A DNA stretch of 64,000 bases from Carcharhinus amblyrhynchos. Taxonomy: Eukaryota. Positions 1 through 64,000 of this stretch are shown piece after piece (positions within the stretch are counted from its first letter, which is position 1; every line of letters starts with the position of its first letter). The position numbers and the translations under genes were made by a program. The stretch covers positions 120,032,001 to 120,096,000 of the forward strand of contig OZ336872.1 of the NCBI GenBank assembly GCA_965287045.1, read 5' to 3'. The notes below the pieces were generated by a model that was given only the letters and a program-made list of their open reading frames with translations, made no database searches and had not been told where the DNA came from.

Positions 1-45
1 GAAGGGTCTGTTTCCTGTGCTGTACTGTTCTTTGTTCTTCGTTCT
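1..45 (+). mobile_element. CR1/HER1-type LINE (or HE1 SINE) 3' tail, cut by window edge
   Basis: GAAGGGTCTGTTTCCTGTGCTGTACTGTTCTTTGTTCTT resembles the CR1 tail at 4260-4312. Confidence 0.75.
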
Positions 46-54
46 CCCGGAGCC

Positions 55-1836
55 GGGGAGATGCGGGCAAGTGCAACCATCTATATCTCCCAAATGGTGT
101 CCAGAACATAGAAACATTTTATCCAGCCTCACTTGCCAGTAATCAAATTTCGCATCTAGGGTAGTAAAGATCTTTGCTGTGGCAAGTTGTGACAAATTCC
201 TTTAACAGCTGGAATGGGGCAGTAGATCATTTCTGCGCTTCAGTTAGATCCTTTGGGTCTAAACCCACTCTCAGCGTTCCAGGTTGTTTCACAGCGAGCA
301 TGCTGCTAATCCAGTCTTTAGGAGCTGCCAGTCTCTTGGTTTCTCCTTTCTTTCCCAGCTCTTCTATCTTGTTTTCTTGGCTGGATGTGGGGGCAGCTGG
401 AACTTTTCTTGGCAGGTGCTGAATTGATCTTACACTCTCATCTAATTTGAGATGATTTTCATCTGGTAGACATCTGAACCCTGTGAACACATCATTATAC
501 TCCTCCAGAGCTCAGTGTTCAATGGTTTAGTGCGCTGCAACATATTGTAAATCTCTTTTTGTACCTTTAGGATTACCAGTCCGAGCTTTAGACTTGCTCT
601 AGCTGAGATAAGTGACTTTTACTGAACATTTATGATCTGGAACTCTGAATCTTCATTCTTGCTATTGTGTTGGGTTTTCGGATTAATTTGCCCTCTCAGA
701 ATGCGCGTTGTGCCAGCATACAGCCTCAATTTTACTCACGAGGGCTTCATTTTTGGATCACCTTGTTGAGCCACTCTGCACAGGTCTTTGAAGGTCATAA
801 AGTACCACTGTCCATCTAACAATTCATCTTCACTTGATTCTGTCCTTCATCATTGTAACAGTCACAAACCATTTACCATCTCCAGGCTTGACAGATCAAC
901 CTGCCGTGTCAGAATCTTCAGCTGATATCTCTCCAATGGCCACCATAGGAGAGTTTTGCTTCTTTCTAGCCAAACACTTGTGTGAAAAATCATTCAGGTC
1001 CTTGCAGTTGGAACGCTGCTTTCCCCATGCTGGACAAATCATCCTTTCCTCTGTGTGATGTCCTCCACAGTATTTGCATCCTGCCCTTTGTCTGTGATCT
1101 TTCTGTTCTTTCAGCCTGGGATGGCTACCAGCATAAAGCAAAGCCTGATCTGTTCTGCCATGAATATGCTCTAGCTGATGGTTTACAATCTCTGCGTTTC
1201 TGTAGGTGTCTACCTCTTTCTTGGATGTAACTGCCTCCTCTCTCAATAGATTTCCTCTCACTGCAGGATCTGTTATGCCTAAGACAATCCTATCTTTGAA
1301 GAGATCATTTTTTAGTTACCCAAATTCATAGATTCTGCAAGCTACATTACTGCATTCTCATTCTAAACAATAGATTACTTTTCACCTTGATCCACAATGT
1401 TAAATACATTTTGTTCACAAGTTACATTCACTTGGAGTTCAAAGCTTGACTCCAAGGCTTTCAGGGTTTTTGCTGTCTGTTTTTTAACTGTTCTTCAGTG
1501 AGTGGAATAAAATTTGTAAGTTTCTCCCCAAAACTGTTAACAGTGTGCTTTCCTGGCTCTGGCTTGTTAATTAAATCTGTTGGAATCTCATAATTTTGTT
1601 ATTGTAAGTGGAAAAACTGCCAGTTCTATCACATATCACCTTTTAGTTCAAAAGGAGCCAGGAGAGCAAAATTAACGCCCATTTAGTCTTACCCACTGAT
1701 TTGCTTGCTTCTTTTGTTTGCTTTTCCTTGTCAGTGGCTTTTTGCAGCTTTGGGCATTTCAGTGTTTCTCTTTCAGTAGCTGTGCCTCCCTCCAGCTTTT
1801 CAAAACAACTTCACTGCCACTCTTGACACCATGTTG
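55..1836 (-). mobile_element. Decayed Ty3/Gypsy LTR retrotransposon internal region (gag zinc knuckle, protease, N-terminal RT); 3' part missing
   Basis: Minus-strand frames give a gag knuckle CKYCGG..CPAWGKQRSNCKDLNDFSHKC (896-1261), a protease-like MDSG near 802-835 and RT LPRKVP..DWISSMLAVKQPGTLRVGLDPKDL (227-490). These continue through frameshifts into KIFTTLDAKFDYWQVRLD and WTPFGRYRW (60-200). Many stops. Confidence 0.9.
1817..1831 (-). promoter_or_regulatory. Primer-binding site of the Gypsy element (tRNA-Leu-like)
   Basis: The minus strand reads ..CAACA|TGGTGTCAAGAGTGG, close to TGGTGTCAGAAGTGG (complement of the tRNA-Leu(CAA) 3' end). It lies just after an LTR-like CA end and upstream of gag. 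Confidence 0.75.
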
Positions 1837-1842
1837 CGAGCT

Positions 1843-4312
1843 CAGAGGGGGTCTGGTGGACTGAAGTGCATTTGTTTCAAAGCGAGAAGTGTAACAGGTA
1901 ATGCAGATAAACTTAGAGCTTGGATTAGTAAGAGGAACTACGATGTTGTTGCCATTATAGAGACTTGGTTAAAGGAAGGACAGGATTGGCAGCTTAACAT
2001 TCCAGGATATAGATATTTCAGGTGAGATAGAGGGGGATGTAAAAGGGGTGGGGGAATTGCACTACTGGTTAAGGTGAATATCACAGCTGTACTGTGAGAG
2101 GACACCTCAGAGGGCTCATACAGCGAGGCAATATGGGTAGAGTTCAGGAATAGGAAGGGTATAGTCACAATGTTGGGGGTTTACTAAAGGCCGCCCAACT
2201 GCCAGCAGGAGATAGAGGAACAGATATGTAGGCAGATTTTAGCAAGTGTAAAGGTAACAGGGTTGTTGTGGGAGACTTTAACTTCCGCTATATTGACTGG
2301 GACTCACTTAATGCAAGGGGCATGGATGCAACAGAGTTTGTAAGGAGATCCAGGAGGTCTCCTTGAAACAGTATGGAGATAGTCCAACCAGAGAAGGGGG
2401 CCATACTGGACCTGATATTGAGAAATGAGCCCAGCCAGGTGGTCAACATTTCAGTAGGGGAGCAGTTCAGGAACAGTGACCACAATTCAGTAAGCTTTAA
2501 GATACTGATGGATAAAAAAATTTGTAGTCCACTGGGAGAAGGCTATTACAACAATATTAAGCAGGAACTGAAGAATGTTGATTGGAGACAAATGTTTGAG
2601 GGCAAATCAACATCTGGCATGTGGGAGACTTTCAAGTATAAGCTGATAGGGATTCAGGGCCGACACATTCCTGTAAGGATGAAGGATAAGTTTGGCAAGT
2701 TTTGGGAACCTTGGATAACAAGTGGTATCGTGAGCCTAGTCAAAGAGAAAAAGGAAGCATTCATCAAAGGTAGGAGACTGGGAACATACAAAGAAAGTGT
2801 GGAATGCAAGAAAAGTAAAAAGAAACTTAAGCAAGGAGTAAGGAGGGCTAAAAGGGGTCATGAAAAGTCATTGGCCAGCAGGATTAAGGAAAATCCCAAG
2901 GCTTTTTATACATATATAAAGAACAAAAGGGTAGCCAAGGAGAGGTTGGCCCAATCAAGTCAGGGAAGGGAATCTATGCATGGAGCCAGAGGAAATGGGC
3001 AAGATATTAAATGAGTACTTTGTGTCAGTATTCAACAAACAGAATGATTTGTTGGATGATGAATCTTGTAAGGGGTGTGTAGACAGTTTGAGTCATGTTG
3101 AGGTCAAAAAAGAGGAGGCCTTGCAGTTCTTGAGAAACATTAAGATAGACAAGCCCTCAGGGCCTAATGGGATATTGAGAAAGGCAAGGGAGGAAATTTC
3201 TGGGGCATTGAGAGAAATATTTGTATCCACGCTGGCTACAGGGGAGGTCCCAGAGGATTGGAGAATAGCTAATGTTGTTCCTTTGCTTAAGAAGGGTAGG
3301 AAGAATAATCCAGGTAATTACAGGCTGGTGAGCCTTACATCAGTGGTAGGGAAATTATTGGTGAGGATTCTTTGAGACAGGATTTACTCCCACTTGGAAA
3401 TAAGTGGTCGTATTCGCGAGAGGCAACTTGGTTTTGTGAAGGGGAGGTTATAAGAGGATGCAACAGGATATAGATCATTTGGAGGCATGGCAGATGCAGT
3501 CCAATCCAGACAAATGTGTGGCAATGCATGTTGGAAGGTCTAATACAGGTAGGAAGTATACAGTAAATGGCAGAACCCTTAAGAGTATTTTTAGGCTGAG
3601 GGATCGGGATGTACAGGTATACAGGTCACTGACATTGGCAATGCAGGTGGAGAACATAATTAAGAAGGCATACAGCATGCTTGCCTTCATTGGTTGGGAC
3701 ATTGAGTTTAAAAATTGGCAAATCATGTTGCAACTTTATAGAACAATAGTTCGACCGCACTTGAAATATGGTGTTCAACTCTAGTTGCCACACTACCAGA
3801 AGGATGTGGGGGCTTTGTAAAGGGTACAGAAAAGATTTGCCAGGACGTTGCCTGGTATGGAGGCCTCTAGCTATGAGAAGAGATTGGAGAAGTTTGGTCT
3901 GTTGTCACTGGAACGCCTTAGGTTGAGGGGTGAACTTATAGAAGTCTACAAGATTATGAGGGGCATGCACAGAGTGGATAGTCAGAAGCTTTTTCCCAGG
4001 GTGCAAGAGTCAATTACTAGGGGGCATAGGTTTAAGGTGTGAGGGGCAAGGTTTAAAGGAGATGCACGATGCAAGTTTTCTACACAGAGGGTGGAGGGTG
4101 CCTGGAACCCGTTGCCGGGGGAGGTAGTGGAAGCAGATATGATAATGAGATTTAGGGACGTCTGGACAAATACATGATAGGATGGGAATGGAGAGATATG
4201 ATTCCAGAAGGGTAGGGGGTTTTAATTCAGTCGGGCAGCATAGTCAGTGCAGGCTTGGAGGGCCGAAGGGCCTGTTCTTGTGCTGTAGTTTTCTTTGTTC
4301 TTTGTTCTTTTT
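1843..4312 (+). mobile_element. CR1/HER1-type LINE ORF2 (APE endonuclease + RT, internally deleted, pseudogenised) with 3' tail
   Basis: APE motifs LKCICFKARS, YDVVAIIETWL, GDFN, AILDLIL, SDHNSV; then NPKAFYTYIK, DWRIANVVPL, PGNYRLVSLTSVVGKLL, LYRTIVRPHL, LRGELIEVYKIM; ends in a GTTCTTT repeat tail. Confidence 0.95.
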
Positions 4313-4319
4313 GTTTTTA

Positions 4320-4607
4320 GTGCAATCATTGTAGTACAATGTCTTTATTCGAACTGAATATAACATTCAGGGGGTTGCTTGGCCATGCTAAATTGTCCCT
4401 TAGTGTCCCAAGATGTATAAATTAGGGGAATTAGTGGGGTAAATGTGTGGAGTTGCGGGGATAAGCTCTGGGTAAAATGCTCTGCTGGAGAGTCAGTGCA
4501 GAATTGATGGGCCTGTAAGGATTCTATGAATATGGCTACCCTGCTTGTCCTTCATGACAGTACTCACATGACTATGGCAAGCCCGGTAGAGCCTTAGTGC
4601 TATTACA
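4320..4607 (-). mobile_element. Probable remainder of the Gypsy 5' LTR, containing a V-SINE 3' fragment (~4375-4530, +)
   Basis: The minus strand starts TGTAATAGCAC at 4607 and has AATAAA near 4344-4349. It would join the CAACA LTR end at 1832-1836 if the CR1 and SINE were removed. Confidence 0.5.
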
Positions 4608-4807
4608 TTTCAATCTAATACAATAAGGCCGGGTGACACATTTTATTGCCTGGGCCTACTAGCTCAACTGAGATGAGGGTTTGTTGGATCAGGAGATAAG
4701 GAACTTTCTGTATATTGGATCTAGAATGCCTGTCCTCAGTAATCAACCCTCCCTCCCTCCAACAATCCATCTGATTTCCCCCCTGTTCACAATGCCTCAA
4801 AGATTTA

Positions 4808-5118
4808 GGGCAACGCAATGATTGGCACTGCTGCTTCACAGCTCCAGGGACCTGGATTCAATTCCCGAATTGGGTCACTGCGTGCAGTTTACACATTCTC
4901 CGCGTGCCTGCATGGGTTTCCTCCAGGAACTCCAGTTTCCTCCCAGACTCCAAAGATGTGCTGATTAGGTTGATTGGCCATGGAAAATTGGCCTTTAATG
5001 TCCTGGGATTTGTAAGTTAGAGGGAATGGTGGGGTAAATAGGATCTGGGGTGGGATTGTTGTTAGTGCAGATAAGTCAAAGTCAAATGGCTTCATTCTGC
5101 ACTGTAGGGTTTCTATCT
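4808..5118 (+). mobile_element. HE1-like V-SINE, CR1-type tail (tail A)
   Basis: tRNA-like head, V-core GGGTTTCCTCCAGGAACTCCAGTTTCCTCCC, tail TTCTGCACTGTAGGGTTTCTAT. Confidence 0.9.
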
Positions 5119-5737
5119 CTGATCATTCCTCCACTAGGACTCTACCTTTTCCATTCAAGATCTCTGACCTCTCCCCCACTGAGGCCCTAACCATTCCTAT
5201 TGAAGCCTCTGCCTCTCTTCCCTCCCAAGGCCTCCAGCCAAACCTAGATTTATGAATCAACCAAGCCCCGCACCCCCCATCATTTCAATCTCTGACCACC
5301 ACCCGAATCCAAGGCTTCTGACTGCCACCACTGATGCAAATGGGTGCATCACCTCCTTCTCAGATATATACCACCCAGGGCCCTAGGATTGGATCCCATG
5401 GGGTCAAAACTCCCCACCCCAAGGTCAATGCTCCATTCCTGGATTTGGACCTTCCCTTTTGTCAAGGCCTTCCAAGCACTTCAACTTCTGCTGGATTGCT
5501 CCCTGCCCAGCTGGAAGCTGAACCTGCCAGTCAGGCTAGCTTCCTGTTCAGGAACGTGTAGGTGGTTAGACTGACCTCATACGCAAACCGCACCATAAAC
5601 CCTGCAACATGTCGGGGAACCCTGATATCCAGATTCCCATGGACTGCTCCTGCACATTCCCCCTCTGCCTCTCTGCTAATCCACCCCAGCTGCAATGCCT
5701 CCAGACCTCACCACCCCACCAACGCATCCTTCTCAGC

Positions 5738-6087
5738 TCTTTTTTTTATTCATTTGTAGCACATGGGCATCGCTGGCTGGGCCCACATTTATTGCCCATT
5801 CCTAGTTGCCCTTGGAGGGCAGTTGAGAGTCAACCACATTGCTGTGGCTCTGGAATCACGTGTGGGCCAGATCGGGTAAGGACGGCAGATTTCCTTCCCT
5901 AAAGGACATGAGTGAACCAGATGGATTTTTCCAACAATTGACAGTGGTTTCATGGTCATCAGTAGATTCTTAGTTTCAGATTTTTTTTATTGAATTCAAA
6001 TTCCACCATCTGCAGTGGCGGGATTCAAACCCAGATCCCCAGAACATTAGCTGAGTTTCTAGATTAATAGCAATAATACCACTAGGC
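5738..6087 (-). mobile_element. tRNA-derived SINE family 2 (L2-like tail)
   Basis: Reverse complement of the element at 16149-16500 (A-box CCTAGTGG, B-box GTTTGAATCC, tail AAGGGCAACTAGGAATGGGCAATAAATG). Confidence 0.9.
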
Positions 6088-6524
6088 AAAAGAAAGAAAA
6101 TAACATTTGAATTTAGATTTTTGTTTATTGATACTATCAGTGTCTCCTTCATAAACGTGTACAGATTTTCATGGCAACAAGATATGTCTCTACAAAAGCC
6201 TTTGCCAGTGCTACTTTCTGCTACCATTTTTACAGGAGCCCTGAGTTGCGAATCTGTAAGCAAATGACATATTGTCGTTTGATTTCCAAGCTGCAGTACA
6301 ACTTCCCAAGCTGCCTCTCTTTGGCAGATGGAATAAGCGCATGAGTCCATCCCCATGGTAACTGCAGCTGTGCCAGGCAACCAGTACTCTGCTGATTAAA
6401 AAAAGACTGCAAAAAAAAAACCCAAGTTGTGTAGTGATCAGCGACTGGGATCACTATTAGCCCAGATAAGCGACAGTGAAAGCAAAGGCGAGACACAGGA
6501 GCTATAAATACAGCGAGAGAGACT

Positions 6525-6628
6525 GGGTAATTTTGACTTTGATGGAAGTAAATATCAGGAGAGATGTAAAAAGGGCCAGTGATGCGTTACCGCCCACTTT
6601 CCACTGTGGCACAAAGTGAAAATTACCC
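6525..6628. mobile_element. ~104-bp MITE-like element with 17-bp terminal inverted repeats
   Basis: GGGTAATTTTGACTTTG ... CAAAGTGAAAATTACCC, one mismatch. Confidence 0.7.
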
Positions 6629-6939
6629 CCAGAGAGTGAGATAAACACTCACGCAGAAAACAATAAGACAACGACTGTGAAAATAACACCCACGAAGAGA
6701 CAGACGAAAGAGAGTGAGAGAAACACAACAAAAAGGAACAGGCACATAGAGCTTTTTTTCATAATGGGTGGTGTGTTGTTTTTCATTCATTTAATGTGAT
6801 GAAGAAATGAACAATGAGAAATTTCGCTTGAATCAATAGCTCCAATTGAAGAGGTTCACAAGTTGTAATGAGCTGAATGGCACCCCTGTGTTCCGTAACT
6901 TCTATAATTCAGTGTAAAAATGGAGAGCAGGATTAACGT

Positions 6940-7265
6940 GGCGGCACGGGGGCACAGTGGTTAGCACTGCTGCTACCTCACAGTGCCAGGGACCAGGGTT
7001 CAATTCTGGCCTTGGGTCACTGCCTGTGTGGAGTTTGCATGTTCTCCCCGAGTCTGCGTGGTTTCCTCCGGTGCTCCGATTTACTCCCGCAGTCCAAAGG
7101 TATGCGGGTTACGTTAAATTGGCCATGCTAAATTGACCCTAGTGTCAGGGGATTTACCGAGTAAATACGTGGAGTTACGGGAATAAGGCCTGGGTGGGAC
7201 TGTGGTCAGTGCAGACTTGAATGCCAAATGACCTCCTTCTGCACTGTAGGGATTCTATGATTCTA
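6940..7265 (+). mobile_element. HE1-like V-SINE, tail A
   Basis: GGCACAGTGGTTAGCACTGCTGC head, V-core, CTTCTGCACTGTAGGGATTCTATGATTCTA tail. Confidence 0.95.
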
Positions 7266-8639
7266 ACTGTACAGGTTTTACATGCCTCAACACATTGAGA
7301 CTCTAATTTCCTGGGCAACACTAAACAAAAGAGCAACTCGCAGGAATGATCTTATTGATGCATTGTTTGTTCATTATATTGCATCTGGGATGGTGATCTC
7401 CGAGATAGGCTTCCTTCTGAACTGAATTTAACATATTCACTTTGTTTGTTTAATAATCTATGCTTCCGGTATTCAGGTCCATTGAATAAATTTGCTAGGA
7501 TGACTTCAAGACCCTGCAAAGGTGTGGAAATATAAGCTTAGTTGAAACAGACAGCGATGGTTTTTTTGCATAATCATTTCTGTAACCTCAGGTTGGCACA
7601 GGAACCCTTTTATATTTCACCACGGACACAATATAACTCTTGGGATCCAAGCTGCTAACTCAAAATATTAAAATAGATATCTTTAGAACAACAAACATAT
7701 ATAAATGAGAAAGAACCTGGGGATGCAGTGTTGATTTAGAAAGTATAACTTTATGTTTGCTTCAACCCATTTATTACACAAATATTAGTCACTAAGAGAG
7801 ACCCTTATATTTATTCCCTTGCCTGTTATACTAAGTGGGGCTGCACAAAATCCACCATGTTCCTCTGAGGATTGGAGCTCCGTTTAAAGGCAGCACCATC
7901 AGCAAACTAAACACAGACAGAAACACTGTTGGTCTAGAAGGAAATGTGTTTGTTTCTTTCTTGGTCTTGAACCTTAAACCTTAATTCAAAAATCCAAGGT
8001 TTTAAAATAGAATTAACATTATCATTGATTAAGAGTCCTGTCTTGTAGGTTTTACTTGGGTTCCAATTGCACTTTTTCCTCCCACTAACCCTGATCTTTT
8101 GTTTACAGTCTCTCCATCCTATTCCTCCAGCAGTGATACAAAGCATTCTGGGGATTGTTACGATGCTAATGCACAAGGTGTAGAAAATGGCATTGTTTCA
8201 AAATACAAGTCCTCATGAAAAGGAATAGAAGAATCTGAAGCTACAAGTATTTGCAACTTATTAAAATCAGTATAGACAATAAAATGTTGCCACGTACATT
8301 TGTCTTGTTTAGGAGTGAAATGGAATGGGTGAGTGCTCGACTATGTAATTTATCTCATGGCATAAACTGCTTTGCATCTTCCGTTCATTGCCAATATTCA
8401 ATTTTCTTTCTTGTTCACATTGCCAGATCATACAAAGTTACACACTGTCTAGTTAAAAAAGCGGGAATATAAAGTATGTGGCACTGACTACATCATGAAC
8501 TTAAGGACTCGTAAGTCTGCTGTGACCTTTCGGCATTGGCCCAGAGTGGTTGAAAGGAACTATTGCCTTCATGTGTGCATTGTATCTGGCCTCGATTATC
8601 CTTCACACAAGTGACATTTCAGTTGAGTAGTCATACTTC

Positions 8640-10005
8640 AGCTAGAGCTCAAAGTATTTAACTTCTGAGTCAGAAGATTTTAGACATGAGCTCTGGGCCA
8701 GACCTCTGAGCACATTTAAGCTAAGACTTATATGCAGTGCTGAGGGAGTGCTGCATTGTCAGAGATGCTGCCCTTCAAATGGTACGTGAAACATAACTTA
8801 AACTTGCCCATCCTATCTAAGAGGATCCAAAATCACTATTTGAAAAAGACAGTTCTCCCAGTGATTAGTCAATATTTATCCACTCACCAACATCACCAGA
8901 ACAGCTCACCTACTCTTGCTATTTATGGGATCTTGCTCTGCATATCTTGTTTGATTTGATTTATTATTGTCACATATATTAATATATAGTGAAAAGTATT
9001 GTTTCTTGTGCACAAAGTAAATTATTCATAGAGAAGGAAAGGAGAGAGTGTAAAGTGTAGTGTTAAAGTCAAAGCTAGGGTGTAGAGAAAGATCAGCTTA
9101 ATGAGAGGTAAGTCCATTCAAAAGTCTGATAGCAGCAGAGAAGAAGCTGTTCTTGAGTCGGTTGGCATGTTGCCTCAGACTTTTGTATCTTTTTCCCAAT
9201 GGAAGAAGGTGGAAGAGAGAATGCCCGAGGTGCATGGGGTCCTTAATTGTGCTGGCTGCTTTGCCAAGGCAGTGGGAAGTATAAACAGAGTCAACAGATG
9301 GGAGGCTGGCTTGCATATGGATTGGGCTACATTCACAGCCTTTTGTAGTTTCTTGCAGTCTTGGGCAGAGCAGGAGCCATACTAAGCTGTGATACAACCT
9401 GAAAGAACGCTTTCGGTGGTGCATCTGTAAAAGTTGATGATTGTCGTAGCTGACCTGCCGAATTTCCTTAGTCTTCTGAGAAAGTAGAGGTGTTGGTGGG
9501 CTTTCTCACTATAGTGTCAGTATGGGGGGACAAGGACAGATTGTTGGTGATCTGGACACCTAAAAATTTGAAGCTCTTGACCATTTCTACTTCGTCCCAG
9601 TTGATGTAGACAGGGGCATGTTCTCCACTATGCTTCCTGAAGTCGATGACAATCTCCCTCATTTTGTTGACGTTGAGGGAAAGATTATTGTTGGTGCACC
9701 AATTCACCAGATTCTCTATCTCATTCCTGCACCCTGTCTCAACATTGTTTGAGATCCAACTCACTATGGTGCTGGCATCAGCAAACCTGAAAATCAAGTT
9801 GAACGGGAATTTGGCCACATAGTCGTAGGTGTATAAGGACAACAGTAGGGGGCTAAGAACACAGTTTTGTGGGGCACCGGTGCTGAGGATGGTTGTGGAG
9901 GAGGTGTTGTTGCCTACCCTTACTGACTGTGCTCTGTGTCTTTCCGAAATTAGAACAGCGACTACGCTTCATGTGAACTTCATTGCCTGTGAAGTTATTT
10001 CTTTC
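8640..10005 (+). mobile_element. SacSINE1-like DeuSINE, split by the Rex1 insertion (parts ~8640-8945 and ~9935-10005)
   Basis: GCAGTGCTGAGGGAGTGCTGC, GTTCTCCC..AATATTTATCCACTCACCAACATCACC, GGGATCTTGCT; tail ACAGCGACTACGCTTCA..ACTTCATTGCCTGTGAAG resumes after Rex1. Homologous to 53040-53442. Confidence 0.7.
8948..9935 (-). mobile_element. Rex1/Babar non-LTR retrotransposon, 5'-truncated RT C-terminus and 3' end
   Basis: SLYTYDYVAK..IFRFADASTIV..NWCTNNNLSLNVNKMREIVIDFRK..FKFLGVQITNNLS; RLKNSFF..AIRLLN; (AAATC)n-like tail at 8948. Confidence 0.92.
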
Positions 10006-10129
10006 ACCTGATTTGCCGCTGTGCTGTATGAGAATACCAATGTGTCAGAACAGCACTTGCAAGGTATTCTAGTGATAGGGTGAGAAATGTCTATAACACC
10101 ATGGTGTCCACATTAGCTTTCCTATCTAT

Positions 10130-10461
10130 TGTAATGATAGTATGAAAAATGCCATCAATGTTCTTGGAAAAGGATGTATTTGTATTTATTTGTCAGTACG
10201 TACACGTGATAACCCTCAGGACTTACACGGGAAGTCCCTGATTGACCTTCCTTTAAGGCTCATTCCCGGGTAATTACCCTATCAGGTGTAACTGATATTC
10301 TGAGCCTTTTATAAAGCAGGCCCCTGAGTGGGTCCATTATTGTAATGTCCAGGTTGGGACATGTATGAATTAACCACAGGCTTGTAGTTTTGCTTTCCTT
10401 TAACTTTGTGCAATAAGGTACCGTTCCTTTATAGTTGATTCCAGGAGTTACTACAGTACAC
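10130..10461 (+). mobile_element. Possible solo LTR (boundaries uncertain)
   Basis: TG..CA-compatible ends, TATAAA near 10310, AATAA near 10412, and CCCTGATTG as in other LTR-like pieces here. No TSD found. Confidence 0.35.
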
Positions 10462-10685
10462 ATGTAGAATTAATTGAAAAATTAGTGGAGAGAATCAAGA
10501 GCTGTGTACCTGTGATTGTATGTGCCTCAGAACATTTGGACTACAGTATTGTGATCCATGTGTGTTCCTGCTATGGTGGAATGTTGTGATTCATCATGGC
10601 CTCATAAAACCTGATCATGCACATGGATTACCTTTCTGCTATAAAATATATTCTCACAAAATAAAAACAATAACTGTTTATCCAT

Positions 10686-10745
10686 AACAAAAACAGAAAA
10701 CCGTGAAAATACTCAACAGGTCAGGCAGCATCTACGGGGAGTAAA
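10686..10745 (-). mobile_element. Penelope-like terminal repeat fragment (family A)
   Basis: AAAACAGAAAA..ATACTCAACAGGTCAGGCAGCATCT is homologous to 15401-15540. Confidence 0.65.
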
Positions 10746-10759
10746 ATGGAGATAGCATC

Positions 10760-11066
10760 TATAGAAACCCTACAGTGCAGAAAGAGGCTATTCAAATCTG
10801 CACCTACACAATCCCACCAAGGCCCTACTCCCATATGCCTACATATTTACCCACTAATCTACACATCTCATGACACTAAGGGGCAATTTTAGCATGGCCG
10901 ATCAACCTAACATCTTTGGAGGAAACCAGGGCACCTGGAGGAAACCCACGCAGACACAGGGGGAATGTGCAAACTCCACACAGACAGTGACCCAAGCCGG
11001 GAATTGAACCCAGGTCCCTGGAGCTGTGAAGTAGCAGTGCTAACTGCTGTGCCACCATGCCGCCCA
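10760..11066 (-). mobile_element. HE1-like V-SINE, tail A
   Basis: Reverse complement of the V-SINE consensus seen elsewhere in the window, head to tail. Confidence 0.93.
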
Positions 11067-11279
11067 AAGGAGAGTAGAGCAATCTAGAGGAGGGTAGAGC
11101 AATTTAAAGGAGGGTATTCCTGGAAGAGAAGTGGGAGCAAGTTAAACATTAAACCAGCTGCAAAGTGGAGATGCAGAAGGATCAGTGCTGATCAGTCATC
11201 GTTAACTGAATTTCTTACTCTGATTCGGATCGAGGGATGTGTAACTCAATATGCAAACTAGTTATAACTGAGGAATAAT

Positions 11280-11570
11280 GCAACATAATACAAGGAGGGA
11301 TAGAAAACTTGCAGACAGGACTTTTTAGTGCCAAATGAACTTTAACATGGATAAATGAGAGCCGATGTTCTTTGGGCGGAAAACCAGAATCACCATAGAC
11401 ACCTCAGGAAATGGAAAAACTGAATAAGGTCGATAAGCAAAGGAATCTATAGGTGACCAACTCTTTTAAAGCAGCACCACAGGTCAGCAAAGCAATTAAA
11501 ATGCTAATAAAGCATTGGGATTTATTGCTATGGGGTTAGAATTTAAAAATAAGGAACTTATGTTAATTTT
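11280..11570 (+). mobile_element. Old CR1 ORF2 C-terminal fragment
   Basis: Degenerate FN.DK..V..FGRKN and ALGFIAMGLEFKNKELML motifs. Confidence 0.65.
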
Positions 11571-11575
11571 CTATG

Positions 11576-11780
11576 GATGGCATGGTGGCAAAGTGGTTAG
11601 CACTGCTGCCACACAGCACCAAGGACACAGGCTCAATTCTGGCCTGGTGTGACTGTCCAAATGGAGTTTGCACATTCGCTCTGTGTCTGCCTGGGTTTCT
11701 TCCAGGTTTTCCAATTTCCTCCCACACTCCACAGAATTGCAGATCAGGTGGATTGGCCATGCTAAATTGCCCCTAAGGGT
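11576..11780 (+). mobile_element. V-SINE 5' half, abutting a Rex1 fragment
   Basis: Head and V-core up to GGCCATGCTAAATTGCCCCT, then truncated. Confidence 0.88.
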
Positions 11781-11784
11781 CTTG

Positions 11785-12155
11785 GAAAGAAAGATCAACT
11801 TAATTCAAGGTAAGTTCATTCAAAAGTCTGACAGCAGCAGGGAAGAAGCTGTTTTTGAGTTGATTGGTATTTGATCTCAGACTTCTGTACTTTTTTCCTC
11901 ACAGAAGAAAATGGAAGAGAAAATGTCCGGGGTGCAACTGCTTTGCTGAGGCAGTGGGAAGTGTTATAGAGTCAATGGATGGGAGGCTGGTTTGCATGAT
12001 GGATGGGATACAGCTATACCCTTTTATAGTTCCTTGCAGTCTTGGACAGAGCAGGAGCCATAACAAGCTGTGATACAACCAGAAAGAATACTTTCCATGG
12101 TGCACCTGTAAAAGTTGGTGAGTCTTAGTGCACTTGTCAAATTTCCTTAGCCTCT
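11785..12155 (-). mobile_element. Rex1/Babar fragment
   Basis: Collinear with 9085-9480. Confidence 0.9.
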
Positions 12156-12574
12156 TTTTATACTCATGTCAGATGTTTATGTTAAACTCGCCTCATAATA
12201 AATCCTATTGCATAATGTGCGAATGGAGGCATATCTTTTGTAACTATTATTTCACTGTACGAAAGCAAATGAAGCTTCGAAAGTAGTGAAGTAATATGAG
12301 AACTCTACATGGAGTAGGAATACATTTTATAAGCTTCAAAACCATGCAAGAATATGCTTTCCAAAGAACACAGAGGCCTAAGACATAAAAAAGAAACCTC
12401 AGTTCAGTCCCAGCATCCTTTCATCTATGAAAGATGATGGACCTGTAGCAAACTAATCCAGATGGTGGTTTCATATGGTGCACTTTGCTAATGACTGCAA
12501 GAGGCAGGTTCTGTCACAAGTGCAGCACATGAAGCTGTAAAGTATCATTGTGGGTTTTTTATTGACGATGTTAG

Positions 12575-13040
12575 TGTTTTTTTTAATTCAACTGTGGGAC
12601 ATGGGCTGTAAATGTTAGTGTGGCTGGCCAGCATTTATTTCTCATCTCTCGTTGCCCTTGAGAAGGTGGTGCTGAGCTGCCTTCTTGAATCACTGCAGTC
12701 CATTGCTGTGGGTTGACCCACAATTCTGTTAGGGAGGGAATTCTAGGATTTTCACTTAGTGAATATGAAGGAACGGCAATATATTTCCAAGTCAGGATAG
12801 TGACTGGCTTAGAAGGGAACTTGCAGCTGGTGTTCCCATGTACCTGCTGCCCTTGTCCTTCTAGATGGAAGTTGTCATGAGTTTGGAAGGTGGTGTCGAA
12901 GGATTTTCGGTGAATTGCAGCAGAGCATCTTGTAGATAGTGTATACTGATGCTACTGAGCGGCGGTGATGAAGGAAGTGGATGCTTGTGGATGTGGTGCC
13001 AATCAAGCGGGCTGCCTTGCCCTGGTTGGTTGCCAAGCAA
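12575..13040 (-). mobile_element. L2-like LINE 3' end (tail shared with SINE family 2)
   Basis: Minus strand GGACTGCAGTGATTCAAGAAGGCAGCTCAGCACCACCTTCTCAAGGGCAACGAGAGATGAGAAATAAATGCTGGCC; an ORF-like C-terminal region lies upstream. Clade assignment is inferred. Confidence 0.75.
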
Positions 13041-14149
13041 CTCTAGTAATTGTGGTGGTGCAAGCCAGACACACAAAAGATGTCACATCATAACATTCAC
13101 GGCTAAGGTGTTTCTAATGTGTCAGTGTGGACTTGATGGACCGAATGGCCTCTTCTGTGCTGTATCTTTTTATGATTCTATGATTTTCCTCTGTCATCAG
13201 TGTGTAAAATCTATGACATTGAGACAAATATAGAATTGTGGGTGCAAGGCATGATTCTATATTTAGTAAGATTGAAAATTGTATTTGTGCCTGCAAGATA
13301 TGAGGAAAAAGTTCTGCTTGACTTCAGCAATTAACCTTTCCTCTATTTTCAAATGTACAATGGTGATGTATCCCAACATCAGAGAATAATACTCGACTGC
13401 CCCTGACAAGATGCTGGCCTCAAAACAATGCGTGTTCAGTCAGAACGTTAATGGTCTCCATGCTACCACTGATGGGTCCAAAGTGCTCAGCCACAAGGAG
13501 GATATTACCATCATAAAGCCTAAGGCATTGTTTTCATGGAACTGCCAATAGGATGAATTCGATGTCAGATGATGCGTCCAGTGATTTTCTTGCAAGCTTT
13601 AGATACAACCTCTAACAACAAAGCAGAGAGCAAGAACTATCAAACAAAAGTGGAGCACTTGAAGGTTTTTAGGTGCAGTTAATGTTGCAAAAGTGTATCA
13701 TGATGCAAGACGCTGTGAGGCTAGAAGACACGCTATGAAAATAAAAAGAGTTGAGTGTGAACTTGCAAGAAGCGTAATCATGCAATAATGGTCCTGTCAT
13801 TCTTCTGTTGACTACAGTCTATAATCAATCCTGATCAAAAGGATTCTTGGAACTACTGTTAATGACCGAAAAATCGACTCATCTCCATCAAATTCTCGAG
13901 GATATTGTCAGGGCAAAGCGCTGTTCTAATTTGGCATCTAACCCAACAGAGTGTAGCTTGGATCCATCTGCACGGAACTTGCAGAGGGTTCTACACAAAG
14001 AGCTCTTGATGAAACGGCCTGACAGAAGAATGGGCTTCATTCTGTATCACTGAGCTAATGGTGCAGCAAGCAGCATGAACAGTATTTATGTCAAATTTCT
14101 AACAGCTGCTCTCGATGGAGGAGGATAGAGAAGTGATCTAATATACCAA

Positions 14150-15050
14150 TACCAGGAGCTGTTCCCTTGAAGCTGGGCTAAAAGATTCTGTACGAAGTGA
14201 GCATATCCTGAGTATTCCAGAGCACAACTGACTCCTGGTCAAGATGAATCACAAGTAAGCCTGTAAATTGATGAGGGATTTTGCTGGTAAAAGCTTATAA
14301 GTTGCTTTTTGTTGAGTAGGTTGTTGAGTTTCACATTAGATGCTTCGGAAACTGATTGAGTAATCAGAAAGAAACATTCTGGGTATTACTTTTATGAAGA
14401 ATGTGCAATATTGGGCTCAGGAAAAAACACATTGGTGCTACTTCCATCCACTTTCCGAAAGCATTTGGTCTAAAATCTGAAGTTTAGTTATTAGTTACAA
14501 GTAGGCTTACATTAACACCGCAATGATGTTACTGTGAAAATCCCCTAGTCGCCACGCTCTGGCACCTGTTCAGGTACACTGAAGGAGAATTTAGCATGGC
14601 CAATTTACCTAACTTGCACATCTTTGGAATGTAGGAGGAAACCAGAGCACCTGGGAGAAAGCCACACGAGGAGAATGTGCAAACTCCACACAGACAGTGA
14701 CCCAAGTTGGGAATTGAATCTGGGTCCTTGGAATGGTAAGGCAGCAGTGTTAGCCACTGTGCCATCAAGCCGCCCTATTACAGCTTACAACTGTACAAAT
14801 CCTATGAAGAAGCTCAAAACTATAGGCAAATATGGCCAAATAATTGATTTTGTCCAGGATGTGTACGCTAGCCTAAAGATTTCAGTCAACTTTGATTGGA
14901 CACTCACTGAGTGCATGGAGGAGAGATCAGATACAGCTGACCCTAATATCTATCCAATACAATGTTTTCACCAATGAGATGTTGAATATTATTGGAAGGG
15001 ATGGCCTCAGGATTAAACTGTTGTTGCAAACCTAGTACAGGGCTCCTTAA
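14150..15050 (+). mobile_element. Highly decayed non-LTR reverse transcriptase fossil (clade unclear), split by a V-SINE
   Basis: RKKHIGATSIHFPKAFG (14419-14469) resembles the F(I/L)DF.KAFD motif. After the SINE, MKKLKTIGKYGQIIDFVQDVYASLKISVNFDWTLTE..DP..YNVFTNEM resembles the segment before QG.PLSP.LFN. Confidence 0.6.
14481..14775 (-). mobile_element. V-SINE with alternative tail B
   Basis: V-core plus tail GTGGCGACTAGGGGATTTTCACAGTAAC..GTGTTAATGTAAGCCTACTTGT. Confidence 0.93.
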
Positions 15051-15400
15051 ATGCATTTCTGTAATGATCGTACCCCAGCAGCCCAGAAGGCCATTTGATA
15101 TTAGAAGTTAATGACTGACATGAGCAATGGGACATGTCATTGACTACTAAACAAAGGGTCAGTTTTAAAAATAGGCCCAATAATCCACATTATTGTGGGC
15201 AGAGGCCTGATACGTACAATACACCCAATGCACCTAATGCATCCAAATGCAACTAGCCAATGGAATATTCAGTATGTCTTCCCTCTTCCATCCAACAAAA
15301 ATGTCAAATAAAGACCTGATCACAATGTAACTGGAACACTTCAGCATTGCACCACTGTACCCAATTGGCCTTGAAGAGGAGACCTAAAAAAACGCCCCTA

Positions 15401-15686
15401 AGATAAAAGCAAAATACTAGGGTTGCTGGAATTTGAAACAAAAACAGAAAATGCTGGAAAATCTCAGCAGGTCTGACAGCATCTGTGGAGGGAGGATAGA
15501 GCTGACGTTTCGAGTCTGGATGACCTTTCATCAGAGCTTTTTTTGTCAAGTGGTATCATCAAAACAGATACGGCAAAGGTGAAGGTACTAAGGGAATGAG
15601 ATGGAGTCCATTCTGACTGGAAACTCTGGTTCCATTCTCTCTCCACAGATGCTGTCAGAACTGCTGAGATTTTCCAGCATTTTGCT
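15401..15686. mobile_element. Inverted pair of Penelope-like terminal repeats (family A; 15401-15540 minus, 15611-15686 plus)
   Basis: AAAATGCTGGAAAATCTCAGCAGGTCTGACAGCATCTGTGGAG and its near reverse complement ~150-200 bp downstream. Confidence 0.8.
15500..15538 (-). ncRNA. Minimal (type I-like) hammerhead ribozyme motif
   Basis: Minus strand: AGCT CTGATGA A AGGTC ATCCA GACTC GAAAC GTC AGCT. This gives the core CUGAUGA/GAAA, stem II GGUC/GACU, a GUC cleavage triplet and stem I AGCU/AGCU. Activity is untested. Confidence 0.75.
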
Positions 15687-16148
15687 AAAAAAATCACATT
15701 GCCTCGTCTCCCACACCATCCTTGAGGTCCCTACTATTTCTGTCACCCCCTCACCTCGATATACTATTTAGGGCTGATTTCCCACACCAAACTATCCCAT
15801 AGTTTCTCTGTGGGGAAGCCAGTGGCACTTAATCTGCTGCTGGTGCCTAGAAGTTTGGTTCTCACCATCCCCAGATAATAGCACGTCAGTTATATAAATG
15901 AGAGATAGGTTAGCTCAGATTATCTGAATATCTATAAAGCACAATGGGAACTGACTTAGCAGCACTATAATTAACTGCAAAGGCATTTTGTTCTCAAAAC
16001 CAAACCTGACCAGGAAGCAAGCAGGATGCTTTATGGATAGAAATCTGGGATAACAAGTCTCCACTTCTCTTTCTAATCAGTCACACCCACTTCATGCCCA
16101 TTATTTGGGCAGAACTGATCAAAACTCTCCACTATGTGAAGGGATCAT

Positions 16149-16500
16149 GGGGAGGCGATAGCCAAGTGGTATTACCGCTTGTCAATTAATCCAGAAACTC
16201 AGCTAATATTCTGGAGACTTGCGTTCAAATCCCATCATGGCAGATGGTGGAGTTTGAATTCAATTTAATAAAATCTGGAATTAAGAATCTACTGGTGACC
16301 ATGAAACCATTGCTGGAAAAACCTATCTGGTTCACAAATGTTCTTTAGGGAAGGAAATCTGCCATTTTTGCCTGGTTTGGCCTACATGTGACTCCAGATC
16401 AACGTGATTGATTCTCAACTGCCCTCTGAAATGTAGGACAGCTCGGGTTGGACGATAAGTGCTGGCCAGCAGGTGATACCCATGTCCCGTGAATGAATTT
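16149..16500 (+). mobile_element. tRNA-derived SINE family 2 (L2-like tail)
   Basis: GGGGAGGCGATAGCCAAGTGG A-box, GTTCAAATCC B-box, tail ATAAGTGCTGGCCAGC..CATGTCCCGTGAATGAAT. Confidence 0.9.
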
Positions 16501-17614
16501 TTAGAAATCTGCATTGGAGTGACCTAACATGTCTACATCCATTATACTTGTGTTAATTATTATTGTATGTACTGGTTGTGGCATCCCACTCAAGCTTATA
16601 ATCCTTTGAGCTCACAGAATTACCTTTTCCCAGAAAGAGAATGCTTTTAAGCAGCAGCCTAGATAGGTAGGGGAAAGATTAAGCACCGTGAATTACAAAT
16701 GTCAACTCTTCATAGATTGATCTGCTCCAGTTCCATCTGAAAAATCTTCATAATAGAATCACAAAGAGATGGTGAGGATAATAATTCAGTGATTGTAAAT
16801 GCCCAGGTACTTTAGGAATCTTATGCATAACCATCCTCTACAAAGACATGCTGCGCTATCAATGAATGTTCAGTGCTCTCCTTTTATCAGTTGCTTTTCA
16901 ACCCATGAAAGAATGATCCTAAACAAGACAGTTGTGTCTTCTGACAGATACCCTTACCACTAAACTGTATTGATTTTTGCTAATTTTTCTATTCAGGAGT
17001 TCCTGGCTAGTCTTTGCACTGTATTCTAGCTTGGCGCACACACAGCAACGATAAAAGGTTTTACAATGAAAAAGAGAATTAATAAGGTGAGTGCAAAGAG
17101 CTTCTTGGAACAAAACCAGAACAGAACAAGGCAACTGAAGAATGTAATGACAAAGAATTCGCAAACACTTTTGTTTTGTCCTCCAGCTCTGGATCATCAG
17201 ATCAATAGTCACTGAGGACATAAATGTATGGATATTTTTAGAACAAGGGACAAAGAAGGCCATTTTCCATTGGGTCTCACTGGTTTCAGCCACTCTTATT
17301 GGGATCAATGAATGCTCTGATCTGATATTCTGTAGATTATCATCCAGCTCTTAGTTTGTTAGATATTTAGTGGTGAAATGGGAGTGGGAACTGAAGATGG
17401 CGGGTATCAAATTTCCCAACACTAGCAATCATGCCAGTTTCCTGAAATTGTTCTGATGGTCAGTGCTTTTTGCTGATGAGATGGGACGGTGGGAACTGGC
17501 AGCCTCTCTGACTCAAGAGATACCCAACTAAGCCAGTGAGGCTCGCAGAACGGAGTTCCCCATTGGCCTTGGGTGTGAACTTACGAGCCAGTAAAATCAG
17601 GGCTTATACATCTC

Positions 17615-17900
17615 TATAAAGCCCAGGACCCCACATGCCTTAACAACTGCTTTCTCAACCTAGCCTGCCACCTTCAATGATTTCTGCATGCATACTCCTA
17701 GGTCCCTGAGCTCATGCATCCCATTTAGAAGTACATCTTTTCCTTTATATCTTCTCTCCTTGTTCTGTTTCTCATTTTTCTGCATTAAATTTCATCCACC
17801 ACATGTCTGCCTATTCCACCCAGCCTGACTATGTTCTTTTGAGCTCAATCTCAATCCTCCTCACAGTTCACAATAATTACAAGTTATGTGCAGTCTGTAA
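17615..17900 (-). mobile_element. Old CR1 ORF2 fragment
   Basis: Minus strand resembles W.MKFNAEK.E..RDLG..V..SLKVA..VEK.VK.A.G.LGFI. Confidence 0.65.
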
Positions 17901-18127
17901 CTTTGCTGTGTTGCCTTCTCCAACTCTCTGAGGCTTCTGCACTCCAATTCTGCATAGTGTTGATATGAATCATTCCTTTGCACGGTGAGTGTCCTTTCCC
18001 TGCCTTCATCCTAAATTCAAGTATTCCCTCCCTAAACGTTTCCTCCTCTCTCCTCCTCTATTAAGATGCTCCTGAAAACATGATCAGGAGCAGGAAAATT
18101 TTGGTCATCTTTCTTGACCACTTCTGG

Positions 18128-18325
18128 CGTGTAGTAAGGGCATGGGATGCCCTGCCTGCAGCAGTTATGGACTCGCCAACTTTAAGGGCGTTCAAATGGT
18201 CATTGGATAGGCATATGGATAATATTGGAATAGTTTAGGTTAGAGGGTCATTAGGTTGGTTCCACTGGTCAGCGCAACATCGAGGGCTGAAGGGCCTGCA
18301 CTGCGCTGTAATGTTCTATGTTCCT
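18128..18325 (+). mobile_element. CR1 3' end (same subfamily as 45531-46280)
   Basis: GTAGTAAGGGCATGGGATGCCCTGCCTGCAGC..CTGGTCAGCGCAACATCG..GAAGGGCCTG..CTGCGCTGTAATGTTCTATGTT. Confidence 0.9.
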
Positions 18326-18367
18326 GTAGCTTGGTGGCAGAAAATGTCAAAGATGTTTATCCCACTT

Positions 18368-18465
18368 TCATTATACATATTATATATTATAATTACATAT
18401 AATATAATTATGTGCATATAACATTATATATTGTATACATGTATCATCTATATTATACATCATAC
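18368..18465. repeat. AT-rich low-complexity tract
   Basis: Degenerate TATA/CATAT iterations. Confidence 0.7.
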
Positions 18466-18716
18466 ATTGGGATGTCTCAATGAATTAAATGCACCATATA
18501 AAGGTAAGATGTTTTTGCTTTTAAATCTTTGTGGCCAGCTTCACACTCGCGTATCCTTGGCTAGTTTTGTATTTAGTCTTATTGCTGCTTTGTTCCATTT
18601 TACTTGGGGAGAAATGAGTGTCCCATGAGTTGAGCTGCATGCTTTCCATTAGCCCGTTAGCTTGTACAGAACTCAACAGGTTTCCTGCTGTTTTGCTGTG
18701 ATTTTAGGAGACATTT

Positions 18717-18878
18717 GGGGCGACATTGGTTTTGGGCAATTGTACAAAATAGGCAGTCGCGGATCGCAGCTGCTTCATACCATTAAAGTCAATGGAAAAT
18801 TACCTCAGCCAGAGTGTAAAATGGGCAGTTAATTAGCTATTGCCCACTTCATGCTGGTGCCCAAGACCAATTTTATCT
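18717..18878. mobile_element. MITE-like element
   Basis: Subterminal inverted repeat ATTGGTTTTGGGCA ... TGCCCAAGACCAAT; interior GTAAAATGGGC..GCCCACTT resembles 6525-6628. Confidence 0.55.
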
Positions 18879-19007
18879 TCAATGAGGAATTTCATGGTGT
18901 CTCCTTGATTTTGTAGAACTCCTAAAAAGTGCAGCTTGTGAAGCATATAGGTAGATAGTTCCTGGCACAGGAATCTGCATCTGACTTTACGAAATCTTGC
19001 TTCTAGA

Positions 19008-19335
19008 TGGGTGGCATAGTGGCACAATGGTTAGCACTGCTACTTCACAGCGCCAGGGACCTGAGTTCAATTCAGGCCTCGGGTCACTGTCTGCCTGGAG
19101 TTCGCATGTTCTCCCCATGTCCGTGTGAGTATCCTTCGGATGCTCCGGTTTCTTCCCAAAGTTGTGTGGGTTAGGTTGATTGGCCATGATAAATTGTCCC
19201 TCATGATAAATTGTCAGGGAGATTAACAGAGTAAATATGTGGACTTACTGGGATAGGGCCTGGATGAGATTGTTGCTGGTGCAGATTTGATGGGCTGAAT
19301 GGCCTCCTTCTGCACTGTAGGGATTCTATGATCTA
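19008..19335 (+). mobile_element. HE1-like V-SINE, tail A
   Basis: Full head, core and CTTCTGCACTGTAGGGATTCTATG tail. Confidence 0.95.
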
Positions 19336-20227
19336 TTTTATGATCCTATGATACATGTTGGCAGACTGCCAGCGTGTAGTGGCAAGATTTCGTAAAGTCA
19401 CATGCAGAGCCTCGTACTCACTCTCAGGAACAGTCCATGCCTTCTGATGTGGATCTATTAGAAGTACAATATTAATATATCTAATAGTCCAAAGCCATGT
19501 TTGTTGATCAATAAAGGGTGTTTACTTCAGATAACTGAGTTTAAAATGTCAATATCAATTCAATATGTGGGAGGTATATGCAAGAATTGCTGGTGCAGGA
19601 GGAACTCTGAGCGGAGAAACATATCAATCCTCCCTCACACATATTGATGTTTGTGCATTTAGTGATTTGAGTGCTACGGAACTGTGGAAATGGCCGATGA
19701 AGACCACAAAGCTGTTATAATGGAAGGAATTAAACAGGTTGCAATGTTGAGCTGATAGCTACAGCAGTTGCATGGTTCAGTAAATGGAATTCATAATCTT
19801 CTGAGTTCTACAATCTCCCGTTTGTTAACAATATGAGCTCCCCATTCCCTCATGATCCTTGCATTGTCTCATACTGCAATGATCTCTCAAACTCCCTCCT
19901 CTCATCCTGTTATGCGTTTTGCTCTTTTCCACTGCTCTGAAATGATTCCCTCAAGAGTCCTTTGTGCCCATTACATGTATTTTGGAAATTATTTCTCAGG
20001 GTCGCTTTATGAACCTTGTGCTTTCCACTTACAGGCAGTGGAGTCTGACTGTTTTCAAGAACTGAATATGCCCTCCAATATGCTGGAATGGTTTGAGAGA
20101 AAATACAAGGAAGCAGTGGAAACAAAAATAATTATTTGTGGATCTTTAAGAGTCAAAAAGATTATTTCAAGGTTTAAAGCGTCTGATGTATAACATCTGA
20201 TAAAATTCTTTGCTCTAAATTTTCAGT

Positions 20228-20530
20228 TTAAGTTTTTTTACGATTGTCAGAAGTAGGCTTAATTACCACTGCAATGAAGTTACTGTGAAAATCCCGTAGT
20301 CGCCACATTCCGGCACCTATTCAGGTACACTGAAGGAGAATTTAGTATGGGCAATGCACCTAACAAGCACCTCTTTCGGACTGTGGGAGGAAACCAGAGC
20401 AGCCAGGGGAAACCCACACACAGATACGGGGAGAACATACAGACACTGCACAGACAGTGACCCAAGCTAGGAATCGAAACCGGGTTCCTGATACTGTGAG
20501 TCAACAGTGTTAAACATTGTGCCACCATGC
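20228..20530 (-). mobile_element. V-SINE, tail B
   Basis: Reverse complement of head, core and tail B. Confidence 0.93.
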
Positions 20531-20581
20531 TCAAGATGATGTAGAAACCAATAAAGACTTATATCCCATCAATGTTTATAT

Positions 20582-20890
20582 GGGTGGCACGGTGGCACTG
20601 CTGCCTCACAATGCCAGGGACCCGGGTTCAATTCCCAGTTTGGGTCATTGTCTGTGTGGAGTCTGCACATTCTCCCCCTGTTTGCATGGGTTTCCTCCGG
20701 GTTCTCCGGTTTCCTCCCACAGTCTAAAAATGTGCGGATAAGGTGGATTGGCCATGCTAAATTGCCTCTTAGTATAAGGGGGACTAGTAGGGTAAATATA
20801 TGGGGTTGTGAGGATGGGGCCTGGGTGGGATTGTGGTCAGTGCAGGCTCAATGGGCCAAATGGCCTTCTTCTGCACTGTAGGATTCTGTA
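20582..20890 (+). mobile_element. HE1-like V-SINE, tail A
   Basis: Full copy, head-to-head with the previous SINE. Confidence 0.95.
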
Positions 20891-21896
20891 TGTATAGTCA
20901 TGGTAGCTTTAGAATGGGCAAATATAATTCTATTTTTGAAAGGATATTTTAATTTTTAAAACTCCAATATTGTAATGTTTGGGTTAAAAAGTGGAATTTC
21001 ACCGAAGAAGTTATCTGTTATTGTTTAACTCATGTCGGCCTCAATAAAAATATGGCAGATAATAATCTCAACAAGACAAGGGCTGGAAAATTTAAAATGT
21101 TCTTTCTTCCTGGATGAAGAAACAACACCACCTCTGGAAAGGTAAATCCCTCCTCACGCTTTAAAGGTCAAAAGCCCTGATCCGTGAACCCAATAGCATT
21201 GATGTGACGTTTACACGAAATATAATAACAGGGTTTATTTACAAGAAACTGTCCTCTATTAATAGAAAATGAATGCAGATTTGAATGATTTATTCATACA
21301 CTGCAGTGTAACCTAGAGTCACACTGAGGGAACGGAAAGCAACTCTCTCGTGCTCATTCTTTCCAAACTGGCATTGTGGTCTTTAATTAAAGTGACAAGC
21401 ATTCGGACGTATCAATCGGATTAGAAATAATAGCCATCGCTGAGGATTGCGTAATCACCTACATCAGCACTGGAGTTCTAACTGTCGGGTAGAGTGTGGG
21501 TGGCTTGTTACTGGATCAACAGAGCTGTCTGTGGTACTTGAGCCAGCTGTACTGCCATATGGATCTGGAGCAAATGATTGTCTGAGGGGTGTGCTCACTA
21601 CTCTGCCATGCCAGCCTCAGCACAAGTGTAAAACAGTGTTGGGGTAACACACTTAACAGAAAGAAAACGCACGAATGTTGCGGCGCATCATTTCCTGCCT
21701 CTCTGTGCAGGGAAGTGAGAGGAATCTGAAGAATAACAAGGAGAAGACAGATAGAAAGACAGGGAACAAATGCAGGGCAGCCGCATAAAGACAAGTCTTC
21801 ATATCCCTTTTATTGTAACAAATGCATCACTGCATTTCCTCGACACAGTGCTGACAATAATATTTTACGCCGTTAAGGCTCAAGATGCACCCTCAA

Positions 21897-22018
21897 GGGT
21901 GGAATTTTTCCATCCCATGGGAACAGTAGCGGGCAGGACACGGACCATGCCGAGGTCCATTGACCTTGGGTGGGATTTTCTGGCCTCCGGGGGCAAGGGC
22001 AGCCGGAAAATCCCGCCT
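21897..22018. mobile_element. ~120-bp PIF/Harbinger-like MITE
   Basis: GGGTGGAATTTTTCC ... GGAAAATCCCGCC with an internal GGGTGGGATTTTC; same family as 42031-42157. Confidence 0.75.
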
Positions 22019-23419
22019 CGTGTCTCCAAACGTCCCCGTGTTCTCTATCCGCAGAGCCGAGAGAATTCATGTTGTTCTAAAGTCAGCAAGAAGGCACATG
22101 ATAATTATTATTACAACACTGAGCATCAGACTGATTGTGGCAGAAGTCCCCAGGCAAAACAAAATGCGAGAGGCTGCCAACTGTTTTCTCCATTTAAAAT
22201 GCGTACAGTAAATTAAGTCGAATGGTTTCAGCTATGCTGAAAGTTGTCCCACTTAGATTCTGAATGATTGTCCAGGGAACTTTGGGGGCAGGTGGGAGGG
22301 TGGAGGTGGGGGGAAGAACATTTCGATTGCAGGACTAATGAAGGACTGTAGCTCATTTCACTTTGCGGCAGCTTACAATTGAAATACTAAGCCTGCTTTA
22401 AATAGTTTTCATCTTGCTGAGAGCTTAGACTGAGGGGTTTTTTTTTAATCTGGTGTAATTTATGTCGAGGTGGGGGTGGCGCTGTCAGAACAAAAAAAAC
22501 GAGGCAGTTTCTAAAATTATTTCCAGTATTGTTTCACGGCACAGAGATTGGGCTGATGGATCTGCAAATTCGACGCCCTGCACTTAAAGATATTTCACAG
22601 CCGTTTGACGGTGTGAATGTGAGTCATTGCCAAGCGGGGAAGATTTATCTCCTCTCTCCCCCCTCCCCACCCAAAACATTTCAGTGTTATCATTGGGAAT
22701 TTGCTTCCTTTTTTTTAACCAGAAGTGGCAATAATTTATTGTTTGACCCAACAAGCAGAAACAAAAGGGTCTCTGCCGCATATCACTGAAAACCAAGTCG
22801 ACTAGACATGGCGAACTATCAGATCAAGGCAAAAGTTAATCCTTTTGTGCTTCCATCTTGGCAACTATCCAAAGATTTACATGTTAGCTGAGGGTTAGTG
22901 CTGAACACATCAGAGATATTACAATCTGTCCCATCAACCCCGAGTCTCTTAATTCTCCAATTTGAGATCTACAACGTAATGACACAGATGTAACAATCCT
23001 TTTCTTTTTGCAAATTGATTGTTGTAGGCAGCATTGGATTACCCACAGAATGATTCATGGTTGAGATATTATCATTCTTTTCCTGGCTCAATTTTGGGTC
23101 AATTTAATCACTTCCAGTTCAACCAGCTAGAAATGTACAGACTGATTTGATTATTTGCTCTTCCATTCTTCCAACGCTGAAGTAAAAATGTGAACAGTTC
23201 TGAAATAAATATTCTTGGAGTGACTGAGGCTGCACAATATTTCATCTCCCTCTCAAAGCTCAGTATGTTCAAAGAGATGATATTGCCAGCGAAGTCTCTA
23301 ATGGGAAGAATCTATTGCTAGGCGACATGATAATTTTATGTATACGGGTTATATTAAGAGGAATCTCATGAAACAAAATAATCAGTGTAAATGCATAATC
23401 TAAGATAGACCTGCAATCT

Positions 23420-23736
23420 ACTGCCTCAGGAAAGCAGCCAGCATAGCCAAGGACCCCACGCACCCCGGATATACTTTATTCCACCTTCTTCCAACGGAAA
23501 AATGATACAAAAGTCTGAGGTAACGTACCAACTGACTCAAGAACAGCTTCTTTAGACTTTTGAATGGACCTACCTCATATTAAGTTGACCTTTCTCTACA
23601 CCTAACTGTGATTGTAAAAGTACATTCTTCACTCTCATTTCCTTCTCTAGGAACAGTATGCTTTGTCTGCATAGCGCACAAGAAAAATTACTTTTCACTG
23701 TATGCTAATATATACGACAATGATAAATCAAATTAA
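23420..23736 (+). mobile_element. Rex1/Babar 3' end (left arm of near-perfect inverted pair)
   Basis: About 98% identical to the reverse complement of 24519-24835 by manual comparison. Confidence 0.92.
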
Positions 23737-23737
23737 T

Positions 23738-24025
23738 TGGTTAGCACTGCTGCCTCACAGCGTGGAGGACCTGGATTTAATTCCTACCTTGGGTCTCTGT
23801 TCTGCGGAGTCTACACATTCTCCCTGTGTCTGCGTGGGTTTCCTCCAGGTATTTTGGTTTCCTCCCACAGAACGGAAGATATGCTGGTTATGTGCATTGG
23901 CCATGCTAAATCCTCCTTTAGTGTATCTGAACAACAGGCACTGGAGTGTGGCAACTAGGGGATTTTCACAGTAACTTCACTGCAGTGTTAATGTAAGCCT
24001 ACTTGTCACACTAATAAATAAACTT
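23738..24025 (+). mobile_element. V-SINE, tail B, slightly 5'-truncated
   Basis: Core plus tail B ending CACTAATAAATAAACTT. Confidence 0.93.
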
Positions 24026-24510
24026 TATTTTGTTTCAGCTGCATTCGACTAGCATTTAGCTATGTGTTGCTCAAACACAGCCCCACAATCCATCCCCCTC
24101 TCTCCCTACCCCACCAATTGTAACACCGGGCTTGACGGCAGTACAGGGGACAGATATAGTAAGTTTGCTATTGGTTTTGTCATTTTATTTAGCCCTAAGG
24201 AGTGTAGAGATTGACAGGGACACCAGGACTGATATAATTACAAATGTTCGACCATAACCATTTTAACATTTAAAGAAATGTGAAGCAAATATCCCCCCAG
24301 TCATAGCCATGTTGATATTTCTTCTAAGTATATTTGTGTAACGTTTGGAGCAGGTTGCGTTTTTAAACAGTCTGACTGATGGCTGTATGTTAACATCTGC
24401 TTATATTTTATTTGTTTAACATTCAAGTTAGTTTTTTAGTGCAGCCAATAACAACTGATAAGCCATTCCTATGAGATCCAGAGACTACTAAAGGGGTCCT
24501 ACATACCTAT

Positions 24511-25610
24511 GATTTGATTTAATTTGATTTATCATTGTCGTATATATTAGCATACAGTGAAAAGTAATTTTTCTTGTGCGCTATGCAGACAAAGCATACT
24601 GTTCCTAGAGAAGGAAATGAGAGTGAAGAATGTACTTTTACAATCACAGCTAGGTGTAGAGAAAGGTCAACTTAATATGAGGTAGGTCCATTCAAAAGTC
24701 TAAAGAAGCTGTTCTTGAGTCAGTTGGTATGTTACCTCAGACTTTTGTACCATTTTTCCATTGGAAGAAGGTGGAATAAAGTATATCCGGGGTGTGTGGG
24801 GTCCTTGGTTATGCTGGCTGCTTTCCTGAGGCAGTGGGAAGTGTAAACAGAGTCAATGGATGGGAAACTGGCTTGAGGGATGGACTGGGCTACTTTCACA
24901 ATCCTTTGTAGTTTCTTGCAGTCTTGGGCAGAGCAAGACCCTTACCAAGCTGTGATACAACCAGAAAGAATGCTTTCTATGGTGCATCTGTAAAAGTTGG
25001 TGAGAGATCTGGCAGACATGCCAAATTTCCTTAGCCTCCTGAGGACGTAGAGGTGTTGGTGAGCTTTCTTAACTATAGCGTCAGCATGTGGGGACCAGGA
25101 CAGGTTGTTGGTGATCTGGACACCTAGAAACTTGAAGATCTCGACCATTTCCACTTTAACTCCATTGTTATAGACAGGGGCATGTCCTCCACTACGCTTC
25201 CTGAAGTCGATTACTATCTCCTTCATTTTACTGACATTGAGGGAGAGATTATTGTCATTGCACCAGTTCACCAGATTCTCTATCTCTTTCCTGTATTCCG
25301 TCTCTTCATTGTTTGCCATCCAATCCACTATGGTGGTGTCATCAGCAAACTTGAAAATCAAGTTGAAGGGGAATTCGGCCACACTGACATAGGCGTATAA
25401 GGAATATAGTAAGGGGCTGAGGAGACTGCCTTGTGGGACACCGGTGCGGAGGATGTTCATGGAGGAGACATTGTTGCTTATCCTTACTGATTGCAGTTTG
25501 TGGGTTAGGAAGTCTAGGATCCAGTCACAGAAGGAGGAGCCAAGCCCTGGATCATGGAGTTTGGAGATGAGGTTCTGTTGGAACAATGGTGTTGGAGGCT
25601 GAGCGGTAAC
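24511..25610 (-). mobile_element. Rex1/Babar RT fragment with 214-aa open frame and 3' tail
   Basis: WILDFLT..GVPQGSLLSPLLYSLY..FKFADDTTIV..KKAHQHLYVLRRLRKFG..FYRCTIESILSGCITAW. Confidence 0.95.
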
Positions 25611-27027
25611 TCCTATAAGAGTCTGATATTGGTGATGTTTGTAGCATTAATTGCAGCATAAGGCACCTCATTTTAAAATAATATTTGTGATGGTAGGGGT
25701 TTGTTATAGGAGTATCTGAGTGAATGACTTAAATGGTATTGCAATGGTAGAAACTCCTTTCGAAGAGTTCCATAATAAGGGCAATTTACAAATCAAATTG
25801 TTTTAACGCTATGTGCAGCTTTTCAAGGACAATTTGAGATGAGCAACAAATGCTGGCCTCTCTATCGACACTCACATCTTCATGAAATAATTAAAAGAAG
25901 TAATAGGGCATCTTGGCTTGGATGGCTGTCTTCTCATTTTCAGCAGGAAGTTAGAATGTTGGTAATGGTTTTCATAGTGTCAGGAAAACAGCAATTACGG
26001 GTCATTATTGGTTGGCATATCCAATTTATAGCAGCCTGCGACAGCTCCTGAGAAGTGAAATGGGACGCTCATTAAACGGTTTCCAGTTCCCATGCAAAAA
26101 GAAATGAGCCAAATAACTTGGCAAATCCAGCAAATGAATAGCAATATGCTATCTGTTTCTATCATGGCTTCCCCAGTCCAGTGAGGAGAAACAGAACGAA
26201 TCAGTGGTTAAAGAAAACCCGGCTATCACTCATTTCCAGCTAAGGAAAGCTTCAATAAGATAAAATTCATCATGCGTCAGTCTGACTGATAGCTAGTCGC
26301 ATTGATGGAACTATCATGTCAATCTACATTGTTTGAAAGGTTACATATACATATGTATGACAATTGCAAAATAAAATATATTGTCTGCTATGGAACAAGG
26401 TGTCCTCTCTTTATTACACAAGCATCCACGACCATTACCTGCTACCTCACGGTTAATTAAACAGATAAATAACAGAAGGGGCAAAGGCAGAATTAGTTAA
26501 ACAAATTTTAAAAGTTTGCTAATATATATTATGTTGTCTTTCCTTTATTCCCATAACACCATTTGAATATTTTCCTTACAACTAAATCTGCTTATTCCCC
26601 TTTTCTTTGAAGTTGCCTTAGGTGTCTATTTATCTGAGATTAAACAACTCGTATGCTTACTGTCACATCCAAGCTTATTAACAACCTTCCAATCTATTTT
26701 TCTGGTGCAATCTAAATACGTTATATTCATGTGATGTTCATCCTTAGGCTTTGGAAAATGTCACTTCTGCATCCACCATCTCTCTCCACAGACAATTGTC
26801 AAGCTACAGTACTGTGTTCCCCAAGCCCTTTCTGTTTGTGCTGAACATTTGCATACAATTCTACATGGCCACGTAACAGTTCATTGACTTTACTCCAGTA
26901 CTTTCTTTTGATACATATATTCCATGATCAACCACAGGAGCCATAGATAAACCTTGAAACTAGTTGCATTGCACAGTTGTGTGTATAATAACCAAAAGCT
27001 GAAGAGTGAAACTCACAGGCTGTGAGT

Positions 27028-27320
27028 GCTGTGGTTAGCACTGCTGCCTCACAGTGCCAGGGACTTGCATTCGATCCCTGGCTTGGGTCACTGTCTGTGC
27101 AGAGTCTGCATGCTGTCCTCGTGCCTGCGTGTGTTTCCTCTGGGTGCCCTGGCATCTTCCAATAGTCCGAAATTCATGTGGGTTAGGTGCTTTGGCCATG
27201 CTAAATTCTCCCTCAGCGTACCCAAACAGGCGCTGGAGGGTGGCGACTAGGGGATTCTTGCAGTAATGTCATTGTAGCATTAATGTAAGCCTACTTTTGA
27301 CACTAATAAATAAACTTAAA
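27028..27320 (+). mobile_element. V-SINE, tail B
   Basis: Head, core and tail B. Confidence 0.93.
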
Positions 27321-27404
27321 TAATGTCAAGTTTTATTTAATAATAGTGTCTTGGTATTGTTTACAGAGGAAATATAGGTCATCTGTTTTAATGCATCATC
27401 TAAA

Positions 27405-27532
27405 AGAGATGTAGCAGTGAGGAGGTCTCTCAACACTGCACTGGAGCAGCAGGGTGGATTCTATTCTGCTCAGATCTCTGGGGCAGGACTTGAGCCGACA
27501 ACTGTCTGACTCTGAGGCAAGAATGCTCACCT
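27405..27532 (-). mobile_element. DeuSINE (SacSINE1-like) head fragment
   Basis: Minus strand CTTGCCTCAGAGTCAGA..GGCTCAAGTCCTGCCCCAGAGA..CCAGTGCAGTGTTGAG. Confidence 0.65.
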
Positions 27533-27544
27533 CTTGAAAAAACC

Positions 27545-27648
27545 CTGCTCTGACAAAGGGTCATCCAGACTCGAAATGTTGGCTCTGATATCTCTCCACA
27601 GATGCTATCAGACCTGCTGAGATTTTCCAGCATTTTCTGTTTTTGTTT
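27545..27648 (+). mobile_element. Penelope-like terminal repeat (family A) with decayed hammerhead motif
   Basis: GCT CTGACAA A GGGTC ATCCA GACTC GAAAT GTT GGCTC followed by TCTCCACAGATGCT..GACCTGCTGAGATTTTCCAGCATTTTC. Confidence 0.8.
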
Positions 27649-28087
27649 ATCTAATAATGTTCCTGTAATATGCCTTGGCGCACATTACGATGTTAAAGGT
27701 GATGCTAGTACAAGTTGTTGTTGTTGTTCTAATCAAATATTAAGAAACTGGTTCCGTTATCTGCTCTAGTTAACCTTGACATTGACATACTTGAAATTGA
27801 AATTGAAATTTAGAGGAGATGATATTCAAAGGTAGTTTTTAAGGAGCATCTTAAAAGAGAGGTTTAGAAAATGAATTCCAGAACTTACATTCTCAGCAGC
27901 TGAAGGCACAATGGTTTGTTCTGGGATGGCCCTTCTATCCTGGACTCTAAATATGGGGCTTGATTAGAAAACTGACAAAGTCATACTCTAATTCTTGCTT
28001 AATACTTGTTTATTGGTACAGCATCTATACAAGTTCCAGGGTGGCCATGTTGTTCCAAGGCAGGATTCCAGCCTCTTGGGCTGCATG

Positions 28088-28387
28088 TAGTACAGTGGTT
28101 AGCACTGCTGCCTCGCAGCACAGGGACCTGTGTTCGATTCTTGGCTTGGATCACTGTCTGTGCGGAGTCTGCACATTCTCTCACTGTCTGCGTGGATTTA
28201 CCCCAGGGACTCCTGTTTCTTCCCACTGTCCGAAAGACATGCTGGTTAGATGCATTGGCCATGCTAAATTCTCCCTCAGTGTATACGAACGGGTGCCAGA
28301 GTGTGGCAACTTGGGGATTTTCATAGTAACTTCATTGCAGTGTTAATGTAAGCCTACTTGTGACACTAATAGACAAACTTTAAAACT
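28088..28387 (+). mobile_element. V-SINE, tail B
   Basis: Head, core and tail B. Confidence 0.93.
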
Positions 28388-28962
28388 TCCTCTGAGAGAG
28401 GGAGACAGAGAGTCTAACACACAACTAACTGATATCTGTGGTACATCATACATGAGCATATCCTATCTTGTTAACCTTTATACTATACCTGACCCAAGTA
28501 TACGATATTACTTTTGACAACAGCATGAAATTATATAATTAACTATTTGCCTCGCATTTCTGTAACTCTTCTTGTGACAATTGCAGGTTCTACCCAACTC
28601 CAATCTTTACTATTCTACCTGCCACCCCCCCACCCCTCCCCTCCCCTCCCCACCACCAAGTCACAGTCCTAGGGGATTCAAACTCCGGCTCAACCCAAAA
28701 CAACCAAATTTCTGTAATACTGTCAGGAAAAGAAGAGGTGATTTTCCAATAATGTTTCAGAAGGACTGTCCACTTTCTGTAGGCTCTAATAAGAGAGACA
28801 CAATTCTCCCTGTGTGAGGCAGTTCCACCATGGGCAATGTGAAGAATTGTTGACAACAAGACGGTCTCATCTTCTGTAATAAGGTAAATTTCCTACAGAC
28901 AATTAACTCAGGGACAAGATTGCTGTACAGGATTCTGCAGCTTCAGAAGTGCTAGAAATTTC

Positions 28963-29280
28963 ATGGCGCTGTGGTGGCACAGTGGTTAGCACACCTGCCT
29001 CACAGCACCAAGGTCCTGGGTTCGATTCCTGGCTTGGGTCACTGTCTGGGTGGAGTTTGCACATTCTCCCCCTGTCTGTGTGGGTTTTCCTCTGAGTGCT
29101 CCAGTTTTCTCTCACACTCCAAAGATGTGTGGGTTAGGTGGATTGGCCATGCTAAATTGCCCATTAGTGTCAGGGAGGCTAGCTAAGGTAAATTGAGTTA
29201 TGGGGATAGGGACTGGGTGGGATTGTGGAGGTGCAGACTCGATGGGCTAAATGGCCTCGTTCTGCACTGTATGATTCTCT
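28963..29280 (+). mobile_element. HE1-like V-SINE, tail A
   Basis: Full copy. Confidence 0.95.
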
Positions 29281-31277
29281 GAAATTCTACGCAGCTTCTG
29301 TGCTGAACTTTAACTCTGCAGGGAAGAAGATTTTTAGCTGAGGCTGAAGAATGGGTGTCAATTGACTTTTATCTCTGGCAGATGCCAGTTCTTTAGCAGT
29401 GTAATCCTCTATGAACTCTGACATGGATTCAGGCGAGGCACCTTCCCTGAAAGACAGTCTGTTATGGACAAGAGAAGATGGGCTTAGCAATATGTTGGTC
29501 ACATCAGTGAAACTAAGACCTGCCCAGCCACTAGAAACACAGTTGACTTCACTAAAAAGACAACAGGGACTTTGGAAGGTGCATCTGTCAACTGGAAAGC
29601 AGAGACATCCTCCTCAGTCTCCAAGAGATTACTCAGAACGGCCAGAGATTCTTTCTCACCACTCATAGAAATACTCAATTCAAGTTTCATGGAGATGGTT
29701 ACCTATCTGCTGCAGTGCCTTCTGTGTCCACCACCTCTGACCTTACTTCATGAAGAACTGAAAGATTCATAACTTCAGTTTCCACCCAGCATCTGGTGGA
29801 TGGTATTTCTGTGAAAGGAACAAACTTACTTTGATTGTATAAACTTCCTTAGTGCCTGAAGGCTGACAACTATGTCTACTTTGCAAGCTCTCTTTCTCTA
29901 CTCCTATTTTCCCCTTCCCTCTACTAACAGCCTATCTTGTTTCTGTGTGGCTCAGTTCACTTTCCCCAGTCATGGATCGCATACAAACTAATCATTCAAT
30001 TTTAAGAAGAAGGTCAACTACTGCATCCTTGTCTGGGAACAACTAGTTTGTACACAATCCCTGAGTTCAGCAAAACGTACTTCAACCCCACCACTCGCTG
30101 TAATCTTTCAAAACTTAAAAAACACTCTGAGAAGCACCAGAGTAGCCAGAAGAAATCAACCAACAAGTGATCTGTAAACAGTTGTGCATCCCTCTTAAGT
30201 AGCACAGGTAAGGATTTTTTCCTGCTGCTTAATATATGTTGAGCTGTGTGAGGTTAAGCGAGGATGTCAGCTTGAGAAGAGATCTCCAGAATGGCAGATC
30301 TAACATCAAATAAGTGCTGCATTGTAGATTGACATGTAGGTAAATCTAACTACACTGCATATTTCTGATAGACATTCAATATATGTGTGTTAACCCCTCT
30401 AACAAGGTGTGAAACACTTTTCATTGGAAGTGTGTGTGCATTGTTGATGCCATTTTGGAATCCTGAGGCACTTGTAGCACTCAGAAAATGGACGCTACTG
30501 AATCCTATTTTGTGCCCAGATTGCACAGAAATGAAAAACAGTCAATAGTCCTCTTATTACATTATTGTAATTAATGCTGTAATTATTTAATTTCCACAGA
30601 TATTTAAAGGTGGCCAATTGCATCCTTTTAAAAATAGATACAATTTCAACATAATCACTCATACCATTTCAATGAAAGGACCCATCCAGTTGGGAAACTT
30701 CTTCAATTTAAAGGTTCCAGAATTTGCAATTTGATTTCATCATCTTGGCAATTTGAGATTCTCAATCAGGGTGTTAAAGATTTTTTTCACATTTTGAGGA
30801 ACCAAAGTTTAGGCGCTGTTTGCTATAATCTTTCTCAGTCTGAACAAATCATACTTCCAATTGGAAGTGGAGAAGAACTCCCGCAGACAAAGTAACAGTT
30901 ATAGTGATTCACACAGATGGGAAAATACTAGAAATGAGAGGGGTAACTAGAGCACACCAATAACTCCAGGTTGATCATACTTCACTGTTGTATCATGAAA
31001 AATAGTTATGAATGATTTTCCAGTCACATCATTTACAATCTACAGAACGAGTGAATCTGAATGTCTATACTTATACAATCCAGGTCACACTTGTGTTACA
31101 CCGTTCTTCAAAGATTGAAATGTCGCGTGTGGCAATTGAACTAACATCACCAACTATGACTTCAATTTATCCTTATCAGTCTCCTCGTACGTTTAATTCA
31201 TTAATCCATTTGATTTTTAAGTACAGTTTTTTCTATGGTCATTGTTCCCCTAAACTTTCCCAATCTGTTCCTCTTTA

Positions 31278-31610
31278 ATTTTTTTTATTCATTCATGGGC
31301 AAGGACTGACCAGCATTTAGTGCCTATCCCTAGTTGCCCTTGAGGGTAGTTGAAAGTCAATCACATTATAGTGGCTCTGGAGAAACATGTAGGCCAGACC
31401 AAGTAAGGACAGCAGATTTTCTTCCCTGAAGGACATTAGTGAACAAGATGGGTTTTTCTGACAATCGACAGAGGTCATCAGTAGATTCTTAATTCCAGAT
31501 ATTATTGAATTCAAACTCCGCTATCTGCCATGGTGGGATTTGAACCCAGGTTCCCAGAACGTTAGTAGATTAATAGTCTAGCGATAATACTACTAGGCCA
31601 TCGCCTCCCT
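31278..31610 (-). mobile_element. tRNA-derived SINE family 2
   Basis: Reverse complement of 16149-16500; head GGGGAGGCGATGGCCTAGTAG. Confidence 0.92.
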
Positions 31611-32337
31611 GCTTTCTTCTCCTCTCCATGTGTTCACAGTGTTGAAATCAGGATTAATCATATGACTAAACACAACACAGATAAAGATAATGATGATCAT
31701 TTATAAGATTGGTCAGGCTGCAGTTTTGGATATCCCATTAAAGAAAAAGCAATATAAATGCGGCAAGTAGATTTACTACAAGATCCGAGGATTGTGAAGA
31801 TAGCAATATAATGAGACTCGAATGGAGAGGAATGATACAGTGAGGGTACAGCCAACGGAGTTAGAGAAAGATTGATGGCTGCACAGTCAAGGGCGGGTGG
31901 TGTGGTCTATCGGCGGTTCAAGCTGAATGATACCAAGAGCCGATGTTTTGCCAGTTCTGGTTCAAAATTGTCTTTAGACCCAAATTGCAGCAAATCATAT
32001 TTGTTCCTTGAAAACATGTTGCTAGTAACAACCTGAGCTTTCAATAGTCCAAGCTATTCAGGAAAGTCAAATAGGAGGGAATAGGAATATGTGCTGTAGA
32101 GTGGCTGACATTGGTAGAAAGAAATTTTTGATTGAGCGCAGATTACAGAAGTGCTTGACCAGTGTGGGTGGCAGCAGAGATGTAAACCAACAACTGACCA
32201 GCAGCTGCCCCGTGGCAGCTAAGTGTAGCTAAAAATAATCCAAGATTGAAGACAAATTGAAAAACTACTCACTGAACAGCATTGACCTAGTCACCATTCA
32301 TAGTAGCTTGAGAGTTGAGTCACATTTGCTTGGGCAC

Positions 32338-33361
32338 TGTATGAGAGGATATTATTAATTTTAATATTTTAGGGGTCTATTGTGTTATTCTGTGAAGCAG
32401 GTTTATGGGTCTGTCTATGTATGAAAGTACGTTAATTAAGTTGGGTACTGAATTTCTGATAGGATTGAGACATAAAAGGCATGCGGGTGTTAAATGGCAT
32501 ACAGTTACAGTGGGTATGACCAAGTGAATTTTCTTTAAGTAAACAAGCAGTGGATAGAAATTTGCATGAGGAGATAATATAAAGGTTTGGATTTTCAACT
32601 GTTAAATTTCAAAGGAGAGGAGAAGGTTTTACAATTTGGAAAAGGTTGTAAATAAATAACGAAAGATTATTAACTTTTATTTGACCTGAAATTGGAGGCA
32701 ACTGGGATAAAATAAAGCATACATATGTGAGGAAAGTTACGTTCAAAGGTTGCTAAAGGCAATGGAAATGAAGGTGAAGGAGGAAAAGGGTATTAAAGGA
32801 AAGACGTTGAGCTGTGTTGGGTGGTGGTTTTGTGAGACCTCTTACATTACAGCTTTGAGTAGGGAAAAGGCAAAAATTAAAGCAGCCATTCCAGAAAAGT
32901 GGCTGTTTTTCAGGAAGCAGGGTTTTGTTTATGAAGTTTTGTGAATTTCCATAGCAGATTTGAAGCAATTTTGAGAACACATGTGATATGTCTTTCCTAG
33001 AGCAACAGTGGAGTTGCCTTGTACTCCTACAATTGGAACTTTGTAGTTAAACATTTTTAAGGGAGTGTTGTCTAGAGGGTGTTTATTATGTGTGCCTTGT
33101 CAAATGAGGTTCATTTGAGGTATGTTCTGTGAAGCAAATTTTAATTGTGCAACTGTAATCTTGTGTGTTTATATTTTCTTCTATTTTCTTAATAAATGTT
33201 CTAATTTCATGTTTAAAATGCCAAAATATGTTACTGGAATTGTGGATTCTGAGTTCAGTAGACTATTTTACTAATTGGAATACAAAATAGAAGGTTGTGA
33301 TATGCAAGCCAGGTTTCCCTTTGGGATTTGGTTTGTGATTAACTTCTGCTGAGTCATAATA
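32338..33361 (+). mobile_element. Probable ~1-kb solo LTR (Gypsy-like)
   Basis: Starts TGTATGA, AATAAA near 33191, ends GAGTCATAATA (imperfect inverted termini TGT(T)ATGA/TCATAA(C)A). Flanks GCAC/GTAC are an imperfect 4-bp TSD. Confidence 0.5.
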
Positions 33362-33819
33362 GTACTACTTATTCTTATTTGGTAGCTATTATTCAATCCA
33401 TATTTGGAAGGTGTAAGTGGCAGACTGGGAAGTAGAAAAGTTTTCAAATATGTTCCAAATTAACTGATAGTTCACAATCTACTGCCTTTCTGAAGAGAAT
33501 ACCAATGTAATCAAGGCAAGGTTGGAATATATTGACCAGTGATTCTTTATTTCACCAGCAATCACAACTGCCAAGTTAGATCAATTTTGTGCATTTCTGG
33601 CTATTTGTGCACCCCCAGTTTTTATTGTTATACAACTGGCAGCCAATCCCTCACCTTCCTCAGCCCTAAAGTATGGAATTCACACCTCTCTATCTCTCTT
33701 TCCACTTTTAAAACACTCCTTGAAGCCGACCCCTTCCTGTTCTAATATTACTTTATGTGGCTCAGTGTAAATTTTTGTTTGATAACGTGTAAGGCACTGG
33801 GATATTTTACTATATTCAT

Positions 33820-34000
33820 GTTTTTTTTCATATTTATTGTGGGATATGGGCATCGTAGGCTGGCCAACATTTATTGCCCATCCCTAGTTGCCCTTGGAGG
33901 ACAGTTGAGAGTCAACCACATAGCTGTGGCTCTGGAGTCACATGTGAGGCCAGACCAGGTAAGGACAGCAGATTTCCTTCCCTGAAGGACATTAGTGAAA
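33820..34000 (-). mobile_element. SINE family 2, 3' half
   Basis: Matches 5738-5915. Confidence 0.88.
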
Positions 34001-34849
34001 TACAAGCCAACCTGTTAAGCAGATGGGACAACTGGAGGTATGTGTGTATCATTTTCAGTGCCATTCCACAACTATTAACATCTCTCAACTTCCCTACCAT
34101 CCCAATCCACCCTTCAATGGAACTGCGAAGAGATTGTCATTATTTTGGTACAAGCGTTAATGCATCAGGACATGCTGGCTCACTGGCCGTCTCTGGCTTC
34201 CTGAGGGAGTCCTATCTCATCTTTAGTACAGACACAGTCCTCTCTTCCTGGCTCTTCCGGCTGCCTGGCTTTATATAGGCTGAGGATTCAAATGTCTGGA
34301 ATTCCACCTCAGGTCTGGGACTGCTCCCACTTGCTGTGGGCATTCTTGTCCTGTAACACGACAGGAGCCTTGACTGACATCCCAATGGTTGCGGTTCAGG
34401 AGCATGCATGCCCATGGCAGCTGCTGAGCCCTTGCCAGGAAGTGATTCAGAAGCAGGATGTCCTGCAACTGACACAACTATGAAGGATGGGGTGGCCAGC
34501 ACACGTTCAATGCAAATGTCTCACCTTCTGATGAGTGCTGCAACCCAATCTCTGGTTTGACATCCCTGTGCACTTACACGCTTAGACAGCCTGTTGCCCC
34601 TATGAGTGCCTGTTTGCAGTGAGTAGATGGTGCACTTAATCTTGTGAAAAGCAGATCAGACAAAGTGCAGGCTGCAAAACCGAGACTCTGGGAGTTGAAG
34701 TAAGAGTGGGAGATTATTGAGAATAAATCTTAATCTTTTGCCTTTTTAAAATCTAACAAACGGCCTGTAACTGGAAGGATCAACATTTAAGTTTCTTTCA
34801 GGACCAAGGAAAGTTTAAAAAAAATCAAGCACTTCTATTCTCTTGTATT

Positions 34850-35020
34850 CAAGAGGGGACTGGATATAGTACTTGGGGCAAATGAGATCAAAGATTATTG
34901 GGAAAAAGCAGGATTAGGCTGTTAAATTGGAAGATCAGCCATGATCATAATGAATGGCAGAGTAGGCTTGAAGGACTGAATGGCCTCCTCCTGCTTCTGT
35001 CTTCTATGTTTCTATGTTTC
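34850..35020 (+). mobile_element. CR1 3' end
   Basis: GATCAGCCATGATCATAATGAATGGCAGAGTAGGCTTGAAGG..GCCTCCTCCTGCTTCT..(TTCTATG)n. Confidence 0.85.
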
Positions 35021-35109
35021 TAGCATTACAGCTGATAGGGGCCAGCAAAATAAGTAAACTGGTTAAATTATTCAACATCATCCAACGCTGTTGGGCATTT
35101 CTGTGCCAT

Positions 35110-35482
35110 ACGAACATCTACACTCCCCACTGGCTCAGAAAAACAGCCAGCATAATCAAGGTTCCCATGCACCCCACACATACTCTCTTCCATCTTCATC
35201 CATTGGGAAAATGATACAGAAGTCTGAGAACACTTACTAGCCAACTCAAGAATAGCTTCTTCCCTGCTACCATCAGACTTTTGAATGGTCCTATCATATA
35301 TCAAGCTGATCTTTCTATACACCCTACCCATGACTGTAACACTATATTCTGCACCCTATCCTTTCCGTCTCCCTTATGTACTCCATGAACAGTATGTTTT
35401 GCCTGTATAACATGCAAGAAACAATACTTTTCACTGTGTTGCAATACATGTGACAAAAGTAAATCAAATTAAATCAAATCAA
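35110..35482 (+). mobile_element. Rex1/Babar 3' end
   Basis: Homologous to 23420-23736; tail AAATCAAATTAAATCAAATC. Confidence 0.9.
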
Positions 35483-35739
35483 AGATTGTGTGTGGTCAGC
35501 CCTGCTTCCCCCTCCCCAAGCAAGAATCATTTCCATTTCTGTACCCGCCACCAAAATTAGACTCCAGAATGGAAGGTTTTGCCCTTCTTCTTGAATAGCA
35601 GTTCAGTCAACAGAACAGTTCAGACTGGCAGCATGGTTGGTGCAGGCTTGGAGAGCCGAAGGGCCTGTTCCCGTGCTGTAATTTTCTTTGTTCTTAATTT
35701 GTTCATTTAGCACTGTGGTCATACCTACGTGACATGAAA

Positions 35740-35840
35740 ACACTGCAGCGGTTCAAGAAGGCAGCTCACCACTACAAGGACAGCCAGAGAGGAGCAATAA
35801 ATGCTGGCCTTGCTAGCAATGTTCACATCCCATGAAGGAT
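35740..35840 (+). mobile_element. L2-like LINE 3' tip
   Basis: CTGCAGCGGTTCAAGAAGGCAGCTCACCAC..CAATAAATGCTGGCCTTGCTAGC. Confidence 0.75.
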
Positions 35841-36834
35841 GAAAAGAAATGCCAGCAGCAGGATGTTTAACGCTCTGCTTTCCTTGATGTGAATCCTTCT
35901 GAGGATTAACACAGGGGAAACAGCCTCAGTGAAAAACAAGACACAAATGGTGAAATATTGATATAAATTTCAAGGCACAGAATTGTACTGCCTCGCCTAC
36001 AAGTGCATGAATGTTAAAGGCATCAAACGAGCTGCTTTCAATTGCGCAGCTGGTGGAGGCAGGGAAAAAAGATATTCAGGTTTTGATCAGAGGAACTCGC
36101 GATTTGAGAGGGGCTCCTCCCATCCATCAGTGAATTGATTCTCCCTGTTCCTGTCACGCGAGGACAAAGGTGATTCCTGGGCAGGCTGCTGCTGGCATGA
36201 AAATGATGAGTCCTCCAAGTGTGTGCCGAACGTAAACAGGAGGATGAGTGAGCAATGATAAGGATAAAGGGACAGTGCAGGCTGCCGGTTCTAAATCCTT
36301 GGATAATGATCAAGGAACAGCACCCAAGAAAGGCATTGAAATTGCAGCTTTGTCTCCTATGAGGGAAGGTGATCAAAACTGGCACAGGCTGGCTCATTGA
36401 TCCGTTGCAGGTTATTCTCAGGGACTGAAAGAAATAGGCAAAGTATTCAAACAACTTGAGTGTCCCAATATTCTATTGCAAAATAGAACAGATTACTAAG
36501 ATTGTCATGAATATTTATTCCTACCTCCTGAATTTTCAGTTGTACTTGAAGTCTGAATGATGTTAAACATTGAGATATTTGCATCTGTTGTCTTTAGATC
36601 ACTTCAAATTTTATAATTACAAAAAAAAGTTGATGAAACAGCAGTCAAGGTGAGTGATTGCTGGATTGCCAAAACATGGCTACAGAAAACTCGAATTTGA
36701 GAATGAAACATTGCACGGTATAACTTATTTAGACAAAAGAGAGAGAGGACAAAAGGGAAGTGGAGACTGTATTTATTCAAGATAACATAGTGGTGGTAAA
36801 AGAAAAGGGTGCAGCAATCAGGAAGACAAAAATA

Positions 36835-36948
36835 GAGCCTGGAATTCTCTGGAAGTTTAACAGACGTATTGCGGAGAATGTGAAACGTCATCGACAGTCG
36901 GGCAAGAATTTTCGGCTTTTAGACCAGCGTGGCCGGAGAATTCCGCCC
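36835..36948. mobile_element. Harbinger-like MITE variant
   Basis: GGAATTCTC..GGGCAAGAATTTTCGG..CCGGAGAATTCCGCCC; same three-repeat architecture as 21897 and 42031. Confidence 0.6.
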
Positions 36949-37774
36949 AGAATTTGTGGCCAGAGTTTCACCTTCCTCAGACAGGCACGTGCCTCACCTG
37001 TGTGTGAGATCACACAAAAAGACGCTGGACGCTCACCCCAGTGTCATCGTGTACCCCGTGCAATATTTTGGCTGATGGCATACACAAAGCGCAGCTGCCG
37101 ACAATAAAGGAGGAAATTTAGCCCATTAAGATGCCAATTGAACGCAATTTAATATCGGCTTTTAGGGTTGGCAAGCGAACCGATTAGCCAGGCAACCACT
37201 GCGTTTTATCTGCAACTTTGATCCAGGGTGGGGATAAGACCATAAGATATAGGAGCAGAATTAGGTCATTCGGCCCATCAATGAACTGTCAGGGCTGAAA
37301 GAACATTTACAAAGGTGTTGAGATCTGTGCTTGAATGTGCTGCTCTGATGCTTTTTGCAGCATTTTTCCAATGCAATTTATCTTTTTGTAAGTCCTGGGC
37401 TCCCTGAGACAACCAGAGCAGCTGTTTCCTCAGAGGGGGCAGGTTAGAATCACTAGCATGCCCCCATCCCTCCCTCCCCGGCAGTGTTGAGCCTTTCCCA
37501 GTGTGTGTTACACACTGGCTGCTCATTAATTCACCAGCCAGTGTGAAATTATATTCCAGGGCTGCTCAAGGCTGGGAGCATACTTTATACCCCTGTCCAT
37601 GCCCAACACGCACACACGCCCAGTGGGTGAAACATTCAGGCCTATGTATATCAAGATAAAAGGTAATAAAGGGTCAATCACATTAACAGGTGTAATCTAC
37701 AGATATTCTATCAGTAGAATGGAGGTGGAGGAAGAAATATACAGATAAATTTCGAGAGTTTGTGAAAATCATAC

Positions 37775-38658
37775 GGGGTGATTTTAGCTTCTCACTCTGC
37801 CGGTTGATGGGTGGGGTGAGCTGTTGAGATTGTATGAGAGCTGGATAATCAGGTTTGCACCCAATTTCTCACCACTCGTGATCGTACTGGTACCGGATAT
37901 TGAGTGAGATCAGCCTCGCACCCAAAAAGGGCACGAGGGTGATTGTAATGATAAAATCTGTGTAAAATAGAACTTAAATATTACAAGTGAGACAATCTTC
38001 CAGGCTCACTTGCTTTCCAGCCTTGCCAGTGAATGTCCTCACTGGTGAGGATTATGTATGGTCTCCAACGGGGACCAGATGTGATGGCCCCACCAGTAGG
38101 AATGGAGGCCATTAAGGCCCCCTTGGGAGGTCAGGGATGGTCCCAGACTGGCAATGCCAGCCAGGCACTCTGGCACTGCCCACCAAGGACCCTGGCACTC
38201 CATCGGACAATACCAAGGGAAGGCAGGGTTTACTAGGGGACAGACCTGAGGGGGCAGGGCCTAAGGGGAGGAGGCAGGGTGCTGTGCACTCTGCAACCGG
38301 TGATCAGCCAGCTCATGTGGTGGGGGAAGTGCTGCAGGGGGTGCAATCTGACAGTCTGCCTACAGCAGGGATTAGCTGCAGAGCCAGCGATCGCTGGGGG
38401 AGACAGTGACAGATCTTTCTGCTCTTTGCTGTAGCACAAAACAGAGAGATCTGCGCATGCGCAGTGGCTCCCTCTGCTGTGATCTGCAGACTCTCGGGTG
38501 ATCAGACCTTCCCTTTTCTGGCAGGAAATAGATCTTGCTTCATTTTTTCCTCAGAATGTGGTAAGATTCGATTTTTAACTTGTCCAAAAAATCAATATGA
38601 TTTTCTCCCATTTTCAGGCTCATTTGACATTTAGCTTTTTTTTTGGGAAGCTCGCCCC
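37775..38658. mobile_element. Non-autonomous PIF/Harbinger-like DNA transposon (~880 bp)
   Basis: Termini GGGGTGATTTT ... AAGCTCGCCCC; GC-rich interior with repeated CTGGCACT/GGCAATGCC motifs also seen at 46420-46510 and 48250-48325. Confidence 0.6.
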
Positions 38659-38669
38659 AGAAAAGTAAC

Positions 38670-40740
38670 CATGTGGGTTTCAAACTACCCCAATATTAAT
38701 TGATAAAAAGAGGCAGCTAAAGGAGATTAGGGAATGGAGGTCTTACATTGTGGACAGAACTCTTTTCTAACCCAATATGTAAAAATCCCAGCAAGGCAAA
38801 ACTAGATTAATAGATTGGAAACCAGTTGATTTTGAAATGCTGAAAATAGAACTTGGGGAAACAAAATGGATAACAACATTGGCAAACAGTGACATAGAAC
38901 AGCAATGGGAAATGTTGTAAAGGGTGTTCATTAAAGTGTGGAGAATTATATGTTCTGCTATAAGGTAGCAACAAAATAAATATTAATGAGATTCCATTGA
39001 AGAATAAAGACATAAAGGAATAATTGAGGGCTAAGAAATACACGTATGTTAAGATTGCATGATCAGTCAGAATACAAGGAGATAAGTAAAAAAAAAGTCA
39101 GGAAGGCAAAGAGGAACAATGAAACTAAATTAGCAAGGAACTTAGGACAAAGCGGTAACTCATTTTACAAGTACATCAATTAAGAAACGAAAACCGGGAC
39201 AGGAATAGAATCATTGGGGATAGGCAGGATAATACCACAACCAACAATAGAGAGATGGCAGAAATATTAAATACTTATTTCTCTTTGGTATTTACTAGGT
39301 GCCTTTGATTAATGAGATGAGCAGTGGGATAATTGACTTTACAATAAAAAGGTCATTTATTGAATAAACTAAACAAACTCCAACAAGATAAACCCCTGGT
39401 CCAGCTGGATTGCATTCATACATTTTAAAGGAATCTAGGGAAAAATATCAGAGGGAATACAACACACATTTAATTTTTTTTGGAAAAGATATAGTGCCAA
39501 GGGCTGGTAGATAGCGAACGTAATTCCTACATTTTAGATGGAGACAGAATATGTCCAAGAAGTTACAGACTACATCAGTTGAGGAAAAATAATGGAATCA
39601 CTAAGGAAATAGAGGATCGAAGAACATCTAGAAAATAAATATAGAATAATGAATAGTCAATATCGATTTCAAATAAGGAATTCCTTGCTTAACCAACTTT
39701 TTTTTAGAAGATAAATGTTTTTTTTATGTTTATTTATTAGTGTCACACGTCGGCTTACATTGACACTGCAATTAAGTTACTGTGAAAATCCCCCAGTCTC
39801 CACACACTGGTGCCTGTTCGGGTACACTGAGGAAGAATTTAGCATGGCCAATCCACCTAACCAGTATGTCTTTCGGACTGTGGGAGGAAACCAGAGCACC
39901 TGGAGGGAATCCACGCAGACAAGGGGAGAATGTGCAAACTCCACACAGACCCAAGCCGGGAATCGAACCCGGGTTCCTGACACTGTGAGGCAGTAGTGCT
40001 AACCACCATGCCACCTTCAGGTAATAGAGAGAGCAGAGAATGGTAAAGCAGAAGTTGTCATTTATCCATATTTTCCAAAAGACCTGGATGAAATGATCCA
40101 TAATCAACTAATGAATACGGTCAGAGAATGTGGAGTCAGGGAACAAGTGCCGGAATGAACTGAGAGCAAGCTTCAAGATAGACAGCAGAGAGTGAAAGGA
40201 CAGGTTAGCTTTCAGAGCAGCAGAAAGTAGAAAGTGATATTCCACATGATCAGTGCTGGGACCAGCATTGGTCAGAACTGAGATTAACAATGTGGATTTT
40301 GGAATAAAAAAAATTCTAAATTTGCGGATTATACTACATTGGAGGTATGATCAATACTAGGGAGTGTTGTCAATGCATCGTCACAGGTGGACATTGATAC
40401 GTGTGCAGAATGGACAAATAATTGACAAATTAATTTCAACACAGATAAATGTGAGCTAGTACATTTTGGTAGACAGAATAGGGAGATGATTTGTTACTTG
40501 GAAGGTGTGAATCTTCGTTGGGTAGAGGAACAAGGGGATGTTGGTACACAAAGACAGTAATTACTAAAACATACGTCACGGGTTAGTAAGGCCATAAAAA
40601 TGTAAACCAAGCACTATGCTTTACTTCAAGACAAATAAAATTGAAAAGTAGGGAATTTATGATAAACTTATAAAGATCCTTGGTTCAGAGTAATTAAAAA
40701 TACGGTGCACAGCTCTGGTCACCAGATTACAATAAAAATG
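38670..40740 (+). mobile_element. Old CR1 ORF2 (APE end to RT C-terminus), interrupted by a V-SINE
   Basis: Degenerate GDFNYPNI-like start; MAEILNTYFSLVFT; DKTPGPAGLH; KFAD.T.LG near 40318-40342; FNTDKCELVHFGR. Confidence 0.85.
39725..40015 (-). mobile_element. V-SINE, tail B, inserted in CR1
   Basis: Reverse complement of head, core and tail B. Confidence 0.94.
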
Positions 40741-41526
40741 GAAATGTATCAGTGACTTACCAAAAGTTGGAACCTTGAATTTGGGCAGCTAACATGGAGA
40801 TTTGGAGATTGGGTTGGAAGGGGATACTAGGCAGCATCGAAGGCCACATGAATGCCATAATATCATAGATTTATAGAATGATATAGTGCAGCAGGAGGCC
40901 AATTGGCCCACCATGTCTAGGCTGGTTATTTGTTAGAGCTATATTCACACACCCCTGTTCTTTTCCCATAACCCTGTATTTTTTTCTATTCGGTATTTAT
41001 CCAATCTATATGTTTATATTAAAATTGACTGCTCTACATGAAAAGCTAGGAATGCAAGAAATAAAGAAGAAACAGACACAACATTAAAGAGCTAGAAATT
41101 AGCTAAAGGCCCAAAGAGAGATTGGAGTGGAGGCTGAAGAGACAATCAGGATTCTGACTTCATTTTCAATATGATTAAAAAGCGGATAAGTAAATGAATC
41201 CAAAGTATTAAGATAACAATAAAACCAGGAAAAGCCGAGGGAGCAACTTAAATACAGAATTTCCTTTTCCAGGAAGATTTGTGTGAATGGTCACAGATTG
41301 ATGAAAAGCTACCCAGTAGCCAGATTGTGTAGTGATAGCACTACAGTGCACATTGGCAAAACCTATATTAAATGTTAATTTATAATGAGGCAACGTCAAC
41401 ACAAATAATGGGAGAAGAATATAACAACAGGAAGGCAAGTTGAACAGCCAGGAAATGCAAGCTTTTTGAAAAGGTGTCGAGAGTTGATAGATATTCATTA
41501 GTGTGCAGAGTTCTTCAACAATGACA

Positions 41527-41840
41527 GGTAGAATTCTCCCCAAAAAACTCAAGGTGTGAAATTTGTTTGATAACTAGAGTAATTCATTCTATTCTTTTTA
41601 TTGGGAGTTCAGAGAAGAATCTCCCACACTCTGTGCACTGCAGAAGATGCCAGCGTGAATATCATTAAAGTTTCAGGGGGCAGGGCCTATCCCCGCTGGA
41701 GAGGCTGAAATCAGCGTGCTGAGCGGGCCACTAGTATGTGCCGATCTATCAGTGCCAAGATTGGCACATGTGTAGTGGCCCCACACTGCCTGCTTCTCGT
41801 TGCTGGCCAGTTCGATCACTGGCCAGCCCCATGACCCACA
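41527..41840. mobile_element. Harbinger-like non-autonomous element end fragment
   Basis: GGTAGAATTCTCCCC terminus; interior resembles the reverse complement of ~38440-38658. Confidence 0.5.
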
Positions 41841-42030
41841 CGTGTCTGAAGCCTCAGGGTAGCGCGCTCCAGGATAAATCCAGATGTCTCTTGCATTCAG
41901 CTGAAGGTTTCAGGTCTCATTGTCCTACTTACTCTTTGTCCTGTGGAAATGTACAAATGTCGTTTTTAAAGATAAGACAATCACACTGAAACACAGTGAA
42001 ATCTCTGAAGAAAACTGCTTCCTGTACTAA

Positions 42031-42157
42031 GGCCAGAATTTTACCATCCCATCCATCACGGGAATTGGAGCAGGTGAGGGACGGACTATGGAAAGGACGG
42101 TTAACCTCGGGCAGGATTTTCCAGTTTTGGGGCGAGTGAGGCTGGAAAATCCTGCCC
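42031..42157. mobile_element. 127-bp PIF/Harbinger-like MITE with TAA target-site duplication
   Basis: TAA|GGCCAGAATTTTACC ... GGAAAATCCTGCCC|TAA. Confidence 0.85.
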
Positions 42158-42178
42158 TAAATGTTCTTTGCTCTCAAA

Positions 42179-42520
42179 GCGGCATGGTGGCACAATGGCT
42201 AACATTGCTGCGTCATGGCACCAGAGACCCGGGTTCAATTCCTGGCTTGGGTCACTGCCTGTGTGGTGTTTGCACATTCTCCCTGTGCCTGTGTGGGCTC
42301 CCTCTGGGTGTTCTGGTTTACTTCCACAGTACAAAGATTTGCGGGTTAGATTGATTGGCTATAGTAAATTGTCCCCTGGTTTTCCAAGATGCATAGGTTA
42401 GATGGATTAGCCATGGGATAGGGTGAGGTGATGGGTCTGGGTTTGATGCTCTGTCAGAGAGTCTGTGCAGACTCGATGGGCCGATTAGCTGCCTTCTGCA
42501 AAGTAGGAATTATATGATTT
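42179..42520 (+). mobile_element. HE1-like V-SINE, tail A
   Basis: Full diverged copy. Confidence 0.92.
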
Positions 42521-42592
42521 TATGATCATGCCAACTATTTTCAATTCCAATATCTTAATTTCTATGGTCTTGCAAACATTTCTTTGTGTTTA

Positions 42593-42868
42593 TGGCACAG
42601 TGGTGGGAACCCAGGATCGATTCCCGGCTTGGGTCACTGTCTGTGTGAAGGCTGCATGTTCTTCCCGTGTATGTGTGGGTTTCCTCCGGGTGTTCCGGTT
42701 TCCTCTCACTGTCCAAAAGACGTGCTAGTTAGATGCATTGGCCACTCTAAATTCTCCCTCAGCGTACCCAAATGGGCGCCGGAGTGTGGCAACTCAGGGA
42801 TTTTCACAGTAACTTCATTGCAGTGTTAATGTAAGCCTACTTGTGACACTAATAAATAAACTTAAACT
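42593..42868 (+). mobile_element. V-SINE, tail B
   Basis: Head with internal deletion; intact tail B. Confidence 0.93.
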
Positions 42869-43399
42869 TTTGCATAGTTCACAACAAATATGGCTTTCCT
42901 TCATCTCCAAAGTTATGCACTTTTAAAGTCATGCAATTTTCGCTATCTTTCCCATCAGGTTCTCACAGCGGAGGATACACAGTGGGAAAATTTCCTCTGG
43001 GTGCTAATTGTAGAAAAATCACAAACACATCATCTAATGAACATTTTACTATTCCATTATACTGAGTGCACAGAGGAAGCCTTCCCCCCAGACTTCATGC
43101 TCTATGAAGAAGAAAGAAGTTGCAATTATAAAATCTCTTTCATTTTCACAAAGTAAACCAAAGCACTTCACATCCAATTAATTACGTTTTGAATATTGTC
43201 ACTTGTCATGTAGAGAATCCAGAGGCAGCAAGCATGAGCAAAGTAAGATCCTGCAGCAATATTTGGTGCTGTAAATCTCAGTGATGAATGACCAATTCAC
43301 CTGTTTTAGGTGGCCTTAGTTGAGGATGAATGGATGGCCCAGGAGAAATTGTACTATGCAACTGATCCGCTTAAGGTCAGTTCAGCTAAAGGTCAATTT

Positions 43400-43770
43400 T
43401 GGCGAGGTGATATCCCAGTGGTATGATCACTAGACTATTAATCCAGGAACTCAACTAATGCTCTGGCGATCTCAATTCGAATCCCACCACAGCAGATGGT
43501 AGAATTTGAATTCAAGAAAATATATTTGGAATTAAGAGGCTATTAATGACCATGAAACCATTGTCGATTGTCGGACTACCTGGTCCTTTAGGGAGGGAGA
43601 TCTGCCATGCTTACCTGGTCTGGTTTACATGTGTCTCCACAGCCACAGCAACGTGATCGATTCTCAATGGTCCTCTGAAATAGCCTAGCAGACCGCTCAA
43701 TTCAAGGGCGACTAGGGATGGGCAACAAATGCTGGCCCAGCCAGTGATGCCCATGTCCCATGAATGAATA
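43400..43770 (+). mobile_element. tRNA-derived SINE family 2
   Basis: B-box ATTCGAATCC; tail AAGGGCGACTAGGGATGGGCAACAAATGCTGGCCCAGCC..CCCATGAATGAATAA. Confidence 0.9.
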
Positions 43771-43879
43771 AGCTCCTTCATCCCAAAGACATCTGAAAAT
43801 GGGTTGGACCTGTTGGGTTATCAGGGTTTCCTGACAGCCACCTGAAACAGCTGTTAGGTCCCTTGCATGTGTAAATGAA

Positions 43880-44250
43880 TGAACAAAGAACAAAGAACAA
43901 TACAGCACAGGAAACAGGCCCTTTGGCCCTACAAGCCCACGCCGCCATCTTAACATTCAGAGAGTGCCTCATTCCAATCCTTCTTCTACCTATGACTTTT
44001 GTCTACGCCTCTTGGACTCCACAAACAAGGTGTGCAAACTTAGAGAATTATATATGTGCCAGATTAATGGAGGGCTAATTTGGGGACAACTTGTTAACAC
44101 CAATCAGCCTAAAAGCATGTTTTTGGGGTGTGGGAGGAAACCAGAGCACCCGGAGAAAACCCACGCAAACACAGGGAGAATGTGCAAACTCCCAGACACT
44201 GACCCAAGTTGGAGATCCGACCCAGGTCCATGTAGCTGCACAGCAAACAG
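43880..44250 (-). mobile_element. V-SINE-related element with CR1 tail at 43880-43950 and a divergent middle
   Basis: V-core at 44130-44210 (reverse complement); tail GAACAAAGAACAAAGAACAATACAGCACAGGAAACAGGCCC. Confidence 0.75.
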
Positions 44251-45386
44251 TGATAGTCACTGAGCAGTTGTGTTGCCCGACAGTTGGTCCAGTTTAAGTG
44301 TAACGATGTGAAACACTAGGCAACTCTCGAAGCAACATCCAAGAGCAGCCCTCGCACAACCCACCGCATGTATGTCCCTTGTTGGCCAACAAGGCGGACC
44401 GAATCACCTGTGGATGTGAAAAAAAAGACATCAATAAACATACATAGCTTATACTGACATTCACGGAAGATCCCCAGAAGCTCAAACGTAAGACAGGTGA
44501 GCCGTACTAGTCTGTTTTAGGCCACTGAAAAATCAGATTGTGGCCAGTGAAGTAGGCACCAAGACTGTTTCATTTTGGATGCTTCAGCATGGTGATTGTC
44601 CATTTAAGGATTCATGTGCAGAGTAAGGGTCACATGACCTGGGGAACCAATCAGGGAGCAGGGTGGGGGATCACCCTGGTTTGCTTGAGTTCCTGTTCCA
44701 GAACTTTCTCGGAAGCTAACTGGTAGCCATGAGACTGCAAGCCTTTGTATTATAGTTATATGTAAGTAAATGTTGCAGTTGTTATTTATCTAACTGGTGA
44801 ACATGAATTATTATAATCAGCAGCTCCTGCCACCTAACCAGTGGCCGCCAAAGGCATGTTCTAATGTCTGCTTTGCTGTCGGTCTGTAAGGAATAGGAAT
44901 GATGACGGGCACTGAGAAACAGATCAGAACTCCTGATCTGAAAAAACAGTACCTCAGTCAATGCAACACATCCTCAATAAATCACTGAAGTGTCGGCTAA
45001 GATTGTGTGCCGTTTTCGAGCTGAGAGTGTTATCGGTGAGCCAAGGTGACGCACGTGTCACACTGCGACCAACCGTTTTGTACCAAAAATGGTCTCTCAT
45101 TTCTCAGTGCTGGAATTAGTAAAGATATGCAGGCATCAGCCTGAAATTTTGCTTGTCATTCAGCCATTTTGCTCAAATATTGTGCCCTTAACAAATTTTT
45201 CAAATTGAAGGAGCATTAAACAGCAACAGTTGCAATTGTCTCAAGACAGACAGTTTTCTTGTTTGTTCCAGTTGATAAAATGAATATTATTAAACTGTAT
45301 TCTCACTACACTGCTAGCAACACAAAATAAAAATTCAACAACTGGCGAATATCGAACTATGGTAACCAGCAGGCCACAGATATTGA

Positions 45387-47050
45387 GGGGGTGATTTTCC
45401 AGCCTCACCGCGCCTGGCACAAATCACACTGATCCCAGAAAATAGCGTGCAGGCTTAAAAATGGATTTCGTGCTCAGTGCCAAACACTTTGCGATTGTCC
45501 CAGTTCCTTTCTACGGTGCAAACCGGATAAACATAGAACATAGAACATTACAGCGCAGAACAGGCCCTTCGGCGCACGATGTTGCGCCGACCAGTTAAAT
45601 AAAACAATGACCCACTAACCTAAACCAATCCCTTTTCATCCATAAACCTATCCACGGATCTCTTAAACGCCCCCAAACTAGGCGCATTTACAACCGCAGC
45701 AGGCAGGGCATTCCAATCCCTCACCACCCTCTGGGTAAAGAACCTACCCCTGACATCCGTCCTATAACTACCCCCCCTTAATTTAAAGCCATGCCCCCTC
45801 GTGCTAGCTTTCTCAATCCGAGGAAAAAGGCTATCACTGTCCACCCTATCTAAACCTCTAATCATCTTATATGTTTCAATAAGATCCCCTCTTAGCCGCC
45901 TTCTTTCCAGCGAAAACAACCCCAAATCCCTCAGTCTCTCCTCATAGGACCTCCCCACCATACCAGGCAACATCCTAGTAAACCTCCTCTGCACCCTCTC
46001 CAACGCCTCCACATCCTTCTTGTAATGCGGGGACCAGAACTGCACACAGTACTCCAAGTGCGGCCGCACTAGAGTAGTGTACAGTTGCAACATTACACTG
46101 CGACTCCTAAATTCAATCCCCCTACCAATAAACGCCAAGACACCGTATGCCTTCTTAACAACCCTATCTACTTGATTCCCAACTTTCAGGGATCAGTGTA
46201 CACATACACCTAGATCCCTCTGTTCATCCACACTATTCAAAGTCCTCCCGTTAGCCCTATACTCAACACATCTGTTATTCCTGGATAACACCCAGAAAGG
46301 GCTGGAGGCTGATTAGCATATTTAAAGTAGCATTTAAGTATGCTTAGTCTGTTCAGTGCTGGATTCTCTCAGCCACTGAAACCCTCAGGCGGTGGGGGTC
46401 ATGGCTAAGCAGGGCCAATCTGGCAGTGCCCACCTGGCAGTGCCAATCTGGCACCATGGCAGTGCCCACCTTGCAGTGCCAATCTGGCACCAGGGCACTG
46501 CTAACCTGGCAATACTCGTTGGGGACTGATAGTGTGCCAGAACAGTCAAAGAAAACAAAGGACAAAGCATAGAAACAGGCCCTTTGACCACCCCCCCAAG
46601 CCCATGTAATCATGATGCCCTAACTAAAGAAAAAACCTTTTGCCCTTATCAGCCTGTATAAAGTGCCAAGGAGGTGGGGCCTGAGCGGAGATGGAGCATG
46701 CGTGGAGGCTATGAAGAGTGGTTCATGAAAGTGGATCATGATGGGAGAATCCTGAAAGGGGGACGTGAAAGGGTGGGGCACAATAGGGTGGGGCATGATG
46801 GGATGGGCATGATGGGGGTGGGGGGAGCATGTTGATGGTCATGAAGGGGACCCCACTGGGGGACCCCAATACCCCAAGGCTGGTGATCCATGTCATGACG
46901 GGAGTGAGGAAACATACCTCCGATGACAGGGGAGGTGGGTCCCAAAATCATTATACGGAGGGGCCCTCCCAGTACACTGTGATACTAAGGAGCCTTTCAA
47001 AAGGATGCTTTGCAGCCGGCCTCATCAGAGTGTATATGACCTGCCCCTCC
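45387..47050. mobile_element. Harbinger-like non-autonomous element hosting a young CR1 and a CR1 tail (46545-46660)
   Basis: GGGGGTGATTTTCC terminus and GGCAGTGCC(A) repeats at 46420-46510. Right end uncertain. Confidence 0.5.
45531..46280 (-). mobile_element. Young 5'-truncated CR1 with intact 172-aa ORF2 C-terminus and TSD
   Basis: LYTTLVRPHLEYCVQFWSPHYKKDVEALERVQRRFTRM..RFFTQRVVRDWNALP without stops; flanked by CCGGATAA / CTGGATAA. Confidence 0.97.
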
Positions 47051-47437
47051 CAGAACCAACGCGCGGTCTCCCAACTAATGACTATATGTGGGATGATTGC
47101 AGTCCAGTCCGTGCCAGATCACTCCAGTTTTCTTGGTGTTGTGACACTTCATTTTTGGGGAAAATGGCAGTCTGAATATCTGCCTGCTGTCACTACTTTC
47201 ATGTGCCTTGTACAGATATTCCTGTTGCCTTTCTTTCAGCACCTTGATCTGTAGTCTACCTCGAGTTTCGGGGGGGGTTTTATTTGCTAATGTTGCTGAT
47301 GCTGATGCTGCCAGTGTTTCTGACAGATTGATGTGCTCCATAAGAAAACACTGCTGTTTTTAGTTGCTTATGCCTGGCCAGTTAAATTGCTGGGGTAGGC
47401 TGAAATTTTCTGATTGCTTTACCAGACATATCACATC

Positions 47438-47788
47438 AAATAAAAGCAAATTACTGCGGACGCTGGAATCTGAAACCAAAAGAGAAAATGCTGGAAAATC
47501 TCAGCAGGTCTGGCAGCATCTGTAAGGAGGGAAAAGAGCTGACATTTTGAGTACAGATGAACCTTTGTAAAAGCAGCCTTGTACTGAGGTCACAAAGACA
47601 GACTGGGGTACCTGTGTAAGGACAGGGAGACGAAGAGAAGCCATTGCAATTTTAGTTTTTAGTTTCGAGTCCAGATGACCCTTTAAAACTGCTTTAGTCA
47701 AAGGGTCATCTGGATTCGAAACGTCAGCTCTTTTCTCTCCTTTCAGATGCTGCCAGACCTGCCGAGATTTTCCAGCATTTTCTCTTTT
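47438..47788. mobile_element. Inverted array of Penelope-like terminal repeats (family A) with hammerhead-variant motifs
   Basis: 47438-47575 (-) and 47690-47788 (+) are near reverse complements; extra inverted repeat GTTTCGAGTCCAGATGACCCTTT / AAAGGGTCATCTGGATTCGAAAC at 47662-47722. Confidence 0.82.
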
Positions 47789-48039
47789 GATGTCACATCC
47801 TTCGGGTAGAAGGAAGTTAGAAGAATCTAAGCATATGGAGGGTCCGCAGTGTTCCTGACAGGGTGTTTATCTCTAATCCATAATTACATAGCCCTCATTG
47901 CAGGATGACTATTTCAACACCCTTTACAGAACCTTTATTATATCATACTATTGCAACTCAATTTATAAAACCCTCATTTTATCATGGTTACCTGACTATC
48001 AATTATTGAACCCATATTATTTCATGGCATAAACAGCAA

Positions 48040-48765
48040 GGGGCAGATTTTCCCTACATTTGACAGAATGCTACAGCGGGCAACAACACTGGCATTGAAG
48101 CCTTTGGTGCTTTCTCCACCGTATCATTGGGAATACAGAAGAAGAAAAGCCAAGGGGCAGGTCCCACAACGTAACCCTGGCACAACCCGCCCTGCCAGTA
48201 ACCTTAGTCATTTCAGTGCGCAGATGTTCATATAGTACCCCACACAACAACCTGGCACTGCCCAATGGCATTGCCGGATGGCATTTCTCCCAGCACTATT
48301 CCCTGGTACCCTGGCACTGCCTGGGCAATGTTCTCTGTCACTGTCACCCGGCATTTCCTGGGCAGCACGGCAAAATTGTGGTTACCACTGCTGTCTCTCA
48401 GCGCCAGTGACCCGGGTTCGATTCCCGGCTTGGGTCACTGTCAGTGTGGAGTATGCACATTCTCCTTGTGTCTGCGTGGGTTTCCTCTGGGTGCTTCAGT
48501 TTCCTCCCATACCCCAAAGATGCGTGGGTTAGGTTGACAGGACATGTTAAAATGCCCTGTAGTGTCAGGGGGATTAATAGGGTAAATACATGGGGTTGTG
48601 AGAATGGGTGGGATTGCAGGCTTGATGGGCTGCATAGTCTCCTTCTGTAATGTAGGAATTCTTTGATTCTAAGCTCTCAGGTATTGCCTGGTAATGATCT
48701 TTTCCACCCTGAGTGCGATTTTCCACTCCCAACACCAAAAGAATGGGAAGGGAAAATCCTGGCCC
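48040..48765. mobile_element. Harbinger-like non-autonomous element containing a V-SINE
   Basis: GGGCAGATTTTCCC ... GGGAAAATCCTGGCCC termini; CCTGGCACTGCC repeats. Confidence 0.6.
48360..48665 (+). mobile_element. HE1-like V-SINE, tail A
   Basis: Head, core and degenerate tail. Confidence 0.92.
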
Positions 48766-50004
48766 AATGGATAGAATTTTATGTTCCTGACACAGATCCT
48801 GCCTACTGTTTGGGTAACCCACATTGTTTCTGCTGAGTGAAGTCAGACCCATGACTCTCGGGCACTTGACTGGCTAGCACTGGGGCTTCCCTGCAACTTA
48901 AAATGACCACGCTTCCCCAGGAGCAGTGGCTGCTGCCAACAGTGCTGCAGGGATTCACACCAGGGATTTGGGGCTGGAACCCGGGACACAATTATGTGAG
49001 AGCAGGATGAACGGTCATGTGAGGATGTTATGGGAGGGGGAAGGGGGGGTGGAGCGGGGCATGCGTGGGGACAGAGGGTTTGATAACAAGGTGTGGTTTC
49101 CAGCAGCAGCACCGCCCCCTTCTCCCCCCGCCCACCACCACCCCACCATGCACCACCTTCTCAGTGCTGGGTCCCTCGATTAGACACATAACCTGACAAT
49201 GAAGGTCAGCCAATAGGCAGCCTTTGGAAGGCTTGGGAAAGTCGTAAAAGTTGCATTTAATGCCTAAGGCCCCACTAAAGTCTGGTGGGTTCATGATATC
49301 AACATTTATTAATGATCCTATTGCCATTCCACTGAAAGCAGGTGAATTCCGGCACTAGCCTATCCCGGCCTCTGAATTAATCATGGAATATTTTCCCACT
49401 GACGCGATGTAGCTTCTCCTTGATTAAATGGGCCTGGTGCCCATGTTTTCTGCTGTGACGGCCTGGATTAAATTAATGCTTCTGATCAAGGATCTTCCAT
49501 TAGAACCTTTATACTACATGGCTACTTGGCTAATAGTAACACTCCTGTTAACTTGGCTATTCTTTTATTGGTTGCATAGCCATTATTCAAATCTGATACA
49601 ATTTATGACATGGTGCCTTTATCAACATCATTCCTCCCTTACTGCAATTCGGTAGTCTTATTGTATTATTGTTCATGACTGATATTTCTTATAAGTCACC
49701 CACCTTTCCAAGAGCTGGTTGGATATTATTAAAATTTGAGAGCACTCACTCTTGGGTGCCCTCGATACTGCTCCATGCTCAAATGATGAGGTCTAAGGAA
49801 CACCTGAAATGAACTTTGGGCCTCCATGTTCTAAAGATGGCATAGTGAGCGAACACATCATCAACAAGTTTCGGCCCGTGTTGGCTAACACAGATCAAAA
49901 CAAAGTCACAATGGAGGCTCGAAGCAGGCATTAAGCCTTTGATTCCTATATAAAATGGAATAATAACTGACTCGTGTATAGGTAAAGCACACTTTGTACT
50001 TTTA

Positions 50005-50170
50005 TTCTTTTTTTTATATTCATTCATGGGACATGGCCATCGCTGGCTGGTCAGTAATTATTGCCCATTCCTAGTTGCCTGAGGGCAGTTGAGAGTCAAC
50101 CACATTGCTGTGGCTCTGGAGTCACATGCAGGCCAGACCAGGTAAGGATGGCATTTCCTTCCATAAAGGG
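50005..50170 (-). mobile_element. SINE family 2, 3' half
   Basis: Matches 5738-5905. Confidence 0.88.
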
Positions 50171-50201
50171 CTTATTATTTAGGGAAGATCCTTTCCCTAA
50201 A

Positions 50202-50522
50202 GGGCGGCACGGTGGCACAGTGGTTAGCACTGCTGCCTCATAGCACGAGAGACACGGGTTCATTTCCGGCCTCTGGTCACTATCTGTGTGGAGTTTGCAC
50301 ATTCTCCCTGTGTCATCGTGGGTTTCTTCCGGATGCCCCGGTTTCCTCCCACAATCCACTGATGTGCAGGTTATATGGATTGGCCATGCTAAATTAACCT
50401 TAGTGTCAGGGGAATTAGCAGGATAAATATGAAGGGTTAGGGGAATAGGGCCTGGGTAGGATTGTGGTCAGTGAAGACCCGATGGGCCAAATGGCCTCCT
50501 TCTGCACTGTAGGGATTCTATG
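50202..50522 (+). mobile_element. HE1-like V-SINE, tail A
   Basis: GGGCGGCACGGTGGCACAGTGGTTAGCACTGCTGCC head through GATTCTATG tail. Confidence 0.95.
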
Positions 50523-51098
50523 GGAAAACATTCTGTGGGAAATCCTTTATATGCCATGCCACACTTCAAATTGGAACCATGTGTATGTTTCTAGCTGGTA
50601 TTTTGGATCCTCAGGAGACCATGTTGTGTCTGAAACACAGCCCAATTTTACCCTGTTGAGGACATTATTTTGTTGAAGATGATTTTGCAAGAAGTTTACC
50701 AAGATTCTTAACCAAAACACAAAATTAGAATGATTATAAAGTTTGATTGAATGTTTTACCCATTTCACACAATTGTGGGTGTTACGCAGAGGAAACACTT
50801 TTTACATGTCATTTTTCACATTGCTGGCCTTCATCTCACATCGTCACAACCGTGTGAGTATTCTCAGACTGTCTCTCACTCTTTCTTTGCACAGTACAAT
50901 TATTTGTGCTGTCACATTCACTTATGTGCAATGTCTAAGAACTAAAAAAGAAAGTTGGATTTGCTTTTTTGTAACAATGGAATAACAATCGTTGAAAATT
51001 GTTTTTGTTTTGGTTTCAATGCAATGGACTCGTTATTATAGAACAAATGGACATCATTACATGCTTCCTCCCAACAGTAACTGGGGAAATGTCATCAT

Positions 51099-51355
51099 GT
51101 GGATAATGGAAAAGCTGACCACTCTATATCGACTTTATCGTGTTGTGGCATGTCTCTGCAAACTATGGAGAATAGACTTGCTGTCTCAACAGACACAAAT
51201 TTAATAATTTTTCCCAAGGATAGGAGGAAGAAGCCAGACTCTCAAACCAAGAAGCTGTGTATAGACCAAGATAGTGAGCAGCAAAAGAGTAGCCTGCCCC
51301 ACATGCAGACAGTGTACAAAGAGGATCAATGGCCTGGGAACAACAGGAAAGCGAG
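51099..51355 (+). pseudogene. Myb/SANT-like DNA-binding domain fossil (PIF/Harbinger accessory ORF type)
   Basis: SLQTMENR..IIFPKDRRKKPDSQTKKLC, then after a frameshift KIVSSKRVACPTCRQCTKRINGL. This resembles the LF..K.AW.EVA.VSS..RT.QC.KR.NDL pattern of Harbinger Myb/SANT proteins. Confidence 0.6.
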
Positions 51356-51968
51356 CCCCAAGCTCCACATTCTGACTTCCCTGGTATTTCCTGCATAGCA
51401 TTCCTCAGCTTCAGTCACTCCTTTCTCCCCAGGTAGCTCCTGGCATCCCCCTGTGAAAAGTTAAACATTCACCCCTCATCTTTGAGTCACCCATGCTTCA
51501 TAGTGACCCTCCACAAATGTTGTCCTTCCCTCCTCTCCACACAATCCATTCCTTACAACTCTCTGCTTTCTTGCCTTGTAGAAGAAGAGAGTGCACAATT
51601 TGAAGGAGAGACAATGAACTTGGGGGTGGGGGGTCAGTAGCCCTCCACCAGTGATGACCATGGGCAATGTGTGACCACCTGGAGCACTGGGAAGAAAGTC
51701 TTGGTCCAGGTGGCTGCAGGTGTCGGCAGTGACCTCTCGTGAATGTCTGAGCCTCTTGAGACACTGGTGCTCACACATGCTGAGAGAGCCGATTGTCTGC
51801 CTGTAGCTGCTGCGTTGGTGGTCTCCTCTCTTTTGAGTTGGATCACTGTGTCCATCCCCTCTGCCCTCTGAGGAAGCATGTAGCTGAGGGGAAGGCAGCT
51901 GACGTTGCTGCTACTGTTGCCCCTGGTCCTATTGTCATTGCTTCTGCTCCTGCTGTTTGTCAGTGAGG

Positions 51969-52101
51969 GTCTAAAGTATGGTTGCATGTCCCTATGCCGT
52001 GTAATGTCCCTATGCTATGTAAAGTCTAAAATAGGGTTTAGTAAAGTTGCATGTCCCTATGCTATGTAAAGTCTAAAGTAGGGTTGCATGTCCCTATGCT
52101 G
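51969..52101. repeat. Imperfect tandem repeat (~35-45-bp unit, 3-4 copies)
   Basis: GTTGCATGTCCCTATGCTATGTAAAGTCTAAA recurs. Confidence 0.85.
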
Positions 52102-52143
52102 TGGTGAAGGCTTGAAATGGAGGTGCTGGCATTAGATTTGGGT

Positions 52144-52315
52144 GAGCACAGTAAGAAGGCCCACAACACCAGGTTGAAGTCCAACAGCTTTATTTGGAAT
52201 CACGAGCTTTCAGTGCTCCTGAGTGCTCCCCTGATGAAGGAGCAGTGCTCCAAAAGCTCGTGATTCCAAATAAACCTACTGGACTTTAACCTGGTGTTGT
52301 GAGACTTCTTACTGT
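52144..52315. mobile_element. Palindromic pair of Penelope-like terminal repeats (family B)
   Basis: CACAGTAAGAAG..CACAACACCAGGTTGAAGTCCA..TTTATTTGGAATCACGAGCTTT and its reverse complement around a ~40-bp centre. Confidence 0.85.
52227..52263 (+). ncRNA. Minimal hammerhead motif (family B) with a GAAA-to-AAAA change
   Basis: TCCC CTGATGA A GGAGC AGT GCTCC AAAAG CTC GTGA: perfect 5-bp stem II and CUC triplet. The catalytic G is probably lost by CpG decay. Confidence 0.65.
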
Positions 52316-52460
52316 GGTGAAGGCTGACAAGACAATGCAGATCACGGTGAGCAAAACACAAGATGAATGTATTGACTTCCAAGGAATTAGAAGTCACTTA
52401 TCAAACAATAAAAGTATATTCTTAGAAGTCCCAGCCTCTCAGCTGGGTATAGCTACAGCT

Positions 52461-52565
52461 AGAACAAAAACAGAAAATGCTGGACAATCTCAGCAGATCC
52501 AACAGCATCCGTGAAGAAAGAATTGTTTGAAAGCTTCAAGTCTGGATGAACCTTCGTCAGAGCTT
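52461..52565 (-). mobile_element. Penelope-like terminal repeat (family A), decayed hammerhead
   Basis: Minus strand AGCT CTGACGA A GGTTC ATCCA GACTT GAAG.. Confidence 0.78.
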
Positions 52566-53039
52566 TGTTCATGGCTACAGCTAGTCTCTTTCACTGTTTG
52601 AAGGCTTCCAAACTTGTCAGTTTCACTGGTTGATCCAGGCAAATTACACACAGCTTAGGAAACATGTGTGCTGCTTGTTAAAACCAAAGTGTTGGGTTAA
52701 ATCCTCAGTGAATGGTTTAATTATTCACTTGAAGATTCTATAAGTGCTCTTCGCTCAGCTGCACATCTGCCCTTGTTCAATTTGGAAGTGGGTGGGTTCC
52801 TGATGTCACTTTTTGGGACAGATATTCCTTCTGTACCCAAACCCACATCCATTAAAATGCTGCTTAAAGTGTCAGTTTATGGAGCAGAAAACAATTAGAG
52901 GAGATAAGTATAAAGTAGTCATTAAGACATCTGAATGTGGATCTTGCTGCCATAAGTAGTTGTTGACGTGAATAGCACTGATCCATTTAAGCTAGATAAA
53001 TGCACGAGGGAAAAAGGAATGTAAGATTATGCTAAAAAA

Positions 53040-53442
53040 GAGTCCTTCGCCTCAGGACCAGGAGCCCCACTCCCAAGACTCAAGCATCAATGCTGCACTG
53101 AAGGGATGCTACTGTATCGGAAGTACCTTCTGTTGGATGAGATGTTAAAAATTAGATCACCCATCTGCTCTCTTGGGCGGACATAAAAGGTCTTATTTGC
53201 GCAGTTTCAAAGTGCAGAGGAGTTCTCTATTGATCTCTCAACCAACACATTAGTAAAACAGATTATTGGACTACTTATGAGCTCCGTGTTCTTTGTGGAA
53301 GATTGCCTTTTGGAAACTGGTTATCACATTTCCTTTTGTTACAATGGTGACTCAACTTTGAAAGTTCTTTATTGGCTAGAGAGTGCTTTGGGATGTCCTG
53401 AGGTTCTGAAAGATCCATATAAATAGAAGTTCTTTCTTTCTT
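53040..53442 (+). mobile_element. SacSINE1-like DeuSINE
   Basis: GGATGAGATGTTAAA..GGAGTTCTC..CTCAACCAACAC Deu-like core; tail TTTGGGATGTCCTGAGG..ATAAATAGAAGTTCTTTCTTT. Confidence 0.8.
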
Positions 53443-54545
53443 TAAGTATGTAGCAATTGTAGGGCTAATTTCCCACTTGGTCAATCTTAGTGTGGAGCAG
53501 CGCTCATCAAGAAATTACGAGCTTGCCCTGCGTGAGGTTTTATCTGTTAATTGTTGTTTGGGCTCTTGGTTTAACCTTATGCCCAGAAGTAGTGAACGAT
53601 GCAAACATAATCCAGCTGCCAGCACAAACACAATAAGGTACGATTTCTTCTGCTCTAGTTACTAGAGAAAGCAGAGTTCTGGAAATAACTGAGCTTAAAA
53701 TTTTATGAATTATATATTCTTTGGCTTCAGAATGTTAGATGACATGTGTGATATGTGCACACTGCATGAAAAATCAACGCCAAAGAAGCTAATTAAGCTT
53801 TGAAAAGCTTCAGAAACAGAAGGAAGCATAGGTGTACGTGCGTTAGATATATATTATAGATATAAACATATATAGTATGTACAAGGAGAGAGCGGGATAG
53901 AGAGTTTACAACTCTCATTAGGCAGCCAAGTGCAGTTTCAGAAGATTAAGTTGTCATATTGGAACTGGGAATGATTATCCGATGCAAAGTGAAGGTGATA
54001 GCTTGTCACAATTGTGGGGAAGTGTTTAATTCTCAGCTCTCAGAGTAACAATTCAATAGGATGTGGTGTGTTCTTTAAAGGTAGGCACAAATGATGTTAT
54101 TTTCAAAACCTCATGCAGAAGTGGCAAGTCAGTTAATTTATATAGGTAATGCACACAACTAGAAGTATAGTTGATCCTGATTGGAAAAGACTTGTTTCTC
54201 CGAAAACATTCACTCAGATCCCATGCTAATCTGCTATCCAGCTTCTCCCCTTGAGGCATCTACTTTTTTCCCAAGCCGCTACCCTCTTCCAGTCATAGCC
54301 AATTCCATCTCAGACACGATATGGTACTTACCAAACCTGTTGCTACAAATAACCATGGTCACCCTTAATCCTTCCCAGTTCTACAGTTATTCCTCCCATG
54401 CACATTGTTCCTGCTTCACCCCCATTATTGTTCCCAATATTTGTCACATTTTCTCTGTGTTGTCACCACTCATCTCAAGGTTGCTGTAAAATTAGTCCCA
54501 GTACTGCATTTATTTCCATAATCACTGTCACCATTTTTCCAAAAT

Positions 54546-54846
54546 TGCACAGTGGCAAGCGTTGCTGCCTCACAGTGCCAAAGACCCAGCTTCGATTCCT
54601 GGCTTGGGTCACTGCCTGTGTAGAGTTTACACATTCTCACCGTGTCTGCATGGGTTTTCTCTGGGTGCTCTGGTTTCCTCGCACAGTCTGAAAGATGTGC
54701 TGGTTAAGTGCTTTGTCCATGCTAAACTCTCCCTCAGTGTAGTTGAACAGATGCCGGAGTGTGTGGCGAGTAGGGGATTTTCACAATAATTTCATTGTAG
54801 TGCTAATGTAAGCCTACTTGCGATACTAATGAATAAACTTAAAACT
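54546..54846 (+). mobile_element. V-SINE, tail B
   Basis: Head, core and tail B. Confidence 0.93.
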
Positions 54847-55244
54847 TTTAACACGGAGGGAAATCATTCCCCTCAACTACAGGCAACTGGTTGATACCAT
54901 TGTCATTAAAATTGAGAATGTGCATTTTGTTCCACCAGGGACTAAGAAATTGGGCACCAAATTCTCCGACTTTGCTGCAGTGAATGGCCAGAAAGATCAC
55001 GCCCAGAGTGTGGAATCACCCCATGGCAGAGACATTCCGGGAGCTAGTGACAGCCCGGAGGCTGCCGTACAATTCTTATTAATAAATAACATTTTTGTAT
55101 CGACTGATGAAGTCTCTGGAAGTGCATCATTACACTGTCCATATTTTGTTTTACCTTCAGTAGCTGGAAAGTGTTCTTCTGTCTCCAAGCCAGGAGGCTG
55201 TAACTTGCAATTACTTTAATTTACTAAATTAGTAATTAATTAAC

Positions 55245-55760
55245 TAACCAAATAAATCACTCAGTTTAGACATTGATGGACTGGTGGAATGCCCACAGTG
55301 CAACATATGGAAATTTGAAGAATACATTGCCAGTCTGGGCACCCAGAGCTGTGGTATGTATCCACAGCTTTGTTTCAGAGGCCAAACTGCAGACATTGCT
55401 GAACAACAGCAAGGAGAAGAGGTACAGTATCTTGATACTTTGTTCCAGGGGGAAGTAACACTCCTTAGGTTAAGCAGAACTTCAGAGATGGTCAATGGTC
55501 AGGAATAGGAAGATGTGACAGGAAGATATGGGGATCCAGCATGTGGTGATGAAGAAGCATCATTCCGTGATGTTGACCAACAGGTATGAAGTACTTGGGT
55601 TGGAAAGAGGGGGATTGGTTCATGGGGTACTGGCATCATATTCAGGGATAGGGAAGCTGCTCCATTGAAGTGAGCTCTACTTAAGCAGGGATGGGATCAG
55701 TGTCCAAGTGCATTGTATAACCAGGGCTGTGGTTCGGGGTTTAAACCAAAATGTGTTGGT
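55245..55760 (+). mobile_element. Old CR1 ORF1 remnant (N-terminal zinc-finger region)
   Basis: MECPQCNIWKF..SCGMYPQL..YLDTLFQGEVT parallels the ORF1 start at ~59300-59491 (minus). Confidence 0.7.
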
Positions 55761-55798
55761 TCAGGTGAAGGAAGAAATTCAAAATCCTCAGATAAGAG

Positions 55799-56015
55799 TG
55801 TAATGACTTCAATCAGGCCATTGTGGTTCGTCTATTGGAATATAAACTCCCTAATTAAGGAGTCAATTGATGAGCCAATCAGGGAGTCCTTTCCTTGTAT
55901 TTAACTGGGAATGTCAGTTCCTCTGGCACTCACGAAAGTACACTGTGTACTGCTATTGGAATTGTAAATAAAGGAATTTTGGTGAAGGGACTTCTGCCTC
56001 TGAATACTTATTGCA
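55799..56015 (+). mobile_element. 217-bp solo LTR with 5-bp TSD
   Basis: AAGAG|TGTAATGA ... TTATTGCA|AAGAG; CCAAT, TATTTAA, and AATAAA at 55967-55972. Confidence 0.85.
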
Positions 56016-58640
56016 AAGAGTTAGAACCATACAGCGCAGAAGAGGTCCTTTGATCCACTGAGTCCACACCGATATATTAGAAACACCTGAATTCCCATCT
56101 GCCAGCACTTGGCCCATAGCCCTGAATGTTATGACATACCAAAGGTTTATCCAGACACTTTGTAAAGGATGTGAGGCGATCCGCTTCCACCACCCTCGCA
56201 GGCAGTGCATTCCAGACCATCACCACCCTCTTGGGTAAAAAGGTTTTTCCTCACATTCTCCCTGAACCTCCTGCCCCTCACTTTGAACCTATGTCTCCTT
56301 GTGATTGACCTTCAACAAGGAGAACAGCAGCTCCTTATCCCCTCTGTCCATGTCTCTCATAATCTTGTACACCTCAATCAGGTCACCCATCAGTCTTCTC
56401 TGCTCCAACGAAATCAACCCAAGCTTACGCAACCTCTCTTCACAACTTAAATATTCCATCTCAGGCGGCATCCTGGTGAATCTCCTCTGCACTCCCTCCA
56501 ATGCAATCACATCCTTCTGACAATGTGGTGACCAGAATTGCACATAGTACTCCAGCTGTGGTCTCACCAAAGTTCTGTACAACTCCATGACTTCCCTGCT
56601 TTTGTAATCTCTGCTTCGATTTTTAAAGGCAAGTGATCCATATGCCTATTTCACCACCCTACTAACATGTCCTTCCACCTTCAGCGATCTGTGGAAAAAT
56701 ACGCAAAGGACCCTTTATTCCACAGAACTTCCAAGTTTCCTACCATTCATTGAGTACATTCTTGTCAAAGTACTTCTTTCAAAGTACATCGCCTCACACT
56801 TTTCAGGGTTAAATTCCATCTGCCACTTATCTGCCCATTTGACCATTCCATCTCTATATTCTTGTAGCCCAAGACACTGCCTCACTTTTAACCACCCATC
56901 CAACCTTTGTGTCATCGGCAAGCTTACTAATCCTACTCCCCCACATAGTCATCAATGTCATTTATATAAATGACCATTAATAGGAGGCCCAACACAGATC
57001 TCTTTGGTATGCCACTGGACTCTGGCTTCCAGTCACTAAAGCAGCCTTCTATCATCACCTTTGGTCTCCTACAACGAAGCCAATTTTGAATTCACTTTTC
57101 CAAATTACCCTGTTTCCCATGTGAATTTATCTTCTTTATAAGTCTCCCATGTGGGACCTTGTAAAGGCTTTGCTGAAATCTATACAAACTACATCGACTC
57201 TCATTTACACACCTGGTCACCTCCTCAAAAAATTCAATCAAATGTGTTCAGCATGACCTCCCTCTGGTGAAGCCATGCTGACTATCCCTGATCAAGCTTT
57301 GCCTCTCCAAGTGGAGATAGATGCTCTCCTTCAGAAGCATCTCTAATAGTTTCCCTCCACTGGCATGGAACTCACTGGTCTTTCTCTGGTTTTTCTCTAC
57401 AACCCTTCTTAAATAGCAGAACCATGTTAGCAGTTCCCCAGTTGTCTGGCACCTCCCTTGTGGCCCGAGTGGAATTGAAAATTTGGGCCCGAGCCCCGAC
57501 AATCTCCTTCCTTGCCTCCCATGGCAGCCTAGGGCACAATTCATCTGGACCTGGAAATTTATCCACTTTTATGGCTGCCAATACCTTGTCCTTCCCTATG
57601 TCAATTTGCTCAAGAACTTCACAGTCTCTCTCCTTGAATTCCATACCATCGTCATTCTCTTGGGTGAAGACTGATGTGAAGTATTCATTCAACACTCTAC
57701 CAATGTCCTTTGGCTCCCCTCACAGATTGTCCCCTTTGTCCCTCATGGGCCTGAACCTGGTTATCTTCTTCCCATTGATAAACTTATAGAATATCTTGGG
57801 ATTTTTCTTACTTCTAAGAGCCAAAGCTTTCTCATATCCCTTCTTTGCATTTCTAATCACTTTCTTAAACTGCACCCTGCACTTTTTATACCTCATTAAT
57901 GACTACACTGATTTGCTTCCCTTGAACTTTTTAAAAGCTTTTTTTTTCCTTCTCAGTGTATCCTGAATATCTCCGGTCATCCATGGTTCTCTGGGCTTGT
58001 CATTCCTACCTATCACCTTCGAGGGAACATACTGGACTTACACCCTCCTCATTTCATTTTTTGAATGGCTTCCACTGCTCTTCTCTAGATTTCCCCAATA
58101 GTAGCTGTTCCCACTCTGCTTTGGCCAGATCATGTCTTATTTTACTGAAATCTGCTCTTCCCCTATCCATGCCCTTATTCTGCTAACAGTCTGTGTCCCC
58201 TCCCCCTGCCAAATTAGTTTCAACTCCCCCCCAACAGCACTAACAAAATGTCCCACAAGAATGTTCATCCTGTTCTGGGATGTAGACCGTCCAGCTTGTA
58301 CAGGTCCCACGTTCCCCAGAAATGGTCCCAGTGATCCAGGAATCTAAAACCCTCCCTCCTGCACCAACTCTTAAGCCACACATTCATCTGCACTATCCTC
58401 CTATTTCTGTGCTTGCTAGCATGTGGCACTGGGAGTAATCCAGAAATTACAACCCAAGAAGTCTTGCGTTTTCGATCATCACCTAACTCCCAGAATTCTT
58501 GATGCAAGACTTCATCCTTCTTCCTATCTATATCACTGACACCAAATGTGCCGTGATCTTTGCCTTATCACCCTCCACCTTCAGAATGCCCTGCATCAAC
58601 TCAGTAACATCCCAGGCCCTAGAACCAGGGAGGAAACACA

Positions 58641-58676
58641 AATAAACTTGTTGGACTTTAACCTGGTGGTGTGACT
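58641..58676 (+). mobile_element. Penelope-like family B fragment inside CR1
   Basis: AATAAACTTGTTGGACTTTAACCTGGTGGTGTGA resembles 52269-52302. Confidence 0.7.
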
Positions 58677-59019
58677 ACATAGAACATAGAACCCTACAGT
58701 GCAGAAACAGGCCCTTCGGCCCATCGAGTCTGCACCGACCACAATCCCACCCAGGCCCTATCCCCGTACCCCTATACATTTATCCACTAATCCCTCTCAC
58801 CTACACATCCCAGAACACTGAGGGGCAATTTAGCATGGCCAATCAACCTAACCCGCACATCTTTGGACTGTGGGAGGAAACCGGAGCACCCGGAGGAGAC
58901 CCACGCAGACATGAGGAGAATGTGCAAACTCCACACAGACAGTGACCTGAGCCAGGAATCGAACCCAGGTCCCTGGAGCTGTGAAGCAGCAGTGCTAACC
59001 ACTGTGCTACCATGCCGCC
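58677..59019 (-). mobile_element. Relatively young HE1-like V-SINE, tail A, inside CR1 ORF1
   Basis: Close to consensus with CpGs retained; tail (ACATAGA)n. Confidence 0.97.
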
Positions 59020-59699
59020 ACAACGGCCACAGTAGCATCTATCTGTACAACTGACTATAGAATCCTCTATTACTATTGCCGTGCCTCTCTTCCCCCCTTC
59101 CTATACATTCAGGCTGCTGGTGGTGCCAGAAGCTTGGTTCTGTCTGCACTCCCTGGAGCAACAACAATCCAAAATGGAATACCAATTTGCGAGCGAGACC
59201 CCAGGGGACTTTGAACTACCTGCCTACATTTCTTGGACTGCCTGGTGGCCAGGTATTCCCTTCCTTCCACATTTCTTGGTCAGCTGCGGTGTGTCCACTT
59301 CCCTAAACGTGCTATCCATAATGCTCTACAGTGTCACCAGTCACTGCCGTTCCAGCCCCAAAGCTCGAGCTTCCAGGAGGTGTAGCTGGACACACTTCCT
59401 GCACACATGCTGGCCCCAGGCACTGGAAATGCGCCTGGTGTCCCACATGGAGCAAGAAGAGCAAACCACAGCTGCAAGCCCTCCTGCCATGATTAAACCC
59501 TTTAAGTTTAAAAACTTTATAAGATTTTTTAAAGAAAGAAATAAAACAAATTATTCCTTACCCTTGCTTAACCAATGAGTTTCAATTTAATACGGTTTGA
59601 AAATATCCACCAGGACTTACTCACCAATCAGCTGTGCCCATTGGTCTCACATTCCTTTCTGACCCGTAAAGTCTGTGTCCTTTTTTTTTGAAGTGGAGA

Positions 59700-59808
59700 C
59701 GCTGGTGTTGGACTGGGGTGGGCACAGTAAGAAGTCTCACAACACCAGGTTAAAGCCCAACAGGTTTATTTGGTATGACGAGCTTTTGGGGCGCTACTCC
59801 TTCATCAT
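59700..59808 (-). mobile_element. Penelope-like terminal repeat (family B), hammerhead decayed or truncated
   Basis: Minus strand TGATGA A GGAGT AGC GCCCC AAAAG CTC GTCA..CAAATAAACCTGTTGG. Confidence 0.8.
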
Positions 59809-59814
59809 ATAAAC

Positions 59815-60345
59815 CTGGATATGGTCCAAGTGCAGGTCAGTGGGACTAGGCAAAAAATGGTTCGTCACAGACAAGAAGGGCCAAAAGGCCTGTTTCTGAG
59901 CTGTAATTTTCTATGGTTCTATGGATGCTCTTCCTCCTGTTTATCATCAGAGGGGTTCTTCTGTTTCCCACTTGCTTCTGCAGCAATAGAGCAGTCTAGT
60001 GATTTGGGTAAAGGCAAGCAGAGTGGGTGGTACAAAGAGTTTAATCCTAACAGGGCAACTAAAGATAGTAAAAAAAAGTTAAAAGTGCTTTATTTGAAAG
60101 TTCTGATAGGTGATTGGCTCACAGACAGGAGCAAAGTGAAAGAATAAAGGATATGCTCTCAAGTTGGTGGGCTTCTACTGGTGGTGTGCTTCAAGGATTA
60201 GTACTGAAGCCTCAGCTATTTACTGTCTGCATTGATGATATCAATAAAAATATCAAGAATAAAGTATCTAAGTTACCTGATAATAGAAAATTAGGTGGGA
60301 ATGTGAGATTTGTGAAGAACAGACTTCAACAAGATACCCACTAGG
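59815..60345 (+). mobile_element. CR1 fragments (3' tail 59815-59925; APE start/RT pieces 60020-60345)
   Basis: GGCCTGTTTCTGAGCTGTAATTTTCTATGGTTCTATG; KKLKVLYL; GVLQGLVLKPQLFTVCIDD..SKLPDNRKLGG. Confidence 0.8.
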
Positions 60346-62202
60346 ACTTACGCATCAATCAGCCATACCGGTTGGTCTCACCTCATTTTCTGACCTGTAA
60401 TGTCAATGCCCTTTCTTCTGATCAGGGGACAGAGGGAAGCTCTAATGTAGAGTTTTGGGTTTAACCCCTCCTTGACTCCAGTTCTTCCTCTTCCTATTTT
60501 TTAAGCTGATTTCTTTCAGAATGCTCTTCAGTGAAGTCTTTCTGCTGCCTCTAGGAAGTTGTAGGGAATGTACTGTCTGCTAGCTGGAGAGTTGGTAAGA
60601 CCCCTGTTTCACCTCACTGTGAGAAAGGCTCACCATATTAAGTGCTTGTAGGACACCGAAGTGACCAAATATGGGCCTTCCCCAGGACCCAGCAATTGCT
60701 GGGAAAGTAGTGGCAACTGCTGGCAATGTACCTGTCGGGGATCACTGAGGGACCCAGGCTATGGGTGAGTGAGGAAAGGATGAGGGTCATGGGGGTGGGG
60801 TGTCGCTCCCTGAAAAGGCAGGATAGTGGAAGAAAAGGCAGGGGCTTGGATCTCAGCAGGCCCTCTCCCCATTCCCATTTTGTTCTTGTCAATGAGGGGC
60901 CCCCTTAACCCCCACAAACTAACATGACAAGGTTTACTTCTCAATCTCCCCATCTGGCAACTGCATCTGACTGAAGAACAGCAGAGGCAGGATGAGGCAC
61001 TGAAGTGTGCAGTGATTGCTACTCAATATAGCACCCTATATATGTTGCGGTACTAGTAACAACAGTTGTATTAGTAATAAGCATTGATTTAATTTTCAAC
61101 AAATATAACTCCAGGCTGCATTAGTCCGTACTTATATTTGTATGACTTGCTGCTATTTTTGGTTCAAATGACAACATTTTGCAAAGTGTGAGATTCAATG
61201 AATGAAATGGATTTAATTCAATGAGACGTTTTTTACAAAATTGAAACTTGTTCTCAGTAATTAACGCATTCACAGACAACATCTGGGAATTAGCAGCAAC
61301 ATATTATTTCTGCATAACCATAACAATTTGGCACCACAACACAGCATAAAACTTTTCAAAATCCTTAACCGTTAACATGCTCCAAATGGCAATCTGACAT
61401 TCATGAAACTTGATTGGTCGCATGCCAGATTGACTGGTTTCCATCAGTGACTCTTCAGCCACCTCAACTGGTCTTGCCTGTCACCCTGGACAGAAATTTT
61501 AATTGTGCCTAAACCAGTTTGCTTCAAGTGCCACCCATAACAGCCTGAGAACCAAATTGAGTTCAGCCATGGTGGGCTTTGGGCACTAACTGGGCAGTTT
61601 CATTTCTACATTTGCTTAACACAACCTTATCAACTTCAAGCGGGGCTGATAAACTAAACATAGGTTCTGTTTATTTAAAGATCAAGTACGGGATTGCTCA
61701 GTCAGCAGGTTTACTATAAAGATTCAACATCTATTGTTAATAGGGACATGCAGCTGCAATTCTTTCACGCCACATGCTGCTAGCTAAACAGAAACTCCGC
61801 TGAACAATGTGGGTTACATGGTTGATATTACATGGTTTACTTCGTTATTAGCATAATATCTCTTCAAGCAATATCACCATAAGCTGCAGCCACCAGCTGG
61901 AAAGCATAGAAAATCATCTGATTCCTATGCTGAGCTGGCAACTAGGCTGCGTCTGGTGTATTAAAGGTGGGAGGGTATGGGGAAGGCCTTGCATGGGCCA
62001 TCAGCAGATCAGATATTATTTTGCAGTCACAGGAAGAAGATTTATGAACCCAGAAACTCAAAGTTTCCTTGGTCATTTGTTCACAGAATCATACAGTGAA
62101 GCATAGGCCCTTTGGCCAGTCAAGTTTGCGCTGACACATGAGCACCACCTAACCCACCTACATAATCCCATTTACCAGCACTTGGTTCATATTCTTGAAT
62201 GT

Positions 62203-62866
62203 TATGATATGCCAAAGGCTCATCCAGGGAAACAACCTGCCACTCCACCTCCCTCACTATCCCTTCTGCTCATCACCTCCCTCACTATCCTGCCTCACCA
62301 CCTCCCTCACTATCCCTTCTGCTCATCACCTCCCTCACTATCCTGCCTGCCTCACCACCTCCCTCACTATCCCTTCTGCTCATCACCTCCCTCACTATCC
62401 CTTCTGCTCATCACCTTCCTCACTATCCTGCCTGCCTCTCCACTTCCCTTACTATCCCTCTTGCCTCACCACCTTCCTCACATTGCTCCTGCCTCACTAC
62501 CTCCCTCACATTGCTTCTGCCTCACTACCTCCCTCACCATCCCTCCTGCCTCACCACCTCCTTCACCATCCCTCCTGCCTCACCGCCTCCCTCACTATCC
62601 TGCCTGCCTCATACCTCCCTCATTAAGCTACCTGCCTCACCACCTCCCTCACCATCCCTCCTGCCTCACCGCCTCCCTCACTATCCTGCCTGCCTCATAC
62701 CTCCCTCACTAAGCTACCTGCCTCACCACTTCCCTCACCATCCTTCCTGCCTCAGCACCTCCCTCACTATCCTGCCTGCCACACCACCTCCTGCCTCACC
62801 ACCTCCCTCACCATCCCTCCTGCCTCACCGCCTCCCTCACTATCCCTCCTGCCTCACCACCTCCTC
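62203..62866. repeat. C/T-rich compound minisatellite
   Basis: Iterated CCTCACCACCTCCCTCACTATCC(T/C)GC / CTTCTGCTCATCA units of ~25-30 bp. Confidence 0.95.
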
Positions 62867-63564
62867 TCAGCACAGCTGATTCTGTAAATTCTGATGCTTC
62901 CCGCCTACTCTGGGTCCTGACCAGCCAATGTGATCAATGTAACATTATCCAAATGTGGAGTCGCACCTCAAGAACAGACACTAGCTCTCACAGAACTCAG
63001 GCTCCCTCAGAATCCATTCACTGGTTTTTCAGTGAATCAGGCAATCTTCCCAGCTCCTCGAATGATGGCCCGTTTTTTGCCGCCATTAGAGTCCTCCTTC
63101 TCTTCCTATATTCTTATTGGGCGAGGAGCCAGCCAATCAGCTGTTCTCACATGGTCTGTGTAGAGTGTGATCAGGAACAAAGGGAAATCTGACCAAGGGT
63201 TGAGCCATTCCTTTGCGACGCATCAATTCACAGAGCAGCAGAATTCTCTCCCTATGCGTGTGAGCGATGGTAAGTGCAGGGCACTTGATGGATTGATGCA
63301 TGACCATGCAAGCATGCAGCTTTAAGGAAATTTAGATCATCAGTATTCTGACCCCTTTCCCAGTAAGATAGCTGGAAAGGAGGAAGCCAGTTAGCTCGAT
63401 GGCTGGTGTGTGGATCGGTTAATCACTTTTAGCAAGGGTCTTGATCCCCATTTTGACAGGAGCAACCTCGGTTCCTGCATTCACACCCTATTCAAAGAAC
63501 AAAGGAAATTACAGCACAGGAACAGGTCCTTCGGCCCTCCAAGCCTGCACGGATCATACTGCCC

Positions 63565-63750
63565 GACTGATCTTCCCTTTGCTTGCCATTTTAAGACACA
63601 TTCTTGCTCCCATGCCCAAATGTCTGTCCTTGGCCTGCTGCAATGTTCCAGTGAAGGTCAACACAAATTGGAGGAACAGCATCTCATCTTCCAGCTAGGC
63701 ACGCTACAAGCCTTCCAGTCTCAACATCGAATTCAACAACTTCAGATGAT
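63565..63750 (+). mobile_element. Penelope-like element GIY-YIG endonuclease C-terminus
   Basis: DLPFACHFKTHSCSHAQMSVLGLLQC..KLEEQHLIFQLGTLQ, then after a frameshift LNIEFNNFR*. This matches the PVA.HF..E..LI..LGTL.P.GLN ending of Penelope GIY-YIG domains. Confidence 0.85.
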
Positions 63751-63784
63751 TAGCTCTACCCCACCTCAGCTGTCTTTGTTTTGC

Positions 63785-64000
63785 ATAGAAATATAGAACA
63801 TAAGAACATAAGAAAGTAAGAAATAGGAACAGGAGTAGGCCATCTAGCCCTTCGAGCCTGCCCCGCCATTCAATAAGATCATGGCTGATCTGAAGTGGAC
63901 CAGTTCCACTTTCTGGCTTTCTCCCCATAACCCTTAATTCCCTTGTCTATCAGAAATCTGGAAGCTAGGAGCAAGTGGAGGTAATTTGGCCCTTTGAGCC
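63785..64000 (-). mobile_element. CR1 3' tails (one or two)
   Basis: AGAACATAAGAACATAAGAA..GGAGTAGGCCATCTAGCCCTTCGAGCCTGCCCCGCCATTCAAT. Confidence 0.88.

What the first reader, a model, noticed from the sequence alone, without database searches (positions are those of the whole stretch)
15401..59808. Two hammerhead-bearing short retroelement families with compensatory covariation, dispersed without their ORF
Seen: family A (10686, 15401, 15611, 27545, 47438, 47690, 52461) uses GAAAC/GUC with stem II GGGUC/GACUC. Family B (52144/52227, 58641, 59700) uses (G)AAAG/CUC with stem II GGAGC/GCUCC. The flanks look unrelated, but the architecture is the same (CUGANGA, an extra A, stem II, GAAA, NUC) with a C-G to G-C swap in stem III. 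About ten 40-170-bp copies occur in 64 kb, while the only Penelope coding remnant is a GIY-YIG tail at 63565-63750. Inference: abundant 5'-truncated Penelope ends, or non-autonomous ribozyme-carrying (retrozyme-like) elements amplified in sharks.
Basis: partly seen in the sequence, partly recalled or inferred. Interest (0 to 1): 0.7.

Follow-up and report, generated by a model that had tools for sequence, protein, structure and literature searches.

The report
Penelope retroelement stubs stopping at promoter
The two short repeat families are the ribozyme-bearing ends of two ordinary, decayed Penelope-type jumping genes, not independent mobile RNAs, but many copies stop 30 bases downstream of a TATA-like box, which likely marks the start of the RNA they were copied from and hints at how these elements replicate.

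Summary
The repeats are real. Both are terminal repeats (pLTRs) of two distinct RT/GIY-YIG Penelope-like elements with known minimal type I hammerheads. A follows its endonuclease tail in 22 of 29 loci, B in 26 of 29. In 1.33 Mb sampled genome-wide (about 65 A and 80 B pieces per Mb), a truncation ladder runs into the ORF, and I found no tandem retrozyme arrays and no pile-up at the cleavage site. Covariation holds between subfamilies (core C3-G8 to U3-A8, stem II, stem III swap). Only 1 of 12 window pieces keeps an intact core, and a second coding remnant lies at 15542-15615. The copies are not random stubs either. Their 3' ends are bimodal. Head-to-head pairs join one tailed and one untailed arm (18 of 21 A, 25 of 32 B), often with a TSD. 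34 of 87 A copies start 30 nt below a conserved TATA. Likely: twin internal priming, with cDNA running off the RNA's 5' end. The scan noted these elements before on other DNA of this genome; the TATA-anchored stop was not in the notes I saw.

The parts
10680..10741 (-). Family A pLTR piece, untailed 3' end, starts downstream of the ribozyme (about +38); no hammerhead
15404..15539 (-). Family A (subfamily A2-like) tailed arm, +1 to about +137, of a head-to-head insertion
15501..15537 (-). The only intact minimal type I hammerhead core in the window; predicted cut between 15504 and 15503 (GUC)
   Evidence: the cut site follows from hammerhead numbering
15542..15615 (-). 74-nt fragment of the family-A ORF (between the RT core and the endonuclease) captured between the two arms; second coding remnant
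   Evidence: E 1.8e-8
15610..15683 (+). Family A untailed arm, +17 to about +91; weak low-complexity 9-bp duplication at 15384-15392 and 15685-15693
27547..27648 (+). Family A unpaired untailed copy, +2 to +103; core decayed (3-8 mismatch, position 15.2); no TSD found
47441..47574 (-). Family A (A1) tailed arm, +2 to +138; core decayed
47575..47689 (.). Centre of the insertion: about 87 nt of unrelated sequence, then a short extra ribozyme piece at 47662-47685(-)
47690..47790 (+). Family A untailed arm from about +2; the whole insertion is flanked by a 10-bp duplication with 1 mismatch (47428-47437 and 47790-47799)
52113..52219 (-). Family B tailed arm, about +19 to +126; lacks the 5' core
52226..52318 (+). 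Family B untailed arm, +2 to +92, G12 changed to A; pair flanked by a perfect 14-bp TSD (52099-52112 and 52312-52325)
52463..52565 (-). Family A unpaired untailed copy, +1 to +102, with a 14-bp TSD with 1 mismatch (52449-52462 and 52571-52584); core decayed
58639..58676 (+). Family B 38-nt piece downstream of the ribozyme; no hammerhead
59689..59807 (-). Family B unpaired tailed copy, +8 to +126; lacks C3, G12 changed to A
63567..63782 (+). C-terminal GIY-YIG coding tail and start of the 3' UTR of the family-A parent element; no pLTR follows in this copy
   Evidence: E 2e-75

Best explanation
Families A and B are the hammerhead-containing terminal repeats (pLTRs) of two different RT/GIY-YIG Penelope-like retrotransposons, left as dead insertions, and the short copies are likely cDNAs primed inside the RNA that ran off its 5' end. 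Steps: (1) SHOWN: a TATA-like box lies 30-32 nt upstream of a position (+1) just before hammerhead stem I in all subfamilies examined. INFERRED: it starts an RNA of the form pLTR-ORF-3'UTR-pLTR. (2) SHOWN: 3' ends fall at two sites about 35 nt apart; head-to-head pairs usually carry one of each, often inside one TSD. INFERRED, by analogy with the anole element in vitro: the protein cuts both target strands and each end primes at one of two internal start sites. (3) SHOWN: 5' ends pile up at +1, not at the ribozyme cut (+36), with a ladder beyond it. INFERRED: priming in the upstream pLTR gives 100-138-nt run-off copies from uncleaved RNA; priming in the downstream pLTR gives the ladder into the ORF. 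(4) INFERRED: short copies lack the TATA and mostly the intact core, so they do not propagate. The ribozyme was under selection in the active masters and would need a second copy to fold.
For: Linkage: A follows the EN tail in 22 of 29 loci, B in 26 of 29. A's ORF matches 13 RT proteins, best E 6e-78, with PF00078/PF26215 and in two cases GIY-YIG PF01541; B's ORF matches 8 of 8 tested, best E 2e-38. 3' ends are bimodal: A about 97-108 and 134-141, B about 91-103 and 126-137. Head-to-head pairs with one tailed and one untailed arm: 18 of 21 (A, P 5e-4) and 25 of 32 (B, P 7e-4); tailed+tailed 0 and 1. TSD of 7 bp or more in 5 of 20 and 16 of 32 pairs against a null of 0.5% (these counts include window pairs, and one A 'pair' is a double count of the 47.6-kb locus). 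TATA-type motifs peak at -30 in A (26 hits among 46 copies) and at -30/-32 in B (24 and 14 hits among 56) across different spacers. A 5' ends: 34 of 87 at -3..+6 against 7 in the 30 nt upstream and 21 in the 30 nt downstream (P 9e-10; unpaired only 21 of 61, P 8e-7); 0 of those 21 carry the TATA. In the best-match loci, 20 of 28 A and 19 of 28 B copies that reach +8 stop within -3..+6. In asymmetric pairs the longer arm stops near +1 in 5 of 9 A and 8 of 15 B. No excess at the cut site (P 0.89 and 0.40). Literature: minimal hammerheads in pLTRs (PMC4209133); two internal RT starts, both strands cut, uncleaved RNA used (PMC11167929); TATA plus Inr in rotifer pLTRs (PMC3846280).
Against: No RNA 5'-end data: the start site is predicted from spacing alone. 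In B the pile-up is weak in the unbiased sample (11 of 105; P 0.28 against the downstream 30 nt). The B window -4..+8 for asymmetric pairs was chosen after seeing the data. In A, +1 is also YAG after a pyrimidine tract (a possible splice acceptor; the D. virilis intron ends at helix I) and begins with the palindrome AGCT, so other causes are possible. Partners without shared upstream were trimmed at +1, which can misplace copies of rare subfamilies; about 4-5 such A copies were seen by eye. Most unpaired copies lack a TSD (2 of 49 A, 1 of 25 B), so some may be remains of larger insertions. Of 24 loci with the ORF start, 8 run upstream of +1 and only 3 stop at +2..+6. The D. virilis promoter was described as TATA-less.
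Confidence: 0.6

Rival explanations
1. Ordinary PLE ends from priming in the downstream pLTR only. The excess at +1 has a local cause (the AGCT palindrome favouring fold-back or annealing, later loss of one arm, or a polymerase barrier), not the RNA's 5' end.
For: A has AGCT at +1, and several +1 copies carry a few inverted bases upstream. Symmetric pairs centred there exist. Unpaired copies are about half tailed and half untailed (27:24 A, 18:22 B) and mostly lack TSDs. B's unbiased excess is weak.
Against: B has no palindrome at +1, yet longer arms stop there in 8 of 15 asymmetric pairs. TATA spacing is kept at -30 across diverged spacers in both families. Window copy 52463-52565 starts at +1 inside an intact 14-bp TSD. 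Short inverted arms upstream of unpaired copies are no commoner than control (6 vs 5 of 52, 2 vs 2 of 25).
Confidence: 0.27
2. In family A, +1 is a 3' splice site, and short copies derive from spliced read-through transcripts whose upstream exon differs from copy to copy.
For: Pyrimidine tract plus YAG in three A subfamilies; an intron ending at helix I in D. virilis.
Against: No shared upstream exon among non-extending +1 copies. B has no AG at +1. It does not explain the TATA spacing.
Confidence: 0.08
3. A and B are self-standing non-LTR retrozymes that spread through ribozyme-cut circular RNAs.
For: Very high copy number of short pieces. Retrozyme-like tandems are reported for one chondrichthyan genome and are related to pLTRs (bioRxiv 2026.07.22.740005).
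Against: No head-to-tail arrays: same-strand neighbours within 400 nt number 3 among 95 A and 2 among 111 B pieces, and none of those listed is a unit repeat. Ends do not match the cut site. A ladder runs into the ORF. Cores are intact in only 5 of 87 A and 20 of 107 B pieces.
Confidence: 0.05

Closest known systems
Minimal type I hammerheads in pLTRs of metazoan Penelope-like elements (Cervera and de la Pena 2014, PMC4209133; read parts 1-2 of 4)
   Same: Core, extra nucleotide between 9 and 10.1, G10.1-C11.1, loopless palindromic 15.2-16.2, U3-A8 variant, thousands of single dispersed motifs from truncated PLEs, pairs on opposite strands.
   Different: The parts read name fishes, coelacanth, frog and reptiles, not these families. 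They propose circular templates, whereas ends here pile up 35 nt upstream of the cut site.
EN+ PLEs of the Neptune/Nematis type (Craig et al. 2021, PMC8557442; Arkhipova et al. 2013, PMC3846280; passages)
   Same: RT plus C-terminal GIY-YIG, cysteine-rich linker, 5' truncation, partial tandems, inverted 5' copy, 30-40-bp tail at one end, TSD, TATA and Inr in the pLTR.
   Different: Clade not tested by phylogeny. The 2013 paper explains head-to-head junctions by self-priming on an antisense template; the tailed-plus-untailed rule and the +1 stop fit twin priming on sense RNA.
Poseidon element of Anolis carolinensis, PAc (Frangieh et al. 2024, PMC11167929; read parts 1-2 of 4)
   Same: Two internal RT start sites that define the tail; both strands cut and extended; uncleaved RNA is the main template; starts about 110 nt into the pLTR-ORF junction.
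   Different: Different clade; shown in vitro there, only inferred from genomic ends here. The parts read do not describe run-off copies ending at a start site.
Metazoan non-LTR retrozymes (Cervera and de la Pena 2020, PMC7229834, passages; Li et al. 2026, bioRxiv 10.64898/2026.07.22.740005, parts 1-3 of 5)
   Same: Type I hammerhead, no ORF in the short copies, relation to pLTRs.
   Different: Retrozymes are head-to-tail tandems with a ribozyme per unit and make circles; these copies are single or head-to-head, with ends unrelated to the cut site.

Membership tests
EN+ Penelope-like element | RT ORF of PLE type upstream of the repeat | tested here: met
   Pfam on single decayed copies is only weak (RVT_1 E 0.0036)
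EN+ Penelope-like element | C-terminal GIY-YIG endonuclease | tested here: met
   motifs; PF01541 E 0.019, below cut-off; homologs with PF01541
EN+ Penelope-like element | pLTR on both sides of the ORF, partial tandems | tested here: met
   family A: L108, about 3.4-kb unit; 8 of 24 ORF-start loci run upstream into the 3' UTR. Not tested for B
EN+ Penelope-like element | Optional 30-40-bp tail; inverted 5'-truncated copy; TSD | tested here: met
Neptune/Nematis clades | CX2-5CxxC linker before GIY-YIG | tested here: met
   intact in a B copy (L144), decayed in the A copies printed, present in 10 of 13 homologs by pattern
Neptune/Nematis clades | Placement in the RT phylogeny | not tested
Minimal type I hammerhead | Core, extra nucleotide after A9, G10.1-C11.1, complementary 15.2-16.2, H17 not G | tested here: met
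   extra A in 75 of 79 and 104 of 107; H17 is G in 3 of 79 and 3 of 107; pairs. The parser fixed U4, A6, A9, A13-A15.1 and U16.1, so these were not tested independently
Minimal type I hammerhead | Compensatory covariation | tested here: met
   A core 3-8: UA in 31 of 32 (cluster 1), CG in 28 of 38 (cluster 2); B stem II pairs 2-4 exceed all 1000 shuffles; A against B swaps in stems I, II, III. Few independent events; shuffles ignore relatedness; R-scape not available
Minimal type I hammerhead | Self-cleavage as a dimer or with protein | not testable with these tools
   needs an in vitro assay
Non-LTR retrozyme | Head-to-tail tandem units, each with a hammerhead | tested here: not met
   (1.33 Mb plus window; rare arrays elsewhere are not excluded)
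Non-LTR retrozyme | Copy ends at the cleavage site, as expected of cut monomers | tested here: not met
Non-LTR retrozyme | Circular monomer RNA | not testable with these tools
   only contigs were offered, no raw RNA reads

The most novel reading that the evidence does not exclude
The 100-138-nt copies are a Penelope equivalent of retroviral strong-stop DNA. The RNA is terminally redundant from the start site to the tail; reverse transcription primed in the upstream repeat runs off at +1; and a jump of that cDNA to the downstream repeat would regenerate the promoter-bearing partial tandem, whose origin is an open question for PLEs. Hundreds of thousands of stubs would then be a fossil map of start site, both priming sites and a two-ended insertion mechanism, with the hammerhead poised to clip only a 35-nt capped leader.
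Probability: 0.3. Interest if true: 0.65.

Novelty: new member of a known kind. Interest (0 to 1): 0.32.

Why it matters
As a catalogue entry it is ordinary: minimal hammerheads in truncated Penelope ends have been described since 2014. The added value is mechanistic. Very abundant fossils give counts for three things that the papers I read describe only qualitatively or in vitro: two priming sites used one per DNA end, templates not cut by their own ribozyme, and a stop at a predicted start site. If the last holds, it makes testable how PLEs rebuild their upstream promoter, and it argues against an antisense or circular template for most insertions. It also warns that many 'monomeric retrozymes' in vertebrate surveys may be such stubs.

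Tried and rejected
Rfam: nothing at gathering score. Single-copy folding: not significant. Pfam on decayed ORF pieces: only sub-threshold hits; PDB sequence search: nothing relevant. tblastn of homologs against the window gave no hit at E 1e-3, so the window's coding remnants rest on the DNA profile. RNA: no RNA holder listed; only contigs. Laying four runs showed thousands of matching contigs but could not show starts or circles. An apparent shared 5' boundary 1.1 kb upstream of the A stop codon was rejected: longer copies run through it. An apparent A cluster at +41..+50 was rejected as old diverged copies that still carry ribozyme remnants. A cluster at the cut site was tested and not found. 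Hidden short second arms beside unpaired copies: no excess over control. The joint A+B alignment was out of register by one column, so pairs were counted from a motif parse instead. The sample stayed at 133 stretches from contigs C1-C24; smaller contigs are not represented.
Full report
Observation. The listed positions hold two repeat families. Profiles built from real long copies find 8 A and 4 B terminal pieces in the window and nothing in reversed control sequence of the genome sample. On the sense strand each family reads as a minimal type I hammerhead: 3-bp stem I, core, extra A, 4-5-bp stem II, GAAA, a loopless 2-bp palindromic stem III (AC|GU in A, AG|CU in B), then NUH. Only the copy at 15501-15537(-) passes a strict core test, 1 of 12; background windows pass 11 of 20000 times. 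Rfam has no match at gathering score, and single copies fold no better than shuffles, as expected for motifs thought to need a partner (PMC4209133). A second coding remnant lies at 15542-15615(-).

Parents. Searching the own genome with the window's endonuclease tail gave 150 scored matches of 9359 candidates. In 22 of the 29 other loci fetched, family A follows about 360 nt after the ORF end. Longer copies carry RT and GIY-YIG motifs and match 13 database proteins of 734-1027 aa, 12 with PF00078. One copy spans about 3.4 kb from an upstream pLTR piece through the ORF to a downstream pLTR. Family B follows a different endonuclease end in 26 of 29 loci; RT sequence lies upstream in L142, which overlaps B-bearing copies at 75% but has itself lost the pLTR. 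A cysteine-rich linker points to the Neptune/Nematis type (PMC8557442 passages); I ran no phylogeny. No intact ORF was seen in the 20 long A loci and 7 long B loci inspected.

Unbiased sample. 133 stretches of 10 kb at round coordinates on contigs C1-C24 hold 98 A and 108 B terminal pieces. 87 and 105 were placed; the rest were dropped for low score or for lying at a stretch edge. That is about 65 and 80 pieces per Mb, roughly 1.9e5 and 2.4e5 genome-wide, counting both arms of a pair. Numbering from +1 (the A just before stem I), the cut site is +35/+36.

3' ends and pairs. 3' ends are bimodal in both families, about 35 nt apart, the known optional tail. Head-to-head pairs number 21 (A) and 34 (B), window included; tail-to-tail 0 and 1; same-strand neighbours within 400 nt 3 and 2. 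One arm is tailed and the other untailed in 18 of 21 and 25 of 32 scorable pairs; TSDs flank 5 of 20 and 16 of 32 against 0.5% in mismatched flanks. All three window pairs follow the rule; two have clear duplications of 10 and 14 bp. Unpaired copies seldom show a TSD (2 of 49, 1 of 25), which I cannot fully explain. This matches the two internal RT start sites and two-strand cutting shown for the anole element (PMC11167929).

5' ends. A ladder exists: 24 of 105 B and 2 of 87 A copies extend more than 100 nt upstream. But 34 of 87 A copies start at -3..+6, 18 at exactly +1, against 7 in the 30 nt upstream and 21 in the 30 nt downstream; about 4-5 of these are probably misplaced members of a rarer subfamily. 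B shows a step rather than a spike (11 at -3..+6, 8 upstream, 28 downstream; spike not significant against downstream). In best-match loci 20 of 28 A and 19 of 28 B copies that reach +8 stop within -3..+6, and longer arms of asymmetric pairs stop near +1 in 5 of 9 A and 8 of 15 B (the B window was chosen after the fact). There is no excess at the cut site. Copies that extend upstream show a TATA-like box at -30 (A) and -30/-32 (B) over different spacers; the -30 spacing to a polymerase II start is textbook knowledge, recalled. TATA and Inr were noted in rotifer pLTRs (PMC3846280), whereas D. virilis was called TATA-less (PMC2377424). Of 24 loci with the ORF start, 8 extend upstream as partial tandems, 3 stop at +2..+6, 2 at +11..+15, 6 further inside the pLTR, and 5 gave no scorable pLTR: compatible, not decisive.

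Covariation. Clustering on sequence outside the ribozyme separates subfamilies. A1 has U3-A8 with GUC (31 of 32); A2 has C3-G8 with mostly GUU (28 of 38). B subfamilies swap stem II pairs 2-4 and use CUC, CUA or CUU. H17 is G in 3 of 79 and 3 of 107. Between A and B, stems I, II and III change on both sides. These are a handful of independent events in master elements; most genomic copies have since decayed (intact core in 5 of 87 A, 20 of 107 B).

Mechanism and rivals. The identity as PLE pLTRs is close to certain (about 0.95). The best account of the short class is twin internal priming with run-off at the RNA's 5' end (0.6 overall). Local causes at the AGCT palindrome (0.27), a splice acceptor (0.08) and retrozymes (0.05) remain. 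Retrozymes are defined by head-to-tail units and circles (PMC7229834 passages; bioRxiv 2026.07.22.740005 parts 1-3), and the tandem test failed here. RNA could not be tested.

Novelty. Five literature searches listed no paper whose title, abstract start or passages I read reports 5' ends piling up at a predicted start site. The library lacks most subscription papers, and I did not read Arkhipova 2006 or Evgen'ev and Arkhipova 2005. Repbase and Dfam were not available, so the families may already be named. I opened no supplements; those of the 2026 preprint are closed and may list chondrichthyan families that overlap these. Earlier AI notes on this genome reached the same identity on other DNA; none of those shown mentions the TATA-anchored stop, though one hints at informative arm ends and one found no evidence for a start at a hairpin tip. 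Verdict: new members of a known kind, with a testable mechanistic lead; interest 0.32.

Noticed in passing
window 23420-23736 and 24519-24835: 317-nt inverted repeat, 98% complementary, 782 nt apart, far younger than the surrounding repeats; a tRNA-type SINE starts at the inner edge of the left arm. No TSD obvious.
   Followed up: partly
window 6939, 11572, 19006, 20567, 27010, 28961, 42174, 48357, 50199, 54531 and others: Abundant dispersed SINE with a tRNA-like head, at least two tail types; class recalled, not tested.
   Followed up: no
window 62236-62885: Degenerate 28-29-nt C-rich minisatellite.
   Followed up: no
window 15542-15615 and 47575-47661: Two head-to-head insertions carry captured sequence at their centre: an ORF fragment in one, 87 nt of unrelated DNA in the other; suggests template jumps after the cDNA reached +1.
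   Followed up: partly
L200, L237, L256, L111 (family B, subfamily with 12-14-nt stem II): A B subfamily with near-identical upstream sequence among copies and highly variable but paired stem II; looks younger and is the best place to seek an intact element.
   Followed up: no
L251:7737-7912, L134, L135, L038: A and B pieces abut each other directly more than once, hinting at insertion preference or template switching between families; not counted against chance.
   Followed up: no
families A and B, +2..+35: The ribozyme begins 1-3 nt after the predicted start site in both families, so cleavage would remove only a 35-nt leader.
   Followed up: partly
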